From positions 1,036,925 to 1,100,924 of the forward strand of contig JACKFL010000005.1 in the NCBI GenBank assembly GCA_020632495.1: a stretch of 64,000 nt of DNA. The letters are read 5' to 3'. The notes under the pieces are model-generated. The model ran no database searches and was not told where the DNA came from. It saw nothing but the letters and a program-made list of their open reading frames with translations. Origin of the DNA: Candidatus Omnitrophota bacterium. Its GTDB lineage: Bacteria > Omnitrophota > Gorgyraeia > Zapsychrales > Zapsychraceae. Shown here one piece after another: positions 1 to 64,000 of the stretch. A program made the position numbers and the translations under genes. Positions within the stretch are counted from its first letter, which is position 1. The number at the start of each line of letters is the position of its first letter.

Positions 1-1
1 T

Positions 2-496
2 GAGAGTTTTACTCTGTCGGACCATTTTGCCGAAGGCCCGGTCATCCTGGTCTTTTACCGCGGTGGTTGGTGCCCGTATTGCAACAAGCATCTTCAGTCC
101 CTGCAGGCGCGGATGCAAGACTTTGAAAAGTTCGGTGCCAGGCTGGTCGCGGTCAGCGTGGACACGGTCGAAAAGGCTGCCGAACCGGTGAAGGGACATA
201 ACCTGACCTTCGATGTCATCAGCAACCCCGAAGGCGATATCATTAAGGCCTACGGCCTGTCGTTCAAGGTCCCGGTGGAGATCCGGGAAAAATACAAGGA
301 ATACGGAATCGATCTGAAGGCGGCCAGCGGCCGGGATGACGGTTTGATCGCCGTCCCCGCCACCTATATAATAGATGAAGGCAAAATCATCTTTGCCTAT
401 GCCGATGAGGATTACACCAAACGGGCCACGCCGGAACAGATCCTCGCGGCCCTCGATGAGTGGCAGGCCGGACAACAGCCGATGCTGTTGCAGTAG
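2..496 (+). CDS. Thioredoxin-fold peroxiredoxin-like protein (PRX_like2/AhpC-TSA type with CxxC), 5' end outside window
   Basis: Frame 2 is open from the window edge. Translation reads ...GPVILVFYRGGWCPYCNKHLQSL...VPATYIIDEGKIIFAYADEDYTKR. WCPYC is a CxxC motif in an AhpC/TSA-like context. Paralogous to the CDS at 55635-56297. Confidence 0.85.
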   Translation, partial: ESFTLSDHFAEGPVILVFYRGGWCPYCNKHLQSLQARMQDFEKFGARLVAVSVDTVEKAAEPVKGHNLTFDVISNPEGDIIKAYGLSFKVPVEIREKYKEYGIDLKAASGRDDGLIAVPATYIIDEGKIIFAYADEDYTKRATPEQILAALDEWQAGQQPMLLQ

Positions 497-511
497 CCTG
501 CGGAGAAAACT

Positions 512-958
512 ATGTCACGCCGGAAAATTATCACTATCTCGATTATCTTCGTCGTTGTCTGCGTTTTATGGGCCGTGTGGTGGCTTTTTACGGCCCCCTC
601 GAACCCGGCGTATCAATTGCGGCATGCGAAGGACATGATCCGCAGGATGGGGACTGTCGATGAGTTAAACGGGGAAGTCCGCGCGATCATCAGAAAGTAC
701 GCGAACGAAATCGATTATCAGCATTACATCAATGAAACCGAACCGTTGTGCAAAAAGCTCTGCGTCCTGGGCAAGACGGTCGTGTATTACAAGGAGCACG
801 AAGGTTATCCCGCCAACGTTCAGGTGTATTATCCCAGCCGGCGGGCCTCGGAGCGCATCTATGTGATGGACCCGGACTGGACAGGCGCGATGCCCGATCA
901 TTGTGACGAGCGCGAGCTGGTGCCGGTCGAAGGCAACATATACTTTTGTCCGGTTTAA
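512..958 (+). CDS. Hypothetical membrane-anchored protein
   Basis: 148-aa ORF with an N-terminal hydrophobic anchor (ITISIIFVVVCVLWAVWWLF). Sits in the + strand gene series. No recognisable family. Confidence 0.55.
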   Translation: MSRRKIITISIIFVVVCVLWAVWWLFTAPSNPAYQLRHAKDMIRRMGTVDELNGEVRAIIRKYANEIDYQHYINETEPLCKKLCVLGKTVVYYKEHEGYPANVQVYYPSRRASERIYVMDPDWTGAMPDHCDERELVPVEGNIYFCPV

Positions 959-1557
959 ATCGCCTCCCTTATGATGCGAATGACCTCCCTACAAGCGGGC
1001 CTCTGGTTGACGGTGATATCGTTGTTCACCGCTTTTTGCCGGTTCAGGCCGCGGAACGGCTGACGCCGGAACAGGTCCGCGACTATTTGGCACAGCCCGG
1101 GGTGCACATGCTGATGCGCCACGCCTACGCGCCCGGGACCGGCGACCCCGAGCATCTCGATATTCAAGACTGTTCCACCCAGCGCAATCTCAACGATCAG
1201 GGACGGTCACAGGCGATGTCGCTGGGCAAAGAACTTCACCGATTCGGAATTCATTTTCACAAGATCTATACCAGCCAGTGGTGCCGTTGCAAGGAGACCG
1301 CTCGGCTATTGAAACACGACGTTCCGCTAGAAGAGCTGACCGACCTGAACAGCATCTGGAATCTCGACCGCGAACATGTTGAAGGGCAGACCCGACGGCT
1401 GCGTGAATTTATCGCCTCCCGGCCGCCGGGCGTGCCGCTGCTCTTTGTCACCCACCAGGCGAATATCCTGGCCCTCACCGAGGTCGGCGTCGCCTCGGGA
1501 CAGTCGGTATTGATCGAATACACCGACGGCCGCCTGCAAGTGCTCGGCATCTACTGA
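946..1557 (+). CDS. Histidine phosphatase superfamily protein (SixA/phosphoglycerate-mutase-like)
   Basis: Motifs LMRHAYAPGTGDP (RHG-like), NDQGRSQA and FVTHQANILAL. The start is uncertain: TTG at 946, or in-frame GTG 1102 / ATG 1108 just before the RHA motif. Confidence 0.7.
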   Translation: MSGLNRLPYDANDLPTSGPLVDGDIVVHRFLPVQAAERLTPEQVRDYLAQPGVHMLMRHAYAPGTGDPEHLDIQDCSTQRNLNDQGRSQAMSLGKELHRFGIHFHKIYTSQWCRCKETARLLKHDVPLEELTDLNSIWNLDREHVEGQTRRLREFIASRPPGVPLLFVTHQANILALTEVGVASGQSVLIEYTDGRLQVLGIY

Positions 1558-1628
1558 GCGCGGGATTGCCAAGCTCCCCGGAATATGGTATGAACTAGAG
1601 ACGCCGGCCGAAGGAGCGGCCCACTGCC

Positions 1629-2657
1629 ATGGAACCCATCGAGAAATTTATTGCCCAACCGAGCGCGGCCTATGCGGTCGATCCGAAATACTTCAAGTAT
1701 TATGCCGATTTACGTGACGCCCCGCGTACCGGAGATATGATTTACGGCGAGATCGCCCGCGTCAGCGATGATTCTTATCTCGAAAACAAATCAGGCCGAT
1801 TGCATCTCATTCAGGACGGGACCCGGGGGTTGTTCGTCATGGGTAACCGCTACGCGCCGGATTATTTCGAAGGGTACGTCCCGTCATCGTATGTGAGGGA
1901 GGTGGACCTGCTGGAGCGTTCCGGCGTGGTCGGCCTAGTAAAGACCAAAAATTCGGCACGCAAAGACCCGACCCGGATCCGGGTCCTGGGTTATGTCTGC
2001 CACAAAGACGGAACGATCGTCAACACCCGCGACCATTCTCTGATCCATCCCCGTCAGTCCGTCAAGAAGGAACCGCGGGCGCGGATGGTCCTGGTGTGCG
2101 GGACCGCGATGAATTCCGGTAAGACCATGGCCGCGGCGGCATGCTGCCGGGTGCTCAGCGCACTGGGTCACAAGGTCTACGCCGCCAAGATTACCGGTAT
2201 GGCCAGCCTCAAGGACCTCTTCGCCATGAACGACGCGGGCGCCGAGGAGTGCGCCGACTTCACGCGGTTCGGTCATCCCGGCACCTATCTTCTGGAGAAA
2301 AGTGATCTGCTGGAAATCTTTGACAAACTCGATCTGCAATACGCCGGCAACTCGCGCGATTACTGGGTGGTGGAGCTCGCCGACGGTATCATCCAGCGCG
2401 AGACCGCCATGCTGCTGGAGTCGCCTGCGGTCCAATCCCGGATCCACCGGCTGGTCTTCTGCGCGGCTGATGCCTTCGGGGCAATCGGCGGACTGCGCAT
2501 CCTCAAGGAACATTTCCATCTCGAACCCGACATGATCTCCGGGGTCTGTTCCAGCTCGCCCTTGCACATCCGCGAGCTGTCGGACTTCACCGATATCCCG
2601 GTCTTCAACAGTCTGGAGGCCGACGTTCAGGAGCTCCGCGGTTGTCTCGGCCTGTAA
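1629..2657 (+). CDS. P-loop-containing hypothetical protein (DUF1611-like architecture, tentative)
   Basis: 342-aa ORF. Walker-A-like VLVCGTAMNSGKTMAAAA followed by ...VVELADGIIQRE. The family assignment comes from memory of the architecture only. Confidence 0.6.
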   Translation: MEPIEKFIAQPSAAYAVDPKYFKYYADLRDAPRTGDMIYGEIARVSDDSYLENKSGRLHLIQDGTRGLFVMGNRYAPDYFEGYVPSSYVREVDLLERSGVVGLVKTKNSARKDPTRIRVLGYVCHKDGTIVNTRDHSLIHPRQSVKKEPRARMVLVCGTAMNSGKTMAAAACCRVLSALGHKVYAAKITGMASLKDLFAMNDAGAEECADFTRFGHPGTYLLEKSDLLEIFDKLDLQYAGNSRDYWVVELADGIIQRETAMLLESPAVQSRIHRLVFCAADAFGAIGGLRILKEHFHLEPDMISGVCSSSPLHIRELSDFTDIPVFNSLEADVQELRGCLGL

Positions 2658-2798
2658 TCTTGGCTGCTGTTCACCCGCATCGCTGCAGCAATAATCCGGT
2701 TCTTCAGCCGTATCATCACCTGCCATTTTCTAATGCCGCAAAGCGTTTATTACCAATAACTTAATTTGGGTATGCCCATGCGGGTCCTGATGTTACCC

Positions 2799-2826
2799 GT
2801 TGACAAAATCGCATTTTGGTTGTAAT
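2799..2826 (+). promoter_or_regulatory. Sigma-70-like promoter of groESL (TTGACA-16 nt-TGTAAT)
   Basis: TTGACA at 2799-2804 and TGTAAT at 2821-2826, immediately upstream of the CIRCE element and groES. Confidence 0.6.
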
Positions 2827-2853
2827 TTAGCAGACTAAGAGAAAGAGTGCTAA
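2827..2853 (+). promoter_or_regulatory. CIRCE (HrcA operator) inverted repeat
   Basis: TTAGCAGAC-N9-GAGTGCTAA versus the consensus TTAGCACTC-N9-GAGTGCTAA. The right half is perfect and the left half matches 7/9. It lies 63 nt upstream of groES. Confidence 0.85.
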
Positions 2854-2915
2854 GAAATAAGAGGCACGGAAAGCATACCCATTTACAGAACCATCAGTTA
2901 AGAAGGAGGAGTTCG

Positions 2916-3209
2916 ATGAAACTGCAACCGTTGGGCGATCGCGTGATCGTCAGACCGTTGAAGGCCGAGGAAATCACCAAGGGCGGGATTGTCCTGCCGG
3001 ACACGGCCAAAGAAAAACCGTATGAAGGCGAGATCATTGCCGCCGGCAAAGGCCGCGTCCGCGATGACGGCAGCGTGAAGGCGCTGGACGTCAAGGTCGG
3101 CGACCGGGTTCTCTACAGCAAGTACGGGGGCAACGAGATCAAGATGCATGATAACGGCGAAGAGGTCCTGATTATGCATGAAAGCGACATCCTCGCGATC
3201 GTCAAATAA
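2916..3209 (+). CDS. groES: Co-chaperonin GroES
   Basis: MKLQPLGDRVIVRPLKAEEITKGGIVLPDTAKEKP... AGGAGGA Shine-Dalgarno at 2904-2910. The track ORF start at 2847 is an upstream extension. Confidence 0.97.
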   Translation: MKLQPLGDRVIVRPLKAEEITKGGIVLPDTAKEKPYEGEIIAAGKGRVRDDGSVKALDVKVGDRVLYSKYGGNEIKMHDNGEEVLIMHESDILAIVK

Positions 3210-3230
3210 ATTTGGTTTGTCACGACATAA

Positions 3231-4871
<1,641 letters not shown>

Positions 4872-4883
4872 GCAATACAATCG

Positions 4884-4918
4884 CAGGTCCCGGCCCGACG
4901 GCCGGGACCTGTTTTTTT
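4884..4918 (+). terminator. Rho-independent terminator after groEL
   Basis: Perfect 12-bp stem CAGGTCCCGGCC/GGCCGGGACCTG with a 4-nt loop, followed by T7. Confidence 0.85.
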
Positions 4919-4960
4919 AACCGCTCGGGAAACCCGGCCATCAATCGAAAGGAGGCAATC

Positions 4961-5596
4961 ATGTATCGAAAAATGACGAGTACGTTAATCGTAAGCGCAC
5001 TGATCGCTTCGTTCGCAGCGATGAGCGGCGTATCATTCGCACAACAGCAAAGCGTGGAAGAGCAAACCGTAGAGGAGTTGCGAGAGCAGCTCGAAATGCT
5101 CAAAAACCGCGTCGAGGAACTCGAACAGCAGAATCAACGCCCCCCGCAAGAAGACTCCTGGGACCGTTACAACCAACGTCAACAGCAGTGGGACCCGTTT
5201 GCCGAGATGGACCGCATGCAGGCCGAGATGAACCGCATGTTCGAGAGCGCCTTCAACAACCGGTCCGGCAGCAACGGCGGCATGTTCAGCAGTTCGATGG
5301 GCTACAACTATAACATCGACATGAAAGAGACTGACGACGGTTACGTGATCACCTTCGATATGCACGGATTGGATCAGGACAAGATCGATATTCAGGTCAA
5401 TACGAGCTCTATTACCATCAAAGGACAGCATTCCAATGAAGAAACCGGACAAGGTCCCAACCAGTTCTTCCAGGCGCAGACCTTCGGTTCCTTTATGCAG
5501 ACCATCCCGTTGCCGACCGATGCAAACACGGCCAAGATCAAGACTGAAAAGAAAGGAGACAGCCTTGTTATCACCATGCCGAAAAAGAGTACTTAG
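4961..5596 (+). CDS. Hsp20/alpha-crystallin small heat-shock protein with N-terminal signal peptide
   Basis: Alpha-crystallin domain (DMKETDDGYVITFDMHGLDQDKIDIQV...FMQTIPLPTDANTAKIKTEKKGDSLVITMPK). N-terminus MYRKMTSTLIVSALIASFAAMSGVSFAQQ resembles a Sec signal. AAGGAGG Shine-Dalgarno. Confidence 0.85.
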   Translation: MYRKMTSTLIVSALIASFAAMSGVSFAQQQSVEEQTVEELREQLEMLKNRVEELEQQNQRPPQEDSWDRYNQRQQQWDPFAEMDRMQAEMNRMFESAFNNRSGSNGGMFSSSMGYNYNIDMKETDDGYVITFDMHGLDQDKIDIQVNTSSITIKGQHSNEETGQGPNQFFQAQTFGSFMQTIPLPTDANTAKIKTEKKGDSLVITMPKKST

Positions 5597-6626
5597 CGCG
5601 GTGATCATGACAGGGTTGTTGTTTTATGGCGGACCGTCCGCCGCAGCGGACTTGCAACCCGACGAGCTGGCGACCATCGCGGTCTTCGAGCGGATCTCAC
5701 CGTCGGTCGTTTCGATCAAGAACGCGTCTTTGCAGTGGGATTGGTTCTCGGCCAATATTTACGAGATTCCGCAGGGCGCCGGGTCCGGATTCATCTGGGA
5801 TGAAGAAGGCCATATCGTCACCAATTTTCACGTTATTTTCCGCGCCGACCGGATCCACGTGACCTTGTCCGATCAAAAGACCTATGACGCCAAGGTGGTC
5901 GGCATCGCCCCGAACCACGATCTGGCGGTCTTGCAAGTGGACGCGCCCAAGGAGTTGTTGAAGCCCATACCCGTGGGCAGCTCCCGCGATTTAAAGGTGG
6001 GGCAGCGCGCGCTTTCCATCGGAAACCCGTTCGGGCTGGACTATTCGCTCAGCACGGGGGTGGTCAGCGCGCTGGGGCGCACCATGCGCTCGATCGGCGG
6101 CCGGCAGATTTATGACGTCATTCAGACCGACGCGGCCATCAATCCCGGCAACTCCGGCGGGCCGTTGCTGGATTCGTCCGGAGACCTGATCGGGGTCGCC
6201 ACCATGATCTATAGCCCGTCCGGGGCATCGGCCGGAGTGGGGTTCGCGATACCCGTCAACACGGTTAAACGTGTAGTCCCGCAACTCATTGAGTACGGTA
6301 AAGTGAAACGCGCCGGTCTGGGCGTGGTCCTTGTGCCCGACGTGTACATGAAACGGCTGGGACTGACAGGCGCGATGATCCTCGAGGTGCAGCCCGGCGG
6401 CGCGGCCGCGCGCGCGGGACTGCGGCCCACCACCCGCAACCGTTACGGGGACGTGGCCTACGGCGATGTGATCGTTTCCGTCGACAACGAACCGGTCGGG
6501 TCCAATGAGGACCTGGTGGGATACGTTGAGAAGAACAAGGCCGTCGGTGACGAGGTGAATGTCCGTTTTATGCGCCAGAATAAAGAGTTCGGCACGACCG
6601 TGACCCTGCAGGAACTGGGCCGTTAG
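5565..6626 (+). CDS. htrA: HtrA/DegP-family S1C serine protease with one PDZ domain
   Basis: Catalytic motifs TNFHV, DLAVL and GNSGGPLLD, plus a C-terminal PDZ-like region. I prefer TTG 5565: AAGGAG lies 6 nt upstream, and it gives the signal peptide MLSPCRKRVLSAVIMTGLLFYGGPSAAA. Alternatives are GTG 5601 and ATG 5607. The track start at 5436 overlaps hsp20 too deeply. Confidence 0.85.
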   Translation: MLSPCRKRVLSAVIMTGLLFYGGPSAAADLQPDELATIAVFERISPSVVSIKNASLQWDWFSANIYEIPQGAGSGFIWDEEGHIVTNFHVIFRADRIHVTLSDQKTYDAKVVGIAPNHDLAVLQVDAPKELLKPIPVGSSRDLKVGQRALSIGNPFGLDYSLSTGVVSALGRTMRSIGGRQIYDVIQTDAAINPGNSGGPLLDSSGDLIGVATMIYSPSGASAGVGFAIPVNTVKRVVPQLIEYGKVKRAGLGVVLVPDVYMKRLGLTGAMILEVQPGGAAARAGLRPTTRNRYGDVAYGDVIVSVDNEPVGSNEDLVGYVEKNKAVGDEVNVRFMRQNKEFGTTVTLQELGR

Positions 6627-6662
6627 CCGCAACGCGAGTGAACACGAAAGGAAAACCGAATC

Positions 6663-8513
6663 ATGACACAGAAGCAAGCCGAAACCTTTGAATACCAAGC
6701 CGAGATGAAGCAGCTGTTGCATCTCATCGTCCATTCCCTGTACACACACCCGGAAGTTTTCCTGCGCGAGCTGATTTCCAACGCCTCGGACGCTCTGAAC
6801 AAAGTCCGCTACCGTCAGCTCACCGACCAGGACCTGCTCGACAAGGACAAGGAACTGGCCATCCGCATCACGCTCGACGCGGAAAACAAGACGTTCAGCA
6901 TCGAAGACTGCGGGACCGGGATGACCAAGGACGAGCTGATCTCCAATATCGGGACGGTGGCCCGCTCCGGGACGCGCGAGTTCCTGCAGAAGTTGAAGGA
7001 AGACCAGAAGAACGCCGGCGATCTGATCGGCCAGTTCGGGGTCGGGTTTTATTCGGTGTTCATGGTCACCGATGAGGTCACCGTGGAGACACGCGCCGCG
7101 GACAAAGATTCGCAGGGTTATCGCTGGACATCCGCCGGCGAGGGCAGCTACACCGTCGAGGAGATCGACAAACCGGACCGCGGCACCCGGATTACCTTCA
7201 CGCTGAAGGACGACCACAAGGACTTTGCCGAACCCTTCATGATTAAGGAAGTGATCAAGAAGTACTCCAACTTCGCGGACTTTCCGATTTACGTCGGGGA
7301 AGACAAGGTCAATACGGTCGAAGCGATCTGGCGCAAGAGCGAAAAGGAAGTGAAAGACGAGGAGCGCAACGAATTCTACAAGTTCATCACCAACGACTAC
7401 GACGATCCGCTGGCGAGTACTCACCTTAACATCGAAGGGGCCGGGGCGTCGTTCAAGGCGCTGCTTTTTATCCCGCGGCGCGCGCCGTACGACCTGATGC
7501 GCACCCAGCAGCACAAGACGTTGCAGCTCTACACCAACAAGATCATGATCATGGACGACTGCAAGGACCTGCTGCCGGAATATCTGCAGTTCCTGCGCGG
7601 GGTCGTCGATACCAGCGACCTGCCGTTGAACGTGTCGCGTGAGGTGGTCCAGAAGACCCAGGCCATGGCCAAGATCAAGACGGCACTGACCGGAAAGGTC
7701 CTGCAGTGGCTCAAGCGCATGGCCAACAAAGACACTGAGACATTTCTGCAGTTTTATAAGACCTTCGGCCAGCTTTTCAAGTCGGGGCTTAATTCCGACT
7801 TTGCCAACCGCGACAAGCTGCTTGAACTGCTGCGCTTTGAGACCTCGACGCTGAAAGGCGGCGAGTTGACGTCGTTCAAGGACTATGTCGGCCGGATGAA
7901 GGAAGACCAGAAGGAGATTTACTATCTGACCGGCGACCACCGTGATCACGTGGAGCGCAATCCGAACCTCGAATACTTCCGCAAACACGACCTGGAGGTC
8001 CTGCTGTTGATCGACCCGGTCGACGCGTTTATCATCCCGGGCATCACGGAATACGACGGCAAGCCGGTCAAGGCCATCGACAAGGATGATCTGGAATTGC
8101 CCAAGGCCGCCGGCGATGATGAGAAGAAGGACGACAAACTGTCGGAGTCCCTGCTCGGGTTGTTCAAGGATACCCTGAAGGATAAGGTCGAGGACGTGAA
8201 GGTCTCCAAGCGCCTGGTCGACTCGGCCGTCACGCTGGTGACCGGCAAGGACGGCATGGACCGGCAGATGGAGCGGATGATGAAGATGATGGGCCAGGAC
8301 GCGCCCGCGGGCAAGCGCGTGATGGAGGTCAACATCGATCACCCGGTCTTAAAGAACCTGTCGCGCCGCTACTTAGCCAACGCCTCGGACCCGATGCTCA
8401 AAAAGTGCATCGTCCAGCTCTACGAAAGCGCCCAGCTGATGGACGGTGAACTCCCCAGCCGCGCCGATTACATCAACCGCATGATGGAGATCATGGAAGA
8501 AGCGACAAAATAA
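6663..8513 (+). CDS. htpG: Hsp90-family chaperone HtpG
   Basis: 616 aa. Motifs ELISNASDALNK and GQFGVGFYS (GHKL N-domain), full-length HtpG-like. Confidence 0.97.
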   Translation: MTQKQAETFEYQAEMKQLLHLIVHSLYTHPEVFLRELISNASDALNKVRYRQLTDQDLLDKDKELAIRITLDAENKTFSIEDCGTGMTKDELISNIGTVARSGTREFLQKLKEDQKNAGDLIGQFGVGFYSVFMVTDEVTVETRAADKDSQGYRWTSAGEGSYTVEEIDKPDRGTRITFTLKDDHKDFAEPFMIKEVIKKYSNFADFPIYVGEDKVNTVEAIWRKSEKEVKDEERNEFYKFITNDYDDPLASTHLNIEGAGASFKALLFIPRRAPYDLMRTQQHKTLQLYTNKIMIMDDCKDLLPEYLQFLRGVVDTSDLPLNVSREVVQKTQAMAKIKTALTGKVLQWLKRMANKDTETFLQFYKTFGQLFKSGLNSDFANRDKLLELLRFETSTLKGGELTSFKDYVGRMKEDQKEIYYLTGDHRDHVERNPNLEYFRKHDLEVLLLIDPVDAFIIPGITEYDGKPVKAIDKDDLELPKAAGDDEKKDDKLSESLLGLFKDTLKDKVEDVKVSKRLVDSAVTLVTGKDGMDRQMERMMKMMGQDAPAGKRVMEVNIDHPVLKNLSRRYLANASDPMLKKCIVQLYESAQLMDGELPSRADYINRMMEIMEEATK

Positions 8514-8522
8514 GAGCCTCCG

Positions 8523-8566
8523 GCCCGTCTGTTGAGGGATTATTACCCGGCAGACGGGCTTTTTTT
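8523..8566 (+). terminator. Rho-independent terminator after htpG
   Basis: Stem GCCCGTCTG (8523-8531) pairs with CAGACGGGC (8551-8559), followed by T7. Confidence 0.75.
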
Positions 8567-8584
8567 GTGCGTAACGCCACCTAA

Positions 8585-8612
8585 TTGAATTATTTGCATT
8601 TCTATATATATT
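8585..8612 (+). promoter_or_regulatory. Candidate promoter in the AT-rich island upstream of the giant ORF (TTGAAT-16 nt-TATATT)
   Basis: Hexamers read by eye within an AT-rich stretch (about 22% GC by hand count over 8581-8640). No experimental support. Confidence 0.3.
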
Positions 8613-8721
8613 AGTTATACTACTGATAGTACTGCAGTTTCACACCATCCCCAATCCAACCAGATGAGTACACGGAACCCTTGATCGAGCGGGTTTTGCT
8701 GTATTCCCCTATTTAGCCAAG

Positions 8722-11700
8722 ATGTTTCAAGTATTTGCAAATAAAAGGTTTGCGCCTCTGCGGCGGTTTTGTTGTGCCGTCCTGGGGGCGGTCTTTGCCT
8801 GCGGATCGCTGACGCCGCCGGCCGCGGCCCAGACCGTGCCCGCGGTCATTCTGCCGCCGGTCGGAGCCATGGTCCAGACCACCGCCGCCTATCTGCCGGT
8901 CACCATGCTCGGCTTGACCGTCCGTCCCGAAGACCCGCTGCAACTGGATTTCATCATCGACGGCGGGCAGACCGGCCTGACCGGCGCGGGGTTAAAGTCC
9001 GAATCGGCCAAGCTGATCAATTATTTTCTGACCGCCCTGACCCTGCCCGAAGACCAGTTGTGGGTCAACCTTTCCCCCTATGAAAAAGACCGCATCATAC
9101 CCGACACCTTATCGCGCACCGAGATGGGCCGCGACATGCTCGCGCAGGATTATCTGCTCAAACAGCTGACCGCCTCCCTGATGTATCCGGAAGACGAACT
9201 CGGCCGCCGCTTTTGGGACCGCATCATTCAGGAAAGCTATCAGCGTTACGGCACCACCGACCTGCCGGCCAGCACCTTCAACAAGATCTGGATCATCCCC
9301 GAATACGCCCACGTCTACAAGCGTGACGGCAGTGTGTTCGTGGTCGACAGTCACCTGAGCGTCATGCTGGAAGAAGACTATCTGGCCGCGGCGGGCCATA
9401 GCGGGGAGGCTCCGGGCGATACCGATGTGCTGGACGAGGCCACCAAGGAACTCATCCGTGAGATCATGATCCCGGCCATCGAGCGCGAGATCAACACGGG
9501 CGAAAACTTCGCCCAGCTGCGCCAAATTTTCAATTCGATGATCCTGGCGGTATGGTACAAAAAGAATCTCAAAGAAAGCCTGCTCGGGCAGGTGTACGCC
9601 GACCGCCAACTGGTCAAGGGTGTCGACCACGTCGATCCGGGATTGAAGCAGGAGATTTATGGCCGGTATCTCGCCGCCTTCCGCAAAGGCGTGTTCGATT
9701 ACGTGAGAGAGGACCTTGATCCGGTCAGCCACGAACCCGTTCCGCGAAAGTATTTTTCGGGCGGTGTCGCCGCCATCGATCAGGCCCAGATCGCGGAGGT
9801 TGACGGTGCGCTGCCGGAAACCTTTGCCGCCAATCTTCACGACACGTTCACTGTTCGCGTGAATTTAACCACGATCGGGGGCGATCCGGATGCGGCGGTA
9901 CTCGCCGAAGAAAGGGGCTGGTCACAACCGCACATCAGCGCTTCGAGGGAACGGATTGAATCCTTACTGGCCTTTGAGGCCTCTCTGAACAGATTCTATC
10001 CGACCCCGTTGACCGGCGGCTGGCTGGAAGCGCAATCCGATGTGATTGTCACCCGGATTATGCGGTTGCTGGAAACACGCAAGCCCCGCGTGATCACCGC
10101 CGATACGCGGAAGTTTGTTGAGGCCCTGGTGATTCATCTGCTGGTCAATTCGATGGACGGGTATTTGCAACGGACGGACGGCCTCGCAGACCGGGCCGAC
10201 GAGTTCGAGTTCACGTTCGATTCACTGGTGGACGGCGAAACGCTGGTCTTGCGTTTTACGGATAACGGCACGGCGCCCGCTCAAGCTGAGGACACCGCGG
10301 CCAAACAACAGGCGATGCGGCAACAGCGTCCGCGTTTCGGGGGGCGGGGCCAGGCGCGTTCGTATCATTTGCCGTATTTGTTGCGGCAGTTGGGACGCCA
10401 GGTCCCCGTTTCGCTTCAGGAGCGCGCGGACGGACACCCGGGCACGGTCACGGAACTGCGGATTTCTCTCACCGACGCGGCCATCCTGATCGACGGCGGC
10501 GACATCCCGGCCTTCAAGGACAGCGAGGAAGTCCTGGCGGATATGCTTGCCGACGGCGACCTTCCGCTGAACGTCAAGCTCTGGCACGCCCTGGAGTTCC
10601 TGGACCGGGTCCGGCATTGGGTCTCCGAAGAGAACTTTGTGGATTCCGATACGCTGGATATCTACCGCCGCGCCTTGACGCTCGTCGAGCCCCCGCGCCA
10701 GTATGACGACCGGAATCTGCTGCGCGCCGAGGCCCAAGGCGGATTGCTGCATGATCTGTACCTGCGCCAGCTCGAGGTCCTGGCGGAGATGGCCGACAGT
10801 ACTCAGCGGTTGCTGCTAATGGAACCGGAGATCATGCTGGAAGATTTGGAGACGCGCATTCTCCGGGCGCATCCGCGTGTCGGGATGCTGACCGGCACGC
10901 AGTATGTCAGCGTCAAGACCAAGCTGATGAAGCTGTTGTCCGATCAAAACCGGGTCCAGCATATTTATGACCGTATCGCGACCAAATATCCCGTGCGCGA
11001 ATACGAACGCACCGCGCGTACCGTACAGCTGTGGGAGAAACTCGTTCCAGGCGACCGGGACCTTGTCGACTACCTGATCGTCCTGGATAAAGACACCATG
11101 CCTTCCGGTGTGGACGGCATGGCCCTGATTCCGGAGGCCCGGACCCTGGTCGTCAGCGAAGAGGCGTTTATGGACGCCGGCCGCCGCCGCGGCGAGATCG
11201 AGGTCGAGCATGTCCTTACGGAGAAACAGATTTTAGCGGTGACCGATGCCATCACCGCGCGGCGGAACATCAACTTCAGCCAGGCACGCGCCGGCCTTGA
11301 CGGACTGCGTGAGCGTATGGCGCCGATCTTTACCGAACTGTTCGGGGAGGGATCGCCGGTGCCGCGCTTCGCGTATCTGCGGCCGTCGCCCACGGCCCTG
11401 GTCGTCGAAATGGATAATGACTCCTTGCTCGCGTTGCGTGAGGCCTCGACAAAAGAGATCACCGAGAAGGTGGCCGCGGCGGACATCGACCGCGACATTG
11501 ATTTGGGGGAGGAAGAAGCCGCCCGATTCCGTCAGCTGCGCGAACTGATGCAGCGCTATCCGGAATACATCGCTATCAATTACCACGATGAACTGATCGC
11601 CTATCTGACCGGCGGTGTTCTGCGTACCACTAACGTGGACGGTCTGCTCGAATATTACCGCCGGAATTATCAGAATGCCTTATATACCCTGATCGACGCG

Positions 11701-14700
11701 ACGATCGCCGATCAGAATCTGCGCGACGCGCTGTTCCAGGAGGCGCGGACGGTCCTCAGTCCGCTCAATCCGCGGTGGAGCAAGATCGAAACGGCTATCC
11801 GCGGGAACAAGGCCTTGATCGACCGGCTGGTCGACAAGAAGGCCAGCCTGATTATCCGCAACGTGACCGGCGGGGAGGTGAATCTGGATGAATCGATGGA
11901 CGAGGTCCAGCGTATGCTGCTGGAACACCGGGCTTACCGCGAGGCCAGCCATGAGTTGAGGGCGGTCCTGCAGTTTATTCCGCCCGGCAAGATGCACCGC
12001 CTGTCCGCTCTGGAGGAACGCCTCGATGACGATATCCGCGTCCGCAAAAGTGCGCCGACACTCACCGAGAGTATCATCGGAAGCGGCAGCGGGACGCCGA
12101 CGCCCGGCATAGCGACGGTGCGCGGCTTCGCGCGGACCAAAAATGACTTGCCGCTGATTGTCCAGGGGATGGGACAGAGCGTCTGGGTTAGGGAGCACGA
12201 AGTCCAGCACGTGATCAACAGCGGATTTACCCTGTACACCTCGGCCGGTTTGAAGACCCCGGGAAGTTTCAATGCGCTGTGGCGGCGGGCGCTGCGGGGC
12301 AAGGCGGTCGCCGATGAAGCCCTGACGGTGACCGACGTCCTGCGGGAGTATCTGCCGGAAGGACGGGTACCCGAACGGACAAACGTGGGCCGGTTTCAGA
12401 TCGTGCACGCGCCGTGGCGGACTTCGCCGGACAAACCGGATAATTTCTTTGAACATGTCGTCATGCCCTTCGATGAAGGGCAGTTTTTCTTCGGTGCGCC
12501 CGCGCAGCCCGACACCGTTGACTGGCGATTCGACGAAGACACCGTCTTTTGGGAAGGACAAATCAACGGGACAGGATTGTCCTTCATCGAACAACGCTGG
12601 CCGTACGCGCTCAATCATTTTCTTATCGTACCGCAGCGCGGCGAACACCGGCCTCAGGTCCTGACCGAACAAGACGTGCGGCTGATGATGGACATCGCCC
12701 GGTCCGAACCGTTGCCGGGCTTCCGTTTGGCTTTCAACAGCCTGAAGGCCGGCGCCTCGATCAATCATCTTCATCTGCACGGCTTGACCGTTCCCGGCAA
12801 TACGTCCGCGTTGGAGCAGGCGGACCTGGTTGAATTGGCACGCCGGGACGGGGTGACCGTCAAGCGTATTGAAGGGGACATCGCCCGCGGGCTCTACTTT
12901 ACCGGCGCCGATCCCGCGGCGGCGGCCGCCACGGCTTACCAATATATTCAACGCCTGCAGGATCAGGATATCGCCCACACGGCCATCGCCACACCGGACG
13001 GTTTATTTGTGCTCCCTGTGCACGGAAATATCATCACCAGTTACGGGATGACCTGGTCTTTTTACGAATTGATGGGCTTTATTGTCAATTCGGACACCGG
13101 CCGGGACTTTTCATGGGTTCGGGAAGAACATATTCTGGCCGAGATGAAGGAAGTCGTGCTCAGCGAACAAGAATTCAACGACACTTACCGGGGCCTGTGG
13201 TCACGGGAGGCCGATAAGGCGGTCTTGACCGCGGGCCCGGTCTACGGTCAGCAGGTTGAGATCGTCGTGCGTCCCGACGGTATGCGTATCGACGGACGGA
13301 CTCTTTCGAATGGCTTGCCGGATATCCGGCATGATTTGAAGCACATCGCGTTTGCCGCGGTCACCGGACGCAGCAGTGTCCTCGATCATTTGACGTACGG
13401 CGCCTACAGTTCCCGGGCCTGGGATGATTTCACCTTCCGCGAGGGAATTCACGCCGGCAATCTGGAAGAGATTTTCGTGCGCGCGATGGAGATTTATCTG
13501 GCCGCCGGCACGCAGACGAATGCGCAGGAGCGGCTCGCCGCGATCACGGCCGATCTCGGAAGACCCGTAGATGAACTGCCTGCGGAATTTGCGGTCTCGC
13601 TGGAGAACGGCTCACTGTTCCGCCGCGTGCTGGATGCGTACGCGGGGCTCGACCGGCAATTGACGACAGAAGGGGAAGTCCGCGTGACTCACCGTTACGC
13701 GCCGCGTTTTCTCAAACCTGCCACCGGCGATGCCGCGATGACCGCCGCCGAACATGACGAGCAGCGCGCGAACGTGGCGCGCATCTATGCGGGCATGGCG
13801 GAGAACTTTAACGTCACCACCGGACAACCGATGTTCCGGGACAGCGAGCGGGTCGCGGCCATGGCCGGGATGTTTTCCACAGGACCCGACGGAGAACGGC
13901 GGGCGGTAGAGACCGACATTTATTCCGTGGCGTTGATGCAACTGCCGCAGGCCATGCGCGACTGGCTGCGGGATATCTTGGTGGCGGATTGGTTACAAAT
14001 CTTCACCGAAACCGATGAGGACATCGATCACTTTATTCCAGAACGCGACACCTATCATATCAGCGTGTCGGTGGTCCAGGATCTGGCCGCCCGACCGGAT
14101 GAGGCGGTCGGAGTCCTCGGCCGGCCGGATGAAGGTTTGACTGAAGACCAGCGCCAACGCATCACGGAAGATTTGCGCCGGATCATCGCGAGCCAGGATA
14201 AGGTCACGCTGACTCCGGTCGGCGCGCGGCTCGGTCCGGACGGGACCCTGATCTTCGTCTTTGAATACGATCCGGCCCTGTACGAGATTCGCGCCGAAGC
14301 GGTGGACGCGGTGCGTGCTCAAAACGCCGCCTTTACCGGACGGCCCAAACCCATGGTGCACGTGACGCTGTCCCGTACGCTCAATAATCCGACGGTAACC
14401 CCCCAGATGGCGGAAATGATCGCGCGTTTCCGTGACCGTTACACTTCGGTCACGAATGCCGACATGGGGCTGGAGGGACCGGTCACCGTGACGGAACTGG
14501 AGTTCAGTCACGAAAAGCGCTGGATGCACACCGAGATCGGCGCGTCCGAGGTGATACCGCTGGGCGGAAGCGATCAGGCCGAACTTGTGCAGTTTCATCC
14601 GTTTGATTTGCTCGGCCTTATCGATCTGGACGGAAAGCGGCTTAAGGCGGCTGTGGAGGCGCAGGAAGACGTCAATGCCTATGACGCGCCGCTTGATGAA

Positions 14701-17700
14701 GAATTGGCCCGGCTGGGATTTACCCGGGAGATGATCATCGAAGAGATCGTTTCCAAACTCGAACAGCGCCGGACGCTGGACCGCTGGGCGGCCACCGACG
14801 CCTTGGAGCACATTTTGCGCGAAGTCCTCGAAAACGCGGTCGACGCCTATATGCAGCGCGCTGATTTTGACGACGAGTTTATGTTCGGTTTCGACGTACG
14901 GTCCCACCCGCGCGGGACCGTCATCCGGTTTCTGGACAACGGAACGCCGCTGTTTGTTTCCGAAACATCCGAAGAGAAACGCGTGCAGAAGAAGGTGTTT
15001 CACAATCGTTACGGCGGAAAACATGCGGGGATGGCAATTATTCGCCATCAGGTCACCACCAATATTGATAAGAGGGCGGAGGTGAAATTGATTGATCTGA
15101 GTTCGCGCTTTCCGGGAGCCGAGCGGAAGCTTGAATTCTTCACGATGCTCGAAATCCTGCTGCCTGACGACGGGGCGGTACTTGCCGAAGCGCCGGTGAA
15201 GTCCGGACCGGGACAATTGACGTTGATGTTCCCTGTATTACGCCGGCTGAAAATAAAGGAGTTCGACAAGGGCAGTCAAACCAGGGTGTTTTCCACCGAG
15301 GCTTGGGATTATGTCTTAAAGGTTTTGCCGGCGGAGCCCAACGGCGTGTTTGTTATCGATAACTACGAACGGTTCCGGCCGTATTTGGGCGGTTTGGTCC
15401 CCGCGTATCAGATCGTGCGCCTGCTGGATACCTTCGGTATGTATCTGGAGGAAGCGGTTGTCATGGAAAAGATTTCCGGACCGAATCTTCTCGAAGATAT
15501 CCGCGCTGCCTATGAAGCCGGTGATATGACGACGGTGGACCGGGTCCTGAGTGAGTTTACGTCATTGCTGCAGGAAATTTATGACCGCGGCCTGCTGATG
15601 CCGGATGTCAAGCTGGTGAATTTCAAGAAACACGACGGACATTACCGGCTGCTTGACGCGGGGATCGTGCTCGACCCGGCGCAGTTCCGCGACGGCCGCG
15701 GGGATATCGAAACGGTCGGCGAATTCTTTATGCAGCGTCATCTGGAAAATCTGCGCGTCCTCGGTGCTGTGGGCGGTTATGAATTGATCAGCCGTTACCG
15801 GGACGCGATGGCCGCGATCGGTCTGGCGGACGGCGAAGGTTTTCTCAAGAAGGTCGGCGAGATGCCGGAAGAGATGACTCCTGCCCCGATGCCGGATATT
15901 TCCGCCGGTATCGTCCGGTCTCTGCACGCGCTGGCGGACGTACCCGCCGAGGTGACCGAGACGGCGGACGCGGAAGACTCTGCCGTTCTCAGTGAAACGG
16001 GCCGTGCCGGACTGGCTGATGAAACGCCGCTGGAAGAACTCGGTCTCAGCCGGCACAGCGAGCGCGTCCTGCGCGACCGCGGCCTGACGACTTTGGGGAT
16101 AATTAAGCAACAGCACCGCAGCGGTGCCTTGAATGATATTCCGGGGATGAAATCTCCGCTCAGCAAAGTGCGGATCGAAATCGACGGACTGATGCTGGAT
16201 TTGATTTCGGGCACCGAGTGGTCGCTGCCGGCGGTAGCCGAGGACATCGCCGCCGAGGCGGCTGATGAGATGGTCCGGGACGAAATCGAAGCGGACCCGG
16301 CGCTGACACGCGGGGAGAAAGATCAGGCGCTGTTGACCTGGCAGTCGGCCGTCGACATGCTGCGTCATTACCGCAACCGCGCGGTCTTGAGCCTGCCGCC
16401 GAAATTTACCAAGCCGGGTCAGCGCGGAATCGTGATGCTGGGCCATCTCCATGGACTTCCGTATGAGTCCCAGGAATGGTTGGATGGACTTAGGTATCTG
16501 GATGAAGCCCGGAACGGGACGGATCCACAGAAGTGGCAGCGGCATGTGACCCGTTGGGAAAATTATTTGAACCAGGCCCTGGACGTTGAGTATGCCGGCT
16601 TGTTGCAGGTCATCGAACAGGACTATGAGCGGGTGAAGACGATTCTCACGGAGATGACCGATATCCGGTTGGCGGGCGTCGAGTATTCGGCCAAGGAATT
16701 TCGCGACCTGATGCCGGAGGCCGAACAGATGGCCGTTCTTCTGCCGCAGCTGCTGCGCCGGCTCAATTTCCAATCCCCGGAGAAACGCGCGCGGCAATTG
16801 ATGTTGTTCACATACGGTCCGTTGGTGTATGCCAAGGTCACGGGTCAGGCGTTCATGCGGGACGTGGAACTGGTGCCGATCGACAATCATTTCCTGAAGA
16901 CGAGCGTCATGGGGGATGTCCGCAAGATCGATGCCGCCCTGGAGCGGGCGCGGTTCAGCCTTTCTCCCGATGCGAAACGCAGCTACCAGGCCGACGCGCA
17001 GGCGATTATCGACCGGCGTTATCGAAAGTTGCGGCTCGACCGTGACCGGCACTTCGCGCTGCAGGTCTTAAAGCACACGCGCAAAGGCCAGGCGATGCTG
17101 GTCAGTCTGGGAAATCTTCATATCGACGGGGTGGACGCGATTCTGAAAGGCCGGCGCGTCCTGCCGCGTGCCGTGATTGATATGAAAGAGTGGGAGGAAA
17201 AAGCGTCGGAATTATTCGTCTTTCCGGACCGGGCCGCCGCTGACAGGGCTGTATTCGGCGCCATTCCGGCACTCGGCGGTAATGATGCGCTTGATCTCGA
17301 CGCCTTTGTGCTCGCCGTGAGCGACACGTATCAGGACCATTTGCGCGGGGCCTGGAACGGTTCGCTGAGATTTTATGTTCCGTTGTCCGAAACCCGCCGC
17401 GACATCGATGACTTTCTGGTGACCGATCCGCGCGACGGCCGGCAGTGGGTGTATCTGGCCGCCCAGACCGGCTCGGAGGCGGGGAAGTCCGAGGCTTACC
17501 TGCTGCGCGTCAAAGAAGCGACCCCAACCAAGATCAGATTCGACGAGATCATGCTGCAACGGGCCACAGGCTTTATCCCGGTTCAGACCTTAATCGATCA
17601 GGGGCTCGCCTTACCGGGCAGCGCGGAGGTGATCATCAAACAGGCCGAGCGCTATATGCGCAACATGCGGCCGGTCATGCTCGCCCTGTTGTCCCAGGGA

Positions 17701-20700
17701 ATCGCGAAACCGAAACTGGTGCTGGGTGCGGCACGCAACAAATTCGACGATGATATGGTCTTTCTGGCAGTACCCATTGTCGATCCGGCCATTCCGCCGT
17801 CGACATTCGAGGGCCTGTATGTGGGTATGCGCGACAACGAACGCGTGTATATTCCGATGCACGCCGCCGGCGACCGCGGCCCGCATGTGCTGGTAAGGCT
17901 GCCGCGTTTGATCAAGATGACAGAGCGGGATCTCCAGGGATTGGCCGGAATAATGGCGGCGCAGACATTCATCGGCCGCCGATTGGGCGCAGAGAAGATC
18001 GGTCCGGCACTCGCCGGGGCCGGCGTTTCACTCGGCGGTGACGAAGTCGAACTCGACACGGACCGCGCCGTGGATAACATTTTTGCCCTGGACAGCGACC
18101 AGACCGACAAGGCCTGGCTCCGGCAGGATTTACGCGAGGCGCTGATATCAGCGGGTTACGTGGAAGACGAGGCCATGATCGCAGACGGTTTGGACGAAAA
18201 GGACGACGAATTTACGGAACTGCTTCGATCGAACGGTTTCGGTCGCAAGGTCGCTGAATTGATTCAACAGGAAGTTCGAAAGTCGGTCCAGCGGTTGGAA
18301 GATGGGCAAACGACCTTTGGCCAGCGTTACCGGACGGTCAAAAACTTCTTAACGAAGATTCAACCGATGGCAGACGACGGAGACACCGAGGCACAGACGA
18401 CTTTTGTCTTCGGTTTCGTTCAGCGTATGGAAGTGGTGGCTCCGAAGAAGGGCCGCCGGGCCGCCGACGTGACGGAGCGCCTGGCCCATGAATTATGGCA
18501 TGTGTACCGAAATGACGACCGGCTGGCGGATGCGTTTTCTGAACTGCGCCTGTTGGAAGAGGATTTGGTGGAAGAAGATGAAGATGTCCGCGGATGGTTC
18601 AATGACCCGGACATCGGACTGGAAGACTATGTTCCCCTATTGGAACGTCATAATCAGGAATTGGACGAGGAGCCGACCGCGGATCCCGATGATCCGGAAC
18701 CGGATTGGTATTCCAGTTTTGCCGAGGACTTGGGGCAGCTCATCTTTATGTTGACGGGCGGCAACGCAGACAAATCTTACCGGATCTTGAACGCCATGGA
18801 CCGTGGACTTTCCCTGCCGCAGGCTGTCGGGGCCGTCCTCGGCGACGAACGGCAGAGCCGCGGCGATATGGCGGTACTGGTCGAACCGCCGTACCTGGTG
18901 GGGATCACCCAGCTGCAGATCGCGGACGTGACGCGCAGTATGGTCTTCGACACCTTCAGCGGCCGGCGTCTCGGTTACCTGCGTGTTCTCAGAGCCCTCA
19001 ATGACGCGCGCATCATCCTCAACCGGGGTAAGCGCATCGATCTGAAGCTGGACCTGGCCGTATCTAATCTGCATGAGCAATCCGGCGGTGACATCGAAGA
19101 GGCGTGGCTCCGTCGCGACCTCAATACGGCCCTGCACAGCATCGGCGTCACCATCGATCAGGCGGTGTTGTCCGAAGACGGCCGTTTCCCGCCGGTAACG
19201 CAGGATGACTTCGTCACTTATTTCAAAAAAGCGTCATGGTGGGGGCCGGTGATCGACCGGCTGGAACAGTTCCGCACGGACGGCTTGATCCACAGTTACG
19301 GATTTACCGGGAGTTTCTCGCGGGGGCAGTACCGCCTCGGATCAAGTAAGGACCTGGACATCGCCCTTGTTTTGCGGGGCGAACCTTTTTACGCGAACCG
19401 ACTCGGACCGGTGGTCGATTTTATCGAGGAAATTAATTCAGATCCCGGCATCCCGGTGCACATCACATTGACGGCCTTCGGACCGTCATACCGGTATTCG
19501 GTCCGCGCGGATACGCTGGAGTTTGACCTGGTGCGTCAGCCCGAGGTGGTTCAGTACTACCTGGATGCCGGACACTATCGCGGCGACCGGTTTGTGCGGA
19601 TTGACGGAAGTACAGCGGATCCGCAGAATCTGTGGCGGTTGCACGCCAAGCTCGTTGAACTGGGACCGATGCCGGAGGAGCAGCTGCGGGAATTTTTAAG
19701 CGGCGTTGATCAGGCCGTCCTGGCGGACGTGATGGATGCCGTCCGACGGAAGCTTCAACGGGACGCGGCCTTCGCCGGACGCGGAAATGAGCATCTGCCT
19801 GGTTATCTGCGGGAGTTTCAGGCCCGCCTGATCCGCGGCCGTACCGCCGCGGACCGTGAAATCATCGACCGGTTGCTCAACAATGAGGACATCCTGACGG
19901 TCACGGATCAAACGCCGCTCTACAACGGCGCTCCGTTAACAGTCGACAATCCGGTGGCATGGGGGAATGACACGCAGATCTTTATGCAGCCCACACGCAG
20001 TATTCATCTTTATCCGGGAGACTTGCGGTTGAAGGGAAGCGGCGGAGCGAATTTCATAAAACAATTTGCCGGAACGGTGTATCCTTATAACGTGCGCGAG
20101 TTCGGCGCGCGCGCCCGGGCCATCTATTTCGGCGCCAACGAACAGAATCTGCAAAAAGAAATGACCGCGGCGCTGTCATTCGCCTATTTAATGGAAACGC
20201 TGTGGCCGACAGAAGGCGCGCAGGCGACCAATATTCCGCTGGGCATCAAGCGCGTCAAGACAGTGACCATAGGCGCAGAGCCGTATCCCGTCGACGTTTA
20301 CTTCAGTAAATTGGCCCGCGAAGATGAGGAAGCGCGGACGGCGATGGAGGAATTACTTGTGCGGCAGTTGGGCAGCCGCCGGGCTGAATATCCGGAGGAT
20401 ACCGCCGCGGCCTTTGTCGCTTTTATGCGTCCGGCGCAAATGCTGGATATGCAGGGTTCGCCGTTGCGCGTCGGTTTAATCCGCAAACTGCTGCTCGAAG
20501 ATTACAGTGCCGAACATGACTTTGATGTGGAAGTCCGTGAACGCTGGCAGCAACGCGGGCAAGCGTTGACGGGATTATCCGCCGAGGAGATCGCGCGATT
20601 GGCCAAGCAACGGGTGGATGACATATTCGGCGAAATTATGCAGGATTACCAACCGCTCGCGGTGGACGCAACCGAACTGATCACGGAAACGGAAGGAGCG

Positions 20701-23700
20701 TCCCCGTTCGCGATCCTCTATCAGGCCACGGACGCCTACCGCCGCCGGACCCTGGTTTATAACGCGCGGGCCGCCGAGCGCTTTTACCGGGACGTGGTGT
20801 ATGATTTGGGACGCTACCTCGGCGCGCTGTGGACCGTGGGCGGCCGAACCGACGGCGGTCCGATCGAAGAACGCAATGTCGCTATCCGGGGTAACCGGGT
20901 AGTCCTGCACGATTGGGATGAGGGTTTTGTGCCGAACCGGGAGACCGTGGGGATCCGGATCGAGCCGTCGGCGATCCGCAATGATTTCGGCATGATGCAG
21001 ATCTCGACGCTGAAAACGATTCAGCAGCTGCTCGGTGTGCATGACCGGTTTGCCGACAGCGCCCAGCGCTATTTTATGGAAGGCGTCACGGCCGGCAGCC
21101 GGCGCGCTATGGAAGAAATCCTGATGAATCCCGGACAAGATGTGCTGAATGATATCGACCGGCAGATGTTGTTGAATGACTGGCGCCGGCTGACGCTGCC
21201 CCGGGAGACCACAACGGATGTCAGCGATGTGTTTGCGGCGGAGTTCCTGCGTTCTGTGCGGGAGCTGGCGCAACAGGGAGAACGTGTCACGGCCGATCAG
21301 GCCGTGCTGGCCGATCCCGCCGCAGACGCGCGCCTCATCAGTGAGATCGAACCGATTGAGCAGTTCGCCCGTTTTATCACAGATATCGAGGACTTGGACG
21401 CGTTTGTCGAGGCGCCTTTGCTGGAAGCGGCCCGCACATTGTTCAAGAAGGGCATCCGCACCTTCTGGACCTCGGCCAACCGCAAGGACATCGCCGAAGG
21501 ATCCCCGGCGGTCCTGATGTTCCTTTATGACGAATTGTCGCCGCGCAACAAGCTGGTGTCGCACAGCGTGGGGCAGGTGCTCGACAACATCAGCACCGTC
21601 GTGCGTATTCCGATGGACGAGACGACGACGGTGGCCGATATTCATCGTGAGGCCATGGCCATCGTCAACCGCTTTGAGGCGCAGCCGATGGACCGCAGCA
21701 TCGCCGAGATTATCCGGCCGGGACGGGACCAGGCTGTCACTGTGGAAGAACAGGACAAGCCGCCGGCGGATGTCCGGCGCCTGGCCGGTGTCGCGTTTAT
21801 CTTCGGCACCGGAAATAACGCAACGGTAATCGATGCCGACGGGAACGTCCGCCTTGAGAACGGAGCGCTCACCGAACTCGGACACAATATTCTTAAGAAA
21901 AGCCGGACCGGGGAATGGGTATTTACGGGGCGGGAAACTTTGGGTGCTAAACCCGATCGGGAATCCGGAGACGTGAGTTTCGAAGATTCCTTCAGTGGTC
22001 CCAACATCGCGCGCCGGTTCGCGCAGACAGACTGGGCGCCGGCGTTTATCAAAACACATGTTACCGCGCTGCCGGAGGGCTTCGCGACTCATACACAACT
22101 TGTTGACTTGGTTCGCAACGTGCCCGATGACGAAAATCTTCGCAAACTCCGGGCGGCGGGTATTGATGTTATTCTGCGGACGATTACAGCCGCGGTATCC
22201 GACGGTGACGCGCAGGCGATAAGCTTTGTCAATCGCTTGGGACGTGAGATCGGTGTGGCCTTGGCAGCTTGGTTGAAGCATTATGCCGCTGAAGATTGGA
22301 CGCAGAATATCGTTTTGGTCAGCGGAGTCGGCGAGCACTTTGCCCGTATTGAAGGAGAGACGGACGATACCAATGTCTTTATCGGAGGTATTCGAGCGGG
22401 CGTAACTTTGGGACTTGCGGAAGCCGGGAAAACGGAAGGTCTACGTTATCTCGACGAAGCGCGGATCCAGGGTATCGCCCGCGGCATACGGCGTTCCACG
22501 ATGGGATGGGAACGCGAGTTATTGGCGGCCCGTTTCACCGAACAAGAACGGTCACAACTGGACATAACCGATGCCGCCCCGCAAGACGCCCTGGCCGTGG
22601 GAATCAGTCTGGGTGGGACAAAGATCGGCGCCGGTCTGATCTCGATGGACGGGAATATACTCGCGCGGGATGAAATTCAATGGCGGCAGCGCTATCACGA
22701 ATCGTCCGCAGGTATTGTCGAAGGTATCGTTGACAGGATTGCGAATTTGCTAACGGCAGACGCCGTACGGAATTTGAGAAAAGTCGGCATCGCTTTTGCC
22801 GGACCCGTGGACCGGGACGCCGGCGTCGTGGGTACGCCGTTTAAAGCGCCCAATCTGCCGTTCGAAAATTATCCGCTGCGACAGGCCATTCGCGAAAGGC
22901 TCTTACAGAAGCTGCAGGACGAGTTTGGCAGCCAAGTTCAAGATCTCACAATCGACATTTACAATGACAATGTGGCGGCGGCTATCGGAGAGCAAAGCCG
23001 GTCAGGTCGATTGAATGCCGGAGCCCGTGATGAGGCCATGCAGGCCTCGGCCCCAAAACAGGCGCGCGTTTTTGACACAGCGGAGGCCGTCGCCTCGGTC
23101 TTTCCGTACGCGGATGTGATCAACCTGCCGGCACTGGCCGAGAGCGGCGTGGTCCTGACCGGTCACGTCAACCGCGTGCCGGCGCAGACATCGCTCGAGA
23201 ACTATGTCTTGAAGGCGCGCCACCAAATGAAGATTTATGAGGGCGGCACGTATCGCGGGGCCGTGCCGTTGTGGGAATACAGTAAACCCGGGCAACTGGT
23301 GAATATCCCGCTGGAAAAGTTCACCGACGCCCGCTGGGTGTTACCGTTGCACGCGCAGTACCGTCCCAAACTGACGGAAAACCAGGGCCTGGTCCGCACG
23401 CTGTTGTGGCTGTATCTGGTGTCCCGTCCTGAATTGCAGGGTGAGAAGGTCGTCGCCATCGGCGCGGCCGAGCCGTTCCGCCGCACGCTGGATGAGATGC
23501 GCGCGGTCTTCGGTGATTACCGGACCTTCACTGAAGATGATTTCGGTTTCCGGCTCAGCCAGCCGGCCTATGAATTTACCGTACCGGTCCTGACCGCCGA
23601 ACAACGCTCTGCGGTGGAATCCTACCTCGAGAAATTCATGCCGATTACCGACGTTGCGTCGGACGGAGACGCAGCCGTCCTCGGCACCGATAAAAAAGGG

Positions 23701-23976
23701 GGGATCGACTTCAATCCGGTAAATATGAATCTGTCGGAGCAGGGAGACGATATCCCGCTGAATGTATCGCCAATCCTCTCGTCACCGCTCGGACCGATTG
23801 AAGGCATCCGGCCGGTGATTATTCAGATCGTTCCCGTCACCAATCTGCCGCTGCTGCTCGGTCTGACCGACAAACCTTCCGAAGATGCTCCTGTTTCCGG
23901 CGCGGATCTTCTCGCCCGTGATCCTGCCGACCGGCGTGCGTTGACGATCGCCGCCCTGGACGTCATCGTCCGTTAA
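8722..23976 (+). CDS. Giant (5,084 aa) signal-peptide-bearing multi-module protein: GHKL-like x2, HIT/GDP-hexose-phosphorylase-like, 2H phosphoesterase, kinase-like, HExxH x2, Pol-beta nucleotidyltransferase, split ROK/ASKHA
   Basis: Uninterrupted 15,255-nt ORF. N-terminal MFQVFANKRFAPLRRFCCAVLGAVFACGSLTPPAAAQ. Motif-level matches are listed in the findings. No Shine-Dalgarno is visible before ATG 8722. Confidence 0.9.
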   Translation: MFQVFANKRFAPLRRFCCAVLGAVFACGSLTPPAAAQTVPAVILPPVGAMVQTTAAYLPVTMLGLTVRPEDPLQLDFIIDGGQTGLTGAGLKSESAKLINYFLTALTLPEDQLWVNLSPYEKDRIIPDTLSRTEMGRDMLAQDYLLKQLTASLMYPEDELGRRFWDRIIQESYQRYGTTDLPASTFNKIWIIPEYAHVYKRDGSVFVVDSHLSVMLEEDYLAAAGHSGEAPGDTDVLDEATKELIREIMIPAIEREINTGENFAQLRQIFNSMILAVWYKKNLKESLLGQVYADRQLVKGVDHVDPGLKQEIYGRYLAAFRKGVFDYVREDLDPVSHEPVPRKYFSGGVAAIDQAQIAEVDGALPETFAANLHDTFTVRVNLTTIGGDPDAAVLAEERGWSQPHISASRERIESLLAFEASLNRFYPTPLTGGWLEAQSDVIVTRIMRLLETRKPRVITADTRKFVEALVIHLLVNSMDGYLQRTDGLADRADEFEFTFDSLVDGETLVLRFTDNGTAPAQAEDTAAKQQAMRQQRPRFGGRGQARSYHLPYLLRQLGRQVPVSLQERADGHPGTVTELRISLTDAAILIDGGDIPAFKDSEEVLADMLADGDLPLNVKLWHALEFLDRVRHWVSEENFVDSDTLDIYRRALTLVEPPRQYDDRNLLRAEAQGGLLHDLYLRQLEVLAEMADSTQRLLLMEPEIMLEDLETRILRAHPRVGMLTGTQYVSVKTKLMKLLSDQNRVQHIYDRIATKYPVREYERTARTVQLWEKLVPGDRDLVDYLIVLDKDTMPSGVDGMALIPEARTLVVSEEAFMDAGRRRGEIEVEHVLTEKQILAVTDAITARRNINFSQARAGLDGLRERMAPIFTELFGEGSPVPRFAYLRPSPTALVVEMDNDSLLALREASTKEITEKVAAADIDRDIDLGEEEAARFRQLRELMQRYPEYIAINYHDELIAYLTGGVLRTTNVDGLLEYYRRNYQNALYTLIDATIADQNLRDALFQEARTVLSPLNPRWSKIETAIRGNKALIDRLVDKKASLIIRNVTGGEVNLDESMDEVQRMLLEHRAYREASHELRAVLQFIPPGKMHRLSALEERLDDDIRVRKSAPTLTESIIGSGSGTPTPGIATVRGFARTKNDLPLIVQGMGQSVWVREHEVQHVINSGFTLYTSAGLKTPGSFNALWRRALRGKAVADEALTVTDVLREYLPEGRVPERTNVGRFQIVHAPWRTSPDKPDNFFEHVVMPFDEGQFFFGAPAQPDTVDWRFDEDTVFWEGQINGTGLSFIEQRWPYALNHFLIVPQRGEHRPQVLTEQDVRLMMDIARSEPLPGFRLAFNSLKAGASINHLHLHGLTVPGNTSALEQADLVELARRDGVTVKRIEGDIARGLYFTGADPAAAAATAYQYIQRLQDQDIAHTAIATPDGLFVLPVHGNIITSYGMTWSFYELMGFIVNSDTGRDFSWVREEHILAEMKEVVLSEQEFNDTYRGLWSREADKAVLTAGPVYGQQVEIVVRPDGMRIDGRTLSNGLPDIRHDLKHIAFAAVTGRSSVLDHLTYGAYSSRAWDDFTFREGIHAGNLEEIFVRAMEIYLAAGTQTNAQERLAAITADLGRPVDELPAEFAVSLENGSLFRRVLDAYAGLDRQLTTEGEVRVTHRYAPRFLKPATGDAAMTAAEHDEQRANVARIYAGMAENFNVTTGQPMFRDSERVAAMAGMFSTGPDGERRAVETDIYSVALMQLPQAMRDWLRDILVADWLQIFTETDEDIDHFIPERDTYHISVSVVQDLAARPDEAVGVLGRPDEGLTEDQRQRITEDLRRIIASQDKVTLTPVGARLGPDGTLIFVFEYDPALYEIRAEAVDAVRAQNAAFTGRPKPMVHVTLSRTLNNPTVTPQMAEMIARFRDRYTSVTNADMGLEGPVTVTELEFSHEKRWMHTEIGASEVIPLGGSDQAELVQFHPFDLLGLIDLDGKRLKAAVEAQEDVNAYDAPLDEELARLGFTREMIIEEIVSKLEQRRTLDRWAATDALEHILREVLENAVDAYMQRADFDDEFMFGFDVRSHPRGTVIRFLDNGTPLFVSETSEEKRVQKKVFHNRYGGKHAGMAIIRHQVTTNIDKRAEVKLIDLSSRFPGAERKLEFFTMLEILLPDDGAVLAEAPVKSGPGQLTLMFPVLRRLKIKEFDKGSQTRVFSTEAWDYVLKVLPAEPNGVFVIDNYERFRPYLGGLVPAYQIVRLLDTFGMYLEEAVVMEKISGPNLLEDIRAAYEAGDMTTVDRVLSEFTSLLQEIYDRGLLMPDVKLVNFKKHDGHYRLLDAGIVLDPAQFRDGRGDIETVGEFFMQRHLENLRVLGAVGGYELISRYRDAMAAIGLADGEGFLKKVGEMPEEMTPAPMPDISAGIVRSLHALADVPAEVTETADAEDSAVLSETGRAGLADETPLEELGLSRHSERVLRDRGLTTLGIIKQQHRSGALNDIPGMKSPLSKVRIEIDGLMLDLISGTEWSLPAVAEDIAAEAADEMVRDEIEADPALTRGEKDQALLTWQSAVDMLRHYRNRAVLSLPPKFTKPGQRGIVMLGHLHGLPYESQEWLDGLRYLDEARNGTDPQKWQRHVTRWENYLNQALDVEYAGLLQVIEQDYERVKTILTEMTDIRLAGVEYSAKEFRDLMPEAEQMAVLLPQLLRRLNFQSPEKRARQLMLFTYGPLVYAKVTGQAFMRDVELVPIDNHFLKTSVMGDVRKIDAALERARFSLSPDAKRSYQADAQAIIDRRYRKLRLDRDRHFALQVLKHTRKGQAMLVSLGNLHIDGVDAILKGRRVLPRAVIDMKEWEEKASELFVFPDRAAADRAVFGAIPALGGNDALDLDAFVLAVSDTYQDHLRGAWNGSLRFYVPLSETRRDIDDFLVTDPRDGRQWVYLAAQTGSEAGKSEAYLLRVKEATPTKIRFDEIMLQRATGFIPVQTLIDQGLALPGSAEVIIKQAERYMRNMRPVMLALLSQGIAKPKLVLGAARNKFDDDMVFLAVPIVDPAIPPSTFEGLYVGMRDNERVYIPMHAAGDRGPHVLVRLPRLIKMTERDLQGLAGIMAAQTFIGRRLGAEKIGPALAGAGVSLGGDEVELDTDRAVDNIFALDSDQTDKAWLRQDLREALISAGYVEDEAMIADGLDEKDDEFTELLRSNGFGRKVAELIQQEVRKSVQRLEDGQTTFGQRYRTVKNFLTKIQPMADDGDTEAQTTFVFGFVQRMEVVAPKKGRRAADVTERLAHELWHVYRNDDRLADAFSELRLLEEDLVEEDEDVRGWFNDPDIGLEDYVPLLERHNQELDEEPTADPDDPEPDWYSSFAEDLGQLIFMLTGGNADKSYRILNAMDRGLSLPQAVGAVLGDERQSRGDMAVLVEPPYLVGITQLQIADVTRSMVFDTFSGRRLGYLRVLRALNDARIILNRGKRIDLKLDLAVSNLHEQSGGDIEEAWLRRDLNTALHSIGVTIDQAVLSEDGRFPPVTQDDFVTYFKKASWWGPVIDRLEQFRTDGLIHSYGFTGSFSRGQYRLGSSKDLDIALVLRGEPFYANRLGPVVDFIEEINSDPGIPVHITLTAFGPSYRYSVRADTLEFDLVRQPEVVQYYLDAGHYRGDRFVRIDGSTADPQNLWRLHAKLVELGPMPEEQLREFLSGVDQAVLADVMDAVRRKLQRDAAFAGRGNEHLPGYLREFQARLIRGRTAADREIIDRLLNNEDILTVTDQTPLYNGAPLTVDNPVAWGNDTQIFMQPTRSIHLYPGDLRLKGSGGANFIKQFAGTVYPYNVREFGARARAIYFGANEQNLQKEMTAALSFAYLMETLWPTEGAQATNIPLGIKRVKTVTIGAEPYPVDVYFSKLAREDEEARTAMEELLVRQLGSRRAEYPEDTAAAFVAFMRPAQMLDMQGSPLRVGLIRKLLLEDYSAEHDFDVEVRERWQQRGQALTGLSAEEIARLAKQRVDDIFGEIMQDYQPLAVDATELITETEGASPFAILYQATDAYRRRTLVYNARAAERFYRDVVYDLGRYLGALWTVGGRTDGGPIEERNVAIRGNRVVLHDWDEGFVPNRETVGIRIEPSAIRNDFGMMQISTLKTIQQLLGVHDRFADSAQRYFMEGVTAGSRRAMEEILMNPGQDVLNDIDRQMLLNDWRRLTLPRETTTDVSDVFAAEFLRSVRELAQQGERVTADQAVLADPAADARLISEIEPIEQFARFITDIEDLDAFVEAPLLEAARTLFKKGIRTFWTSANRKDIAEGSPAVLMFLYDELSPRNKLVSHSVGQVLDNISTVVRIPMDETTTVADIHREAMAIVNRFEAQPMDRSIAEIIRPGRDQAVTVEEQDKPPADVRRLAGVAFIFGTGNNATVIDADGNVRLENGALTELGHNILKKSRTGEWVFTGRETLGAKPDRESGDVSFEDSFSGPNIARRFAQTDWAPAFIKTHVTALPEGFATHTQLVDLVRNVPDDENLRKLRAAGIDVILRTITAAVSDGDAQAISFVNRLGREIGVALAAWLKHYAAEDWTQNIVLVSGVGEHFARIEGETDDTNVFIGGIRAGVTLGLAEAGKTEGLRYLDEARIQGIARGIRRSTMGWERELLAARFTEQERSQLDITDAAPQDALAVGISLGGTKIGAGLISMDGNILARDEIQWRQRYHESSAGIVEGIVDRIANLLTADAVRNLRKVGIAFAGPVDRDAGVVGTPFKAPNLPFENYPLRQAIRERLLQKLQDEFGSQVQDLTIDIYNDNVAAAIGEQSRSGRLNAGARDEAMQASAPKQARVFDTAEAVASVFPYADVINLPALAESGVVLTGHVNRVPAQTSLENYVLKARHQMKIYEGGTYRGAVPLWEYSKPGQLVNIPLEKFTDARWVLPLHAQYRPKLTENQGLVRTLLWLYLVSRPELQGEKVVAIGAAEPFRRTLDEMRAVFGDYRTFTEDDFGFRLSQPAYEFTVPVLTAEQRSAVESYLEKFMPITDVASDGDAAVLGTDKKGGIDFNPVNMNLSEQGDDIPLNVSPILSSPLGPIEGIRPVIIQIVPVTNLPLLLGLTDKPSEDAPVSGADLLARDPADRRALTIAALDVIVR

Positions 23977-23994
23977 CCGTCATCATCCGCAGTA

Positions 23995-24023
23995 TTGGCG
24001 CGCCGTGCGCGGTGTGTTAAAAT
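23995..24023 (+). promoter_or_regulatory. Candidate promoter (TTGGCG-17 nt-TGtTAAAAT extended -10)
   Basis: Hexamers read by eye, 59 nt upstream of ATG 24082. Confidence 0.35.
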
Positions 24024-24081
24024 ACGGCGCCTTTGCGGACCCGCCGCGAAAGCTCATATCAATCACAGAAAGGGAAGCGCC

Positions 24082-24714
24082 ATGAAGATCGCTGTCATCG
24101 GGACCGGCAACGTCGGGTCCATCCTCGGAACACGTCTGGCCCATCAGGGGCATGAGGTCATCTTCGGATCACGCGATCCGCGGGCCGCCAAGGTGGTGTC
24201 CGTGGTCCAGTCCGCCGGCCCGAACGCGCGGGCGGATGCAAATGCCGCCGCCGTGAAGTCCGCCGAGGTCATCATCCTGACCGTGCCGTACTCCGGTGCG
24301 GAAGAAACGATCAAAGGGCTCGGTCCCTTACAAGGCAAGATCCTGATCGACACCACCAACGCGTTACTGCCCGACTTGTCGGGTTTGTCGCTGCCGGCCG
24401 GGGAATCCGCCGGTGAAAATGTTGCCGGATGGGCAGCCGGGGCACGCGTGGTGAAGGCCTTCAACACCATCGGGACCAAGGTCATGGAGGATCCGGCATA
24501 CGGGGATGACCGGGCGCTTCTCTTAATATGCGGCGACAGCGCCGGGGCCAAGGCGACCGCCGCGGACTTGGCGGACGAATTGGGCTTTAATGTGGTCGAT
24601 GCCGGGCCGTTGTCAATGGCGCGTCATCTCGAATCGCTGGCCATGCTGTGGATCCAACTCGCTTTTGTACAGGGAAAGGGAACGGACTTTGCGTTGAAGA
24701 TCCTTACGCGCTGA
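24082..24714 (+). CDS. NADP oxidoreductase, coenzyme F420-dependent family (NpdG/Fno-like Rossmann protein)
   Basis: MKIAVIGTGNVGSILGTRLAHQGHEVIFGSRDP... The dinucleotide-binding GxGxxG sits at the N-terminus. The track start at 23995 is an extension. Confidence 0.8.
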   Translation: MKIAVIGTGNVGSILGTRLAHQGHEVIFGSRDPRAAKVVSVVQSAGPNARADANAAAVKSAEVIILTVPYSGAEETIKGLGPLQGKILIDTTNALLPDLSGLSLPAGESAGENVAGWAAGARVVKAFNTIGTKVMEDPAYGDDRALLLICGDSAGAKATAADLADELGFNVVDAGPLSMARHLESLAMLWIQLAFVQGKGTDFALKILTR

Positions 24715-24775
24715 TCCCGGTTGCGGCATCAGGCGGTGCTTGTCTAACTCCAAGGAAGTGTGTACAATAGCTGTC

Positions 24776-27145
24776 ATGTTTCGTCATGCTATCCTAAGTA
24801 TACTGATCGTAATGCTTTTCATGCCTGAGGCCGTCCTGGCAGCCGACCCGCCCACAGTGACTGTCGGGGTGGTGATTGACGGGCCGTGGAAGCGCAATAA
24901 TGAAATCTTTGAACTTTTGCGTTCCGAGGTCCACACTCTTACCGATGATGAGTTCGCGGTCCGCTTTCCCGCAGACAAGAGCCTCACGGCCGACTGGACC
25001 CGCGACGGTGTCTCCGCAGCCGTTGAGCGTTTGCTCAATGATCCCGGGGTCGATATAATCATCGCGCTGGGCGCGATCGCTTCAGACGACCTGGTCCATC
25101 GCGGACCGTTGCCCAAACCCGTCATAGCACCCTATATTCTGGATATCGAGTTGCAAAATGTCCCCCGGCAAGACGGTTCCAGCGGGGTAACCAACCTTTC
25201 CTATGTCACGTTTTCCACCCGTTTGCCGACCAGCATGACGACGTTCCATGAAGTCGTGGGATTTCATAAGCTGACTCTGATGACGAACACCTACGTCATT
25301 ACCGCCATTCCCCAGTTGAAGGACCGCATCCGTCAAATCGCCGGTTCGATCGGTATCGATGTTAGTATCGTACTCGTCGACGGTGCCGTTCAGGAGGCGC
25401 TCGCCGGTATCCCCCGCGGGACCGAAGCGGTATTTGTGGCTCCGCAGTTTCAGCTGGCGCCTGAAGAAGTCGATGAGCTGATCGCCGGGCTGATCGAACG
25501 CCGGCTGCCGTCGTTTTCAGGATTCGGCCGGTCGGAAGTGGAGCGGGGTATGATGGTCGGCCTCACGCAGACCGACTTTGACTTTCCGCGCATGGCCCGG
25601 CGCATCGCGCTCAACCTGCAGCGTATTTTGCTGGGCGAAAAACCCGAAGATATCCCGGTCGCCTTTGAAGAGGTCACCCAGCTGACCATCAATATGGAAA
25701 CGGCCCGTAAGGTCGGCACGTGGCCCAGTTGGGATATCATGCAGAAGGCCGAGCTGATCGGTGAGAATTATTTTGAATCAAAGGGGGAGTTGACGCTGGA
25801 AGAAGCCATTTCCGACGCGGTCGAAAAAAATCTGTCACTGATGGCCGGTTACAAGTCGGTTACGGCCGGGGCGGTGGATATCCGGCGTGCCTGGGCCACA
25901 CTGTTTCCGCAGGTCACGCTGGCCGGCCAATGGCGGAAGATCGACGAGGACCGCGCCAAGGCCAGCCTCGGTACGGCCCCGGAACGCACGGCCAATTCTT
26001 CAGCGACACTGACACAGATCCTGTTCAACGAAGAAGCCCTGGCAAATGTCGGGATACAAAAGCGTCTGCAGATATCCCGTGAGGAAGAATTTCGTCAGCT
26101 CAAACTGGATATCATCCAGGCCACCGCGATCACTTACTTTAATGTCCTGCGGGCCAAGATTCTGGAACGGATCCAGTTTGACAATCTGAAACTTTCCAAG
26201 GCCAACCTCGAACTGGCGGAGAAACGCGAATCCGTCGGACAGTCCGGATCGGCCGATGTTTACCGCTGGGAAAGTCAGATCGCCACCAACCGGCGGGATT
26301 TGCTGCAGGCCCAGGCGGACCGGCACAATGCCGAAATCGTCTTAAACGGGCTGCTGCACCGGCCGCTGGAAGATAATTATCAGCTGCGCGAGACGTCATT
26401 GGACGAACCGATGCTGTGGATCGACCGGGACCGGGTCATCCAGTACACCGACAATCCCTGGTCATTCCGTATTTTCCGGGATTTTATTGTCACCGACAGT
26501 CTGGAGAATACTCCCGGACTGCGGCAGTTGGAGGCGCTGATCAAGGCGAAGGATCGGCAGTTACGTTCCGCGAAGCGGGATTTCTGGCTTCCTGATATCA
26601 CGTTTCAGGCTAATGTCACCGATAATTTTTATGAAGACGGGGCGGGGCAGCCCGCTGCGCCGGTCAAGAATGACCGGGATGTGTCGGCCGTCGTCCAGGC
26701 CAGTTATCCGCTGTTTGAAGGCGGCGACCGGGTGGCCGAGGTCAAACAGTTGAAGGAAGAACTGGCGCAGTTGACTCTGCAACGGGATGCGTTAATGGAA
26801 AGTATCGAACAGGATATCCGGACATCACTGCGGGATGTCGGGGCCTCACACGGGTCCATTCGGCACGCGCGCAAATCGGCCGCGGCGGCCGGACAGAACC
26901 TCGAGCTGATTACCGACGCGTACGCCCGAGGGTCGGTGTCAATCATCGAATTGCTCGACGCGCAGAACGCGTCCTTGGTCGCGGACCAGGTGTCGGCCAA
27001 TGCTGTTTACGATTTTATGATCGACTTTATGGTTATGCAACGCAATATGGGTTATTACATGTTCATGTTGAACGAAGAAGAGCGCCGGGAGTGGTTGGAA
27101 CGGCTCGCCGCTTTCTTCTCCGACCGCGGGATCACGGTCGAATAG
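24776..27145 (+). CDS. TolC-like outer-membrane efflux protein fused to an N-terminal ABC-substrate-binding-like (type I PBP, COG2984-like) domain
   Basis: Signal peptide MFRHAILSILIVMLFMPEAVLA. The N-terminal ~330 aa end with ...ALNLQRILLGEKPEDIPVAFEEVTQLTINMETARKVG, typical of the ABC_sub_bind family. The C-terminal ~450 aa carry the two TolC/OEP repeats (LTLEEAISDAVEKNLSL..., ...IELLDAQN). Confidence 0.8.
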   Translation: MFRHAILSILIVMLFMPEAVLAADPPTVTVGVVIDGPWKRNNEIFELLRSEVHTLTDDEFAVRFPADKSLTADWTRDGVSAAVERLLNDPGVDIIIALGAIASDDLVHRGPLPKPVIAPYILDIELQNVPRQDGSSGVTNLSYVTFSTRLPTSMTTFHEVVGFHKLTLMTNTYVITAIPQLKDRIRQIAGSIGIDVSIVLVDGAVQEALAGIPRGTEAVFVAPQFQLAPEEVDELIAGLIERRLPSFSGFGRSEVERGMMVGLTQTDFDFPRMARRIALNLQRILLGEKPEDIPVAFEEVTQLTINMETARKVGTWPSWDIMQKAELIGENYFESKGELTLEEAISDAVEKNLSLMAGYKSVTAGAVDIRRAWATLFPQVTLAGQWRKIDEDRAKASLGTAPERTANSSATLTQILFNEEALANVGIQKRLQISREEEFRQLKLDIIQATAITYFNVLRAKILERIQFDNLKLSKANLELAEKRESVGQSGSADVYRWESQIATNRRDLLQAQADRHNAEIVLNGLLHRPLEDNYQLRETSLDEPMLWIDRDRVIQYTDNPWSFRIFRDFIVTDSLENTPGLRQLEALIKAKDRQLRSAKRDFWLPDITFQANVTDNFYEDGAGQPAAPVKNDRDVSAVVQASYPLFEGGDRVAEVKQLKEELAQLTLQRDALMESIEQDIRTSLRDVGASHGSIRHARKSAAAAGQNLELITDAYARGSVSIIELLDAQNASLVADQVSANAVYDFMIDFMVMQRNMGYYMFMLNEEERREWLERLAAFFSDRGITVE

Positions 27146-27159
27146 GGACGGAGGATAAT

Positions 27160-28245
27160 ATGCGTAAAGAATACGCGGGTGTCATCATCGCGGCGGTCCT
27201 CATATCCGGTTGCGTTCAGCCGGAACCGCCGCAGGAGGTCATCCGGCCGGTACGGGTTGAGCGGGTATATAAAACGGACGGTGCGCGGGTGCGTACATTC
27301 TCGGGCGTCGCCTCGGCCGGCGTGGAGTCCAAACTGAGTTTTAAAGTCGGCGGGACCGTCGAGAAAAAGATGGTCAATGTCGGCGATCTGGTGAGGCAGG
27401 GCGATTTGATTGCTCAGCTCGATCCCCAGGACTTTTCGCTTCAGGCGCAGGAAGTCGAGGCCCAGATCGCCCAGGCGGAGGCGCAGGCGCGCAATACCAA
27501 ATCGAACTACGAACGGGTCCGCGCTCTGTACGAGAATAACAATGCGTCCAAAAGCGACCTGGACCAGGCACGCGCGGCCTATGAATCGTCCCAGGCATCG
27601 CTGCAGGCCCTGGCCAATACCCGCGAATTGGCGCAGCGTCAGATCGGGTATACAAAATTGCGCGCGCCCCGCGACGGGCATATCGCTTCGGTAGAGATAG
27701 ATGTGAACGAAAACGTCGGTCCCGGTCAGACAATTGTCGTCCTTACCAGCGATGAGGATATTGATGTCGAGGTGATGGTTCCGGAAAATCTCATTACGCG
27801 GGTTCGCAAAGGAGACATTGTTGAAGTGAGTTTTGTGGCCCGGCCGGACCGGATTTATCAAGGGCAGGTCACCGAGGTCGGCGTGTCGTCCGGAAGTTTC
27901 GCGACGACGTATCCGGTTACGGTGAATGTCGCGTCGGCGACGGGAGATGTCCGCTCCGGTATGGCCGCGGAAGTGGCCTTTCATTTTGTGGATAAAGGCA
28001 GCCGTGACCACTGGGTCGTCCGTTCGTCGGCGGTCAATGAGGACGCGCAGGGCCGGTTTGTCTACATAGCCGAACCCGCGGAAGGCGAGGCGGGTATGGC
28101 CACGGTGACACGCAGGGATGTCAGTGTGGGAAGCCTCACCGATGACGGTATTGAAATTCTGAGCGGTCTGCGTGACGGGGACCGGGTGATCACCGCCGGC
28201 GTGAGTAAGGTCCAGCCGGATCAAAAGGTGCGGTTGCTGCAATGA
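27160..28245 (+). CDS. RND efflux periplasmic adaptor (MFP/HlyD_D23 family) lipoprotein
   Basis: MRKEYAGVIIAAVLISGC lipobox, a coiled-coil hairpin (AQIAQAEAQARN...) and a beta-barrel region. GGAGGA Shine-Dalgarno. ATGA overlap with the next gene. Confidence 0.9.
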   Translation: MRKEYAGVIIAAVLISGCVQPEPPQEVIRPVRVERVYKTDGARVRTFSGVASAGVESKLSFKVGGTVEKKMVNVGDLVRQGDLIAQLDPQDFSLQAQEVEAQIAQAEAQARNTKSNYERVRALYENNNASKSDLDQARAAYESSQASLQALANTRELAQRQIGYTKLRAPRDGHIASVEIDVNENVGPGQTIVVLTSDEDIDVEVMVPENLITRVRKGDIVEVSFVARPDRIYQGQVTEVGVSSGSFATTYPVTVNVASATGDVRSGMAAEVAFHFVDKGSRDHWVVRSSAVNEDAQGRFVYIAEPAEGEAGMATVTRRDVSVGSLTDDGIEILSGLRDGDRVITAGVSKVQPDQKVRLLQ

Positions 28246-31200
28246 ATATAACCCGTCTGGCCCTGGAAAAGACACGGGTCACCGTGGTATCCCTGCTGCT
28301 GCTGATCGCCGCGGGGATCAGCGCCTACCAGGATATGCCGCGCAACGAAGATCCCGGTTTTGTCATCCGCACCGCCCTGGTGCGCACGCCGTTTCCCGGC
28401 GCCAGTCCGGAACGCGTTGAGCAGCTTGTTACCGACAAGCTGGAAAAAGTCATCCAGGAAATCCCCCAGATCGATTACGTCTCCAGCGAATCCAAGACCG
28501 GCGTCTCGCTGATATTTGTCAATATCAAGGAAAGTTACAGCGAGATGCGGCCGATCTGGGACGATTTGCGCCGCAAGGTGGACAGCGCGCGCAGCGAGCT
28601 TCCCGAGGGTATCCGCGGTCCGTTTGTGGACGACGAATTCGGCGATGTCTTCGGGATTATCATCGGACTGACGGGCGAAGGTTACGACTATGCGGAACTG
28701 AAGAAAATTGCCGACGAGGTGCGTGACGAACTCCTCACGCTGGGGGAAGTGGCCAAGGTTGAGATTCAGGGGGCCCAGGAGGAGCGGATCTTCGTCGAAT
28801 TTGATAACGCGCGGCTGGCGGAAACCGGAATCTCACCGGGCCAGTTGCAGACGATCCTGGAAAACCGCAACATCATCATACCCGGCGGTGAGGTGTTTAC
28901 CGAGGCCGAGCAGATTACCCTGGAACCCACCGGCAATTTCGAGTCGGTTGAGGATCTCCGCAAGACCGTCGTCAAACTTCCCGGTTCGACCGACGTCGTG
29001 TATTTACAGGATTTGGTCGATATCAAGCGCGGTTACATCGATCCGGCCAAATCCAAATTTCACTATAACGGCCGCCCCGGATTATCGATCAGTATCAATA
29101 TGCGCGCGGGAGGCAATGTCCTGACGCTCGGCGAACAGGTCCGGGACAAGCTGGCCTTCTTCCTGGAGAATTATCCGATCGGCATCGACTTTAACGCCTT
29201 CGCTTTTCAGCCGGAGCATGTTGACAAAAAGATCGCCGACTTTGAGGGCAACATTGTTCAAGCCATCCTGATCGTTTTGGCGGTGATGCTGCTCACCCTG
29301 GGACTGCGGACCGGACTCGTTGTGGCCTCATTAATCCCGATGGCGATGGTCACGGCGATCCTGGTGATGTCGGTCTTCGATATCGGGCTTGATCAGATGT
29401 CGCTGGCCTCCTTGATCATCGCGCTGGGGATGTTGGTCGACAACGCGATCGTGATGTCTGAATCGATCATGACCCAGATGGAAGAGGGCAAGCCCGCCCG
29501 CCAGGCGGCAATCGATTCCGCCAACGAATTGAAGATCCCGTTGCTGACGTCCTCTTTGACCACCGCCGCGGCCTTTCTGCCGATCTTTTTGGCAGAGTCG
29601 TCGACGGGCGAATACACCGCGCCGCTCTTTAAGGTCGTGACCATAACCCTGTTATCCTCCTGGCTGCTTGCCCTGACCATGACGCCCTTATTGTGTGTGC
29701 GGTATCTGAAAGTCAAGAAGGGTCAACAAGACAGCCTGGACACACCGTTTTACCGGCGTTACCGCGGGGTGTTATTGGCATTATTAAGGCATCCTTGGCT
29801 GAGCACGGCCGGCGTGGCCGTGATTTGGTGGGTAGCCATGCAGGGGTTTCAATTCGTTCCCAGCATTTTCTTTCCGCCGAACGATAAGGCGATCATGCAA
29901 ATGGAAATCGCGTTGCCGATCGGTACGCCGCTGGCCCGCACCGAACAGGTCGTCTCGGAAATCGAGTCGTATATCGCGGCCGATTTGATGGCCGGTGAGG
30001 GAAGGGCGGGCATAACCGAATTCGCCAGTTACATCGGGGTGGGCGCCCCGCGGTTTGTTCTGAATTACAATCCCGAACAAAGCAGTCCGGAAGTGGCTTT
30101 TATCCTGATGAACACCTCCGACCGCGATGTTATCGACACCGAACTCGTACCCGCGTTGGACAGCTTTGTTTTCCAGAATTACCCCGAGGTGACCGCGCGC
30201 ACGACACCGTTGCAAATGGGTTCGCCGGTCGACAGTCCGATTGAGATCCGGGTTTCCGGCAAGGATAAAGAGCGCATCTTCAGCCTGGTAGAGTCCATCA
30301 AGGCGCGTATGGCCCGGACACCGGGGATCAAAAATATCAAAGATGACTGGGGAATGCAGACCAAGAAACTTTTGGTCAAGGTCGATCAACCGCGGGCGCT
30401 GCGGGCGGGTTTGACCAGCCGCGACATCGCGGTGTCTTTGCAAACTATCCTCAGCGGCATTCAGACAACGGAGTACCGGGAGGGGGACCAGGCGATCCCG
30501 GTCACGCTGCGTTCGTCCGCGGCCGACCGCCAGGACATCGGGAAGCTCGAAGGGCATCAAATCTATGTGCAATCGTCGGGACGTAACGTGCCGCTCAATC
30601 AAGTCGCCGACATTGAAATCGTCTGGCAGCCGGCCAAGATCCTGCGGCGGGACCGGCTGAAGACGGTCGCCGTTCAGGCCGACGCTGCGGCCGGGGCCAA
30701 TTCCCAGGAACTGGCACGTGAACTGAATGCCTGGCTGAGAGAGGAAAGCCGCGCCTGGCCGTTGGGGTACAAGTATGAACTCGGCGGGGAGGTGGAATCC
30801 TCCGGAAAGGCCAACAAGTCAATCGGGGCCAAACTCCCCATCGCGGCGCTCATCATCATCCTTTTGCTGGTCGGCCAGTTCAATTCGATTCGCCGGCCGC
30901 TGATCATCATGATCACCATCCCGTTGGGATTGATCGGTGTGGTCGTCGGTCTGCTGGTGGCGCGCAGTTATTTCGGTTTTATGACCCTGCTCGGCGTGAT
31001 ATCATTGGCGGGGATCGTCATCAATAACGCGATCGTGCTGCTGGACCGGATCCGCATTGAAATCGATGACAACGGGATGTCACCGCAGGAGGCGATCGTG
31101 TCGTCGGCCCAAAAACGGCTGCGGCCGATTCTGCTGACCACGGCGACCACTGTCGGCGGTTTGATCCCGTTGTGGCTGGGCGGCGGGCCGATGTGGGAGC

Positions 31201-31310
31201 CGATGGCCATCTCGATTATTTTCGGACTGATCTTCGCGACCGTACTCACCCTGGGTGTGGTCCCGGTCCTCTACGCGTTATTCTTCCGCGTAAGGTTTGA
31301 ACACCAATAG
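28242..31310 (+). CDS. RND efflux permease (AcrB/HAE1-like)
   Basis: 1,022 aa with 12-TM RND topology and typical motifs (ALGMLVDNAIVMSE, GIVINNAIVLLD). Confidence 0.95.
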   Translation: MNITRLALEKTRVTVVSLLLLIAAGISAYQDMPRNEDPGFVIRTALVRTPFPGASPERVEQLVTDKLEKVIQEIPQIDYVSSESKTGVSLIFVNIKESYSEMRPIWDDLRRKVDSARSELPEGIRGPFVDDEFGDVFGIIIGLTGEGYDYAELKKIADEVRDELLTLGEVAKVEIQGAQEERIFVEFDNARLAETGISPGQLQTILENRNIIIPGGEVFTEAEQITLEPTGNFESVEDLRKTVVKLPGSTDVVYLQDLVDIKRGYIDPAKSKFHYNGRPGLSISINMRAGGNVLTLGEQVRDKLAFFLENYPIGIDFNAFAFQPEHVDKKIADFEGNIVQAILIVLAVMLLTLGLRTGLVVASLIPMAMVTAILVMSVFDIGLDQMSLASLIIALGMLVDNAIVMSESIMTQMEEGKPARQAAIDSANELKIPLLTSSLTTAAAFLPIFLAESSTGEYTAPLFKVVTITLLSSWLLALTMTPLLCVRYLKVKKGQQDSLDTPFYRRYRGVLLALLRHPWLSTAGVAVIWWVAMQGFQFVPSIFFPPNDKAIMQMEIALPIGTPLARTEQVVSEIESYIAADLMAGEGRAGITEFASYIGVGAPRFVLNYNPEQSSPEVAFILMNTSDRDVIDTELVPALDSFVFQNYPEVTARTTPLQMGSPVDSPIEIRVSGKDKERIFSLVESIKARMARTPGIKNIKDDWGMQTKKLLVKVDQPRALRAGLTSRDIAVSLQTILSGIQTTEYREGDQAIPVTLRSSAADRQDIGKLEGHQIYVQSSGRNVPLNQVADIEIVWQPAKILRRDRLKTVAVQADAAAGANSQELARELNAWLREESRAWPLGYKYELGGEVESSGKANKSIGAKLPIAALIIILLLVGQFNSIRRPLIIMITIPLGLIGVVVGLLVARSYFGFMTLLGVISLAGIVINNAIVLLDRIRIEIDDNGMSPQEAIVSSAQKRLRPILLTTATTVGGLIPLWLGGGPMWEPMAISIIFGLIFATVLTLGVVPVLYALFFRVRFEHQ

Positions 31311-31348
31311 TTTGGCGAACAACGTGTGCCACTAACGGAACGGTTGAC

Positions 31349-31954
31349 GTGGACAATATTCAAATCAATCAATGGCGGCGGCTTGAGTATCATGACCCGG
31401 AGCGGGTGCTGCGGCATCTTGACGATATTCAGACCGCGATTGCCGACAGCGCGATCGACGATAAAATCAAGAATCTGCGGACCAATACGCTTAAGGCCCA
31501 TAAAGAAGGACGCGAGGCGGCGCTGTTTTGCCATGGCTTGGGTAAGTCCGTGCTGAACCGCAAGGTCTATTTCAGCCTTCATGAAAAAGATGATTACGAT
31601 TTTATCGCCTGCTGGCAGGACCAGGCGGCACTGGTCTTTACGCCGGTCCAGCTAAAGGAAGTCGTCCCCCTGCAGATCAATCCGGAAACGACTTTGATGG
31701 ACGAGATCGCCAAGCTCGCCAAATACGCGGACTCGCAAAACTTGGTCGTGGCGGTTTATCTCAACCGGACCGGCCGGTTGAACGTCAAAGAAATTATCGT
31801 TCCGGATCTTAATATCGCGGAGTTATGGTTTTTCGGGGCCGTGAGTGAGGACCGGTCACGGTGGTTTTTGATGGGCGATCTGCTCGGCGAGAATCATTAT
31901 TATGAATTCGATTACCCCAACGGGGAAGAGCAGCGGTTAGCGGATAGCGGTTAG
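31349..31954 (+). CDS. Hypothetical protein
   Basis: 201-aa ORF (GTG start) in the gene series. No family recognised. The last 7 codons and the stop lie inside the AGCGGWT heptamer array. Confidence 0.55.
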   Translation: MDNIQINQWRRLEYHDPERVLRHLDDIQTAIADSAIDDKIKNLRTNTLKAHKEGREAALFCHGLGKSVLNRKVYFSLHEKDDYDFIACWQDQAALVFTPVQLKEVVPLQINPETTLMDEIAKLAKYADSQNLVVAVYLNRTGRLNVKEIIVPDLNIAELWFFGAVSEDRSRWFLMGDLLGENHYYEFDYPNGEEQRLADSG

Positions 31955-31966
31955 CGGATAGCGGTG
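31932..31966. repeat. Tandem heptamer array AGCGGTT AGCGGAT AGCGGTT AGCGGAT AGCGGTG (solo arm)
   Basis: Five consecutive 7-mers read directly. The same AGCGGATAGCGGTGA string occurs in inverted form at 42935-42955. Confidence 0.9.
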
Positions 31967-32057
31967 AATGAAGAGCAGGGGGATGGTGGTTGAAGTCATC
32001 ACATGACCGACAATAGTTATGGGGGTGAGCCCCTACTGTTTAATTAGGAGAGTCGAT

Positions 32058-32771
32058 ATGGCATCTGCACATGGAGCGAAGATCAAGATCAGAAAGGCGC
32101 ACGACCGCGGGCACGCGGACCACGGTTGGCTGAATTCCTGGCACACGTTTTCCTTCGCGGACTACCACGATCCCGCGCATATGGGATTCCGCAGCCTGCG
32201 GGTGATCAATGACGACACCGTGCAGGGCGGACAGGGCTTCGGAACGCACCCGCACCGCGACATGGAGATCATTTCCTATGTCATCGACGGGGCGCTGGAG
32301 CACAAAGACAGCATGGGCAACGGTTCGGTGCTCCGCGCCGGTCATATCCAGCGGATTACCGCGGGGACCGGGATCTCCCACAGCGAGTTCAACCATTCCG
32401 CCACGGCCCCGGTACATTTCCTGCAGATCTGGATCATTCCCGATCAACGCGGACTTAAACCGTCGTACGAAGAGTTCCAGGTGCGGTCCGCCGGCGGCGG
32501 TATGTGTCTGGTCGCCTCACCCGACGGGGCTGAAGGCAGCGTGACCGTTCACCAGGACGCGCGGCTGTACTTCGGACGGCTGGCGGAAGATGAAACCGTC
32601 ACCCATACCACATCGGTCGAACGCGGGGTGTGGGTGCAGGTGGTCAAAGGCGAGCTGACCGTCGCCGGGCAACGGCTGACGGCTGGGGACGGTATGAGTC
32701 TGGAGCAGGTGGAGGATATCGCGCTTGAGGCGGGGGGAGTAGTGGATTTTTTATTGTTTGATTTAGCATAA
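32058..32771 (+). CDS. Pirin-family protein (bicupin, quercetinase-like)
   Basis: RGHADHGWLNSWHTFSFADYHDP...GFGTHPHRDMEIISYVIDGALEHKDSMGN is the classic pirin N-terminal cupin. Confidence 0.92.
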   Translation: MASAHGAKIKIRKAHDRGHADHGWLNSWHTFSFADYHDPAHMGFRSLRVINDDTVQGGQGFGTHPHRDMEIISYVIDGALEHKDSMGNGSVLRAGHIQRITAGTGISHSEFNHSATAPVHFLQIWIIPDQRGLKPSYEEFQVRSAGGGMCLVASPDGAEGSVTVHQDARLYFGRLAEDETVTHTTSVERGVWVQVVKGELTVAGQRLTAGDGMSLEQVEDIALEAGGVVDFLLFDLA

Positions 32772-32775
32772 ATCA

Positions 32776-32879
32776 GGGATGAGGGACGGGGGGCGAAGGA
32801 CTAGGGATAATCGCTACGCATGTTGTCATATTTGTATGCCTGAATCTCGTCCCTAATCCCTAGTCCCTCGTCCCACCCC
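32776..32879. repeat. Heptamer-array inverted-repeat element (GGGAYNN arms)
   Basis: Left arm GGGATGA GGGACGG ... GGACTA GGGATAA. Right arm ...CCCTAATCCCTAGTCCCTCGTCCCACCCC. An 11-bp exact complement joins GGACTAGGGAT (32798-32808) and ATCCCTAGTCC (32856-32866). The element starts 5 nt after the pirin stop. Confidence 0.8.
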
Positions 32880-32920
32880 ATCGTATTTATACTTTAACCA
32901 ATACCCGAACACTGTATAAC

Positions 32921-33601
32921 TTGACTACCATGCCCTACGGCTGTTTACCCCTAATCCTGTTCATCTGGTTCCTCCTGCTGCTCCCCTTTGTCTTCGCCGA
33001 CATCATGCTCACCGCGTTGGGAAAATTGGGGGTGTCGCCGTCGGTGTCGGTGCTGATTGCCTGCGGCATCTTCATGGGCAGCTTGGTCAATATCCCCGTT
33101 AAACGCATCGCCCGGCCGGCCCGCCTGGAATACGATCCGCTGGCGTTCTTCGGTTTGGGGAGGTTTTTTTCGCGTAAAACTTTCATGCAGGAGACCGTGA
33201 TCGCGGTCAATATGGGCGGCTGCGTGGTGCCCTGTCTGGTGGTCCTATACGAACTCCTGCGGCTGACGGCGCTGGGACCGTGGGCCGTGCTGGCCGCGGT
33301 GATGACCACCGCGCTCAACGCATACATCTGCTATAAAGTCGCGCGGCCCATCCCGCAGGTCGGTATCGCGATGCCGCCCATCGTGCCCGCCCTGGCCGCG
33401 GCGGTCTCGGCGTATCTCCTGCTGCCCGAAATGTCCGCGCCAGTGGCCTTCATCGCGGGCGTCCTGGGGCCGTTAATCGGCGCCGACCTGATGCATATGG
33501 AAGACATCGCCGGGTTGGACACGCCCATGGCGAGCATCGGAGGGGCCGGGACGTTCGACGGAATAGTAATTTCAGGATTAGTTGCAACCTTGCTCGCTTG
33601 A
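32921..33601 (+). CDS. Integral membrane protein (DUF1614-like, tentative)
   Basis: Polytopic hydrophobic 226-aa ORF containing VNMGGCVVPCLVV. Start is TTG 32921 or ATG 32930. Confidence 0.65.
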   Translation: MTTMPYGCLPLILFIWFLLLLPFVFADIMLTALGKLGVSPSVSVLIACGIFMGSLVNIPVKRIARPARLEYDPLAFFGLGRFFSRKTFMQETVIAVNMGGCVVPCLVVLYELLRLTALGPWAVLAAVMTTALNAYICYKVARPIPQVGIAMPPIVPALAAAVSAYLLLPEMSAPVAFIAGVLGPLIGADLMHMEDIAGLDTPMASIGGAGTFDGIVISGLVATLLA

Positions 33602-33723
33602 TATATAATAGATCTTGTTAATCCGTTCATAATCTCAAACCAACTTTATCCCGAACGACGGAGTGTCTCTGACACCACCCGCCGCGCTCTGCATTTTCTG
33701 CCGGCGGCACCATAATTAACTGT

Positions 33724-33811
33724 GGAGAGATGCCGGAGCGGTTGAACGGGGCGCTCTCGAAAAGCGTTGTGCCTTCGGGTACCGTGAGTTCGAATCTCAC
33801 TCTCTCCGCCA
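33724..33811 (+). tRNA. tRNA-Ser (anticodon CGA), CCA encoded
   Basis: Hand-folded cloverleaf. Acceptor GGAGAGA/TCTCTCC. Anticodon stem GCGCT/AGCGT with loop CTCGAAA. Long variable arm. T-arm GTGAG-TTCGAAT-CTCAC. Discriminator G plus CCA. Confidence 0.9.
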
Positions 33812-33911
33812 TCATGCGGCACAGAGGTCAGAATAAAGAAGCTCAATGATAATCCTCAACAATCCCCCGGCAAATACGCCATAAACCCCCGACGGGAAAG
33901 GAGCGATCAGA

Positions 33912-34544
33912 TTGGCGACCAGTAAAGTTCAGGCTAAGAAATCTCTTTCGGATGTGATCGAAGAAATCGGTCCGGCGGCCGACGCCCGGTTGGCCCCGCT
34001 GTTTACGGACAAGGAGGAGACTTTCCCTCCGCGGGAAATCGCCCTTTTGGCCGTGAAAGCCACCAATACCCTGGAACTTTGGGTCCGCAACCGCGGTCAT
34101 TGGACGCGGATCAAGACCTACGCCATTCAGGCCGCCAGCGGACGCCTCGGTCCCAAACTCCGCGAAGGTGACCGGCAGGTCCCCGAAGGGATTTACCGCA
34201 TCGAGCGTTTCAATCCCAACAGCGCCTACCACCTGAGTATGAAACTGGATTATCCCAACGCCTATGATCAACAGCGCGCCCGGGAAGAAGGCCGCGACTG
34301 GCCCGGATGCGATATCTTCATCCACGGCAGCGACCGCTCCAACGGCTGCCTGGCCATGGGCGATGAGGCGATCGAGGAACTGTTCGTGTTGGCCGCGCGC
34401 ACCGGCCGGGAGAATATCCGGGTGATCATCGCGCCGCGCGACCCGCGCAATGATCAGTTGTTGCCGCCTCCGGTGGCCCCGCGCTGGGTGGCTGATCTGT
34501 ACCGCCGCATCGAAAACCAGTTTATGGACATCGCCGGGAGGTAA
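33912..34544 (+). CDS. L,D-transpeptidase catalytic-domain (YkuD/YafK-like) protein
   Basis: GDRQVPEGIYRI...IFIHGSDRSNGCLAMG matches the HG-x-(S/T)-x-GC active-site signature. TTG start. Confidence 0.75.
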   Translation: MATSKVQAKKSLSDVIEEIGPAADARLAPLFTDKEETFPPREIALLAVKATNTLELWVRNRGHWTRIKTYAIQAASGRLGPKLREGDRQVPEGIYRIERFNPNSAYHLSMKLDYPNAYDQQRAREEGRDWPGCDIFIHGSDRSNGCLAMGDEAIEELFVLAARTGRENIRVIIAPRDPRNDQLLPPPVAPRWVADLYRRIENQFMDIAGR

Positions 34545-34599
34545 TCCTCCGCAGGGCACCCCCGGACGTCGTCTTTCAACTCTTTACAGGACCCCTATC

Positions 34600-35187
34600 T
34601 TGGCACCCACCGAACCGCAACGCTGCACCTGGCCCGGTTGCACCAAACCGCTGTATATCGATTACCACGACAAAGAGTGGGGGGTGCCGGTCCATGACGA
34701 CAAGACCCATTTCGAGTTTCTGATCCTGGAAGGCGCCCAGGCCGGCTTAAGCTGGTATACAATCCTCAGCCGCCGCGACGGATACCGCAAGGCCTTTAAA
34801 AATTTCAATGCCAAGCGCGTGGCCGCGATGACCGATGCCGAGCTGGAGGCGCTGCTTGATTTCGACGGGATTATCCGCAACCGGCTCAAAGTCTTTGCCG
34901 CGCGCAAGAATGCTCAGGTATTTCTCGCGATTCAAAAGGAGTTCGGATCGTTCGATAAATATGTGTGGTCGTTCGTCGGCGGCAAGCCGATCGTTAACAA
35001 GTGGAAGTCGGGCAAGCAGTTGCCGGTCACCACCCCGGAAAGTGACGCCCTCTCGAAGGATCTCAAAAAGCGCGGGATGTCATTTGTCGGGTCGACGATC
35101 ATCTACGCCCATATGCAGGCGACGGGACTGGTGAATGATCACCTGGTGTCGTGCTTCAGGCACAAGGAATGTCAGAAGGCGGCTTAA
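34600..35187 (+). CDS. tag: DNA-3-methyladenine glycosylase I
   Basis: RCTWPGCTKPLYIDYHDKEWGVPVHDD...EGAQAGLSWYTIL...FVGSTIIYAHMQATGLVNDH. Start assigned to TTG 34600, the only start codon shortly before the RCxW motif; it is uncertain. Confidence 0.85.
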   Translation: MAPTEPQRCTWPGCTKPLYIDYHDKEWGVPVHDDKTHFEFLILEGAQAGLSWYTILSRRDGYRKAFKNFNAKRVAAMTDAELEALLDFDGIIRNRLKVFAARKNAQVFLAIQKEFGSFDKYVWSFVGGKPIVNKWKSGKQLPVTTPESDALSKDLKKRGMSFVGSTIIYAHMQATGLVNDHLVSCFRHKECQKAA

Positions 35188-35391
35188 ATATCGCGAGGCA
35201 AACAACCCGTCTCAATGCTTGAGACATTCGGTCTTTCGATATTGTCTCGAAAATTCGATGATTCGAGATTAGAAATATGATCATCCGGTCCGCTTCCGGC
35301 CAAAATAAGCCCGATGGCGAGTGCCTTGCGTAACGGCGGGTTTTCCGCTATGATGGGTGCTTAATATTCGATATTTGTCCACCGCTGGTGG

Positions 35392-35564
35392 AAGTTCGTG
35401 ATAAGTGATGCGGGATAAGGGATACGAACAGTTTGCCTTCAAGACACACATAATTTCCGGGAAATAAAATATGCAAACAGCTGACAACGGGCCGGCGACC
35501 TACGGTCATCCCCCGGCAGCAGACTGTTCATATCACATATCACTTATCCCATATCCCGACTCGG
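35392..35564. repeat. Heptamer-array inverted-repeat element (GKGATAN arms), same family as 63003-63197
   Basis: Left arm GTGATAA GTGATGC GGGATAA GGGATAC. Inner stem CGAACAGT/ACTGTTC. Right arm ATATCAC ATATCAC TTATCCC ATATCCC GACT. Ends 18 nt before tRNA-Arg. Confidence 0.85.
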
Positions 35565-35582
35565 TACATACTGAAACACCAC

Positions 35583-35654
35583 GTCCCCGTAGCTCAACGG
35601 ATAGAGTACTGGCCTCCGGAGCCAGAGGTGCAGGTTCGATTCCCGCCGGGGACG
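35583..35654 (+). tRNA. tRNA-Arg (anticodon CCG)
   Basis: Hand fold. Acceptor GTCCCCG/CGGGGAC. D-arm GCTC...GAGT. Anticodon stem CTGGC/GCCAG with loop CTCCGGA. 4-nt variable loop. T-arm GCAGG-TTCGATT-CCCGC with one A-C mismatch. No encoded CCA. Confidence 0.8.
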
Positions 35655-35730
35655 CTTTTATGACAGGCACCGTTTTTACGCGGTGCCTGTCTTGTTTACG
35701 CCTGACAGGCGCGCCCGGTCTTTCCATTCC

Positions 35731-36492
35731 ATGAGCGAATCCCCGATTGACAAACTGCGCCGCTTTATCGACAAATCCGATGCCATCGTCGTCTTCACCG
35801 GTGCCGGGATCTCGACCGAGAGCGGGATCAGCGATTACCGTTCGCAGGGCGGGGTGTGGGAACGGTTCCAGCCGGTGACCATTCAGGAATTCATCGCCGA
35901 CCCCGGCAAACGCAAACTCTACTGGCAGCGCAAGCTCGCCCTTTATGAACAGAACAAAGACGCCGGGCCCAATCCCGGCCACCTGGCCGTCGTCGAACTC
36001 GAACGGCGCGGCAAGCTGCTCGGCCTGATCACCCAAAACATCGACGGTCTGCATCAACAGGCCGGGACCGCTCCGGAAAAGATCCTGGAGATCCACGGCA
36101 CCAATCAGGAAGTGATCTGCTTGTCCTGTCAGGAGATATGGCCGTGGCAGCACGCCTACGAGCGGTTGCTTAAGGGAGAAGAGGCCCCGGATTGCGAAAA
36201 ATGCGGCGGATTGCTCAAGCCCAACACCATTTCCTTCGGGCAGTCGCTCAACGCGGCTGTATTGAACCGGTCCTTCGCGCTGGCCGAGGAGTGCGACTTT
36301 ATGCTGGTCCTCGGTTCGAGCCTGGTCGTGGAGCCGGCCGCCTCGATCCCGCGTGTGGCCAAGCAGGGCAACGGCGGGGCTTGGCTAGCAATCATCACCC
36401 AATCCGCCACACCGCTGGACGGCTTGGCCGATCTGAAGATCGCGGCCTCGATCGGCGAAACCCTGAGCGCGGCCCTGGCCGTCCCGTCCTGA
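35731..36492 (+). CDS. cobB: NAD-dependent protein deacylase (Sir2/CobB family)
   Basis: [35 protein letters not shown]...CLSC...CEKCGG (Zn ribbon). Confidence 0.9.
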
Positions 36493-36597
36493 TCCTCCCG
36501 GTTCGCCGGATTGGTCTGAATAAATGCGACCTTTTTCCGTTTATGCAGTAAAATGGCGGATGTAAGCCGTTTTACCGATACGGGAAAGGAGCGGACG

Positions 36598-37185
36598 ATG
36601 AAACCGAATTGGCTAATTAACCGACGCCTGCCGCTGGCTGTGGCGATATTGACGGCAGCGGCTTGGACCGCGGGGGCGGCGGAGATGAAGGACGGGGACA
36701 AACCTAAGGGCAGCATCCACCGGGAGGTCAAGATGAACAAGGAAAACCTGAAGGCCAAACTCACCGATCTGCAATACTATGTGACCCAGGAGGACGGGAC
36801 CGAGCGTCCTTTCCAGAACGAATACTGGGATAATAAAAAGCCGGGCATTTATGTGGACGTTGTCTCCGGTGAGCCGCTGTTCAGTTCGCTGGACAAGTTT
36901 GATTCGGGCACCGGCTGGCCCAGTTTCGTGCGGCCGCTGGTCGCGGAGAATGTGGTGGAAAACCGCGACGCCACCCACGGAATGGTCCGCACCGAGGTGC
37001 GCAGTCAGGACGGGGATTCCCATCTCGGGCACGTCTTTCCGGACGGGCCGAAGCCGACCGGACTGCGTTACTGCATCAATTCCGCCTCGCTGCGGTTTGT
37101 TCCGGTCGAAGATCTGGAGAAGGAAGGCTTCGGCCAATTCTTGCCGGCGTTCGAGGCCGCGGCCAAGGAAAAGAAGGACAAATAA
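36598..37185 (+). CDS. msrB: Peptide-methionine (R)-S-oxide reductase MsrB with signal peptide
   Basis: [48 protein letters not shown]...GHVFPDGP...RYCINS. AAGGAG Shine-Dalgarno before ATG 36598. N-terminal [27 protein letters not shown]. Confidence 0.9.
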
Positions 37186-37235
37186 CAAAAGCGGGCGTGG
37201 CGTCGGGTTGACGCCGCGCGGGGGAGCAATGATCT

Positions 37236-37997
37236 ATGCGGTACAAACTGAGCCTGACACTCTGCGTACTGAGCATCCTTTCCTTTGGCCTGACCGGAAA
37301 CGCGGCGGCGGCCGGTATCGACTACACCCCCTACGAAAAGATTCTGAACACCTACGTCAACGGCGAAGGCCGGGTCAACTATCGAGGGCTTAAAGCCGAT
37401 CGCGGTCCGCTCGATAATTTTATTCGGACCCAAATCGAGAATGCCGACCTCAGTGGATTTACGGACAACGAACGAAAGGCATTCTGGATCAATGCCTATA
37501 ACGCCCTCACCCTGCGGCTGATCGTCGACAATTATCCGTTGCGCTTCGGCGGCATCCGGACGATCAATTGGGGACGGCCGTGGAGTATTCAGATGAAGGC
37601 GGCCGGCCGCGAACTGTCCCTTGGCGATATCGAACATGAGATCCTGCGTAAGTGGGACCCGATCGACCCGCGCATACACTTCGCGATCAACTGCGCCTCG
37701 GGCGGTTGCCCCAAACTGCCCAATACGCATTTTCCGCCTGCCGACCTCGACCGTCGGCTGGATTTCGAGGCCCGCCGCTTTATGAACGACCCGGCCAAGG
37801 TCCGCCTCGACCGCGCGCAGAACATTCTTTATCACAGCGAGATCCTGAAGTGGTTTGACGAAGACTTTCTCGCCGTCGCCCCGGACCTGAAAAGTTATAT
37901 CCTCAAATACATTAAGGACGATGACCGCCGTTATATCCAAAGCCATGACGTCAAACTCAAGACAGTCGATTATGACTGGAGTCTGAACGAACAGTAA
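37236..37997 (+). CDS. DUF547 domain-containing secreted protein
   Basis: Signal peptide, then FWINAYNALTLRLIV...DPRIHFAINCASGGCPKL, typical of DUF547. Confidence 0.8.
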   Translation: MRYKLSLTLCVLSILSFGLTGNAAAAGIDYTPYEKILNTYVNGEGRVNYRGLKADRGPLDNFIRTQIENADLSGFTDNERKAFWINAYNALTLRLIVDNYPLRFGGIRTINWGRPWSIQMKAAGRELSLGDIEHEILRKWDPIDPRIHFAINCASGGCPKLPNTHFPPADLDRRLDFEARRFMNDPAKVRLDRAQNILYHSEILKWFDEDFLAVAPDLKSYILKYIKDDDRRYIQSHDVKLKTVDYDWSLNEQ

Positions 37998-38037
37998 TCG
38001 CCGCCCGCGGGACCCTGCCCGCCGGAAAGGAAGGGTC

Positions 38038-38745
38038 ATGAACACCACTAAATGGATCATCACCGCCATCGTTGTGATCGGAGCGATCGGGGGATTGTTT
38101 ATGCTGGCCGATCAGCACACCAACTTCTGTCCCCAGTGTCTGGCCAAGAATCTGAATCCGGAGGTCATCCGCCATTACATTGAAGGCTTCGGGCCGTGGG
38201 CGATCGCGGTTTACGTCGGATTATATATCGTCAATACCATGACGCTGGTGCCGCCGATCGCCTTTATGTCATTGTCTGCCGGGGCGCTGTTCGGTCCGGT
38301 GTGGGGGACGGTGGCGCTGACGCTCGGCTCCTTTTGCGGGACGACGGTCACTTTTTTCATTTCGCGCTACCTCGGCGGCGGTCTTGTCGACCGGTTCGTG
38401 AAGGGCCGGGCCGAGGAGTTTAACAAACGGTTCAGCGAAAACGGTTTTATCGTCCTGCTGCCGATCCGTCTGATCGGATTTCCGCCGTACGAATTTATCA
38501 ATTACGCCGTCGGCTTGTCGAAGATCTCTTACCGCGATTACATCGCGGCGACCATGCTGGGGATGTCGCCGGCGATCATCATCCAGGTCCTGCTCGCCGA
38601 CCGGCTCGCCAACTTCAGCTGGAAGGACCCGGTCCTGTATGTGGCCGTCGGTCTGTTCATCGGGATGGGTGTGATTACCGGCAAAATCATCAAGCAAAAG
38701 CGGGCCGAGGACAAGGCGGCCATGAACGCCGCCGAGGCGGTCTAG
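38038..38745 (+). CDS. TVP38/TMEM64 (DedA-related) family membrane protein
   Basis: VPPIAFMSLSAGALFGPVWGTVALTLGSFCGTTVTFFISRYLG is the family core motif. Confidence 0.85.
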   Translation: MNTTKWIITAIVVIGAIGGLFMLADQHTNFCPQCLAKNLNPEVIRHYIEGFGPWAIAVYVGLYIVNTMTLVPPIAFMSLSAGALFGPVWGTVALTLGSFCGTTVTFFISRYLGGGLVDRFVKGRAEEFNKRFSENGFIVLLPIRLIGFPPYEFINYAVGLSKISYRDYIAATMLGMSPAIIIQVLLADRLANFSWKDPVLYVAVGLFIGMGVITGKIIKQKRAEDKAAMNAAEAV

Positions 38746-38759
38746 GGAAGGGGGAACGC

Positions 38760-40202
38760 ATGGCCAAGCATGATTATGATCTGATCGTCATCGGGGGCGG
38801 GGCCGGCGGGCTCACTGCGTCCACTTTTGCCGGTCAGTCCGCCGCCAAGACTCTGCTGATCGAGAAGGAGGAAAAACTCGGCGGGGATTGTCTGCACTAC
38901 GGTTGTGTTCCCTCCAAGTCGCTGATCAAGAGCGCCTACGTCGCCAATGTCATCCGCCATGCTGAACATTACGGTCTGCCCAAGGTTGAGCTCGGGCCGG
39001 TCGATTATCAAAAGGTCAGCCGGCGCATCCGCGGGATCATCGGGACCATCCAGGCCCATGACGAGCCGGATTACATCCGCGACAAATACAATGTCGAAAC
39101 GGAATTCGGTGAGGCCCGCTTTCTCGATGCCAACACAATTGAATTGAACGGCCGGCGGATCAGCGCGCGGTATTTTGTGATTGCCACCGGTTCGTCGCCG
39201 TTAATCCCGCCGGTCGAAGGCCTGAACGAAGTGCCGTATATCACCAATCTCGATATTTTCTCGCTGGAGAAACTGCCGGAGTCGATGGTGGTCCTCGGCG
39301 GCGGTCCGATCGGGTTGGAGATGGCCCAGTCGTTTCACCGGCTCGGCTGCCGGGTCACGGTGATTGACCGCGGACCGCAGTTCCTGCCCAAGGAAGATCC
39401 CGACATCGCGGGTTTTATCCGGGACCGTCTTCAGGATGAAGGCATCACCATTCACCAGGATTTCGAGGCCCGGCAGGTGGCCCGTAAGGACGGCAAGATC
39501 ATCGTGACCTTTGCCTGTCAACAGTCAGGCTCCGTCCACAGCGTCGAGGCCGAGGCCCTGCTGGTGGCAACCGGCCGCAAGGCTAATATTCATGGATTGG
39601 ACCTGGAAAAGGCCGGTGTCGCGTTCGACCGCCATATCCGTGTCAATGCGAAGATGCAGACCTCGCAGAAGAATATCTACGCGGCCGGTGACGTCACCGG
39701 CGGCTATCAGTTCACGCACGTGGCCAGCTATGAGGCCGTGGTCGCCATTTACAATTGCATTTTGAAGATCCCCAAGAAGGCCGTTTATGACAATACGCCG
39801 TGGGTCACTTATCTGGACCCGGAGGTCGCCTCGATCGGTTATAACGAGCAGCGGGCCCAAAAGGCGGGGATCGAATATGTCAAACATATCGAACGCATCA
39901 CCCATAACGACCGCGCCTTGGCTGAAGGCGAGAACGACGGTTTGATCAAGATCTTGATGAATAAAAAGGGGAAGGTCATCGGTGTGCAGATCGTCAGTTA
40001 TCACGCCGGTGATCTGATCGCGGAATGGATCCCGGTCCTCAATGGCAAGGTCAAACTCTCCACGCTGACCGACGCGATCCATCCGTACCCGACGATGTCG
40101 GAGATCAACAAGAACGCCAGTGTGAACTATCTGGTCTCAACGATCCCGCCGTGGACCAAGAAACTCACCAAGATGTTGTTCGGTTATCAGGGCAAGGCGT
40201 AA
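38760..40202 (+). CDS. Class I FAD-dependent pyridine nucleotide-disulfide oxidoreductase (Lpd/MerA-like)
   Basis: DLIVIGGGAGG...GGDCLHYGCVPSKSLI (redox CxxxxC). Second Rossmann VVLGGGPIGLE. C-terminal dimerisation domain with HPYPT. Confidence 0.9.
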   Translation: MAKHDYDLIVIGGGAGGLTASTFAGQSAAKTLLIEKEEKLGGDCLHYGCVPSKSLIKSAYVANVIRHAEHYGLPKVELGPVDYQKVSRRIRGIIGTIQAHDEPDYIRDKYNVETEFGEARFLDANTIELNGRRISARYFVIATGSSPLIPPVEGLNEVPYITNLDIFSLEKLPESMVVLGGGPIGLEMAQSFHRLGCRVTVIDRGPQFLPKEDPDIAGFIRDRLQDEGITIHQDFEARQVARKDGKIIVTFACQQSGSVHSVEAEALLVATGRKANIHGLDLEKAGVAFDRHIRVNAKMQTSQKNIYAAGDVTGGYQFTHVASYEAVVAIYNCILKIPKKAVYDNTPWVTYLDPEVASIGYNEQRAQKAGIEYVKHIERITHNDRALAEGENDGLIKILMNKKGKVIGVQIVSYHAGDLIAEWIPVLNGKVKLSTLTDAIHPYPTMSEINKNASVNYLVSTIPPWTKKLTKMLFGYQGKA

Positions 40203-40244
40203 AAAGAACTTTTCCTTATCAGGCCCTTCCGCTATATTAGATAT

Positions 40245-41753
40245 ATGAGCACCCCGACCCCCCCGTATTTGTACGAAATCAATACCATGTCTTTTCTCAT
40301 CCGGATGGGAGACGACGGCGAACGGCCGTTGCCGCTGGCGAAGCTCCACGGAGATTTCTTCAGCGGGTTGCGCGATCGCGGCTTCGGATACGTGTGGATG
40401 ATGGGCATGTGGGAACGCAGCCCGGCTTCCCGCCAGGAGGCGCTCGATCATCCGGACCTGCAGCGCGAATACACCGCCGCCTTGGGGAATTGGGAGGCGG
40501 CGGATGTAACGGGTTCGCCCTATGCGGTGCGCCGGTATCAACCCGATCCGCGTTTCGGCAAGTGGAAGGACCTTAAGAAATTCAAGGAGCATCTCAACGG
40601 CTTGGGTCTGAAATTGATCCTCGATTTTGTTCCCAACCACACCGCGTTGGACCATCCCTGGGTCAGCGAACGTCCCGAAAGTTATTTGTGCGCCAACCGC
40701 GAACAACGCGACGCTCTCAATCACGACCATTTTCATGAAATCGTGCCGGGCCGCTATGCCGCGCTCGGCCGCGATCCCTATCTCGATCCCTGGACCGATA
40801 CCCTGCAACTCAACTACGCCGATCCCGAGACCCGCGAGCTGATCATCCAGGAGCTGGAGCGTATCGCCATGTACTGCGACGGGCTGCGCTGCGATATGGC
40901 GATGCTGGTCGTCAACCGGGTGATCCGACAAACGTGGGGGCATCTGATCGGCGCGGACCTGCCCCCGGAGGAATTCTGGTCAGAGGCCATCACGCGGATC
41001 AAGGACCAGCATCCCGGTTTTGTCTTTATCGCCGAGAGTTACTGGAACATGGAATGGGAATTGCAGCAGATGGGATTCGACTACACTTATGACAAGGTGC
41101 TATATGACCGGTTGCTGAATTCCGACGCCGGCGATGTGCGCGGGCATCTGTGCGCGGACCTGGAGTATCAGTTCCGCAGTCTGCGCTTTATCGAGAATCA
41201 TGATGAGCCCCGTTCGCTGGCCGTGATGGACGAGGCCCAGGCCCGGGCGGCGGCTGTGGTGGCCCTGACGGTTCCGGGGCTGAAGCTGATCTTCGACGGT
41301 CAGACCGACGGCCGCACCGTCAAGATGCCGGTGCAGCTGCGCCGGGGCCCGGATGAAGATCCCAACCGCGTGATGACGTACTTTTACGAAACCCTGTTCG
41401 ACTTTACCGGGTCCGATGTGTTCGTCGAGGGCGAGTGGACGCTCTGCGAAGTCCATCCGTCGTCGGAGAACAATCCCAGTTACGACCGCATCCTGGCCTG
41501 GGCGTGGCGCTTCGAGAATGAGATGCGCGCGGTGATCGTCAATTACGCCCCGGAGGCGGCCCAGGCGCGCGTGAAGCTGCCGTGGATCCCCGAGGCGCAC
41601 GAGCCGGTCATCTTCGACGATCACGCCACCGACGAGGTCTATGACCGCGAGCGCCACGAATTGCGCGCCGAGGGTCTTTATGTGGACCTGGGCCCGTGGC
41701 AGTTCCACTGGTTATCGTGCGCCCTGCACGCCGGCGTTGCAGCGCCCGCATGA
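40245..41753 (+). CDS. Alpha-amylase-family (GH13-like) glycoside hydrolase
   Basis: ILDFVPNHTALDHPW, GLRCDMAMLV, FIAESYW and FIENHDEPR correspond to GH13 conserved regions I-IV. Confidence 0.85.
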   Translation: MSTPTPPYLYEINTMSFLIRMGDDGERPLPLAKLHGDFFSGLRDRGFGYVWMMGMWERSPASRQEALDHPDLQREYTAALGNWEAADVTGSPYAVRRYQPDPRFGKWKDLKKFKEHLNGLGLKLILDFVPNHTALDHPWVSERPESYLCANREQRDALNHDHFHEIVPGRYAALGRDPYLDPWTDTLQLNYADPETRELIIQELERIAMYCDGLRCDMAMLVVNRVIRQTWGHLIGADLPPEEFWSEAITRIKDQHPGFVFIAESYWNMEWELQQMGFDYTYDKVLYDRLLNSDAGDVRGHLCADLEYQFRSLRFIENHDEPRSLAVMDEAQARAAAVVALTVPGLKLIFDGQTDGRTVKMPVQLRRGPDEDPNRVMTYFYETLFDFTGSDVFVEGEWTLCEVHPSSENNPSYDRILAWAWRFENEMRAVIVNYAPEAAQARVKLPWIPEAHEPVIFDDHATDEVYDRERHELRAEGLYVDLGPWQFHWLSCALHAGVAAPA

Positions 41754-42775
41754 TCCGCCCGCGAACCGCTGTTGCCGCCGGGCTCATTATCCTTTTCCTG
41801 ACCGCGACCGCGGTCAAATCCTCCGACCATCACCCGGCCGTCACCGTAATCACCGAGACGGCTGGCGCGTGGTTCGATTCCCTGGACAACCGCCAGCAGG
41901 TTGCCGTGTCGTTTCCCTTTGATGACCGGGAACGCCTGCGCTGGCATTATTTTCCACACAGCGGCGCCGGATTGACGCTGCGCGAGATGAGCGAAGAACA
42001 GCGCGGCCTGGCCGCGGACATGATCCGCGCGGTCCTCTCCACGGCCGGGGCGCACAAGGTGGAAGAGATCATGGCCCTGGAGACGGTCCTTCAGCAGCTG
42101 GAGGGGAGTTCCCCGCGTTACCGAGATCCGTTGCGCTACGCCTTTACACTCTACGGGCAGCCCGGCGAACCACCCTGGGGGTGGCGTGTCGACGGGCATC
42201 ACCTGGCCGTCAATGTCACCGTGGCCACGGAGCGGGACATCGTTCTGACGCCGCTCTTTTTGGGGAGCAATCCGGCCAAGGTCCCGCGCGGGCCGTTTGC
42301 CGGCCAACAGATTCAGAAAGATGAGGCCGCTCGTGCCCTGACCCTCGTTAACAGTCTGAACGCCGAACAGCGCGGGCGCGCGGTCCTGCGCGACCGGTCC
42401 GTCGGTAATATCCTCGCCGGGCCGGGGCAACTCGACCGGGTCCGGGAATTCGAAGGGATCCCTTATACGGACCTGACCGACGATCAGCGCCGGCAACTGA
42501 TGGAACTGATTGAAGTCTATGTGGGCACCGCCCGCGACGACATCGGCCAGCCGTATCTGGAGCTTATCCGCGCGGACGTGCCGGAGTTGTATTTCGCCTG
42601 GGCCGGCGGGACGCAGGAGGGGGACGCCTACTACTACCGCATCCACGGCCCGCGCGTCCTCATTGAGTTCGACAATACGCAGAATAACGGCAACCATATC
42701 CACAGTGTGTGGCGGGATCCTCTCAATGATTTCGGCCGGGATGTCTTGCGGGAGCATTACTTGCAAGAGCATTGA
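41750..42775 (+). CDS. DUF3500 domain-containing protein
   Basis: WRVDGHHLAVNVTV...YYYRIHGPRVLIEFDNTQNNGNHIHSVWRDPLNDFG. ATGA overlap with the upstream stop. N-terminal MIRPRTAVAAGLIILFLTATAV. Confidence 0.85.
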   Translation: MIRPRTAVAAGLIILFLTATAVKSSDHHPAVTVITETAGAWFDSLDNRQQVAVSFPFDDRERLRWHYFPHSGAGLTLREMSEEQRGLAADMIRAVLSTAGAHKVEEIMALETVLQQLEGSSPRYRDPLRYAFTLYGQPGEPPWGWRVDGHHLAVNVTVATERDIVLTPLFLGSNPAKVPRGPFAGQQIQKDEAARALTLVNSLNAEQRGRAVLRDRSVGNILAGPGQLDRVREFEGIPYTDLTDDQRRQLMELIEVYVGTARDDIGQPYLELIRADVPELYFAWAGGTQEGDAYYYRIHGPRVLIEFDNTQNNGNHIHSVWRDPLNDFGRDVLREHYLQEH

Positions 42776-42780
42776 ATACT

Positions 42781-42955
42781 AGCGGTTAGCGTTTAGCGGA
42801 CAGCGGCGAGTGCTCAGGTCGCGGCATTCTGGGATTAGGGAATAGCGGATAGTGGCTGTCGAGGGAGGAGGGCCCCGCAGCTCACTAAATACTGATCCCA
42901 CCGCCAACTAATCACTGATCCCTTACTAATCTCTATCCGCTCACCGCTATCCGCT
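42781..42955. repeat. Two-tier nested heptamer-array inverted-repeat element (outer AGCGGNN, inner GGGATTA-type)
   Basis: Left arm AGCGGTT AGCGTTT AGCGGAC AGCGGCG ... GGGATTA GGGAATA GCGGATA. Right arm ...TGATCCC...CCTTACT AATCTCT ATCCGCT CACCGCT ATCCGCT. Starts 6 nt after the DUF3500 stop. Confidence 0.85.
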
Positions 42956-43001
42956 GAATCTTAGTGCCTGTGGCATCCCGATAAGATATAATGAGTACAT
43001 C

Positions 43002-43757
43002 GTGAAGAGACGCGCTGCACAGATTCGTCGAATTATTATCTACCTGCTCATGCTCGCCTGTCTCTACCCCATCACCCAAGCCGACTTTTTTATCAACATC
43101 AATCCGCTATGGACGCATACCGGCACCACGCATTTCATTATCCGCTATCCGCGCGGGTCGCCGGCGGCCGACGGCATCATGGACTTGGCCGCTCAGCTGG
43201 AAGGTTATTACGCCGAGTTGACCAAGATTTTTCCGCTCCCCGAACACGAACCGATACCGGTTTATTATCACAACCGCCAATTGTTTGCGGGATTGAACCC
43301 GGTGTGGGGCTACACCACCGACTACTCTGTCCATGCGACCTATTCGCACCGGATCAAGGACACCAGTCCGCATGAACTGCGGCATTTCATCCAGGACATG
43401 ATCAATCCGGACGCGCCTTACTTTTTTAACGAAGGCGCCTGCGGCATCGGGATCCGCATCGGCGGGATCGGTTTCGACAGCCGGGCGCGCGCGTCCTGTC
43501 CGGACCTGCAACGGATAACATTGGAGTCCCTGGTCCATGACTACCGTATGCACGCCGACCGGCGGCAGGACTATTGGGCCTATTCGTTCGCCGCATTCCT
43601 GACCGGGACCTTCGGCAAAAAGACCTTCGGCCGCTTCTACGCGCGGGCCACGCCGGCCGATTGGAGAGAGGTCTTTGCCGAGGAATTCGGTATTCCGCCC
43701 GGCCAGGCCGAGGCCGCCTGGAAAGCGGCGCTGTGCGCGAAAATCCCGCTTCAATAG
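43002..43757 (+). CDS. Secreted hypothetical protein with HExxH (putative gluzincin-like metallopeptidase)
   Basis: GTG start. Signal-like IIIYLLMLACLYPITQA. SPHELRHFIQDMINPDAPYFFNEGAC (HExxH with a downstream E). Confidence 0.6.
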   Translation: MKRRAAQIRRIIIYLLMLACLYPITQADFFININPLWTHTGTTHFIIRYPRGSPAADGIMDLAAQLEGYYAELTKIFPLPEHEPIPVYYHNRQLFAGLNPVWGYTTDYSVHATYSHRIKDTSPHELRHFIQDMINPDAPYFFNEGACGIGIRIGGIGFDSRARASCPDLQRITLESLVHDYRMHADRRQDYWAYSFAAFLTGTFGKKTFGRFYARATPADWREVFAEEFGIPPGQAEAAWKAALCAKIPLQ

Positions 43758-43866
43758 CAGCCCGCCCCCGATCCTGTGCTAAAATGACATCAATAAAATA
43801 GGGACAGACTCCAATTTACGGTATTGGCGCCTGTCCCTGAATCATCGGGGTTTGTCCCCATTTTTT

Positions 43867-45291
43867 ATGTTATTTCATTCCATCCATTTCGTCATTTTCT
43901 TCCTCATTGTCTACGCCCTGTACCGGGTGCTGCCGCACAAGGGGCAGAACCGGATGCTGCTGGTAGCCAGCTACGTGTTTTACGGGTCGTGGGACTGGCG
44001 GTTTTTGTCGCTGATCCTGATTTCGACGATTGTCGATTATATCTGCGGACTGCGGATCCATGACACAGATGATCCAAAAACCAGGAAGCATTTCCTGCGG
44101 CTGAGCCTTGTCACCAACCTCGGCCTGCTCGGGGTCTTTAAGTATTTTAATTTCTTCGCCGATAACCTCAGCGCCTTGTTGGGCGTCTTCGGACTGCACT
44201 CCGATCTTGCCGTGCTGAACGTCATCCTGCCGGTGGGGATTTCTTTTTATACTTTCCAAACCCTCAGCTACACGATCGACATCTATTACGGCAAATTGAA
44301 ACCCACGCGCTGCTTTTGGGATTTCGCGCTGTTCGTGGCCTTCTTTCCGCAGCTGGTCGCCGGGCCGATCGAGCGCGCGTCGCATCTGCTTCCGCAGCTC
44401 CAAAATCCGCGCCGGCCGACGCTGCAACAATTCTACGAAGGCTGCTACTTGTTTTTCTGGGGATTATTTCTGAAGATGTTCGTCGCCGACAATCTCGCGC
44501 GGCTGGCCGATCCGATCTTTAACAAGGGGCCGTATGAGGGCGGGATGGTGTGGATCGGTGTCTATGCCTTTGCCTTTCAGATCTTCGGCGACTTTGCCGG
44601 CTATTCGAATATGGCGCGCGGGATCGGCAAACTGCTCGGCATCGAGATCATGAATAACTTCCTGGCACCGTACATGGCCGCCAATCCGCGTGACTTCTGG
44701 CGGCGCTGGCACATCAGTCTGTCGACCTGGCTGCGTGACTACCTTTATATTCCGCTGGGCGGGAACAAGGGCGGGGACTTGCTGACGCTGCGCAATCTGA
44801 TGCTGACGATGCTGCTGGGCGGACTGTGGCACGGCGCGGCCTGGACGTTCGTCATTTGGGGGTTTTATCACGGGGTGCTGTTGATCGGACACCGCCTGCT
44901 CGGTCCGTGGCTGGACAAGACGGTGCGTATCGAGGGCGCGGGGGAGGGTGTGTGGAAGGCCGCGAAGATCGTCTTTTTCTTTCAGCTGACCTGTATCGGC
45001 TGGCTGATCTTTCGCGCGCAATCGCTTACGCAACTCGGCGCGATGGGCAAGGCCATGCTCACGCCGTGGGTTACCAGCGATCCCGGGTTGCTGACCGCAC
45101 GGTTGTGGCAGCTGGTGCTTTACACCTACATTGTCGTGCTGATGCAGATAATGCAGTACCTGCGCGACGATGAACTGGTGATCTTCCGCATCCGGATTCC
45201 GGTGCGGGCCTTAATTTACGTGGTGTTATTTTATATGATCGTGGTACGCGGAGTGACCGGTGGCAAAGAGTTCATCTACTTCCAATTCTAG
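43867..45291 (+). CDS. MBOAT-family O-acyltransferase (AlgI/DltB-like)
   Basis: MLFHSIHFVIFF..., ISFYTFQTLSYTIDIY, FPQLVAGPIERA, WRRWHISLSTWLRDYLYIPLGGN, LGGLWHGAAW. ATG 43867 is preferred over TTG 43852. Confidence 0.92.
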   Translation: MLFHSIHFVIFFLIVYALYRVLPHKGQNRMLLVASYVFYGSWDWRFLSLILISTIVDYICGLRIHDTDDPKTRKHFLRLSLVTNLGLLGVFKYFNFFADNLSALLGVFGLHSDLAVLNVILPVGISFYTFQTLSYTIDIYYGKLKPTRCFWDFALFVAFFPQLVAGPIERASHLLPQLQNPRRPTLQQFYEGCYLFFWGLFLKMFVADNLARLADPIFNKGPYEGGMVWIGVYAFAFQIFGDFAGYSNMARGIGKLLGIEIMNNFLAPYMAANPRDFWRRWHISLSTWLRDYLYIPLGGNKGGDLLTLRNLMLTMLLGGLWHGAAWTFVIWGFYHGVLLIGHRLLGPWLDKTVRIEGAGEGVWKAAKIVFFFQLTCIGWLIFRAQSLTQLGAMGKAMLTPWVTSDPGLLTARLWQLVLYTYIVVLMQIMQYLRDDELVIFRIRIPVRALIYVVLFYMIVVRGVTGGKEFIYFQF

Positions 45292-46261
45292 ACCGTGGCC
45301 GTGGGCCTTTCTGATCGCGTTGACGGTGATCATCATCATCGAGAGCCTGGTGGTGGTCTTCGACGAGCGGTTTTACTATCCGCCGTTCAACAACCTGCGC
45401 ATGAAGGTCAAGAACGAGATCTCCCTGTCGGCGGACCGCCACTTCGACGTGCTGATCCTCGGCGACAGTTTCAATCTCACCGGACTCGACCCCGCGCTGT
45501 TGACCGCGGACACGGAGCTTTCCGGCTTCAACTATGCCACGTTTGCCGTCAATTCGGTGATTACCTCTTACGTCCTGTTGAGAAACAGTCTTAAGAAGAA
45601 GGGGCCCAAGCCGCGTTACTTGATCATCGGTTACCTCGATTATATCCCGCAGTTCAGCAAGGACTATATTTACGAGAAGTACGCGCATACCCTGTTCGAT
45701 TTCAAGCAAGGGAATATCGGAGTGTTTACCGCGGAGTTCGGTCCGGCTCTCTGTCTGAAGTTCCTCATACCGACGTTGAAGCATCAGGGATACTTTTTGC
45801 TGAACGCCAAACCCACGCCGCCGGAGAAGATCCGCGCGGTGCGGCAGTCGGTCTATGACAAGCGCGGTTTCTATGAATGGCACGCCGAGCGGGAGTTCGA
45901 CGGCAATATCGATTACATCAATACGGATGACGAGTTCTACGCCACCCCGTACTTCGAGAAATACATCCGCAAGATCCTCACGCTGTGCGCCCGCAACGAC
46001 ATCAAGGTCCTGTACATCATGCCCACGGTCGTCCCGGAGCTTGACAAACGGTTGACCGCGGCGGGCCGGCGGGACGCTTATATGGCATACTTGCAGGGAC
46101 TGAAGGAAGAGTATCCCAATATGGACATCATTTACCCGGCCGGGCAACTCAGCGATCCGCGATTCTACACCGACCAGGACCATCTTAACGCCCGCGGCGG
46201 CGCGGTCCTGAGCGACATGACGCGCGGTTGGCTGCGGGGCGCGTCCGGACCGGCGGAATGA
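45260..46261 (+). CDS. Membrane-anchored SGNH/GDSL-like partner protein of the MBOAT (DUF1574/AlgX-J-like, tentative)
   Basis: N-terminal anchor AFLIALTVIIIIESLVV. VLILGDSF (GDS block) and DQDHLN (DxxH block). GTG start overlaps the MBOAT 3' end by 32 nt. Confidence 0.65.
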   Translation: MAKSSSTSNSRPWPWAFLIALTVIIIIESLVVVFDERFYYPPFNNLRMKVKNEISLSADRHFDVLILGDSFNLTGLDPALLTADTELSGFNYATFAVNSVITSYVLLRNSLKKKGPKPRYLIIGYLDYIPQFSKDYIYEKYAHTLFDFKQGNIGVFTAEFGPALCLKFLIPTLKHQGYFLLNAKPTPPEKIRAVRQSVYDKRGFYEWHAEREFDGNIDYINTDDEFYATPYFEKYIRKILTLCARNDIKVLYIMPTVVPELDKRLTAAGRRDAYMAYLQGLKEEYPNMDIIYPAGQLSDPRFYTDQDHLNARGGAVLSDMTRGWLRGASGPAE

Positions 46262-46271
46262 CCACGAACGA

Positions 46272-48485
46272 ATGAAAAGAATTCATCTCATCCAGACCAT
46301 CGCGTTTCTCTCCGCGCTGCTGTTGTTTCAGATCGAACTGATCATCGCCAAGCTGTTTTTGCCCAACTTCGGGGGGAGTTACATGGTGTGGGGCGCGTGC
46401 GTCGTTTTTTTTCAGGCCGCGCTCATGCTCGGATACCGGTACTCGCAAGCGGTCGTCGAGAAGTTCGGCATCGAACGCTACCGGATCATGCACGCGGCGC
46501 TCGCCTTGTTGCCGCTTTTGTCGTTCCCCGGCCGCGCGCTGCCCATGACCTTTGACGCGCTCCCGTGGCCGTTGGTGCTGTCGGTGTTCTGGCATTTATG
46601 TATCCTGATCGGACCGGTCTTCTTCGTACTGAGTACCACCAGTGTCATCTGGCAGATGTGGCTGGTGGCCTCGGACCTTCCCGAACGTAACAATCCCTAT
46701 GTCCTGTTCGCGGTCTCCAATGCCGGCTCGCTGGTGGCCTTGCTGACGTATCCGTTTCTCGTCGAGCTTTATCTGGACCTGCCGGCACAACAGAACATCT
46801 GGCGGGCGGGTTACCTGGTGTTTGTGCTGCTGCAGTGGTGGGCGTTTAAGATCATACCGGTCAAGGAGGCGAAGCCGCGCAAGGTGGAGCTTAAGCCCGT
46901 GAAGCCCGCGCGCCTCATTCACTGGCTGTGTTACTCGGCGGCGGGCGTGATGATGTTCCTGGCGGTGACCAATATCGTGACCGCCGAAATCGCGCCGCTG
47001 CCGTTGCTGTGGGTCGCGCCGCTGGTGATTTATCTGGTCAGTTTTATCCTGAACTTCAAGAAAAAGCCGTACTGTCCGCGATGGCTGCGCGAGGACATTC
47101 ACTCAGTGGCCGGTTTTGCCGTGGTGATCTATTTTGTGGTGCAGGTGCCGCTGCTGCCGGTCCTGCTCGATATGTTTTTATTATTCATGATGACCTATCT
47201 GGTCTGTATGCACACACAGTACCGGCTCTATCAGTCCCGCCCCGGTGACCATCGCTACTTGCCGTTCTACTATTTTATCGTTTCGGTGGGAAGTCTCCTG
47301 GGAGGTGTTTTTGTCAGCTGGATCATGCCCTTATTGTCGACGGCCTACGCCGAGTACTTCGCGGCGTTTCTGGTCATTGCCGCGGCCTTGCTGACGGAAC
47401 GGCGGCGCCGGCGTATTTTGCCTGGGATCCTGATGGCCTTTGCCGCGATTATCCTGATGATGATGTGGCCGCTGATATTCAGTCAGCCTGAGGTGCGCCT
47501 GACCTGGATCCAGTTCGCCGGGTTGGCCGGTCTGCTGGTCCTGGTACCGCTGGTGTTTTCGAACCTGCGCGATCATCCCGCGGCCTTTGCCGGATGCCTG
47601 GCCGTCTTTACCGTATTGACACCGCTGATCGAGACGCGCTGGTCGTTGACCGAGCACATTTACCGCTACCGGAATTACTACGGCGCGGGCAAGGTCCGCC
47701 TGGCCGACGGCGCCCGCACACTGGTCCACGGGACAACCATTCACGGTTCTCAATACGTACAGCCCGCTCTTGAACATATTCCCCTGGCATACTACGGTTA
47801 CCGTTCGCCGGTAGGGGAGCTGCTGCAGCAGGACGTGATCCGCTTGGAACGAATGGGGATCATCGGGCTGGGGATCGGGACCATGGCCACCTATTTCCGG
47901 CCGGATCAAACCGTGGATATTTTCGAGCTCGATCCGGATATCTACCAACTCGCGCGGACCCATTTCCGTTTCCTGGCGAGGGCGAAGGGGACGGTCCGCT
48001 ATCACACCGGAGACGGCCGGTTGCTGCTGGGCGAGATTCCGGACGGGACGTATGACCTGCTTATCATTGACGCCTTCAGCGGGGACGCGGTCCCCGTGCA
48101 CCTGCTGACCCGCGAGGCCTTGGAGCTGTACCGGCGGAAGGTGAAGCCGGACGGTGTGGTCCTGTTTCACATCTCCAACCGTTATTTCTTTCTGGGTGCG
48201 CCGTTGACGGCCACGGCCCGTTCTCTCGAGGCGGAGGCGGCTATCAAAGAAGGCCCGAAGACCCAGGAGCTCGACCAGTCTTCGCTGTGGCTGGCCGTGA
48301 CTTGGGACCCCGCGCGGCTGGCGACGCTTGTCCGGGAATGGAACTGGAGTCACGTCTCACCGGCTTCCCCGCGCATCCGGGTGTGGACCGACCGGTACCA
48401 CACCGTTCTTCCTTATATAGAGTACTCCAATTTGTGGCGTGACTCGATGTTCCTGCTGAAGCGCCTGAACGCGCCGGTCCGCTAG
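46272..48485 (+). CDS. Fused polytopic membrane domain / spermidine-synthase-like methyltransferase-fold protein
   Basis: About 12 N-terminal TM helices. Then IIGLGIGTMATY...IFELDPDIY...GDGRLLL...YDLLIIDAFSGDAVPVHLLTREA, a spermidine synthase-like SAM-fold. Confidence 0.85.
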   Translation: MKRIHLIQTIAFLSALLLFQIELIIAKLFLPNFGGSYMVWGACVVFFQAALMLGYRYSQAVVEKFGIERYRIMHAALALLPLLSFPGRALPMTFDALPWPLVLSVFWHLCILIGPVFFVLSTTSVIWQMWLVASDLPERNNPYVLFAVSNAGSLVALLTYPFLVELYLDLPAQQNIWRAGYLVFVLLQWWAFKIIPVKEAKPRKVELKPVKPARLIHWLCYSAAGVMMFLAVTNIVTAEIAPLPLLWVAPLVIYLVSFILNFKKKPYCPRWLREDIHSVAGFAVVIYFVVQVPLLPVLLDMFLLFMMTYLVCMHTQYRLYQSRPGDHRYLPFYYFIVSVGSLLGGVFVSWIMPLLSTAYAEYFAAFLVIAAALLTERRRRRILPGILMAFAAIILMMMWPLIFSQPEVRLTWIQFAGLAGLLVLVPLVFSNLRDHPAAFAGCLAVFTVLTPLIETRWSLTEHIYRYRNYYGAGKVRLADGARTLVHGTTIHGSQYVQPALEHIPLAYYGYRSPVGELLQQDVIRLERMGIIGLGIGTMATYFRPDQTVDIFELDPDIYQLARTHFRFLARAKGTVRYHTGDGRLLLGEIPDGTYDLLIIDAFSGDAVPVHLLTREALELYRRKVKPDGVVLFHISNRYFFLGAPLTATARSLEAEAAIKEGPKTQELDQSSLWLAVTWDPARLATLVREWNWSHVSPASPRIRVWTDRYHTVLPYIEYSNLWRDSMFLLKRLNAPVR

Positions 48486-48510
48486 GCCGCCGGCCGGGCT
48501 GGAAAAAGTG

Positions 48511-48541
48511 TTTGACAGAATATTAAAATATGCTAATATTC
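48511..48541 (+). promoter_or_regulatory. Promoter (TTGACA-16 nt-TAATAT) overlapped by palindrome AGAATATTA-N8-TAATATTCT (candidate ArsR operator)
   Basis: TTGACA at 48511-48516. Inverted repeat 48516-48524 / 48533-48541. Located 19 nt upstream of the ArsR-family gene. Confidence 0.55.
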
Positions 48542-48559
48542 TAATAAAAGGAGATCGCC

Positions 48560-48865
48560 ATGAAAAAGACCGCCGACAGCGCTATCTATTCCCAAGCCGC
48601 CCGGATGCTCCGATCGGTTGCCCACCCGGCGCGCATTGAGATCATTGACCTCCTGGTCGCGGAGCAATCCCTGACCGTCAATGAAATCAAAGACCGCTTA
48701 GGGCTGACTCAATCCATGACCTCACAGCACCTCAGTGTCCTGAAAACGGCCGGCATCGTCGCCTGCGAGAAAGAAGCGAACAGTTGCCATTACTATATCC
48801 AGAACAAAAACGTCCTGAAGCTACTCGAGTGCGTGCAACGCTGCGCCCGGGACCAGGCCGGGTAG
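48560..48865 (+). CDS. ArsR/SmtB-family transcriptional regulator
   Basis: LRSVAHPARIEIIDLLVAEQSLTVNEIKDRLGLTQSMTSQHLSVLKTAGIV is a winged HTH typical of ArsR. Confidence 0.9.
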   Translation: MKKTADSAIYSQAARMLRSVAHPARIEIIDLLVAEQSLTVNEIKDRLGLTQSMTSQHLSVLKTAGIVACEKEANSCHYYIQNKNVLKLLECVQRCARDQAG

Positions 48866-48874
48866 GAGGGGGCC

Positions 48875-51211
48875 ATGTTAAAGAAGTTTGTCCTGTATAC
48901 GTTGAATCATCCCAAATCCGTGATCATCGCGAGCATCCTGCTGACGATCCTGGCCGCGGCGCAGTTTCCCCGGATCAAGGTGGACACCGATCCGGAGAAT
49001 ATGCTGCCCTCCGACGCGCCCGTCAGGGTATTTCACCATGCCACCAAGACCGAATTCGCGCTTTATGATTTCATCGTGTTGGGCGTCGTCAATGAACGCG
49101 ACCCGGACGGGGTCTTCAATCCGGCAACGCTGACGACCGTTTATCAGCTCACCAATGATATCAAGAATATTGAAGGCGTCATTGCGCACGAAATTATCGC
49201 GCCGTCGACCAAGGACAATATCGAACAAGCCGATTTGGGCAGCGTGCGCTTTCAGTGGCTGATGGAATCACCGCCCGGGACCCGCGACGAGGCGCTGAAG
49301 ATTCGCGACGAAGCGCAGGACCATCCGATGTTTCGCGGCAGTGTCGTCTCCGAAGACGGCAAAGCGCTGGCCATCTATATTCCCATCGAAAAGAAGGACC
49401 TCAGTTACGAAGTGGCGCAGGCCGTGCGGGAACTGATCAAAAAGTACCCGGGCGACGAGGAGTTTCACATCACCGGCCTGCCGGTGGCCGAGGACCAGTT
49501 CGGTGTGGAGATGTTCAAGCAGATGGCGCTCTCCGCGCCGCTGGCCGGTCTTATCATCTTTCTGTTGATGCTGTTTTTCTTCCGATCGGCCAAGTTGGTG
49601 GCCGCGCCGATGATCGTGGCCGTCCTCACGGTGATAATAACCATGGGACTGCTTATCGGCTGCGGGTACCCGGTGCACATCATGAGTTCGATGATCCCGA
49701 TCTTCCTGATGCCGATTGCCGTACTCGATTCTGTCCATATCCTGAGTGAATTCTTTGACAAGTATCAGCAGTTTAAGGACCGCCGGGAAACTATTGTGTT
49801 CGTGCTGGAGGAGCTGTTTACCCCGATGCTGTTCACCTCGTTGACCTCGGCGGCCGGATTCTTCTCGTTGTCGTTTTCCCCGATTCCCCCCGTTCAGGTG
49901 TTCGGCGTGTTCGTCGCGATCGGCATCGGTCTCGCCTGGGTCCTGACCATGCTGCTCATCCCGGCCTACATCATGCTGTTGAAGGAAGAAGGCTTTGCCG
50001 GCTTCGGGCATGTGGAGGCGGATGAAAAGCCGCATATGATTGATAAGACGCTGGCCGTGGTCCGTGACGCCAGCACCGGCGCCTACAAGACCGTGATTAT
50101 CCTGACCCTCGTCGTGATCGCCGCTTCGGCTTATGGGATCAGCCGGATTCAGGTGAACGACAATCCGGTGCGCTGGTTCAATCCGGGCCATCCCATCCGC
50201 ATCGCCGACCGGATCCTCAACGCGCATTTTTCCGGGACGTACGAGGCTTATTTAGTGATGGAGGCGGCGGACAAAGAGGGTGAGGTCTTTCTGCAGCCGG
50301 AGATGCTCCGCTATGTTGAGGGTTTGCAGGCGGCATTGATCGATTCCAAGCTGGTCGGCAAGACCATGTCCCTGGCCGATATCGTTAAAAAGGTTTATTA
50401 CGAACTGCTCGGCGGCGACAAGGCCAACAACAAGATCCCAGGCACCAAGGCGGCGGTCGCGCAGAGCTTGATCTCCTTTGAAAGTTCCCACAAACCGGAC
50501 GACCTTTGGCATCTGACCACCCCTGACTATCACAAGGCCGTCATTTGGCTGCAGCTGAAAAGCGGCGATAACAAGGATATGTCCAAGGTTGTCGCGCTGG
50601 CCGAAGATTACATGCGCCGTAATACGCCACCGTTGGCCGTTTCCCATGAGTGGGCCGGGTTGACCTACATCAATGTGATTTGGCAAAACAACATGGTGGT
50701 GGGCATGTTGAAGAATTTCCTGGGATCGTTCGTGATCGTCTTCGGGATGATGCTGGTCCTGTTCCGTTCGCCGCTGAAGGCGATTGTTTCGATGGTCCCG
50801 CTGACGGTGACGATCCTGTTTATCTACAGTTTGCTCGGGTTCTTCGGCAAGGACTACGACATGCCGGTGGCGGTGCTCTCGGCGCTGACCCTGGGGCTTT
50901 CGATCGATTTCGCGATCCACTTTATCCAGCGGGCCGCCGAGATTCAGCAGGCCGAAGGCGACTGGATGCGGACAGCCGCGGCCATGTTCGGCGGTCCCGG
51001 CCGGGCAATCGTGCGCAACGCGCTGGTGATCGCCATCGGTTTTCTGCCGCTGCTGGCCGCCCCGCTGATCCCTTACAAGACCGTCGGGTTCTTCATGTTC
51101 ATGATCATGGCCGTGTCGAGCGTGGCCACGCTGCTCATTATTCCCTCGATTATCTCGGCGTTGCCGCAGAAGTTCTTTCATACCAAAAAAGGAGGCGATC
51201 ACCATGCTTAA
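48875..51211 (+). CDS. RND-superfamily exporter (MMPL/HAE3-like)
   Basis: 778 aa with two 6-TM bundles and large periplasmic loops. Length and topology are MMPL/HpnN-like. Confidence 0.85.
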   Translation: MLKKFVLYTLNHPKSVIIASILLTILAAAQFPRIKVDTDPENMLPSDAPVRVFHHATKTEFALYDFIVLGVVNERDPDGVFNPATLTTVYQLTNDIKNIEGVIAHEIIAPSTKDNIEQADLGSVRFQWLMESPPGTRDEALKIRDEAQDHPMFRGSVVSEDGKALAIYIPIEKKDLSYEVAQAVRELIKKYPGDEEFHITGLPVAEDQFGVEMFKQMALSAPLAGLIIFLLMLFFFRSAKLVAAPMIVAVLTVIITMGLLIGCGYPVHIMSSMIPIFLMPIAVLDSVHILSEFFDKYQQFKDRRETIVFVLEELFTPMLFTSLTSAAGFFSLSFSPIPPVQVFGVFVAIGIGLAWVLTMLLIPAYIMLLKEEGFAGFGHVEADEKPHMIDKTLAVVRDASTGAYKTVIILTLVVIAASAYGISRIQVNDNPVRWFNPGHPIRIADRILNAHFSGTYEAYLVMEAADKEGEVFLQPEMLRYVEGLQAALIDSKLVGKTMSLADIVKKVYYELLGGDKANNKIPGTKAAVAQSLISFESSHKPDDLWHLTTPDYHKAVIWLQLKSGDNKDMSKVVALAEDYMRRNTPPLAVSHEWAGLTYINVIWQNNMVVGMLKNFLGSFVIVFGMMLVLFRSPLKAIVSMVPLTVTILFIYSLLGFFGKDYDMPVAVLSALTLGLSIDFAIHFIQRAAEIQQAEGDWMRTAAAMFGGPGRAIVRNALVIAIGFLPLLAAPLIPYKTVGFFMFMIMAVSSVATLLIIPSIISALPQKFFHTKKGGDHHA

Positions 51212-51992
51212 GAAGATAACAGGATTGGGTTTGGCCGTGCTGTTGGCCGGAGTTACCATGGCCGGCGCCGAACCCGCCGTTGACGAAATTATCACCAAGG
51301 CCAACAGCGTCGCCTACTATGCCGGCGACGACGGATTGGCAGATGTCACCATGACCATCACCGACGCCCAGGGGAGGGAGCGGGTGCGGGAATTCCGGAT
51401 CCTGCGTTACGACGTCGCCGACCAGGGCGAGCAGAAATTCTTTGTCTACTTTCACAAACCCGCGGACGTCGCCAAGATGACCTACATGGTCTGGAAGCAC
51501 CCGGGCGCTGACGACGACCGCTGGCTATATTTGCCGGCGCTCGATCTGGTCAAGCGGATCGCCGCCAGCGACAAGCGTTCGAGTTTTGTGGGTTCGCATT
51601 TCGTTTACGAGGACGTCTCCGGCCGCAACATCGACGACGACGTGCACACGCTCGAATCGACGGACGATACCTACTATAAGTTGAAGAACGTCCCCAAGGA
51701 CCCCAAGGGTCTGGAGTTCGCGTATTACTTTATTTGGATCGATAAAACGACGTTCCTGCCGATGAAGGCGGAGTATTACGATGAACGGGGCGAGCTGATC
51801 CGTACGATCACCGCCCTGGAGACGGCAGAGGTGCAAGGCCATCCGACGGTCCTGAAATCGGAGGTCAAGGACCTGCAGCGCAACGGCCGTACACTGATGG
51901 AGTTTTCGGGCGTCCGTTATGACGCCGGGCTTAAAGACGATATCTTTGCCGAACGCTATCTGCGGAGGGCACCGGTGCAATGGATTCGTTAA
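51204..51992 (+). CDS. Outer-membrane lipoprotein-sorting (LolA_like) protein
   Basis: Signal peptide. YMVWKHPGADDDRWLYLPALDLVKRIAASDKRSSFVGSHFVYEDV, typical of the LolA_like family found next to HAE3 exporters. Confidence 0.8.
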   Translation: MLKKITGLGLAVLLAGVTMAGAEPAVDEIITKANSVAYYAGDDGLADVTMTITDAQGRERVREFRILRYDVADQGEQKFFVYFHKPADVAKMTYMVWKHPGADDDRWLYLPALDLVKRIAASDKRSSFVGSHFVYEDVSGRNIDDDVHTLESTDDTYYKLKNVPKDPKGLEFAYYFIWIDKTTFLPMKAEYYDERGELIRTITALETAEVQGHPTVLKSEVKDLQRNGRTLMEFSGVRYDAGLKDDIFAERYLRRAPVQWIR

Positions 51993-53269
51993 CGCGACAA
52001 ACCGGATGGATTGTCGTTACGGCGGCCGTGATCCTCACGGCGTCGTCAGCGGCCGCGCTGGAACTTCCCGAGATTCACGGCTTTGCCGAGGCGGACGCCG
52101 CCGTCAAAATGGATTCCGGCAATACCAAACATGACGACTACAATCTCCTGGAACAACGCATTCAGTTGAAGTCGACCTCCTTTTTCTCCGGCGACAATTA
52201 CCTGGCCGAGAAGGGCGGGATCTTCAACTTCAAAGGCGATTTTACGGTCGACGAGTACTTCGGCGGTAAAACCGGATTCGAACTGCGCGAACTCAACCTC
52301 GGACTGACCCCTCTGGATATTGTCGACGTGAAGGCCGGCCGCCAGGTACTGACCTGGGGCACCGGCGACTATCTCTTCATCAATGATCTGTTTCCCAAGG
52401 ACTACGTCTCGTTTTTCGCCGGTCGCGACGATGAATATCTCAAGAAACCGTCGGACGCGTTGAGGGTCTCCGTATACCCGTCATGGGGGAACCTCGATGC
52501 CGTGGTTATGGCGTTCGAGCCGAATACGACGGCGGCGGGCGACCGGCTGACGTTTTTCGATCCGCTGCAGGGCGGTATCGCCGGGCGGGAATCGGAGCGG
52601 GAGCTGCTCGAACCGGCGCGCCAGGCCGACAATCTTGAGTACGCGCTGCGCTACTACCGCAATATCGGGAGCCATGAGCTGGCCTTGTATTATTTCCGCG
52701 GGTTCGACAAAAATCCTAACAGTTTCAAGAGCATCGCCGAACGCCAGCTGTTCTACCGCCGTCTGGACGTCTACGGCTGGAGCCTGCGCGGTCCGGTGGC
52801 CGGCGGGATCGGCAACGCGGAGTTCGGTTACGCCCGGTCCCGGGAGGATTCCGAGGGCACGGACCGGTTGATCGAAAATTCACAGCTGAAGATGCTCGCC
52901 GGTTACAGCAAGGATTTGGGCAACGACCTTAAGATAGGAGTACAGTACCAGTTCGAAAAACGGCTCGACTATGCGGCCTATACCGCGGCGTTACTGCCGG
53001 GGGACCTGCTTCTTGACGAATACCGGCATCTGGTGACGCAACGGATCACCAAACAGTTCTTGAATCAGACGCTGACGCTGTCGCTTTTTAACTTTTACTC
53101 GCCCTCGGATAAGGAGGGTTATATCCGGCCGGTTGCCAGTTATGACTGGACCGACCAGTGGAAGGTGACGCTGGGCGTGAATATCCCGTGGGGAGATGAC
53201 GATTACACCGAGTTCGGTCAGATGAAGGAAAACAAAAATATTTATGTGCGGGTCCGTTACAGTTTTTGA
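51980..53269 (+). CDS. Putative outer-membrane beta-barrel protein
   Basis: Signal peptide, alternating beta-strand pattern, and a C-terminal ...YVRVRYSF ending in aromatic F (OMP signature). Confidence 0.65.
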   Translation: MDSLTRQTGWIVVTAAVILTASSAAALELPEIHGFAEADAAVKMDSGNTKHDDYNLLEQRIQLKSTSFFSGDNYLAEKGGIFNFKGDFTVDEYFGGKTGFELRELNLGLTPLDIVDVKAGRQVLTWGTGDYLFINDLFPKDYVSFFAGRDDEYLKKPSDALRVSVYPSWGNLDAVVMAFEPNTTAAGDRLTFFDPLQGGIAGRESERELLEPARQADNLEYALRYYRNIGSHELALYYFRGFDKNPNSFKSIAERQLFYRRLDVYGWSLRGPVAGGIGNAEFGYARSREDSEGTDRLIENSQLKMLAGYSKDLGNDLKIGVQYQFEKRLDYAAYTAALLPGDLLLDEYRHLVTQRITKQFLNQTLTLSLFNFYSPSDKEGYIRPVASYDWTDQWKVTLGVNIPWGDDDYTEFGQMKENKNIYVRVRYSF

Positions 53270-53296
53270 CAACCGGCCCGCGGGGAGGGTGAGAAA

Positions 53297-53476
53297 ATGG
53301 AGAGAACATTACGCGGTATTGCGGGAGGATTTATCCTGGCCAGCCTGTTGCTGGCGCACTGGGTCCACCCCGGGTGGTTGTGGTTCACCGCCTTTGTGGG
53401 GCTGAACCTGTTTCAGTCCGCCTTTACCAACTGGTGCCCGATGATGTGGATCCTGCAAAAGGCCGGCTTGCGTTAA
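53297..53476 (+). CDS. DUF2892 (YgaP-like) small membrane protein
   Basis: 59 aa, below the track cutoff: MERTLRGIAGGFILASLLLAHWVHPGWLWFTAFVGLNLFQSAFTNWCPMMWILQKAGLR. GGAGGG Shine-Dalgarno. Confidence 0.75.
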   Translation: MERTLRGIAGGFILASLLLAHWVHPGWLWFTAFVGLNLFQSAFTNWCPMMWILQKAGLR

Positions 53477-53525
53477 CCGGGGGCGGCCTGAATCGGGTGT
53501 TCCGGGAAAATTGGAGCACAATAAA

Positions 53526-53543
53526 CTTGACCGAACGGTCAAG
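53526..53543. promoter_or_regulatory. Perfect palindrome CTTGACCG-AA-CGGTCAAG (operator copy 1, overlaps a TTGACC -35-like hexamer)
   Basis: Read directly. An identical 16-nt core recurs at 53637-53652. Confidence 0.6.
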
Positions 53544-53636
53544 TTATGTTATCGTAACATCATGATTGAAGCCCGTCATTTTCGGCGGGGAGAAAAAGGG
53601 TCTCGCCAACCCGACATATTTTTTTTGCCTATTAAA

Positions 53637-53652
53637 TTGACCGAACGGTCAA
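53637..53652. promoter_or_regulatory. Perfect palindrome TTGACCG-AA-CGGTCAA (operator copy 2, just upstream of the Shine-Dalgarno of the 53670 ORF)
   Basis: Read directly, 110 nt downstream of copy 1. Confidence 0.6.
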
Positions 53653-53669
53653 GGATAAGGAGTGCTGCT

Positions 53670-53888
53670 ATGAGAATCCAAACCCCCGAAATGAATCATC
53701 GCCCCGCAACCCGTGTTAGTACATGGGATGTCAATCTGACCCCCCTGAAAATTACCGCGCTGATCTACCTGCGTGAGGCGCGTATCAATGAGGAATATGA
53801 AAACATGACAGAGTTGGTCCGCTATGCCCGTCAGTTCGGCGCGGACCGGCGCGAAATCGCGGACGCGTTAAACGCTGTCCGTGTCTGA
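53670..53888 (+). CDS. Small hypothetical protein (72 aa), possible HTH-like C-terminus
   Basis: AAGGAG Shine-Dalgarno 8 nt upstream of ATG 53670. MRIQTPEMNHRP...MTELVRYARQFGADRREIADALNAVRV. The track ORF start at 53511 would place operator copy 2 inside the CDS. Confidence 0.55.
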   Translation: MRIQTPEMNHRPATRVSTWDVNLTPLKITALIYLREARINEEYENMTELVRYARQFGADRREIADALNAVRV

Positions 53889-53899
53889 AGGAGGCGCAT

Positions 53900-54166
53900 A
53901 TGCAAACAGCAACCTATCTCATCCCGGTCCTTACTCTGTTATACGTCCTGATCAACCCGGCCTTCGCGCATGCCCGGCCCGCGCCGAATCCGTTCCGGCG
54001 GGACGCAAACCCGCACCGGCTGATCCGCGGCCTGTTGCGTGAGGCATACTGGACCACAGACCATTCGTTTAAAACCAGAAACAACCGCTGGATCATCAAC
54101 CGACAGTTGGTGTCCGGAAAGGAGGGCGAAAATGAGCGCCTTAATACAATCCGTCAACACGGATAA
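53900..54166 (+). CDS. Small secreted hypothetical protein (88 aa)
   Basis: AAGGAGG Shine-Dalgarno. Signal-like MQTATYLIPVLTLLYVLINPAFA. Overlaps the trxA start by 35 nt. Confidence 0.5.
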   Translation: MQTATYLIPVLTLLYVLINPAFAHARPAPNPFRRDANPHRLIRGLLREAYWTTDHSFKTRNNRWIINRQLVSGKEGENERLNTIRQHG

Positions 54167-54464
54167 CTTCGAAAGCAAAATCCTGCGCGCGCCGGCCGCG
54201 ACCCTGGTCGACTTTTGGGCCGAATGGTGCGCCCCGTGCCGCGCGCAGAATCCCGTCCTCGAAGAATTGGCCGGCGAGTGGGAAGGTAAAGTCCGCATCG
54301 CCAAGGTCAATGTCGACGACGACCCCGAACTGGCTTCACGGTACAACATCATGAGTATACCGACCATGATCCTGTTTCGCGATGGCCGTGCCGTCCGCCA
54401 GGTAACCGGCGTGCAGTCCGCCGCTCAGCTTCGCGCGCTGCTTGCCGCCAGCAACCTCAATTAA
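54132..54464 (+). CDS. trxA: Thioredoxin
   Basis: LVDFWAEWCAPCRAQNPVLEELA...IAKVNVDDDPELASRYNIMSIPTMILF contains the WCAPC active site. AAGGAGG Shine-Dalgarno. Confidence 0.95.
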   Translation: MSALIQSVNTDNFESKILRAPAATLVDFWAEWCAPCRAQNPVLEELAGEWEGKVRIAKVNVDDDPELASRYNIMSIPTMILFRDGRAVRQVTGVQSAAQLRALLAASNLN

Positions 54465-54474
54465 GGAGGTGACT

Positions 54475-55506
54475 ATGCAACCGAACTGGGAATTCTTGAA
54501 TCAACATCCGAATACGCGGCCGCATGATGTGCCGCGCAAACCGGCCGCCAAGAAAACGCCGGTGAATGACGATAATCTGCTCGATGCGTACTCCCGTGCC
54601 GTTATTGATGTGGTCGACCGGACCGGTCCGGCCGTGGTCAGTATCAATGTCGGCTGGCAAATCCAGGAACACGGGATGCAGCAAGGCGGTTCCGGGTCCG
54701 GCGTGGTGTTTACGCCCGACGGATACATCCTGACCAACAGCCACGTGGTCCACAACACCACCGATTTGATGGTGATGTTGAATAACGGTGATGTCTATGA
54801 AGCCGAGGTGATCGGGGATGATCCGGCCACGGACCTCGCGGTGATCCGCGTCCCGGCGGCCGGCCTGCCGTACGCGCCGATCGGTGATTCCCGTGACCTG
54901 CGGGTCGGACAGTTGGCAATCGCTATCGGCAATCCGTTGGGGTTCGAATCAACCGTGTCGACCGGCGTGGTGAGCGCGACCAACCGCCACCTGCGGACCA
55001 AAAACGGGCGCTTGATGGAGAATATCGTTCAGCATACCGCGCCGCTCAACCCGGGGAATTCCGGCGGGCCGCTGGTGAATTCCCGGGCCGAGGTCATCGG
55101 CATCAACGTGGCGATCATCTTCCGCGCCCAGGGATTGAGTTTCGCGATCCCGGCCAACACCGCCAAGTGGGTGGCCCAGCAGATCCTGCTGCACGGACGT
55201 GTGCGGCGGGGGTATCTCGGCATCGCGGGGCGTCAGATGCCGCTGTCCGAAGAGCTGCGTCGCAGTCAGGGATTAAGCAACGCCAGCGGCGTGCTGGTCG
55301 AACATGTCGAGCCGAACTCGCCGGCCCACCGGGCCGGGTTGGATGTGGCGGACGTGATCGTCAACGCCAACGAACGGGTCATCGCCAATGTGGATGATCT
55401 GCACCACTTCCTCGCGCAATGGCCGCTCGGCCAACGGTTTCAGCTGACAATCGTGCGGGACCGCGAGCTGATGGGCCTGCCCATCGTGCCGACCGAGGCC
55501 TTGTGA
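54475..55506 (+). CDS. HtrA-family S1C serine protease with PDZ domain, no N-terminal signal or anchor
   Basis: TNSHVV, DLAVIRV, GNSGGPLVNS, and a C-terminal PDZ. The N-terminus MQPNWEFLNQHPNTRPHDVPRKPAAKK is hydrophilic. AAGGAGG Shine-Dalgarno. Confidence 0.9.
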   Translation: MQPNWEFLNQHPNTRPHDVPRKPAAKKTPVNDDNLLDAYSRAVIDVVDRTGPAVVSINVGWQIQEHGMQQGGSGSGVVFTPDGYILTNSHVVHNTTDLMVMLNNGDVYEAEVIGDDPATDLAVIRVPAAGLPYAPIGDSRDLRVGQLAIAIGNPLGFESTVSTGVVSATNRHLRTKNGRLMENIVQHTAPLNPGNSGGPLVNSRAEVIGINVAIIFRAQGLSFAIPANTAKWVAQQILLHGRVRRGYLGIAGRQMPLSEELRRSQGLSNASGVLVEHVEPNSPAHRAGLDVADVIVNANERVIANVDDLHHFLAQWPLGQRFQLTIVRDRELMGLPIVPTEAL

Positions 55507-55634
55507 TTCATCCCCCGGGGGGCGCGGCCGGATCACGGTCGCGTCTCCGGGGATATCTTTTTCGTCCGCTTGTGCTATAATCGGACAATACTCACCGCGA
55601 AGCGGCAGCCATTATCAATGTAGCGGAACGTTTC

Positions 55635-56297
55635 ATGTCTTTAACCTTCCTCAACGAAATCGCCAATCTCAAAAAGAAGGCCTTCGACGCCTACACGCGC
55701 GAAACGGTCGAAGAGCTTATCCAGGTCACCAATGAAATGGCCGAGGAGAGCCTGGCCAAGACAACCATCCGCGAAGGCGACCGCATCCCGCCGTTTGAAT
55801 TGAAAGACGCCACCGGCGACCTCATCCGCAGCAGCGATTTGCTGAATAGAGGGCCGCTGGTGATCAGTTTTTATCGCGGCGGCTGGTGTCCGTTTTGTTC
55901 GCTGGAATTGAAGTTTCTGCAGAAGATTTATCCGCAGGTGCGTGAGTGCGGCGCGGACATCGTGGCCATATCGCCGGAGCTTCAGGAGTACACTCATAAG
56001 ACCAAGTCCGACAACGGCCTGCAGTTCTGCGTCTTGAGCGATGTGGACAATAAGGTCTCCAAGAAGTTCGGGCTGATCTTCACGCTGATCAAGCACATCG
56101 CCAATATCTACCGCATCAACTTCGACCTGGACCTGAAGGCGATCAACGGCAACGAGGATTATGAATTCCCGGTGCCGGCCACCTATGTTGTGAAACCCGA
56201 CGGCCTTATCCACTACGCGTTTATCGATGTGGACTACACCAAGCGGCTGGAGCCGGAGATTTTGTTGACCAAATTGGCGGAGATTTCGCGGGCGTAG
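55635..56297 (+). CDS. Peroxiredoxin-like thiol oxidoreductase (PRX_like2 type, CxxC)
   Basis: GPLVISFYRGGWCPFCSLELKFLQ...VPATYVVKPDGLIHYAFIDVDYTKR. Paralog of the 5' truncated CDS at 2-496. Confidence 0.88.
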   Translation: MSLTFLNEIANLKKKAFDAYTRETVEELIQVTNEMAEESLAKTTIREGDRIPPFELKDATGDLIRSSDLLNRGPLVISFYRGGWCPFCSLELKFLQKIYPQVRECGADIVAISPELQEYTHKTKSDNGLQFCVLSDVDNKVSKKFGLIFTLIKHIANIYRINFDLDLKAINGNEDYEFPVPATYVVKPDGLIHYAFIDVDYTKRLEPEILLTKLAEISRA

Positions 56298-56347
56298 GCC
56301 GCGGACTATCCGTTTCCGGTGCGGCATATCCGGGCCGATTACTGAGT

Positions 56348-56376
56348 TTGACATTTGCCTCAGGTTAAGGTATATT
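56348..56376 (+). promoter_or_regulatory. Near-consensus promoter TTGACA-17 nt-TATATT
   Basis: TTGACA at 56348-56353 and TATATT at 56371-56376. No CDS follows before the strong terminator at 56423-56465. Confidence 0.5.
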
Positions 56377-56382
56377 ATTTAA

Positions 56383-56465
56383 GTTCCTGAGGCGGCAAAG
56401 AAGCCGCCGCACCAGGGTAATGAAGCCCAACGAATAAGACTAAAACTATTCGTTGGGCTTTTTTT
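56383..56465 (+). ncRNA. Candidate ~80-nt small RNA (promoter + GC hairpin + intrinsic terminator)
   Basis: The predicted transcript contains hairpin GGCGGC-AAAGAA-GCCGCC (56391-56408) and the terminator hairpin. No family recognised. Confidence 0.35.
56423..56465 (+). terminator. Rho-independent terminator (perfect 14-bp stem)
   Basis: AAGCCCAACGAATA (56423-56436) pairs with TATTCGTTGGGCTT (56447-56460). 10-nt loop, then T5. Confidence 0.85.
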
Positions 56466-56496
56466 ATTCCCGCAGGAGTGCAGATAAATGCATGCG

Positions 56497-56609
56497 GGGA
56501 TTGGTGATAAGGGATTAGGGGATGGACTGTTGCTTCCGGATATATTCCGACCCAAGTCCCCAGATGAGCACGCTCGGTCTGAATCCCGTATCTCCAATCC
56601 TATATTACT
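56497..56609. repeat. Heptamer-array inverted-repeat element (GGGATTG GTGATAA GGGATTA GGGGATG ... AATCCCG TATCTCC AATCCTA)
   Basis: Arms read directly. Lies between the terminator and the Anbu operon. Confidence 0.7.
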
Positions 56610-56639
56610 AACAGGACCTTCAACCAATCCGTACACAAG

Positions 56640-58106
56640 ATGAGCCACAACATCAAATTCCTGGCCAATTACAAGACCGAAAGTTTCTTCGATGAGATGT
56701 TTACGTCCGAAGGGGACGTGCGGCCGGCCTATAAACTCTTCTTCGAGAATCTCGAACGGCTGAATCTCGACGACCTCAAGGCCAAGCAATACACCGCGGA
56801 CAAGGCCTATGTCTCCATGGGGATTACGTTCAACGTGTACCACGAGGGGGAGGGCGTGGAGCGTACCTTGCCGTTTGACCTGGTCCCGCGGATTATCCCG
56901 TTTGAGGAATGGGATGTGATCAACCGCGGACTCACCCAGCGCGTCATCGCGTTGAATACCTTTCTGGATGACATCTACAATAAGAAGCTCATACTCAAAG
57001 ACAATGTTATCCCTGAGGAGATCATCCGGTCGTCGCCCGGTTATTTGCCGGCCTGCGAGGGGATACAACCGCCCAGGGGACGCTGGGCCCATATCAGCGG
57101 CATCGACCTGATCAAGCACAGCGACGGGGATTATTACGTTTTGGAGGACAATTGCCGCGTCCCGTCCGGCGTGTCCTATGTGTTGGAAAACCGCGAGATT
57201 ATGAAGCGCGCCTTTCCCAACATCTTTGAGCGCGCGCATGTGCTGCCGATATACGACTATCCGTTGCAGCTGCTGGAGATGCTGGAATCGCTGACCTTTA
57301 TGCAGGAACCCACGGTCGTGGTGCTCACGCCGGGAATTTACAACTCCGCTTATTTTGAACATTCGTTTCTCGCCCAGCAAATGGGGGCCGAGCTGGTGGA
57401 GGGACGTGATTTGGTGGTGGAAGACGGATTTTGCTATATGCGCACGACCAAGGGGCTGCAGCGTGTTGATGTCATCTATCGCCGCGTCGACGACATTTTT
57501 ATCGATCCGCTCGTCTTCCGGCCCGATTCGGTGCTCGGGGTGCCGGGCCTGTTCGATGCCTACCGCCGCGGCAATGTGGCGATCGCCAACGCGCCCGGGA
57601 CCGGCGTGGCCGACGACAAGGTGGTCTACGCCTACGTCCCCGATATGATCAAGTACTATCTGGAAGAGGACCCGATCCTGCCGAATGTACCGACTTACTT
57701 ATGCTGGCGCGATAACGACCGCGATTACGTGCTGGAAAACATCCATAAGATGGTGGTCAAGACCGACAACCAGTCCGGCGGCTACGGCATGCTGATGGGG
57801 CCGTCATCGACCACCGAAGAGCGGCGCGAGTTCATCGACAAGATCAAGGCCAGCCCGCGCAATTATATCGCACAGCCGATGATGTCGTTGTCGCGTGTCC
57901 CGACCCTGATCCAGGACGACCTGGAAGGCCGTCACGTTGATCTGCGGCCGTTCGTCCTCTTCGGAAACAGTGTCTCGGTCATTCCCGGGGGGTTGAGCCG
58001 GGTCGCGTTGAAAAAGGGATCGATGGTCGTCAACTCGTCGCAGGGCGGGGGATCGAAGGACACGTGGGTCCTCGGTGTGCCGGAGGAGGACCTGCTCAAT
58101 GCTTAG
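56640..58106 (+). CDS. Circularly permuted type-2 ATP-grasp protein (COG2308; Anbu operon)
   Basis: 488 aa with the typical family sequence (...VPRIIPFEEWDVINRGLTQRVIALNTFLDDIY...NAPGTGVADDKVVYAYVP...). Confidence 0.9.
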   Translation: MSHNIKFLANYKTESFFDEMFTSEGDVRPAYKLFFENLERLNLDDLKAKQYTADKAYVSMGITFNVYHEGEGVERTLPFDLVPRIIPFEEWDVINRGLTQRVIALNTFLDDIYNKKLILKDNVIPEEIIRSSPGYLPACEGIQPPRGRWAHISGIDLIKHSDGDYYVLEDNCRVPSGVSYVLENREIMKRAFPNIFERAHVLPIYDYPLQLLEMLESLTFMQEPTVVVLTPGIYNSAYFEHSFLAQQMGAELVEGRDLVVEDGFCYMRTTKGLQRVDVIYRRVDDIFIDPLVFRPDSVLGVPGLFDAYRRGNVAIANAPGTGVADDKVVYAYVPDMIKYYLEEDPILPNVPTYLCWRDNDRDYVLENIHKMVVKTDNQSGGYGMLMGPSSTTEERREFIDKIKASPRNYIAQPMMSLSRVPTLIQDDLEGRHVDLRPFVLFGNSVSVIPGGLSRVALKKGSMVVNSSQGGGSKDTWVLGVPEEDLLNA

Positions 58107-59046
58107 CCGGGTCGCGCAAACCATCTACTGGCTGGGCCGGTACATCGAACGGGCCGAGAACTACGCGCGCTTTATGGACGTCAACCTGTCGTTGATCATG
58201 GACCTGCCCAAGACGATGTCCGAACAGTGGCAGCCGCTGGTGGGGATCACCGGCGACGACGCGTTGTTCCGCAGCAAGTACGACGAACAATACACCCGCG
58301 ACAACGTCGTGCAATTCATGACCTTCGACAAGGACAATTCCAATTCGATCCTCAGCTGTCTGATCCAGGCGCGGGAGAACGCGCGCACCATCCGCGAGAT
58401 TATCTCCAGCGAGATGTGGCAGCAGCTCAATGAGCTTTACCTTTCCGTCAAGGACGCCAACATCGCCACCAACGGCAATCTCTCCGATTTTTACCGTCAT
58501 ATCAAGACCGGATCCCATTTGTTTAACGGGATCATGGACTCGACGCTGATCCACAACGAGGCCTATCACTTCGCCAACATCGGCCGGCTCTCCGAGCGGG
58601 CCGATAAGACCGACCGGATCCTCGACATGAAATACTTCTATCTGCTGCCGCGGGTGGAAGACGTGGGGACCACGCTCGATTATATGCAGTGGTCGGCGCT
58701 GTTAAAGTCGGCCAGCGCCTACGAAGTCTACCGGAAGAAGTACGGCCGCATGGACTACCGCGACATAATCGAGTTTTTGATCTTTGACCGCGAGTTTCCC
58801 CGGGCGATCCACTTCTGTTTATTGGAGTCCGACCGCTCGCTGCACACCATCGGCAATACGCAATTGGGGACCTTCAACAACCCGGCCGAAAAGGAGATGG
58901 GCAAGATCATCTCTCAGTTGAACTTCAACGATGTCAACGACATCATCCAGTACGGCCTGCACGAATATCTTGATGACCTGCAGGTGAAACTCAATCATCT
59001 CGGTGACGAGATATTCAATACATTCTTTTCGCTCGCACACAAGTAA
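58099..59046 (+). CDS. Alpha-E domain protein (COG2307; Anbu operon)
   Basis: MLSRVAQTIYWLGRYIERAENYARFMDVN is the canonical alpha-E N-terminus. 8-nt overlap with the upstream gene. Confidence 0.9.
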   Translation: MLSRVAQTIYWLGRYIERAENYARFMDVNLSLIMDLPKTMSEQWQPLVGITGDDALFRSKYDEQYTRDNVVQFMTFDKDNSNSILSCLIQARENARTIREIISSEMWQQLNELYLSVKDANIATNGNLSDFYRHIKTGSHLFNGIMDSTLIHNEAYHFANIGRLSERADKTDRILDMKYFYLLPRVEDVGTTLDYMQWSALLKSASAYEVYRKKYGRMDYRDIIEFLIFDREFPRAIHFCLLESDRSLHTIGNTQLGTFNNPAEKEMGKIISQLNFNDVNDIIQYGLHEYLDDLQVKLNHLGDEIFNTFFSLAHK

Positions 59047-59065
59047 GTTAGGAAGGAACAACCCC

Positions 59066-59812
59066 ATGACGTATTGCGTTGGAATCAAAGTGAAGGAAGG
59101 GTTGATCGGTCTGGCCGACACCCGTATGACCGCCGGGAATCAGACCCTGACCGCCCGCAAAGTGAGCATCGAACAAAAGCACGGTGACCATGCCGTGTTC
59201 CTGATGACCTCGGGACTGCGCGCGCTGCGCGACAAGGCCGTGACGTATTTTCAGGAGATCATCGAAGAAACCGGCTTCGAATACAAGAAGATGTACAAGC
59301 TCGTCAACGCCTTCGGAGGACAGATCCGCCGCGTCGCCCAGGAAGACCGCATGGCGCTGCAGCAATCGAATTACGACTTCAATATCCACGCCTTGATCGC
59401 CGGCCAGTTGGAAGATGACAAGGAGCACAAGCTGTTCATGATCTTTCCCGAAGGCAACTGGGTGGAAGTCGGCGAGGCGAATCCGTACTTTATCATCGGC
59501 AACACCACCAACGGCAAACCGATCCTCGACCGCGTGCTGCGCTACGATTCGAGTCTCGAGTTCGCGATCAAGGTCAGTTTTTTATCTTTTAACGCCACGC
59601 AGGTCAGTTCCAACGATGTGGACTATCCGGTGGACGTGATCATTTACCGCAAAGACAGTTTCACCATGGCGGAGGAACGTCTCACGCTCGAACAGATGGC
59701 GCCGTATACCTCGTGGTGGCAGAATCACCTGGCAAAACTGATCGAAGAGTTCCCGGGCGACTGGGCCGCGGAGCTTCTTGCCCATTACCAGCAAGAGCAG
59801 CAACAACAATAG
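59066..59812 (+). CDS. Anbu (ancestral beta-subunit) proteasome-like Ntn peptidase
   Basis: MTYCVGIKVKEGLIGLADTRMTAGN puts Thr2 as the putative nucleophile directly after Met. Operon context is ATP-grasp/alpha-E/transglutaminase. Confidence 0.88.
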   Translation: MTYCVGIKVKEGLIGLADTRMTAGNQTLTARKVSIEQKHGDHAVFLMTSGLRALRDKAVTYFQEIIEETGFEYKKMYKLVNAFGGQIRRVAQEDRMALQQSNYDFNIHALIAGQLEDDKEHKLFMIFPEGNWVEVGEANPYFIIGNTTNGKPILDRVLRYDSSLEFAIKVSFLSFNATQVSSNDVDYPVDVIIYRKDSFTMAEERLTLEQMAPYTSWWQNHLAKLIEEFPGDWAAELLAHYQQEQQQQ

Positions 59813-59822
59813 GAGGCGTCAC

Positions 59823-60680
59823 GTGACCGTCGGGACTAATATTCTCACCATCGAACATGAAACGACTTATCACTATCTCGACCGCGTCTTTCTGGAGCCG
59901 CACCTGCTGCGGCTGACTCCGCGGGAGGGAAAAAACCTGCACGTCTACCAAGCAGACCTGGAAATCGATCCCAAACCGCAGGGGATCCATTCGATCCTCG
60001 AGATGGACGGGACACACGCGCATCTGGTTTGGTTCAGCGGGATGACCAAGCAGTTCAGTATCCGCGCGCGGTCCGAGGTCGAGCTGCGGCCGTTCAATCC
60101 TTTCGAATTCATCATCTTTCCGACCACCAGCGTGCGGCTGCCCATGGTGTATCCGGCGGGCTGGGAGCGGGTGCTCGCGCCGTACATGCAAGACGGCGCG
60201 CCGGACCCCGCGGTTAAGACCTTCGCCGCCAATATCGCCGAAGACACCGCGCAGGAAACCATTAATTTTCTCACCGCGCTGGTCAAGACGATCAGCGACG
60301 ACTTCAAGTACGTCAAACGCGAACACGGCCGGCCGCATCCGCCCGAGCAGGTCTTAAGCGAAAAAGAAGGATCCTGCCGCGACTTTACCGTGTTCGCCAT
60401 GGCGGCCTGCCGCGCCCTGGGCCTGGCCACCCGGTTCGTGAGCGGCTACTATTTCTCCGAGGAGGACGACGAACCCTCCGAGTTGCACGCCTGGCTGGAG
60501 GTTTATCTGCCGGGCGCCGGCTGGAAGGGTTACGATCCCGCCCACGGATTGGCCTGCGATCATCACTACCTTGCGCTTTCCGCCTCGGCCGAGCCCGACA
60601 AGACCCTGCCGGTCACCGGCACCTTCCGCGGTTTTGCCTCCTCGCGGATGAGGACGAGTTTGATGATTTTTCCTTCTTGA
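59823..60680 (+). CDS. Transglutaminase-like cysteine protease superfamily protein (Anbu operon)
   Basis: EGSCRDFTVFAMAACRALGLATRFVSGYY...LHAWLEVYLPGAGWKGYDPAHG gives the Cys-His-Asp triad context. GTG start 6 nt after AGGAGG. Confidence 0.88.
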   Translation: MTVGTNILTIEHETTYHYLDRVFLEPHLLRLTPREGKNLHVYQADLEIDPKPQGIHSILEMDGTHAHLVWFSGMTKQFSIRARSEVELRPFNPFEFIIFPTTSVRLPMVYPAGWERVLAPYMQDGAPDPAVKTFAANIAEDTAQETINFLTALVKTISDDFKYVKREHGRPHPPEQVLSEKEGSCRDFTVFAMAACRALGLATRFVSGYYFSEEDDEPSELHAWLEVYLPGAGWKGYDPAHGLACDHHYLALSASAEPDKTLPVTGTFRGFASSRMRTSLMIFPS

Positions 60681-60916
60681 CGTGTATGCGTATATGCGTA
60701 TATGCGTGTATGCGTTTATGCGTTTATGCGTGGTTGGACCGGTACTTCAAGAACATTAGGGGATTGGGGTATCGGAGGAGGTAGGCATAGCGTTAATTAG
60801 ATCATCTGTGTAACGGTTGGCGGTATTCCATGCTCCGTTATTTCTTTGCGCCATCAGGAAACAGATCCCGCCCACCAACCCGCATAAACGCTTACACACA
60901 TAAACGCATATACCCA
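60681..60916. repeat. Nested inverted-repeat element with octamer array (CGTRTATG x6) and inner GGGGATT-type heptamers
   Basis: Left arm CGTGTATG CGTATATG CGTATATG CGTGTATG CGTTTATG CGTTTATG, then ...TTAGGGGATTGGGGTATCGG. Right arm ...CCCGCCCACCAACCC GCATAAACG CTTACACA CATAAACG CATATACC. Starts 1 nt after the transglutaminase stop. Confidence 0.85.
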
Positions 60917-61018
60917 CCCAGAATCCGCTATTTCTCCAAAAGCAAGTATTCACCCCCGCGCTCAGCTGTTATACTGAATCTGTTCGCTGTGAATCCTGAT
61001 AAAGGAAGGGGGGCCTTT

Positions 61019-61939
61019 ATGGATGGTACGAATCCGCCGCCGGAAAAGTCCGGTGATTTGAATTTCGAAAAAGTCGACGACGGCGCCAAAGGGCCGTCGC
61101 AATCCAATTGCGTCTTATGCCACGAACCGCTGACCTACCAGTATTACGAAGTCAACAGACAAGTTGTATGCCCTCCGTGTAAGGATAATATTGAGGCTCA
61201 AAACGAACAAAATAAAGGTGCCCAGAGGTATTTAAAGGCATTCATGTTTGGGTTGCCCGCAGGAATAGTGGGCTCCGGAATTTACTATGGCTTAACCGTT
61301 TTATTGGATGCGCAATGGGGGATCATGGCGATTGCAATTGGCTATCTCGTTGGCATTGCAGTGCGATATGGTTCAGGACATCGAGGCAGTATTGGTTTGC
61401 AAATTATGGCTGCGTTCATTACGTACTGTGCTATTTGTTCCACCTTCATTCCTCAAATAATTCAGGAATTGAAAAATGAACCGAATATCGAAGCTCTAAT
61501 CGAGGAAGACAACGTTGAAGATGTTGAGGAAGATGTATCCGGTAAAATGGAAATCGGCTCTATGTCAGCTGAAGAAGCCGAGGCGTTGACAAGTGGGGTA
61601 ATCACCGACGAGACTCTCGAGGAGTTTGACCGCTATTCTCCGGCCGGTGGTGTAACTACGCTGGAGAAACACCAGGAAGAAACCGAGGATGCGGCTCCAG
61701 CCATTTCGTCAGTCACAAGTGACCAGGCGGATTCCCAACAGGCAGAGGATATTACTTTGTCACAATTGCTCATGGGCTATTTTATGCTTTTTCTTATCGC
61801 GCTGATAGCACCATGGTTTGCCGGGCCGAGTTACTTCGTTGGTTGGTTAATTATCGGTATCGGCGTCTATCAGGCCTGGATCATGAACAAATACACACCG
61901 CTCGAATTCAAAGGTCCGTTTGATATCAAGCGGCGATAA
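61019..61939 (+). CDS. Zinc-ribbon-containing membrane protein, hypothetical
   Basis: MDGTNPPPEK...CVLCHEPLTYQYYEVNRQVVCPPCKD, then TM helices, an acidic linker and C-terminal TM helices. The track start at 60830 runs through the repeat element. Confidence 0.65.
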   Translation: MDGTNPPPEKSGDLNFEKVDDGAKGPSQSNCVLCHEPLTYQYYEVNRQVVCPPCKDNIEAQNEQNKGAQRYLKAFMFGLPAGIVGSGIYYGLTVLLDAQWGIMAIAIGYLVGIAVRYGSGHRGSIGLQIMAAFITYCAICSTFIPQIIQELKNEPNIEALIEEDNVEDVEEDVSGKMEIGSMSAEEAEALTSGVITDETLEEFDRYSPAGGVTTLEKHQEETEDAAPAISSVTSDQADSQQAEDITLSQLLMGYFMLFLIALIAPWFAGPSYFVGWLIIGIGVYQAWIMNKYTPLEFKGPFDIKRR

Positions 61940-61956
61940 TCCGGCCGCGACTTGCC

Positions 61957-62979
61957 ATGACGCAGTTCAACGTTGATCAATGTCCCAACTGCCGTTCGCA
62001 TATCGCGCCCGGTCTGCTGGTGTGCCCGGGCTGCAAGGCCCTCGTATACCGCGACCGGTTGCAAGCCATCGCCACAGAGGCATCCGCTGCCGAGGAACGC
62101 AGAGACTTTCCCGCGGCCCTCAAGCTCTGGCGTGAGGCCCTCCAATTGCTTCCGCCCGGTTCCGGTCAGTTCCTGACTATCCATCAAAAGCTTGAAAAAC
62201 TCCGTCCCAACGTCGACTCGCGGGCACTGGAGGAGGCGGAGCACGACAGGAAGATCCCCAAGCCGTTGATCGCCATGGGCGCCTTCGGGTTGGTGTTGTG
62301 GAAATTCAAATTCATCCTCGTGTTTTTGGCCACCAAGGCCAAGGTGCTTTTTCTCGGATTGACCAAGGCGCAGACCTTTCTGACGATGTTTCTGTCATTC
62401 GGTGTTTACTGGGCGGCGTGGGGATGGAAGTTTGCGCTGGGTTTGGTCCTGTCGATATACATTCACGAGATGGGCCATGTCTTCGCCCTGCAGCGGCTCG
62501 GCATCCAGGCCTCGGTCCCGACATTCATCCCGGGACTGGGTGCTCTGATCCGTCTGAAACAATATCCGTCCGGTCCGGTCGAAGACGCGCGCGTGGGCCT
62601 GGCCGGACCGATATGGGGACTGTTCGCCGCGCTGGCCTGCGCGGTCGTCTACACGCTCACCGGATGGGCGAGCTGGGGCGCGATCGCCAAGGTCGGCGCG
62701 TGGATCAATTTGTTCAATCTGATGCCCTTCGTCCCGCTCGACGGAGGGCGGGGATTCCGCTCGCTGACCCGCGTGCAAAAATGGATCGCGGTGGCGGTGA
62801 TCGCGCTGATGTGGATCATCTCGCATGAAGGACTGCTGGTGTTGATTCTCCTGATTGCGATCTTCAATGCCTTCAGCAAGAGCCAAGCCGCCTCCCCCGA
62901 CCACCGCGCGCTGATCGAGTATTGCGGATTGATGGTGGTGTTGACGGGGTTGAGTATGATGCCGGTGACAGTGGAGTAA
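61957..62979 (+). CDS. M50-family (site-2 protease-like) metalloprotease with N-terminal zinc ribbon
   Basis: CPNCRSHIAPGLLVCPGCKALVY, HEMGHVFAL (HExxH in a TM helix), and NLFNLMPFVPLDGGR (the second M50 motif). Confidence 0.88.
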   Translation: MTQFNVDQCPNCRSHIAPGLLVCPGCKALVYRDRLQAIATEASAAEERRDFPAALKLWREALQLLPPGSGQFLTIHQKLEKLRPNVDSRALEEAEHDRKIPKPLIAMGAFGLVLWKFKFILVFLATKAKVLFLGLTKAQTFLTMFLSFGVYWAAWGWKFALGLVLSIYIHEMGHVFALQRLGIQASVPTFIPGLGALIRLKQYPSGPVEDARVGLAGPIWGLFAALACAVVYTLTGWASWGAIAKVGAWINLFNLMPFVPLDGGRGFRSLTRVQKWIAVAVIALMWIISHEGLLVLILLIAIFNAFSKSQAASPDHRALIEYCGLMVVLTGLSMMPVTVE

Positions 62980-63002
62980 ACGGCGCCGGGCGGCGACAAA
63001 TT

Positions 63003-63197
63003 GAAGTCGGGATATGGGATACGGGATAAGGGATACGTGGTTTGCCCGTTATAAAAAGACCTCCATATGTGCCGACGATCTTGTGGTATCATGAAACCAA
63101 ACTGTTCGTATCACATATGGTTCGACTTCGCTCACCATCTGTAATTATCATCAAATTGAATCCCGAGCGGAGTCGAGGGATCCCGTATCCCGACTAG
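63003..63197. repeat. Heptamer-array inverted-repeat element (GGGATAN x4), homologous to 35392-35564, plus a small second hairpin
   Basis: GAAGTC GGGATAT GGGATAC GGGATAA GGGATAC G...AAACTGTTC GTATCAC ATATGG TTCGACTTC, then GAATCCCG...AGTCGAGGGATCCCGTATCCCGACT. Shares GGGATAAGGGATACG and ACTGTTCRTATCACATAT with the 35.4 kb copy. Confidence 0.85.
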
Positions 63198-63203
63198 GCA
63201 CTC

Positions 63204-63848
63204 ATGCGCATACCCCGCACCCCCTGGCTCCTCGCCACCTACCTCATCCTCCTGAGCCTCCTCTGGACGCTCAACGCGGGGTTTTTTATTGCCCAGCGCG
63301 CCTCGTCGACGATGATCAATGTCGCGGGCCAGGACGTCCTGACTGCGGCGCGCAAAGGTCTGGTCTGGCTGCAGGAAAATGATCCGGGGAATTTCACTGA
63401 ACACCGCGTCGCCTATCATCATCTGCAACAACTGCTCCTCGCTTACAAAGCGGAGTACGACCGCGGGACACCGGCCATCGATTTGATTGTCAGTGTACTG
63501 GCCGCCGTCACCGCGCTGATCTATCTAGTCACGGCCATCCTGTTGTTCGCGCGCCGGGTGCCTGCGGCGTGGACCTGGCTCCGCTGCGGCATGGCCGGCG
63601 TCGGCTTGCACTACGCCTTAATCACGATCGACTTTTGCCGCACCATGGTCCCGCTGAACACCGCGGTCAACCGGCTGCTCGACGTCTTCGGCATCGAGCA
63701 CGACGGCAGTGGGGTCGCCGGCCCGGTGTATTGGGTGGTGGCTGGCATTTTCGTGGTGAATGTCCTGTTTTATGTGATCCTGCCGGTGTGGCGTTTTCGG
63801 CGTATGCTAGATAGTCTAGATTATCCCGAAATTAATCCCCAACAATAG
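63204..63848 (+). CDS. Hypothetical polytopic membrane protein
   Basis: 214-aa ORF with about 5 hydrophobic helices. No family recognised. Confidence 0.55.
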   Translation: MRIPRTPWLLATYLILLSLLWTLNAGFFIAQRASSTMINVAGQDVLTAARKGLVWLQENDPGNFTEHRVAYHHLQQLLLAYKAEYDRGTPAIDLIVSVLAAVTALIYLVTAILLFARRVPAAWTWLRCGMAGVGLHYALITIDFCRTMVPLNTAVNRLLDVFGIEHDGSGVAGPVYWVVAGIFVVNVLFYVILPVWRFRRMLDSLDYPEINPQQ

Positions 63849-63923
63849 TTTATAGAAAGATCTCCATCCGGATGTGCCCCTGAGAAACGGATACATGATC
63901 CGCAAGGCATCAAGCAGCGTTGT

Positions 63924-64000
63924 GGGATTGGGGAAAGGCGCTATGATTGCAGGAGGGGTGAGGAGCTCAACGCTTTGTAGGGACTAGGGATTGGGGACTA
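63924..64000. repeat. Heptamer arrays GGGATTG GGGAAAG ... GGGACTA GGGATTG GGGACTA, truncated by the window end
   Basis: Read directly. GGGACTAGGGATT is also the reverse complement of part of the right arm at 32854-32866. Confidence 0.7.

What the first reader, a model, noticed from the sequence alone, without database searches (positions are those of the whole stretch)
8722..23976. 15.3 kb ORF encoding a signal-peptide-bearing chain of unrelated nucleotide- and phosphate-handling enzyme modules
**Seen in sequence.** A single uninterrupted 15,255-nt ORF (5,084 aa) begins with a signal-peptide-like segment, MFQVFANKRFAPLRRFCCAVLGAVFACGSLTPPAAAQ. Motif-level matches place many different folds in one chain:
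- Two paralogous GHKL/HATPase-like modules, around aa 476 and aa 2038.
- A HIT-fold GDP-hexose-phosphorylase-like module (ALNHFLIVP ... AFNSLKAGASINHLHLHGL, aa ~1300-1355).
- A 2H phosphoesterase (YHISVS at aa 1779, VHVTLS at aa 1880).
- A protein-kinase-like module (YVLKV, MPDVKLVN, LLDAG; aa 2200-2312).
- Two HExxH motifs (aa 1159 and aa 3256).
- A Pol-beta minimal nucleotidyltransferase (aa ~3526-3550).
- A ROK/ASKHA kinase whose halves are in swapped order (aa ~4350-4760).

I see no NRPS/PKS C-A-T logic, RTX nonapeptides or Ig/cadherin-type adhesin repeats. Those are the usual explanations for bacterial giant genes.

**Inference.** This looks like an exported multi-effector or polyprotein. 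Its chemistry centres on nucleotides, RNA ends and sugar phosphates, a toolkit typical of inter-organism conflict or RNA-repair systems. I do not know a described system with this composition.
Basis: partly seen in the sequence, partly recalled or inferred. Interest (0 to 1): 0.92.

Follow-up and report, generated by a model that had tools for sequence, protein, structure and literature searches.

The report
Cysteine-free exported multi-enzyme chain, Omnitrophota
This is a real, intact 15.3 kb gene from an uncultivated Omnitrophota bacterium; its product looks exported, has no cysteine once the signal peptide is removed, and strings a dozen or more different enzyme modules between a head domain and a tail shared by thousands of proteins of that phylum, a family whose architecture I did not find described.

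Summary
The 5,084-aa ORF at 8722-23976 is real. NCBI holds the identical protein (MCB9720013.1, named "ROK family protein", on a 2.0 Mb contig). A 93%-identical syntenic ortholog exists, and every module is under purifying selection (dN/dS 0.06-0.31).

- Supported: two paralogous GHKL modules, a HIT module, a 2H module, a protein-kinase-like module, a Pol-beta nucleotidyltransferase, and a circularly permuted ROK kinase.
- Unsupported: the two HExxH motifs.

Searches added the context. The protein belongs to a very large family, named almost only from Omnitrophota MAGs (7,902 clusters at 50% identity), built as:
- a Sec-type signal peptide ending A-x-A|Q;
- a conserved head domain of about 350 aa with no PDB or viral fold match;
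- variable cargo of 0.2 to 4.6 kaa;
- a tail of 60-100 aa (GGIDxN...PVIINIxP...LLGL).

Cargo modules are separated by a short D-x-A-[M/V]-L peptide, 10-30 times commoner than chance. The two indels against the ortholog are whole modules bounded by that peptide. The mature chain has no cysteine.

It is a mid-sized relative of the multi-enzyme very long proteins of Omnitrophota described in two preprints. I did not find the head/junction/tail architecture in the papers I searched. Export is well supported. Processing at the junctions and the site of action remain inference.

The parts
8585..8621 (+). Promoter-like AT-rich region upstream of the giant gene (TTGAAT-16-TATATT and TTTGCA-17-TATACT). 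It follows a hairpin plus T-run after htpG at about 8527-8566.
   Evidence: (2 promoter-like sites against 0.3 expected) and the sequence. The terminator was read by eye. These are consensus matches only.
8722..23976 (+). The whole ORF, 5,084 codons plus stop.
8722..8829 (+). Sec-type signal peptide (aa 1-36), probable cleavage AAA|Q. It holds all three Cys of the protein (aa 17, 18, 27). A lipobox-like VFAC at aa 24-27 is an alternative cleavage site.
   Evidence: The AF2 model has a helix at aa 8-30.
8830..9888 (+). Family-defining N-terminal head domain (aa 37-389). The conserved core ends at RKYFSGG (aa 342-348) and is followed by two short strands. Conserved motifs include the invariant WVNLSP, plus DYLLKQ (D, Y, L, K invariant) and NTFNKIWI (W invariant).
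   Evidence: 7,902 clusters. AF2 pLDDT 80.8, pTM 0.79. No PDB or BFVD analogue. No Pfam or NCBIfam hit.
9889..9903 (+). First D-x-A-V-L junction (DAAVL, aa 390-394). Further junction-type sites are at aa 585, 1498, 1670, 2150, 2419, 2841, 3149, 3382, 3479, 3663, 4192, 4336, 4770 and 4983.
9904..10473 (+). GHKL-like module 1 (aa 395-584), with the strings LVNSMDG and FTDNGT.
   Evidence: Paralogous to module 2. It has no Pfam hit of its own.
10489..12381 (+). Unassigned region (aa 590-1220), probably two or three modules. It contains HEVQH at aa 1159.
   Evidence: No significant Pfam or PDB hit. dN/dS 0.07-0.08.
12382..13212 (+). HIT-fold module (aa 1221-1497), with HFLIVP at aa 1299 and NHLHLHGL at aa 1348. 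It resembles GDP-hexose phosphorylases.
   Evidence: It is 43% identical to the same module in P0122, which carries precomputed PF26216/PF26217.
13213..13734 (+). Dispensable module M3a (aa 1498-1671). It is absent from the 93%-identical ortholog and bounded by DKAVL and DAAMT. It is present in P0121.
13735..14601 (+). 2H phosphoesterase-like module (aa 1672-1960), with YHISVS at aa 1778 and VHVTLS at aa 1879.
   Evidence: Pfam 2_5_RNA_ligase2 E 0.013. It is 55% identical to P0121. The motifs are conserved.
14602..15168 (+). GHKL-like module 2 (aa 1961-2149), with LENAVDA at aa 2036 and FLDNGT at aa 2070.
   Evidence: HATPase_c E 0.007. Paralogy with module 1.
15169..15975 (+). Protein-kinase-like module (aa 2150-2418), with YVLKV at aa 2197, MPDVKLVN at aa 2293 and LLDAG at aa 2310.
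15976..17886 (+). Unassigned modules M5 and M6 (aa 2419-3055). M5 recurs in family member P0252.
17887..18180 (+). Repeat unit R1 (aa 3056-3153), a paralog of R2.
   Evidence: 36% identity, E 1e-16.
18181..18864 (+). Dispensable module M7 (aa 3154-3381). It is absent from the ortholog, bounded by DEAMI and DMAVL, and contains HELWH at aa 3256.
18865..19170 (+). Repeat unit R2 (aa 3382-3483).
19171..19707 (+). Pol-beta-type nucleotidyltransferase-like module (aa 3484-3662), with GSFSRG at aa 3530 and DLDIAL at aa 3544.
   Evidence: Pfam NTP_transf_2 E 0.038. The motifs are conserved in the ortholog.
19708..21726 (+). Unassigned modules M10 and M11a (aa 3663-4335). M11a recurs in P0245.
21727..22566 (+). 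C-terminal half of a ROK/ASKHA kinase, placed first (aa 4336-4615), with FGTGNN and TELGH.
   Evidence: It is 54% identical to P0121.
22567..23037 (+). N-terminal half of the ROK/ASKHA kinase, placed second (aa 4616-4772), with SLGGTK and NDNVAAAIGE. It ends at DEAMQ.
23038..23667 (+). Unassigned last cargo module (aa 4773-4982).
   Evidence: No Pfam hit. dN/dS 0.14.
23668..23973 (+). Last junction (DAAVL) plus the family C-terminal tail (aa 4983-5084): GGIDFNP...PVIIQIVPVTNLPLLLGL, then an acidic extension.
   Evidence: It is the most hydrophobic 19-residue stretch in the protein, just above the signal peptide.

Best explanation
**What it is (shown).**
- The gene encodes one 5,084-aa 'beads on a string' protein of an uncultivated Omnitrophota bacterium.
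- It is among the longest members found of a very large family, named almost only from Omnitrophota MAGs, with a fixed frame. The frame is a Sec-type signal peptide, a conserved head domain of about 350 aa with no PDB or viral fold match, variable cargo, and a tail of 60-100 aa.
- Here the cargo is at least 12 modules. Seven are recognisable: two GHKL modules, HIT, 2H, a protein-kinase-like module, a Pol-beta nucleotidyltransferase and a circularly permuted ROK kinase. Their motif strings are identical in the ortholog; I read these as the catalytic motifs from general knowledge of the folds.
- Modules are delimited by a short D-x-A-[M/V]-[L] peptide. Modules are gained, lost and reshuffled as in-frame cassettes at those peptides.

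**How it most likely works (inferred).**
- The presequence takes the unfolded chain through Sec and is cut off.
- The mature chain, which avoids cysteine, then works outside the cytoplasm: in the periplasm, on the cell surface or at the contact with a host cell.
- The head and tail serve as common handling parts (anchoring, sorting or assembly).
- The cargo supplies sugar-phosphate and nucleotide chemistry.
- The junction peptide is a recognition element. Most plausibly it is a processing or docking site, so the chain may be cut into separate enzymes after export.
For: **Real, constrained gene.**

**Family and frame.**
- 819 homologs of the head domain, nearly all named Omnitrophota/Omnitrophica.
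- 7,902 clusters at 50% identity, 6,119 of them at E<=1e-30. In the 150 best hits the head domain starts within the first 83 residues. Lengths run from 420 to 5,312 aa.
- The tail is present in full-length short members and in 76 of 133 representatives.
- The consensus of 50 cargo regions reads DxAM ... DxAxL, then 13 aa, then GGIDLN.

**Export.**
- A signal-peptide-like presequence in 116 of 121 representatives, and small-x-small-Q in 95 of 121.
- No Cys in the 5,047 mature residues, against 0.59% Cys in 17 neighbouring proteins of the window.
- Mature parts of family members hold 0.045-0.06% Cys, while 63 of 121 presequences contain Cys.
- No internal hydrophobic helix.

**Junction peptide.**
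- D-x-A-V-L: 9 seen, 0.27 expected.
- D-x-A-M family-wide: 172 against 11, and 261 against 28.
- It brackets single Pfam domains in P0269 and P0247.
- Both indels against the ortholog run from junction to junction.
- The codons vary, so selection acts on the peptide.

**Module shuffling.** The same modules sit at other positions or in another order in P0121, P0122, P0349, P0313, P0249, P0252 and P0245.

**Module identities.**
Against: - Nothing here shows localisation, cleavage or activity.
- The kinase-like, ROK, nucleotidyltransferase and GHKL modules need ATP or NTP, which the periplasm and the outside normally lack.
- The roles of head and tail are guesses. The head domain has no structural analogue.
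- I could not inspect model coordinates to see whether the tail docks on the head.
- No protease or dedicated secretion system is linked to family genes in the contexts I looked at.
- Several module assignments rest on sub-threshold matches plus motifs.
- The first ASKHA phosphate motif reads SLGGT rather than DxGGT. The ROK module therefore may not be a standard kinase.
Confidence: 0.6

Rival explanations
1. It is a secreted polyprotein. After export, a protease cuts at each D-x-A|[M/V] site. This releases the head, the tail and a dozen separate enzymes. The invariant Ser118 and Lys147 of the head domain could even form a Ser/Lys-dyad peptidase acting in cis.
For: - The junction peptide is strongly enriched and lies at every module border. 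This includes the head-cargo and cargo-tail borders of single-cargo members.
- Ala at the presumed P1 position would fit Ser/Lys-dyad peptidases (general knowledge of signal peptidase I and LexA).
- An HtrA-type protease gene lies upstream in both orthologous loci.
- In the AF2 model the first junction falls where confidence drops after the head domain.
Against: - There is no cleavage evidence.
- No recognisable protease fold or family was found in the head domain.
- htrA belongs to a chaperone cluster, is followed by a terminator-like hairpin, and is not linked to another family member examined.
- The motif could equally be a docking or linker element.
Confidence: 0.3
2. It is a multi-effector delivered into a host or prey cell, where ATP and nucleotides are available. 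The head domain would act as the translocation or trafficking module, as in polymorphic toxins.
For: - A constant N-terminal domain with highly variable cargo.
- Catalytic motifs of NTP-using enzymes retained behind a signal peptide.
- Omnitrophota are proposed to be host-dependent or predatory (PMC10066038; bioRxiv 10.1101/2023.11.21.568195).
- The best, but non-significant, fold hits of the head domain were ClyA-type pore-forming toxins (TM about 0.1).
Against: - No toxin-type domains and no immunity gene were seen. No T3SS, T4SS or T6SS genes were seen nearby.
- Family cargo is mostly housekeeping-like sugar-phosphate enzymes and regulatory domains.
- The fold hits are at noise level.
Confidence: 0.2
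3. It is not exported. The N-terminal hydrophobic helix is an uncleaved membrane anchor, and the chain is a membrane-tethered cytoplasmic multi-enzyme scaffold.
For: - The cargo is of cytoplasmic type and needs ATP or NTP.
- Nielsen & Lui consider inner-membrane-anchored cytoplasmic architectures for many long Omnitrophota proteins.
Against: - The h-region is short (about 15 residues), has a positive n-region and is followed by a conserved A-x-A|Q. That orientation puts the chain outside.
- Cys is common in the presequence but nearly absent after it, across 220,000 residues.
Confidence: 0.12
4. It is an assembly or annotation artefact: several genes fused by frameshift errors, or internal starts at the junction Met/Val giving separate proteins.
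For: Metagenome-derived sequence. The junction Met could be a vestigial start codon. There is a mild GCG bias in the Ala codon before it.
Against: - The identical ORF lies on a 2.0 Mb contig and in a separate NCBI record on another contig. The ortholog ORF was seen on 23 or more contigs.
- Indels against the ortholog are in frame.
- dN/dS is low throughout.
- In this gene the junction residue is Val, encoded by GTA, GTC, GTT or GTG. No Shine-Dalgarno-like signal precedes the junctions.
Confidence: 0.03

Closest known systems
Multi-enzyme 'metabolic cluster' very long proteins of Omnitrophota (Nielsen & Lui 2026, bioRxiv 10.64898/2026.06.07.730766; Archaeovorin domain lists in West-Roberts et al. 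2023, bioRxiv 10.1101/2023.11.21.568195)
   Same: - Same phylum.
- Many unrelated enzyme domains tile one polypeptide.
- The domain pool overlaps: ROK, HATPase_c, HIT, NUDIX, PGM, GT5, response regulator, methyltransferase.
- It falls in their signal-peptide-only topology class.
   Different: - This protein is 5.1 kaa, below their 10 kaa cut-off.
- It has no TM helices, HEAT repeats, C39 peptidase or dockerin.
- The shared head domain, the D-x-A-M/V junction, the C-terminal tail and the Cys avoidance are not mentioned in the passages I read or searched.
Polymorphic toxin or effector proteins (constant N-terminal trafficking domain plus variable C-terminal domains)
   Same: A constant N-terminal domain is fused to highly variable, shuffled cargo. 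There are several paralogs per genome.
   Different: - The cargo is not toxin-like.
- There is also a constant C-terminal tail.
- No immunity genes or dedicated secretion loci were seen.
Type IX secretion cargo (signal peptide + cargo + conserved C-terminal sorting domain of about 80 aa)
   Same: Sec signal, arbitrary cargo and a conserved C-terminal domain of 60-100 aa shared by many proteins of one phylum.
   Different: - The tail gave no Pfam or NCBIfam match.
- T9SS is a Bacteroidota/FCB system (general knowledge).
- This family also has a large conserved N-terminal domain.
ROK family sugar kinases (the NCBI name of this protein)
   Same: Both halves of a ROK/ASKHA domain are present, with the GTG, GE[L]GH and ND..AA..GE motifs.
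   Different: - The halves are circularly permuted.
- No cysteine is left for a ROK-type zinc site (the zinc-Cys motif is my own knowledge of the family).
- The first phosphate motif reads SLGGT rather than DxGGT.
- The module makes up about 9% of the protein, so the name misdescribes the whole.

Membership tests
Omnitrophota N-head/C-tail cargo family (defined here) | N-terminal domain of about 350 aa with WVNLSP, DYxLKQ and RKYFSGG motifs, directly after a signal peptide | tested here: met
   45-60% identity to hundreds of members. In the 150 best hits the domain starts within the first 83 residues.
Omnitrophota N-head/C-tail cargo family (defined here) | C-terminal tail GGIDxN...PVIINIxP...LLGL | tested here: met
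   the tail profile finds 128 proteins (best E 1e-23). The window tail aligns over its whole core.
Omnitrophota N-head/C-tail cargo family (defined here) | D-x-A-[M/V] junction peptides at module borders | tested here: met
Omnitrophota N-head/C-tail cargo family (defined here) | Near absence of Cys after the signal peptide | tested here: met
   0 Cys in 5,047 residues here; 0.045-0.06% in the family.
Omnitrophota multi-enzyme very long proteins (Nielsen & Lui 2026) | Encoded by Omnitrophota | tested here: met
   The ortholog locus is from MAG 'Candidatus Omnitrophota bacterium HKST-UBA13'. NCBI names the source of the identical protein Candidatus Omnitrophica/Omnitrophota bacterium.
Omnitrophota multi-enzyme very long proteins (Nielsen & Lui 2026) | Length of at least 10,000 aa (their catalogue threshold) | tested here: not met
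   5,084 aa.
Omnitrophota multi-enzyme very long proteins (Nielsen & Lui 2026) | Many distinct enzyme families tile the chain with none dominating | tested here: met
   Six different superfamilies in seven modules. There are no tandem repeats.
Archaeovorins / Dockerin-type giant proteins (West-Roberts 2023) | HEAT repeats, glycosyltransferases, many TM helices, C39/S8 peptidase near the N-terminus, or dockerin domains | tested here: not met
   None found by Pfam. No internal hydrophobic helices.
NRPS/PKS megasynthases | Condensation, adenylation and carrier (or KS, AT, ACP) domains | tested here: not met
   No such Pfam hit down to E 5 on module-sized pieces.
RTX / type I secreted adhesins | Nonapeptide or Ig-like tandem repeats and an ABC/MFP/TolC exporter | tested here: not met
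   No repeats. The downstream TolC/HlyD pair goes with an AcrB-type RND pump, not an ABC exporter.
Polymorphic toxin systems | C-terminal toxin domain with an adjacent immunity gene and a dedicated secretion pathway | tested here: not met
   The neighbours are chaperones, an F420-type oxidoreductase and an RND pump. The only PADLOC match is to a kinase-domain model.
ROK family | Contiguous ROK/ASKHA domain with a zinc-binding Cys motif | tested here: not met
   The halves are in swapped order. There is no Cys in the mature chain.
Processed polyprotein | Cleavage at the recurrent junction sites by a cognate protease | not testable with these tools
   The recurrent site is shown. Cleavage and protease are not.

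The most novel reading that the evidence does not exclude
The signal peptide, head domain, D-x-A-M/V junctions and tail together define a phylum-wide export-and-handling system. Through it, ultra-small host-dependent Omnitrophota would place cytoplasm-type enzymes outside their own cytoplasm. These include sugar-phosphate, nucleotide and kinase modules, singly or as chains of up to about 5 kaa that may be cut at the junctions. The enzymes would act in an extracytoplasmic metabolic space or at or inside the host. This would be a new protein-sorting and processing logic, with a new head-domain fold and a new recognition peptide.
Probability: 0.3. Interest if true: 0.85.

Novelty: new variant of a known kind. 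Interest (0 to 1): 0.6.

Why it matters
- Very long multi-enzyme proteins are a hallmark of Omnitrophota, but how they are built and handled is unknown.
- This gene links them to a continuum of thousands of smaller proteins that share one head, one tail, one junction peptide and a near-total ban on cysteine.
- That yields concrete, testable handles:
  - a candidate sorting or anchoring domain of unknown fold;
  - a candidate processing or docking peptide that marks module borders and evolutionary cassette breakpoints;
  - a sharp paradox, namely ATP-dependent enzymes behind a cleavable signal peptide.
- Resolving these would show where this phylum carries out part of its metabolism and how it deals with hosts.
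- It would also improve annotation. The present public name, "ROK family protein", describes about 9% of the chain.

Tried and rejected
- **Homolog search with nearly the whole protein.** The first attempt exceeded the length limit and the second timed out. I used pieces instead.
- **Homolog search with aa 1200-2420.** The word index returned only two proteins. They proved informative all the same.
- **PDB sequence searches with long multi-module queries.** These gave nothing useful. Only module-sized queries gave consistent weak hits.
- **Foldseek of the head-domain model.** Against PDB and BFVD it gave noise-level matches only. I do not read the ClyA-type hits as evidence.
- **Docking of the tail onto the head.** I modelled a short full-length member, P0113. 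Tail residues reach pLDDT 73-88, but coordinates and PAE are not available to me, so the idea stays open.
- **Junction as a DNA-level recombination site or internal start with ribosome-binding site.** Rejected. Codons vary, Val is not restricted to GTG, and there is no purine-rich signal upstream.
- **Functional link to the upstream chaperone and HtrA cluster.** The synteny is conserved in the ortholog. However, the giant gene has its own promoter-like region after a terminator-like hairpin, and another family member has an unrelated neighbourhood.
- **PF26216 and PF26217.** These were precomputed for homolog P0122 but are not in the Pfam copy at hand, and no paper mentions them. My recollection that they are GDPGP1-like domains is unverified.


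Full report
**1. The observation.**

The ORF listing gives a single ORF at 8722..23976 on the + strand, ATG start, 5,084 aa. The gene has no tandem DNA repeats and no internal BLAST-level protein repeats at 1e-3.

The ORF is not an assembly accident:
- The identical protein is in NCBI as MCB9720013.1, "MAG: ROK family protein [Candidatus Omnitrophica bacterium]", on a 2,008,960-bp contig.
- A 100%-identical fragment of 4,794 aa, cut at its N-terminus, is a separate NCBI record on a different contig.
- A GTDB species representative, MAG "Candidatus Omnitrophota bacterium HKST-UBA13", carries a syntenic ortholog of 4,692 aa at 93% amino-acid identity. That form was seen on at least 23 contigs.

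Nei-Gojobori dN/dS between the two orthologs is 0.135 overall and 0.06-0.31 for each of 19 segments. The whole length is therefore under purifying selection.

**2. Surroundings.**
- Upstream on the same strand lie groEL (3252-4871), an Hsp20 gene, an HtrA-type protease with a PDZ domain (5436-6626) and htpG (6663-8513).
- After htpG there is a hairpin followed by a T-run (about 8527-8566, read by eye). An AT-rich stretch with two promoter-like sites follows. The giant gene therefore probably has its own promoter.
- Downstream, 19 nt after the stop, come an F420-type oxidoreductase-like gene and a TolC/HlyD/AcrB-type RND pump. No terminator-like site was detected between them.
- The rest of the window is ordinary chromosomal content: a pyridine-nucleotide disulphide oxidoreductase, an amylase-family protein, MBOAT, MMPL, a porin and a permuted ATP-grasp protein. 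There are two tRNA genes.
- No other copy of the head or tail domain lies in the window.

**3. Module assignments.**

On the whole protein, Pfam and NCBIfam report only the N-terminal half of a ROK domain and a weak HATPase_c.

- **HIT.** Ap4A_phos_N, DcpS_C and HIT match around aa 1295-1360 (E 0.02-0.24). HINT2 is the best PDB sequence hit (E 0.019). A five-sequence profile returns 12 HIT-family proteins among 16 hits. The His-x-His-x-His/Gln signature is kept across homologs of 26-44% identity. Homolog P0122 carries precomputed PF26216/PF26217, which my Pfam copy lacks.
- **2H.** 2_5_RNA_ligase2 matches at E 0.013. Both H-x-S/T motifs are conserved.
- **GHKL.** The two modules are paralogs (E 4e-11). 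The second matches HATPase_c at E 0.007.
- **Kinase-like.** The PADLOC model PD-T4-6 matches aa 2233-2316 at E 1.7e-5; from memory this is a kinase-domain protein. PKC-eta, S6K1 and KSR2 lead the real PDB hits. The positions I read as the beta3 Lys, catalytic Asp, Asn and DFG-like Asp are invariant in a 28%-identical homolog.
- **Nucleotidyltransferase.** NTP_transf_2 matches at E 0.038, and the GS...DLD motif is present.
- **ROK.**
  - Profile positions 131-245 match aa 4362-4537, upstream of profile positions 2-96 at aa 4626-4727.
  - When I joined the halves in the natural order, Pfam aligned them as one stretch over profile 2-245 (E 4.5e-13). That confirms a circular permutation.
  - No Cys remains for a ROK-type zinc site, and the first phosphate motif reads SLGGT.
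- **HExxH.** The two strings exist (2 seen, 0.12 expected) but have no profile support. One lies in a module that the ortholog lacks.
- **Unassigned.** About half of the chain remains unassigned: aa 590-1220, 2419-3055, 3154-3381, 3663-4335 and 4773-4982.

**4. The family frame.**

- **Head domain.**
  - A search with the first 420 aa returned 819 proteins at about 50% identity. Nearly all those with a name are from Omnitrophota/Omnitrophica MAGs.
  - A full HMMER scan of 1.84 billion representatives found 7,902 clusters, 6,119 of them at E<=1e-30. In the 150 best hits the domain starts within the first 83 residues. Lengths run from 420 to 5,312 aa, and six others are 4.5-5.3 kaa.
  - The domain (aa 37 to about 389) is highly conserved, with 33 invariant columns.
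  - It has no Pfam or NCBIfam model.
  - It gives a confident AlphaFold model (pLDDT 80.8, pTM 0.79). That model has no analogue in the PDB or BFVD.
- **Tail.** Full-length short members end in a shared tail, GGIDxN...PVIINIxP...LLGL. A tail profile finds 128 more proteins, and 76 of 133 representatives carry it.
- **Cargo elsewhere in the family.** It includes PGI, PGK, NUDIX, ankyrin, PGM/PMM, UDPGP, GT5 starch synthase, GH77, FBPase, protein kinase, ABC1, HAD, M28, receiver, PfkB, GNAT, methyltransferase, ARMT1 and Glu/Leu dehydrogenase.
- **Copy number.** Metagenome loci show up to three family genes within 21 kb.

**5. The junction peptide.**
- In the window protein, D-x-A-V-L occurs 9 times against 0.27 expected from shuffles. 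With the looser form D-x-A-[MVI] there are 15 plausible junctions.
- Across the family the same site reads D-x-A-M. It is the most over-represented 4-mer in 92,890 cargo residues (172 seen, 11 expected). In 133 representatives it occurs 261 times against 28 expected.
- It lies within about 40 residues after the head domain in most members with a D-x-A-M site. In a minority it lies 10-30 residues before the tail.
- It brackets single Pfam domains in other 5-kaa members. For example, a receiver domain at aa 3703-3818 of P0269 sits between junctions at 3693 and 3824.
- Codons at the junctions vary, and no ribosome-binding signal precedes them. Selection therefore acts on the peptide.
- Both differences in length between the window protein and its ortholog are whole modules running from one junction to the next: aa 1498-1671 and aa 3154-3381.
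- Homologous modules occur at different positions or in a different order in P0121, P0122, P0349, P0313, P0249, P0252 and P0245.
- A unit of about 100 aa is duplicated on either side of one dispensable module.

**6. Export.**
- The presequence has a basic n-region, a short h-region and AAA|Q.
- Of 121 representatives with complete N-termini, 116 have such a presequence and 95 have small-x-small-Q after it.
- All three Cys of the protein lie in the presequence. The mature 5,047 residues have none, and the same holds for the ortholog.
- Neighbouring proteins have 0.59% Cys. Mature parts of family members have 0.045-0.06%. Yet 63 of 121 presequences contain Cys.
- This contrast is hard to explain unless the presequence is removed and the rest lives outside the cytoplasm.
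- There is no internal hydrophobic helix. The only other hydrophobic stretch is the proline-containing core of the tail.

**7. Mechanism and rivals.**

The best-supported reading is a Sec-exported, cysteine-free carrier chain. Head and tail would be common handling parts, and the cargo modules would be delimited by a recognition peptide.

Three points are inferred and not shown:
- whether the peptide is a cleavage site (polyprotein) or a docking or linker element;
- whether the enzymes act in the periplasm, on the surface or in a host;
- where they would obtain ATP.

A tethered-cytoplasmic reading conflicts with the Cys pattern and the conserved cleavage-type site. Artefact and internal-start readings are essentially excluded.

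**8. Comparison with what is known.**
- Seymour et al. 2023 (PMC10066038) note giant, poorly annotated ORFs in Omnitrophota.
- West-Roberts et al. 2023 describe Archaeovorins and Dockerin-type giants, and list glycolytic and NUDIX/HATPase_c domains in them.
- Nielsen & Lui 2026 define a "multi-enzyme metabolic cluster" class among proteins of 10 kaa or more, with ROK, HATPase_c, HIT and PGM content and mostly signal-peptide or TM topologies.
- The window protein works like a smaller, signal-peptide-only member of that class but is below their size cut-off. It lacks the Archaeovorin hallmarks.
- In the passages I read or searched in those papers I found no mention of the shared head domain, the tail, the junction peptide or the cysteine avoidance. 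That is absence in what I could search, not proof of novelty.

**9. Verdict.**

The finding is genuine, and most of its details hold. It is not an isolated oddity. It is one of the longest members found of a very large uncharacterised family named almost only from Omnitrophota MAGs. I rate it a new variant of a known kind, with moderate to high interest. The interest lies mainly in the family frame and in the export paradox it exposes.

Noticed in passing
window 8527-8566: A hairpin (CCCGTCTG...CAGACGGG) followed by a run of seven T lies just after the htpG stop. It looks like an intrinsic terminator. The scan tool missed it, probably because the loop is long.
   Followed up: partly
window 12789-13734 (aa about 1357-1671): This is the only stretch where nucleotide BLAST against the ortholog locus breaks down. 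Synonymous divergence in the HIT module is 0.94, against 0.1-0.4 elsewhere. That suggests allelic replacement by recombination next to the dispensable module.
   Followed up: partly
window 24740-27145: The TolC-like outer-membrane factor is unusually long (801 aa). The best OEP stretch reported (of two) lies in the C-terminal part (aa 584-758). The N-terminal portion gave no other Pfam hit.
   Followed up: no
window 56640-58106: A circularly permuted ATP-grasp protein (CP_ATPgrasp_1/2, E 1e-144 to 1e-165) is unrelated to the finding. The ORFs around it were not examined.
   Followed up: no
proteins P0127, P0144, P0166, P0181, P0195: Small proteins of 80-172 aa consist of little more than the family C-terminal tail and are encoded on long contigs (37-86 kb). 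They are either stand-alone tail proteins or the ends of frameshifted or miscalled family genes.
   Followed up: no
family junctions in loci L003-L082: The Ala codon before the junction Met is GCG in 52% of 174 sites, against 27% for Ala codons overall in the same genes. This is a mild nucleotide-level bias that I cannot explain.
   Followed up: partly
one search hit names: A few head-domain hits are labelled Heimdallarchaeota, Pacearchaeota or Auribacterota. A few tail hits are labelled Deltaproteobacteria, Lysobacterales or Bathyarchaeia. All are on contigs of about 1-7 kb, so they are probably mis-binned Omnitrophota fragments.
   Followed up: no
window 4961-5596 and 5436-6626: The mechanically listed Hsp20 and HtrA ORFs overlap by 160 nt in different frames. 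One of the two listed ORFs is probably longer than the true gene.
   Followed up: no

Follow-up and report, generated by a model that had tools for sequence, protein, structure and literature searches.

The D-x-A-V-L pentapeptide that recurs in a giant Omnitrophota protein, encoded in the 64,000-nucleotide stretch of DNA analysed here (hereafter the window), is real, and it is the local variant of a D.AM[LT]-type junction motif found across a large, so far undescribed, exported and Omnitrophota-specific protein family. The best explanation of the whole, to which we give a probability of roughly 0.45, is that this family-wide junction motif is most likely cut, in an exported precursor, by a protease acting in trans.

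A giant protein with head, cargo and tail

Members of the family share one plan: a Sec signal is followed by a head of ~350 aa that closes with PRKYFSGG, then by cargo modules that vary, and finally by a tail of ~75 aa that starts at GGIDxNP. The corresponding parts of the giant protein, together with two modules that could be identified, are as follows.

8722..23976, + strand: giant ORF of 5,084 aa, from the ORF list; member of the Omnitrophota head-cargo-tail family
8722..8829, + strand: Sec-type signal peptide, aa 1-36, read from the sequence, with a putative cleavage position between PPAAAQ and T
8830..9765, + strand: conserved head domain, aa ~37-348, ending PRKYFSGG (45-56% identity, >100 homologues)
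13744..14571, + strand: 2H phosphoesterase (LigT-like) module, aa 1675-1950 (AF2 pLDDT 86-98 across aa 1670-1951)
22597..22902, + strand: N-terminal half of a ROK-type sugar kinase, aa 4626-4727 (Pfam ROK, E 3.2e-10; PDB glucokinase 3vgk)
23698..23973, + strand: conserved tail, aa 4993-5084, running from GGIDFNP to PVIIQIVPVTNLPLLLGL and an acidic extension (consensus of 110 tails)

A homology search returned more than 2,462 homologues of the giant protein, with matches limited to its first ~400 aa, and the N-termini of the homologues are likewise hydrophobic and end in A-x-A-Q. All three cysteines of the giant protein lie within the signal peptide, leaving none in the mature part, and cysteine accounts for 0.04% of family cargo compared to 0.44% in neighbouring genes. 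The 60 invariant columns of alignment A2 are all in the head except for G811, G812, and P850 of the tail, and none of the invariant columns in this alignment is a His or Cys. The head of homologue P0088 was modelled by AF2 as helices and two long hairpins (pLDDT 65-93); the head gave no match in Pfam, NCBIfam or PDB sequences or by Foldseek. The tail of the giant protein matches more than 30 family members, and no match to the tail was found in Pfam, NCBIfam or PDB.

The module names proposed in the sequence-only reading fared unequally. The 2H phosphoesterase at 1670-1951 was confirmed by its fold, as Foldseek matched the module to 1vdx (E 7.7e-6, TMt 0.74) and also to LigT, and the A1 consensus contains two HxT/S motifs; Pfam likewise confirmed the ROK module inside 4336-4983. 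A marginal NTP_transf_2 match (aa 3517-3581, E = 0.039) suggests that the module at 3479-3663 is nucleotidyltransferase-like, as had been proposed. The labels GHKL-1 and GHKL-2 were borne out by no library, the two modules being related to one another via P0121, nor was the kinase-like label, whose module has homologues spanning exactly 2146-2406.

Enrichment of the motif and its place in the family

The nine exact D.AVL copies and the five relaxed copies previously listed all lie in the 5,084-aa ORF where they had been reported, in both amino acid and nucleotide coordinates. The earlier hand estimate of fewer than one exact copy also held, since the composition-based expectation is 0.295, and 20,000 residue shuffles gave a mean of 0.296 and a maximum of 5 copies, with none reaching 9. 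Compared with every other 4-of-5 or 4-mer pattern in the giant protein, D.AVL is the most enriched (Poisson P = 3.6e-11); in a look-elsewhere control, the best pattern that any of 200 shuffles produced reached P = 4.4e-8. Wider classes of the motif are enriched as well, with 12 instances of D.A[VM][LTIVM] against 1.17 expected and 14 instances of D.A[VMIL][LTIVM] plus a small residue against 1.04 expected, while six-frame translation of the rest of the window contained only six D.AVL, approximately the chance level. The relaxed regex also matched DIALV at aa 3546, absent from the earlier list, and this match was rejected as a false positive that corresponds to the nucleotidyltransferase active-site strand.

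In the variable regions of 96 homologues (51 kaa), the top enriched patterns were SSPV (40 versus 0.58 expected), SSPI, and D.AML (23 versus 0.52 expected). Either SSPx or D.AMx occurs in homologues ~40-50 aa past PRKYFSGG and 3-15 aa ahead of GGIDxN, and single-cargo members carry the motif at both ends, past the conserved head and ahead of the conserved tail. The general form is D-x-[A/S]-[M/V]-[L/T/I/V]-small, or x-S-S-P-[V/I/L]-small in other lineages; when the flanks of the sites were aligned, as had been suggested, conservation extended only to a small residue at -1 and +5. Among mosaic proteins with the same modules, those that have the head carry 4-8 motifs and those that lack it 0-1. 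It could be argued that the repeats are a chance or compositional product in a protein rich in Ala, Leu, Val, and Asp, since these four residues rank among its six commonest; however, this reading, whose probability we regard as negligible, is refuted by the shuffles, the look-elsewhere control, and the independent enrichment of the motif class in homologues from other genomes.

Motif sites and module borders

The sequence-only reading had claimed that the motif brackets the modules, and this was upheld: for 12 of the 15 tabulated sites, independent border evidence was found no more than ~20 residues away, in the form of an AF2 domain, orthologue indels, BLAST/HMMER match ends, and the limits of head and tail. 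The sites, preceded by the short module next to the head, are listed below.

9766..9888, + strand: mini-module of ~40 aa from the head to the first D.AVL, starting with the motif-like IDQAQ
9889..9903, + strand: DAAVL, aa 390, junction of head region and first cargo; homologues have SSPx or D.AMx at the same place
10474..10488, + strand: DAAIL, aa 585, relaxed copy; a P0121 match to giant 465-581 stops 4 aa short
12313..12327, + strand: DEALT, aa 1198, probable junction, new relative to the earlier list; a P0061 match (giant 1218-1483) falls between 1198 and 1498
13213..13227, + strand: DKAVL, aa 1498, junction, left end of a cassette absent from P0122, which lacks giant ~1498-1669
13729..13743, + strand: DAAMT, aa 1670, junction, right end of the first P0122-absent cassette and N-terminal border of 2H; AF2 confidence rises here from <50 to >86
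14572..14586, + strand: DQAEL, aa 1951, relaxed copy, C-terminal border of 2H; AF2 low confidence begins and HMMER/BLAST matches stop at 1947-1961
15169..15183, + strand: DGAVL, aa 2150, junction; HMMER matches to the next module begin at aa 2146-2172
15976..15990, + strand: DSAVL, aa 2419, junction; HMMER matches to the preceding module stop by aa 2406
18166..18180, + strand: DEAMI, aa 3149, relaxed copy, left end of the second cassette absent from P0122
18865..18879, + strand: DMAVL, aa 3382, junction, right end of the second P0122-absent cassette; P0122 has a single DSAVL and then the same VEPPYLVG
19156..19170, + strand: DQAVL, aa 3479, junction ahead of the nucleotidyltransferase-like module, from sequence; weak NTP_transf_2 inside 3479-3663
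19708..19722, + strand: DQAVL, aa 3663, junction past the nucleotidyltransferase-like module, from sequence; DQAVP in the orthologue
21295..21309, + strand: DQAVL, aa 4192, junction, from sequence; conserved in P0122
21727..21741, + strand: DQAVT, aa 4336, relaxed copy, junction; a P0121 match begins exactly here, at its own DQAVV
23668..23682, + strand: DAAVL, aa 4983, cargo/tail junction; ~15 of ~34 family tail matches begin at aa 4979-4984

Independent border evidence was found at neither aa 3479 nor aa 4192. Three long intervals of the giant protein (585-1198, 2534-3149, and 4336-4983) are free of the motif, which indicates that not every domain border carries one. Homologues are arranged like the giant protein past the head, with motif 1, about 30 aa, and motif 2, and the DEALT pentapeptide is also present in paralogue L022.

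The junction role of the motif between enzyme cassettes is well supported. AF2 predicts a domain whose high confidence covers exactly aa 1670-1951 and falls to low values to either side, and stand-alone homologues of ~270 aa match this span alone. The orthologue P0122, 93% identical, lacks exactly two [motif + module] cassettes; P0121 carries the giant's modules in another order, with matches that start and end at motifs and a different module upstream of its DQAVV. Interior BLAST match ends fall within 10 aa of a motif in 27.8% of cases compared to 5.6% by chance. Placement of motifs inside domain cores had been named as grounds for abandoning the idea, and only one of 32 motifs lies in Pfam cores, which make up 31% of the sequence (P = 1e-4); structure prediction, also proposed earlier, gave two AF2 models, and in each the motif falls in linkers of low confidence. 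A cassette is gained or lost together with its motif, as one [motif + module] unit.

The suggestion that the motifs are relics of fused genes that each bore the same C-terminal tag was not supported in the form given. The stand-alone 2H homologue P0130 (~270 aa), the one in which the C-terminus was read (P0139, P0143, and P0148 being left out), lacks a tag of this kind, and a regex scan of P0130 and P0135 gave no motif hit within ~30 residues of the ends of the 2H module. The position of the motif past the head and ahead of the tail in single-cargo members, and its absence from head-less mosaic proteins with the same modules, also count against the suggestion.

Proposed processing of an exported precursor and its alternatives

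In the mechanism that we favour, a Sec-exported, cysteine-free modular protein comprises the ~350-aa head, 1 to >12 cargo cassettes, and the ~75-aa tail. The cassettes, mostly cytoplasmic-type enzymes, fold independently and are gained, lost, and reshuffled together with their motif, one motif being placed in each short unstructured joint past the head, between cassettes, and right ahead of the tail. The motif would be a recognition site, its most likely role being cleavage after the aliphatic fifth residue and ahead of the small residue by a protease encoded elsewhere and acting in trans, and the giant protein would be a polyprotein that delivers many separate enzymes. Such processing is plausible because the motif is a compact element of 5-6 residues, aliphatic then small, in unconserved, unstructured joints of an exported family. 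It should be noted that no protease domain was found in the giant protein (Pfam, NCBIfam) or in the head, and that the gene neighbourhoods of 79 family loci revealed no conserved protease. Two sites are changed non-conservatively in the close orthologue P0122 (DAAVL to DAAEL, V to E; DQAVL to DQAVP, L to P), where motif positions are no more conserved than the remaining protein, and these changes speak against processing. Furthermore, the two motif forms are alike only in size and hydrophobicity, so that a single protease specificity is an assumption.

Alternatively, the motif could be an uncleaved joint or docking peptide, with the multi-enzyme protein remaining intact. It would then act as a standard hinge or insulator separating domains, or as a short linear motif to which a partner binds many times over; candidate partners are an export chaperone that maintains translocation competence of the chain, a surface receptor, and the protein's own head or tail domain. 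The low-confidence linkers around the motif, its strict tie to proteins with head and tail, and the failure to find a protease partner in the giant protein or at the 79 loci all fit this explanation; the two changes tolerated in the orthologue would suit a redundant multi-copy binding motif, and the lack of cysteine would suit export of an unfolded chain that needs a chaperone. However, ordinary linkers do not keep a specific pentapeptide across a phylum, AF2 shows no packing of the motif on head or tail (confidence there is low), and the conserved small residue right past the aliphatic one is more like a scissile bond than a hinge; we consider an uncleaved joint possible but doubtful.

At the DNA level, the coding sequence of the motif might be an in-frame seam for cassette exchange, with a peptide of little function in itself. 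Orthologue indels that end at motifs and the different module order in relatives are consistent with such a seam, as are VENN (cdiA) and PxxxxDPxGL (rhs), which demarcate swappable modules (PMC3150448). In other genomes, moreover, motif codons are unusually uniform (119 D.AM instances, 47 loci): the Ala codon is GCG in 72 of 119 instances versus 32 expected and the Leu codon CTG in 30 of 49 versus 9.2 expected, with the enrichment of third-position G confined to the inside of the motif. A model of the motif purely as a protease site would not predict this synonymous-site bias, which hints at a constraint beyond that model. In the window, however, the Val, Leu, Ala, and Asp codons vary among the nine D.AVL sites, with four kinds each of Val and Leu codon, and the flanking DNA is unrelated; these data indicate selection on the peptide rather than on a repeat in the DNA. 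Homologous recombination would also need more than nine to fifteen bases, no clean microhomology is seen in the orthologue junction DNA, where the linker just upstream differs, two chemically different motif forms are each conserved as peptides, and single-cargo members keep the motif at both ends, so a recombination seam appears improbable. Still less probable, to the point of being very hard to credit, are internal translation starts, in which Met (ATG) or Val (GTG) at position 4 would serve as a start codon and modules would also be made separately from the giant mRNA. Of 118 D.A[MV] instances in homologues, 105 have Met at position 4, and the third-position G enrichment upstream of the ATG suggests nucleotide-level constraint; however, GTG is used at only two of the nine window sites, the others having GTA, GTC, or GTT, none of them a start codon, the SSP[VIL] form offers no start codon either, the 18 bases upstream show no Shine-Dalgarno-like conservation, and modules made in this way would lack a signal peptide.

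Comparison with known systems

The motif is a variant of the junction or processing motifs of modular effector proteins. Like the giant protein, MARTX toxins are secreted and very large, reaching about 5,200 aa, and conserved regions at the N- and C-terminus frame their variable effector modules; their effector sets vary between strains via cassette exchange. MARTX effectors are parted by unstructured joints with a small-Leu-small site that is cut after Leu (PMC2900308; PMC5218395); in the window motif, the final Leu precedes A, S, T, G, or V, and its aliphatic-small shape in an unstructured inter-effector joint resembles these sites (PMC2900308). However, MARTX toxins have no sequence or domain homology to the giant protein, in which neither RTX repeats nor a C80 cysteine protease domain was found (Pfam, NCBIfam), and they use type I secretion as opposed to a Sec signal peptide. 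The giant's motif is also longer and more specific (D-x-A-V/M-L, with an SSP[VI] form in other lineages), and cleavage is established in MARTX, while the window motif is a candidate site. Viral polyprotein sites (3C/3C-like, NS3, nsP2 type) are similarly recurrent and short, with a defined P1 and a small P1', at every border of a mature product; there, however, the protease lies inside the polyprotein, where none is detectable in the giant protein, which is encoded by a bacterial chromosomal gene and whose products would be exported enzymes.

In polymorphic toxins, the short peptides VENN (CdiA) and PxxxxDPxGL (Rhs) sharply part swappable modules from conserved delivery parts, exchange between strains takes place at the motif, and orphan cassettes keep it (PMC3150448). 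The giant family likewise shows indels and reshuffling at its motif, and its homologues a codon-level bias there. VENN and PxxxxDPxGL occur once per protein, ahead of a single C-terminal toxin paired with an immunity gene; the giant-family motif, in contrast, recurs up to ~15 times between internal enzyme cassettes and is followed by a conserved tail. Neither FHA nor YD repeats were found in the giant protein (Pfam, NCBIfam), and a neighbour survey of the 79 family loci, not aimed at immunity genes, revealed no small gene that is conserved nearby.

Giant proteins of Omnitrophota were described by West-Roberts et al. 2023 (bioRxiv 10.1101/2023.11.21.568195) and in a 2026 complete-genome survey (bioRxiv 10.64898/2026.06.07.730766), neither of which describes the PRKYFSGG head, the GGIDxNP tail, or the junction motif. 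The published giants come from the same phylum and are also very long enzyme-domain mosaics with signal peptides; a 'Dockerin-type' class contains HEAT, radical SAM, NUDIX, HAD, and HATPase domains. The largest published classes are set apart, by description, by transmembrane-helix anchors and C39 or S8 peptidase domains, which are absent from the window protein. Post-translational cleavage was proposed for the published giants, with cleavage points that are unknown according to the authors, and the motif supplies the first concrete candidate sites at which cutting of this family's giant proteins could be tested.

Copies of the motif and the borders of the modules

Every motif copy discussed here lies in a single giant open reading frame (ORF):

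8722-23976, + strand: giant ORF, 5,084 amino acids (aa)

The sequence-only reading had reported nine exact copies of the pentapeptide D.AVL and five relaxed copies in this protein, with an expectation below one for the exact form. All of these copies are present at the reported positions, the computed composition-based expectation for D.AVL in the giant protein was 0.295, and none of 20,000 residue shuffles reached nine copies (maximum 5). Because D.AVL had been picked after it was seen, every 4-of-5 and 4-mer pattern in the giant protein was also scored in a look-elsewhere control with 200 shuffles; D.AVL was the most enriched pattern (P = 3.6e-11), the best value across the shuffles being 4.4e-8. 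A chance origin of D.AVL is ruled out by the shuffle and look-elsewhere controls. Six-frame translation of the window outside the giant ORF yielded six D.AVL, which is about chance level.

Wider forms of the motif were enriched as well, with 12 occurrences of D.A[VM][LTIVM] in the giant protein versus 1.17 expected, and 14 versus 1.04 for a slightly wider class with a following small residue. Paralogues of the window's own species carry DESML, DGAML, DQAVI, DNALL, DQAMV, DLAMT, DEALT, and DEAVQ; since these forms vary, D.AVL is the locally uniform form of the class D-x-[A/S]-[M/V/L/I]-[L/T/I/V], to which the copies that had been called relaxed belong as ordinary members. DEALT at aa 1198 probably belongs to it too. 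DIALV at aa 3546 was considered and rejected, as it is the D.D strand of the nucleotidyltransferase-like module. When patterns were scored family-wide, in 51,443 aa of variable sequence taken from 96 homologues, SSPV (40 versus 0.58 expected), SSPI, and D.AML (23 versus 0.52 expected) ranked highest, and ASSP, D.AMT, and DAAM were neighbouring enriched patterns; both forms of the motif co-occur in some homologues. A residue logo revealed no conservation beyond the five positions except a small residue at -1 and +5.

The claim that the motifs bracket modules was supported by five independent tests. AlphaFold2 (AF2), given aa 1640-2440 and an alignment of 25 rows, predicted a single confident domain (pLDDT 86-98) that occupies exactly aa 1670-1951, with pLDDT below 50 immediately before DAAMT(1670) and from DQAEL(1951) on; this structure-based test was usable for this one module, the 2H module, as the two neighbouring modules were too poorly predicted to judge. 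An exhaustive HMMER search with aa 1490-2440 returned 2H-module matches spanning about aa 1668-1961, including stand-alone proteins of ~270 aa, and matches to the next-but-one module spanning about aa 2146-2406. Furthermore, the close orthologue P0122 (4,692 aa, 93% identical where aligned) shows two large indels, in which DKAVL(1498) with the module up to DAAMT(1670) and DEAMI(3149) with the module up to DMAVL(3382) are missing; one motif is kept at each place. The mosaic relative P0121 shares modules with the giant protein in a different order, with its own motifs at the seams, and its matches on the giant protein stop at 1676, cover 1667-1957, and begin exactly at 4336.

Interior ends of BLAST matches fell within 10 aa of a motif in 27.8% of 72 non-redundant cases, versus 5.6 +/- 2.8% of random positions (maximum 18.1% in 1,000 trials). 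Only one of 32 motifs lay within Pfam domain cores, which cover 31% of the variable regions of the 16 homologues compared (P = 1e-4). Border evidence was found within ~20 residues of 12 of the 15 motif sites in the giant protein, and none was found within that distance of sites 3479, 3663, and 4192.

A family with a conserved head and tail

A homology search with aa 1-800 of the giant protein gave at least 2,462 significant matches, nearly all from Candidatus Omnitrophota, which align to its first ~350-450 aa only. A common plan, worked out on eight homologues and then on all 120, consists of a Sec-type signal peptide, a head ending in PRKYFSGG, a variable middle, and a tail starting GGI[DN][FL][ND]P. 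The giant protein follows this plan: aa 1-348 comprise a Sec-type signal peptide and the conserved ~310-aa head, which ends in PRKYFSGG at aa 341-348 and is 45-56% identical to more than 100 homologues, and aa 4993-5084 align with the consensus of 110 tails (GGIDLNP.nLdLqikrdG.Gvplpf....Qpi..m.I.GF.PVIINITPitNlPlLLGl; family pattern over ~75 aa, GGI[DN][FL][ND]P ... PVIINITP..N.P.LLG). Among the GTDB genomes scanned, that of Candidatus Omnitrophota bacterium HKST-UBA13 carries a 97%-identical copy along with two paralogues, and dozens of further Omnitrophota assemblies contain members of the family. At 15 of 79 family loci (L009, L012, L004, L016, L065, L052, and others), two or three ORFs with the head lie inside ~20 kb.

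The head and tail matched nothing in Pfam even at E <= 1, and their family profile found no relative among PDB sequences, only coiled-coil noise. In a Foldseek search of the PDB with the AF2 model of homologue P0088, the head (pLDDT 65-93) had no match (best E 0.064), and the tail matched none of the Pfam/NCBIfam sorting-signal models (T9SS CTD, PEP-CTERM, GlyGly-CTERM, LPXTG) even at E <= 1. A full-text literature search for the head and tail signatures returned no paper, and the family appears to be undescribed. It should be noted that the family-wide sample is skewed toward heads resembling the query, because word-based searches with the middle 1,201 aa and with the tail gave one match (P0121) and one fragment, respectively.

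The variable middles, here called cargo, contain many different Pfam domains, among them UDP-glucose pyrophosphorylase, PEP carboxykinase, glutamate and alanine dehydrogenase, NDK, phosphoglucomutase, NUDIX, radical SAM, HAD, DnaJ, response regulator, peptidase M3, Macro, and ROK. Across the family, the junction patterns D.[AS][MV][LTIV] and SSP[VIL] follow the head, separate cargo modules, and precede the tail; the copy shortly after the head is often doubled, with a ~30-aa mini-module between the copies, and the copy before the tail stands 3-15 residues ahead of GGIDxN in homologues. In the giant protein the mini-module (window 9766-9888, aa 349-389; ~30-40 aa) is conserved at the same place as in homologues and is flanked on one side by a motif-like element that directly follows PRKYFSGG and reads IDQAQ here but SSPx or D.AMx in homologues, and on the other by the first full motif. 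A small helix-strand element is predicted for it in P0088 (AF2, pLDDT ~60).

The cargo is nearly free of cysteine. The three Cys of the giant protein (aa 17, 18, and 27) all lie in the signal peptide, leaving none in the remaining ~5,050 residues; family cargo regions hold 44 Cys in 109,639 aa (0.04%), with none in 110 of 141 regions, and the ten neighbouring genes of the giant ORF average 0.44% Cys. Such depletion is typical of proteins exported unfolded or working outside the cytoplasm.

About 60% of the giant protein has no assignable fold. Pfam and NCBIfam matched a ROK sugar-kinase segment only (aa 4626-4727), and a PDB sequence search found glucokinase alone. The 2H module has the fold of a 2H phosphoesterase (LigT; Foldseek 1vdx, E 7.7e-6, TMt 0.74), and the nucleotidyltransferase-like module has a weak NTP_transf_2 match at aa 3517-3581. 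Pfam returned nothing for stand-alone homologues of the 2H and 'kinase-like' modules, and AF2 confidence was low throughout the P0088 cargo and for both the 'kinase-like' and the second 'GHKL' module. The module at window 12313-13212 (aa 1198-1498) aligns to residues 610-899 of homologue P0061 at 23% identity, and precomputed Pfam assigns PF26216 and PF26217 to P0061 and PF26217 (GDPGP1_N) to P0122; since these hits come without positions, a GDP-hexose phosphorylase-like identity is only a lead. Our own Pfam scan of the giant protein gave no GDPGP1_N at aa 1198-1498.

Large proteins found via shared 2H or kinase-like modules were compared for the motif. The mosaics P0122, P0134, and P0144, which have the PRKYFSGG head, and P0121, which is truncated at its N-terminus, carry 4-8 D.A[MV]x versus 0.2-1.1 expected, whereas headless mosaics, several of them with signal peptides, carry 0-1 (P0125 of 4,961 aa, P0127, P0133, P0136, P0137, and P0149 included). 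The motif belongs to the head/tail system rather than to the modules. The sequence-only reading had also offered the motifs as relics of a C-terminal tag of once-separate genes, and this is not supported: stand-alone P0130 ends without such a tag, and the motif regex matched nothing near the module ends of P0130 and P0135, the two scanned of a stand-alone set that also comprises P0139, P0143, and P0148, which argues against tag relics from free-standing genes. As a separate observation, P0124, P0126, P0129, P0131, P0125, and P0127 are exported mosaics of up to 4,961 aa with a 2H module, other N-termini, and no junction motif, which suggests that more families of exported multi-enzyme proteins exist apart from this one.

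Possible roles: processing site, hinge, or trace of recombination

The Val codons at the nine exact sites are, in order, GTA, GTC, GTA, GTT, GTA, GTG, GTC, GTG, and GTC; Leu is encoded in four different ways, Asp by either of its codons, and Ala by two, and the flanking DNA is unrelated. Because the codons vary and the flanking DNA is unrelated, the conserved object in this genome is the peptide. The codon variety rules out a DNA repeat in the window, and internal GTG starts are likewise ruled out, with only two of the nine Val codons being GTG. Altogether, these data show a compact peptide motif that is under protein-level selection, sits in every unstructured joint of a family of exported modular proteins, and is specific to them.

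The motif is best read as a site recognised for endoproteolytic processing after export, a plausible reading to which we assign a probability of roughly 0.4-0.45. The cut would fall between the aliphatic fifth residue and the small sixth one; at the nine exact sites the latter is, in order, A, T, A, S, V, S, A, A, and G. However, no protease domain was found in the giant protein by Pfam, NCBIfam, or PDB sequence search, alignment A2 has no invariant His or Cys column, and two sites are changed non-conservatively in P0122. Nor is a protease a conserved neighbour around the 79 family loci, where the only recurrent genes are unrelated ones (TPR membrane proteins, histidine kinases, an ABC exporter, a glycosyltransferase, and also antisense shadow ORFs). 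The motif could instead serve as a hinge or docking peptide that is never cut, which we consider somewhat less likely than processing.

A mainly recombinational role, which we consider improbable, draws on codon usage in other genomes. Among 119 D.AM instances at 47 loci, third codon positions are G-rich inside the motif only, along the pattern GAY NNG GCG ATG CTG: Ala is GCG in 72 of 119 versus 32 expected from each gene's own codon usage (36% for Ala before Met elsewhere in those genes), the motif Leu is CTG in 30 of 49 versus 9.2 expected, and flanking third positions are near background. The SSPV form in L020, a family locus of another genome, is mostly GCC AGY TCG CCG GTG. This bias could reflect linker DNA travelling with shuffled cassettes, as there is precedent in cdiA, where the sequence that encodes VENN marks off modules open to exchange (PMC3150448), or it could be a translation- or RNA-level signal. 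The bias is absent from the window itself, and the junction DNA of the orthologue indels showed no clean microhomology.

Processing at the motif could be one part of a larger scheme, in which the motifs would be the cleavage code for a bacterial polyprotein system found throughout the phylum, with enzymes acting outside the producer's cytoplasm; we regard this extension as doubtful. Head-cargo-tail precursors of Omnitrophota would leave through Sec, every junction would be cut by a dedicated protease whose lineage-specific specificity matches SSP[VI] or D.A[MV]L, and batteries of Cys-free, nucleotide-using enzymes would be released, which might act inside prey or host cells.

The genes around the giant ORF are as follows:

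3252-4871, + strand: GroEL
4961-5596, + strand: Hsp20
5436-6626, + strand, just upstream of the giant ORF: HtrA/DegP-type trypsin-PDZ protease
6663-8513, + strand: HtpG
24740-27145, downstream: TolC-like outer-membrane factor of an RND efflux set
27091-28245, downstream: HlyD-type membrane-fusion protein of the same set
28242-31310, downstream: AcrB-type pump of the same set

Positions 3252-8513 form a heat-shock/protein-quality-control cluster directly upstream of the giant ORF, and positions 23995-31310 hold an F420/NADP oxidoreductase-like gene and the efflux set. An F420-type oxidoreductase gene also follows the orthologue at locus L080. HtrA proteases cut after aliphatic residues; the upstream HtrA (5436-6626) was considered as the processing enzyme and set aside, as it belongs to the heat-shock cluster and nothing ties it in particular to the giant protein.

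The Omnitrophota, uncultured nanobacteria of wide distribution that are thought to live as predators or parasites, encode some of the longest proteins known. The family is very large (at least 2,462 matches) and exports a broad range of enzymes of cytoplasmic type. For it, the motif gives a precise candidate cleavage site, D.A[MV][LT] or SSP[VI] followed by a small residue, that is searchable in existing metaproteomes, and a practical rule for dividing giant proteins, ahead of structure prediction and annotation, into units that can fold on their own. If the proteins are never cut, a pentapeptide kept phylum-wide at each seam between domains would remain an unusual feature of protein architecture.

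Comparison with known systems

Published work on Omnitrophota asks whether the giant proteins act whole or cut into pieces and states the cleavage points to be unknown (10.1101/2023.11.21.568195); two Omnitrophota giant-protein preprints, this one among them, propose post-translational cleavage and describe its points as unknown, and neither mentions the head, the tail, or the motif. A viral-type self-processing polyprotein encodes its protease within, whereas Pfam, NCBIfam, and PDB sequence searches found none in the giant protein, ~60% of which is without an assignable fold. CdiA and Rhs proteins have an FHA- or YD-repeat delivery region, which Pfam and NCBIfam did not find here, and a single VENN or PxxxxDPxGL before a C-terminal toxin, whereas the giant-protein motif differs and recurs internally; their immunity gene adjoins the toxin, while the gene downstream of the giant ORF is the F420-type oxidoreductase.

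MARTX toxins use type I secretion rather than a Sec signal and have glycine-rich RTX-type repeats at both ends, of which Pfam and NCBIfam found none in the giant protein, and its head and tail are unrelated sequences. Their internal InsP6-activated peptidase C80 has no Pfam match in the giant protein, whose mature part is without any Cys. In MARTX, conserved ends flank modular effectors that are freed by cuts at small-Leu-small sites in unstructured joints (PMC2900308), and this is the closest functional precedent for cleavage at the motif. Leu is followed by a small residue at all nine exact sites of the giant protein, a sequence compatible with such cuts, and the pentapeptide appears to be the kind of junction or processing motif that marks modular effector-delivery proteins, in an apparently undescribed family.

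Follow-up and report, generated by a model that had tools for sequence, protein, structure and literature searches.

A conserved head and a conserved tail enclose interchangeable enzyme modules in a family of Omnitrophota proteins

Layout of the 5084-residue protein

Within the 64,000-nucleotide stretch of Omnitrophota DNA that we analysed (the window), positions 8722-23976 of the + strand form a single uninterrupted open reading frame of 5084 aa, and its translation is built of a signal peptide, a head of ~350 residues, a series of interchangeable enzyme modules and a tail of ~60 residues. It carries the signal peptide, conserved head and tail of a family, the Omnitrophota head-cargo-tail family, whose members span 550 to 5084 aa. 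The neighbouring genes in the window include those for GroEL, Hsp20, HtpG and an RND pump, and the gene of an HtrA-type protease is found about 2 kb upstream of the reading frame.

Residues 1-37 (8722..8832, + strand) are predicted to be a Sec-type signal peptide from the translation, the hydropathy, the AF2 model and the family consensus. A basic n-region (K8, R9, R13, R14) is followed by a hydrophobic core, which peaks at aa 16-34 in the hydropathy scan, and by a cleavage-type site, A-A-A↓Q; the AF2 model places a helix at residues 8-30 and a low-confidence linker after it. The family consensus at the end of this segment is ...PPxxxxAQxxLNLPxPG, with x-A-Q in homologues; the predicted Sec-type signal peptide and its A-x-A↓Q site are conserved across the family. 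A lipoprotein reading of FAC↓G was rejected, because the Phe at -2 departs from the canonical pattern and the family does not conserve the Cys.

The head (aa 38-389; 8833..9888, +) is the conserved module that defines the family, and its fold is α/β in the AF2 model. An earlier note on this DNA had singled out the strings LQLDFIIDGG and LINYFLTALTLPEDQLWVNLSPYEKDRIIP..., both of which are present in the translation and match the blocks with the strongest conservation in the family; the boundary that it placed at 9888 is exact, the first junction motif, DAAVL, beginning at aa 390. The segment W114-V115-N116-L117-S118-P119 is invariant in 119 sequences. We found no match to the head in Pfam, NCBIfam, PDB sequences or PDB folds, and there was no significant structural match to the elongated helical bundle with β-tongue of ClyA-type α-pore-forming toxins.

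The cargo region (aa 390-4982; 9889..23667, +) is a chain of soluble modules, in which a hydropathy scan and a cysteine count found no hydrophobic segment and no cysteine. Only one module within it lies above the Pfam threshold, the N-terminal half of a ROK-family sugar kinase at aa 4626-4727 (22597..22902, +; PF00480, E 2.3e-10 / 4.6e-12), a stretch that also matches TIGR00744 and the PDB glucokinase 3vgk (E 3.5e-5). Weaker resemblances, below threshold, comprise a HIT or Ap4A-phosphorylase-like module containing NHLHLHG at aa about 1298-1358 (12613..12795, +; Ap4A_phos_N, E 0.11), which matches HINT2 in the PDB at E 0.19 and for which the orthologue P0245 has a precomputed match to PF26217 (GDPGP1_N); a 2H-phosphoesterase-like module with HxS/T dyads in the translation (14137..14430, +; Pfam 2_5_RNA_ligase2, E 0.033); a GHKL/HATPase-like module (14797..15075, +; Pfam HATPase_c, E 0.022); and a Pol-β-type nucleotidyltransferase-like module (19270..19464, +; Pfam NTP_transf_2, E 0.075). 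Pfam detected no protease domain inside the protein.

As the earlier note had it, positions 23668-23976 translate exactly to DAAVLGTDKKGGIDFNPVNMNLSEQGDDIPLNVSPILSSPLGPIEGIRPVIIQIVPVTNLPLLLGLTDKPSEDAP...DVIVR and a stop codon, which corresponds to aa 4983-5084. Within this segment the tail core, delimited by a profile of nine tails, occupies aa 4993-5048 (23698..23865, +), reads GGIDFNP ... G-I-R-PVIIQIVPVTNLPLLLGL and ends 36 aa before the stop codon; the remainder is an acidic C-terminal extension (aa 5049-5084, with the stop codon 23866..23976, +). Across the family this extension measures 0-91 aa, with a median of 11, and often ends in ...[SL]LN. The note's statement that the tail has no TM helix is only roughly right, since PVIIQIVPVTNLPLLLGLT (aa 5031-5049) has a Kyte-Doolittle value of 1.66, and no other stretch of the protein but the signal peptide exceeds 1.5; in its favour, the stretch contains three prolines, is a β-strand in a homologue model and is followed by an acidic rather than a basic segment. 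In the model of the homologue P0099 the tail β-strands reach pLDDT 50-83, while residues 477-492 fall below pLDDT 50. The claim that the tail shows no LPXTG, PEP-CTERM or T9SS-like pattern holds: for the nine tails, Pfam and NCBIfam, the latter of which includes models of C-terminal sorting signals, returned nothing meaningful at E <= 10, so that neither an NCBIfam model of the PEP-CTERM, LPXTG or GlyGly-CTERM type (motif, TM helix, basic cluster) nor Por_Secre_tail / TIGR04183 of T9SS cargo was matched. PDB sequences and PDB folds gave no match to the tail either.

Distribution and pairing of head and tail

With the window head as the query, the best matches reached about E = 1e-125, and the relatives at about 50% identity number at least 871, almost every one with an Omnitrophota label. 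In species-representative genomes the head is confirmed at more than 572 places, with at least 10-11 paralogous copies in single MAGs, and head genes form tandem arrays at 21 of 79 genome loci. A phage or mobile-element origin was rejected: a set of 2.9 million viral contigs contained only five matches, and three of these lay where a contig ends.

A word-indexed search with the single window tail returned one 83-aa fragment only. This is a limit of sensitivity and not absence, because a profile of nine sequences, in which the window tail was aligned with eight tails of head-bearing proteins, gave thousands of matches in an exhaustive HMMER scan of 1.84 billion representatives: 5,905 clusters (at 50% identity) had E <= 1e-3, and 2,056 passed the stricter limit of E <= 1e-10. 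The tail always stands at the extreme C-terminus of the matched proteins. Its consensus is GGIDxNP...G-F-x-PVIINITPVxNLPLLLGL, and over 296 tails the residues G, G, I, D, G, P, I, P and G are conserved at 92-97%. Both ends of the window protein are thus shared with other proteins, and the tail belongs to no known family of sorting signals in the databases searched.

Head and tail co-occur almost obligately. At the 79 loci, 65 of 79 3'-complete head reading frames carry a tail and several more carry a degenerate one; about 10% of heads are without it; all 12 reading frames with a tail only lie at a cut locus or contig start or beside a split head reading frame, and for one tail-only database protein (P0231) the head is encoded by the in-frame reading frame just before it. 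A TM helix as a substitute for the tail in tail-less members was not supported (1 of 13 has one). The cargo between these ends is unrelated from protein to protein, with a mean column identity of 7% and 28 different Pfam families in 51 cargos, and consists of soluble domains of cytoplasmic type (PGK, TIM, FBPase, NUDIX and receiver domains, and ROK in the window protein). The architecture proposed in the earlier note, in which variable cargo lies between a head and a tail that are both conserved, is therefore strongly supported by the pairing, by the unrelated cargo and by the module gain and loss described below. Two uncatalogued domains, with thousands of clusters, mark one coherent substrate family, and profiles of the two would allow annotators to recognise and delimit such genes.

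A further property of the family is its avoidance of cysteine. The 5047 residues of the predicted mature window protein contain none, against 0.70% in 21 other reading frames of the window, from which about 35 would be expected; the protein's only three cysteines, at aa 17, 18 and 27, all lie within the signal peptide. Family cargo contains 0.05% cysteine and heads 0.044%, compared with about 1-1.2% in neighbouring reading frames, and 46 of 65 cargos have no cysteine at all. This near-absence argues that the enzyme cargo leaves the cytoplasm.

Junction motifs and module gain and loss

The modules are delimited by a five-residue junction motif, D-x-A-[VM]-[LT]. In the window protein (all + strand) it occurs directly after the head as DAAVL (aa 390; 9889..9903), within a linker of pLDDT < 50 (residues 389-400), then as DAAIL (aa 585; 10474..10488), DGAVL (aa 2150; 15169..15183), DSAVL (aa 2419; 15976..15990) and DQAVL (aa 3479; 19156..19170), in further copies at aa 3663 (19708-19722) and aa 4192 (21295-21309), as DQAVT (aa 4336; 21727-21741) and finally again as DAAVL (aa 4983; 23668..23682), five residues ahead of the tail core. 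The pattern D.A[VIM]L was observed 10 times in the protein where 0.6 are expected, the maximum in 2000 shuffles being 4, and the density of the junction motif in family cargo is 6-13 times that of neighbouring genes. In the structure models it sits in low-pLDDT linkers; it ends in L, T or V, and the next residue is mostly S, A, G or T. The motif varies between lineages; only 15 of 65 proteins have it near the head and 10 of 65 near the tail, so it is not essential to family function; other lineages have a different linker motif at the boundaries, [AS]-S-S-P-[VIL].

Pairwise alignment with the 93%-identical orthologue P0245 revealed two insertions or deletions, both of which start and end on junction motifs. 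A module at aa 1498-1669 (13213..13728, +), which opens with DKAVL and is followed at once by DAAMT (13729-13743, +), is missing as a whole unit from P0245. The second variable block, at aa about 3150-3383 (18169..18870, +), is bounded by DEAMI and DMAVL, and P0245 has a single DSAVL junction in its place. Synonymous codons of the motif vary, from which it follows that the constraint acts at the protein level; a DNA-level recombination or repeat signal was rejected, as the synonymous positions of 12 copies vary freely. An internal start at the Met that is conserved in DxAML was likewise rejected for this gene, in which Val (GTA, GTC, GTT, GTG) occupies the position. For structure prediction, the motif offers a rational basis for dividing long proteins into modules. 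Self-blast of the protein showed no internal repeats; these were seen only through comparison with the orthologue, where a second HATPase-like module, at aa about 394-597, cross-matches the P0245 copy of aa about 1928-2155.

Known systems and possible roles of the two ends

Omnitrophota, widespread bacteria that depend on hosts and have mostly not been cultured, are noted for multi-enzyme proteins of great length. In Nielsen & Lui 2026 (10.64898/2026.06.07.730766) and West-Roberts et al. 2023 (10.1101/2023.11.21.568195), Omnitrophota proteins of at least 10,000 aa are catalogued by Pfam content; the long and giant proteins described carry HATPase, ROK, HIT, NUDIX, PGM, HAD and methyltransferase cargo, and most have a signal peptide and/or TM segments. 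The latter source suspects post-translational cleavage and states that the cleavage points are unknown. The phylum and the kind of cargo are common to these proteins and to the family of the window protein, but the catalogues begin at 10,000 aa and the family runs from 550 to about 5,000 aa. The window protein combines ROK, weak HIT, 2H, HATPase and NTase modules and a signal peptide, as in class 1 of Nielsen & Lui 2026, although at 5084 aa it is under their cut-off of 10 kaa; the distribution of the family places it in the same phylum. The passages searched in both sources mention neither a conserved head, a C-terminal tail, a junction motif nor cysteine avoidance, and a literature search for the motifs or for a described family returned nothing relevant. 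The two domains, the near-absence of cysteine and the boundary motif give concrete handles on how long Omnitrophota proteins may be exported and processed.

Several known secretion systems resemble the family in part. T9SS cargo of Bacteroidota (TIGR04183 / Por_Secre_tail) has a Sec signal peptide, arbitrary cargo and a conserved β-rich C-terminal domain of 60-100 aa, and dozens of dispersed substrates per genome are served by one machinery encoded elsewhere. The window family shares the Sec signal peptide, the varied cargo and the conserved β-rich C-terminal end; however, there is no sequence match, T9SS cargo has no conserved N-terminal head and the phylum is another. TpsA exoproteins (FHA, CdiA) are large and cysteine-poor, with a Sec signal peptide followed by a conserved N-terminal targeting domain of ~250-300 aa, and in CdiA the short VENN motif marks the boundary of an exchangeable module. 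In each of these respects two-partner secretion is like the window family, but the head is α/β and not a β-helix and has no Haemagg_act/TPS match in Pfam, TpsA lacks a conserved C-terminal tail, and the cargo here consists of globular enzymes rather than a β-helical shaft. No TpsB Omp85 gene is adjacent in the window, and none recurs across the 79 loci.

MARTX toxins have conserved ends around a strain-variable effector array that is released by cleavage after Leu in inter-domain linkers, and the window family likewise has conserved ends around a module array that differs between close relatives. In contrast to the window protein with its Sec-type signal peptide, MARTX toxins have no Sec signal and use a T1SS; neither their glycine-rich repeats nor their internal cysteine protease domain was detected here by Pfam. 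In LapA-type T1SS adhesins an N-terminal retention module is followed by a short Ala-containing protease motif, a very long passenger and a C-terminal signal. The folded head closely followed by a short Ala-containing motif is similar, yet LapA-type adhesins have no Sec signal peptide and do have RTX repeats and a T1SS signal, whereas the window protein has a Sec-type signal peptide and no HemolysinCabind match in Pfam; moreover, the junction motif is not a strict di-alanine site, because its second position is variable (D-K/Q/S/A-A-M-L).

The two ends, as judged from sequence, point to an undescribed export or surface-targeting route, and export or surface anchoring through head and tail, as the earlier note had suggested, is consistent with the evidence. 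All-against-all clustering of 846 flanking reading frames from the 79 loci found no recurring secretion or sorting gene; what recurred was limited to response regulators of generic type, at 13 loci, and ABC ATPases, at 7. As a dedicated exporter we rejected the TolC/HlyD/AcrB genes that lie downstream in the window, since the orthologous contig does not have them.

We hypothesize, with confidence evenly divided between acceptance and doubt, that the gene belongs to a phylum-wide Omnitrophota family of Sec-exported carriers in which the head is a targeting module and the tail a retention signal. The signal peptide would take the unfolded chain through SecYEG and be cut at A-x-A↓Q. Because conservation in the head far exceeds that of everything downstream, we read the head as a module that would be recognised by a shared envelope component, possibly an outer-membrane translocator or a surface structure, much like an N-terminal TPS domain; the tail would serve that machinery as a C-terminal signal for retention or anchoring, like the T9SS C-terminal domain. 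The cargo, stripped of cysteine and so forming no disulfides in transit, would finish up beyond the cytoplasm, either on display at the cell or handed over where a host is contacted. The linker motifs D-x-A-[VM]-[LT] and [AS]-S-S-P-[VIL] are in this view the points of module gain and loss and possibly also sites of proteolytic processing. The cargo that counts against the carrier reading is PGK, TIM, FBPase and receiver domains; an extracytoplasmic role for such enzymes is not obvious, because they normally need cytoplasmic substrates (ATP, sugar phosphates). The lack of any recurring transporter or sortase-like gene beside family members and the variability of the junction motifs between lineages weigh on the same side.

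That same cargo is what would be expected if an uncleaved N-terminal helix and the hydrophobic stretch of the tail anchored a cytoplasmic enzyme scaffold to the inner membrane, and the two hydrophobic stretches do stand only at the two ends; inner-membrane-anchored readings of long Omnitrophota proteins are discussed in a 2026 preprint (10.64898/2026.06.07.730766). We nevertheless think such a tether very unlikely, as the basic residues before the helix and the A-x-A↓Q after it have signal-peptide geometry, the proline-bearing tail stretch is modelled as a strand with acidic residues behind it and, above all, near-total cysteine avoidance has no rationale in cytoplasmic enzymes. Hardly any credence is due to the view that the head is itself an enzyme or binding protein of a large paralogous family, with modules and tail as accretions that share no export logic. 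Its invariant polar residues (N116, S118, D143, K147, D219, E256, N258, R267, Q268) would fit an active or ligand site and head-only proteins exist (e.g. P0121, 353 aa), but this leaves unexplained a tail conserved at the very C-terminus of proteins of such different lengths, its strict dependence on the head and the purge of cysteine from unrelated cargo. That dependence, with tails never found without a head and some heads without a tail, would also suit a tail whose β-strands dock into the head of its own or the next molecule, giving loops or enzyme chains in the periplasm or on the surface; tail strands of pLDDT up to 83 when modelled together with the head, and the many putatively co-expressed paralogues and tandem arrays, fit as well. 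Such assembly seems to us quite improbable: overall model confidence for the tail is modest (residues 477-492 again), and the same asymmetry is expected if one machinery reads both ends.

Less easily set aside, though still unlikely in our judgement, is a MARTX-like multi-effector polyprotein, the ends of which would help to bring the chain out of the cell and into a host or prey cell, where a protease would cut after the aliphatic last residue of each junction and before the small residue that follows, freeing the enzyme modules. Conserved ends bracketing a variable cassette array, a motif exposed in linkers and ending in L/T/V before mostly S/A/G/T, module swaps at the junctions, cargo free of cysteine as in secreted toxins and the HtrA-type gene upstream all speak for it, as does the description of Omnitrophota as host-dependent or predatory; cleavage of the giant proteins has already been proposed (bioRxiv 10.1101/2023.11.21.568195). 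On the other side, the protein contains no detected protease domain and differs from T1SS substrates in lacking RTX repeats and having a Sec signal peptide, many members contain just one cargo module or lack the junction motif altogether, HtrA is not a recurrent neighbour of the family at the 79 loci and the cleavage is putative.

A bolder form of the carrier hypothesis, which we lean against while taking it seriously, holds jointly that head and tail could be the address labels of an unrecognised Omnitrophota-specific secretion or display pathway for cysteine-free cytoplasmic enzymes, that these enzymes (glycolytic enzymes, kinases, nucleotide-modifying enzymes, receiver domains) might cross the envelope and possibly enter a host or prey cell, and that the D-x-A-M/V-L and ASSPV junctions may be the long-sought processing sites of the long and giant Omnitrophota proteins. 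The boundary motif, a point of module exchange, is a candidate cleavage site that can be sought in existing metaproteomes. If export is true, the secretion of PGK, TIM, FBPase and signalling modules would be unusual biology, relevant to episymbiosis or predation.

Head and tail domains around a variable cargo

Positions 8722..23976 (+) of the window form one ORF of 5084 codons. When all 5084 residues were scanned with Pfam and NCBIfam, almost nothing was recognised, the sole above-threshold match being half of an ROK sugar kinase at aa 4626-4727. On re-scanning the protein in pieces split at its own internal boundaries, we observed sub-threshold matches to HIT/Ap4A-phosphorylase, 2H-phosphoesterase, GHKL-ATPase and Pol-beta nucleotidyltransferase folds, with some PDB sequence matches also seen. 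Hydrophobic stretches are confined to the signal peptide and the tail.

Using aa 1-393 as query, we found more than 871 proteins with a related head at E ≤ 1e-3 among 8000 candidates scored, with a best E of 4e-125 and identities of about 45-57%; those that are named are nearly all 'Candidatus Omnitrophota/Omnitrophica'. A one-genome-per-species scan for the head pattern gave more than 595 matches, at least 572 of them confirmed, and the confirmed sites lie in Omnitrophota MAGs or in MAGs auto-labelled 'uncultured Planctomycetales'. Of the columns in an alignment of 119 heads, 30 are invariant, and the head strings singled out in the earlier note are present in the window translation and coincide with the positions that the family conserves best. 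Head proteins begin in the manner of a Sec signal peptide, with basic residues ahead of a hydrophobic helix and then a conserved x-A-Q (AAA|Q in the window protein), and the peptide is presumably cleaved. AlphaFold2 predicts the head to be a confident alpha/beta domain (pLDDT 82, pTM 0.81), and the head profile found zero matches among PDB sequences.

The tail stretch reported previously (23668-23976) corresponds to aa 4983-5084, and its translation is identical to the text quoted there. A word-indexed search with a single tail sequence nearly missed the tail family, while the same C-terminal motif was visible by eye at the end of eight head-bearing matches. A profile built from 9 tails, run exhaustively against 1.84 billion representatives, matched 5,905 clusters at E ≤ 1e-3, of which 2,056 reach E ≤ 1e-10. 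The tail family is larger than the head family and the tail is always C-terminal: among the matches listed, from proteins of 77 to 4783 aa, all 150 end about 110 residues or less from the C-terminus. Both ends, searched separately as had been suggested, are common to many other proteins. The consensus of 296 tails is GGIDlNP-x8-G-x~20-I-x-G-F-x-PVIINITPvtNlPlLLGL, in which the residues G, G, I, D, G, P, I, P and G are each 92-97% conserved. Nine tails compared with NCBIfam and Pfam at E ≤ 10, and the tail compared with PDB sequences, gave nothing meaningful; in a model of the 549-aa homologue P0099 the tail is predicted to form three short strands, GGIDF, LDLQIK and FLPIIINV (pLDDT 50-83). Beyond the core lies an extension of 0-91 aa (median 11), mostly acidic and frequently ending in [SL]LN. 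A terminal E-[FL]-E-[LV]-S-S-L-N is common in homologues (e.g. P0063, P0099, P0122, P0134), and among 291 proteins with a tail about 25% have Asn as the final residue; the window protein ends in LDVIVR, compared with the SSLN type of many homologues.

Across 79 genome loci, a tail was found at E ≤ 1e-5 in 65 of 79 head ORFs with a complete 3' end; among the remainder, several have tails that look degenerate on visual inspection, or carry N-runs or broken frames. All 12 headless tail ORFs either extend past the beginning of the retrieved sequence or adjoin a split head ORF. For the headless database protein P0231, the head is the preceding ORF in the same frame, with one TAG between, and a second such protein starts only 166 nt from a contig end. 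The pairing is thus asymmetric: a tail implies a head, and about 10% of heads lack a tail. At one locus (L088, JAUSHM010000056.1, 3823-10500) a head ORF and a cargo-plus-tail ORF lie in frame, separated by a lone TAG at 4924-4926, three codons past a DQAML junction, and the gene caller begins the second ORF at the Met within the following DNAML junction; a pseudogene, a natural split, read-through or a sequencing error could each account for the arrangement. At another (L089, 7836-8144) a 103-codon stop-to-stop ORF, preceded by two short ORFs near the contig end, encodes a tail (E 1e-20) and hardly anything else; it may be what is left of a family member that has decayed.

Between these conserved ends the cargo varies, as the earlier note had supposed: its length lies between about 100 and 4,600 aa, and the cargos of different proteins do not align with one another (7% mean column identity). 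The cargo of 51 proteins contains 28 different Pfam families of cytoplasmic type, including receiver domains (5 proteins), PGK, starch synthase, HATPase_c, CofD, NUDIX, PRTase, UDPGP, FBPase, TIM, RmlD, PALP, PP2C and methyltransferases, to which database head matches add PGI, PGM, HAD and ankyrin. It is soluble, 55 of 61 proteins (73,000 residues) having no TM-like segment.

Cysteine avoidance and the junction motif

Two features are additions to those listed previously. The window protein contains 3 cysteines, all within the signal peptide, and none in the mature 5047 residues (8833-23973), where about 35 would be expected since the other window genes contain 0.70%. Throughout the family, cysteine makes up 0.05% of cargo (79,430 aa) and 0.044% of heads, compared with 1.2% in flanking ORFs, a depletion of about 20-fold across head, cargo and tail alike (loci L004-L082); 46 of 65 cargos and 39 of 50 database members are cysteine-free. 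Proteins that traverse the envelope in an unfolded state, or that reside outside the cytoplasm, are typically low in cysteine; RTX proteins, autotransporter passengers and S-layer proteins are examples. In cytoplasmic enzymes such an absence is hard to explain.

The second feature is a five-residue junction motif. D-x-A-[VIM]-L occurs 10 times in the window protein against 0.6 expected (maximum 4 in 2000 shuffles), and the broader D-x-A-[VIM]-[LT] 12 times, at module boundaries starting at 9889, 10474, 13213, 13729, 15169, 15976, 18865, 19156, 19708, 21295, 21727 and 23668 (15 nt each): one copy lies right behind the head (aa 390), others separate recognisable modules, and the last stands 5 residues ahead of the tail core (aa 4983). 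Because synonymous sites of the 12 copies are free to vary, the constraint is at the peptide level. D-x-A-M-[LT] and [AS]-S-S-P-[VIL], the form that other lineages have at the same positions, are about 30-55-fold over-represented in family cargo, at densities 6-13 times those of neighbouring genes. The motif is not universal, occurring within 60 aa behind the head in only 15 of 65 proteins, and modelled copies are predicted to lie in low-confidence linkers. Compared with its 93%-identical orthologue P0245 (4692 aa), the window protein differs in essence at two blocks, both of which have a junction motif at start and end: aa 1498-1669 (DKAVL...|DAAMT) and aa about 3150-3383 (DEAMI...|DMAVL, with a single DSAVL in its place). 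Therefore, motif-bounded modules are units of gain and loss.

Possible role and relation to known systems

The window protein fits the 'multi-enzyme metabolic cluster' class of a recent catalogue of Omnitrophota long proteins (10.64898/2026.06.07.730766). The head, tail, junction motif and cysteine avoidance are not described in the searched passages of that catalogue or of West-Roberts et al. 2023 (10.1101/2023.11.21.568195), the latter stating cleavage points as unknown, and we found no published description of a head-cargo-tail family within the literature searched. Tests for membership of the T9SS-CTD, RTX/T1SS, TpsA and ClyA families were negative, as was that of the tail for PEP-CTERM/LPXTG, in agreement with the absence of a recognised sorting pattern noted before. 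We rate the family as Sec-dependent substrates with terminal address domains, composed of two unrecognised domains and an unusual cargo; that it marks a categorically new route of secretion or display is rather doubtful.

The reading that fits best, to which we give an even chance, is a Sec-exported carrier. The signal peptide would direct export of the chain from the cytoplasm; the head, being highly conserved, may play the part of a TPS domain and be recognised by an envelope component that is shared; the tail, which depends on the head, may retain or anchor the protein by its C-terminus in the way of a T9SS C-terminal domain; and the cysteine-free cargo would work outside the cytoplasm, at the cell surface or in host contact. 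Of the export or surface-anchoring scaffold proposed in the earlier note, the architecture is observed. The head-tail pairing, the loss of cysteine and the behaviour of the junctions are observed too; cleavage of the signal peptide, what head and tail do, and where the protein ends up are inferred. The cassette array and exposed junctions would also be accounted for by a MARTX-like polyprotein with protease sites at the junctions, which we consider unlikely, no protease domain having been detected in the protein. That a tail needs a head would follow from head-to-tail docking or polymerisation, an improbable arrangement in our judgement. A membrane-tethered cytoplasmic scaffold is disfavoured by the signal-peptide geometry and most of all by the loss of cysteine, and we hold it very improbable; least credible is a head that is a real enzyme with an incidental remainder, which leaves both the conserved tail and the cysteine depletion unexplained.

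Genomic neighbourhood and distribution

No neighbouring gene recurs beside family members in the 79 loci, so the family is scattered; no co-occurring sorting or secretion gene of the kind previously suggested as a check emerged among these neighbours. Viral contigs contain next to none of it. Counted within the 79 retained loci, single MAGs have at least 10-11 head copies, and two or more head genes stand in tandem at 21 of these loci. Same-strand arrays of 3-4 head(-tail) genes, arranged head-to-tail with differing cargo, occur at L046 2302-12814, L021 2319-13132, L072 1345-11768 and L053 244-10509.

Directly upstream of the giant gene, and on its strand, lies a chaperone and protease block (3252-8513) of GroEL (3252-4871), Hsp20 (4961-5596), an HtrA/DegP-type protease with Trypsin_2 and PDZ domains (5436-6626) and HtpG/Hsp90 (6663-8513). 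Downstream, an F420_oxidored-type reductase is followed by an RND efflux cluster (24740-31310) of a TolC-like protein, an HlyD-type adaptor and an AcrB-type pump. The TolC-like protein is unusually long (801 aa), its OEP domain being confined to aa 584-758. Since the equivalent place on the 93%-identical orthologous contig (L001 14457-15716) keeps the reductase and lacks the RND genes, the cluster represents a strain-level insertion or deletion. DNA of the window is present in activated-sludge and wastewater metagenomes.
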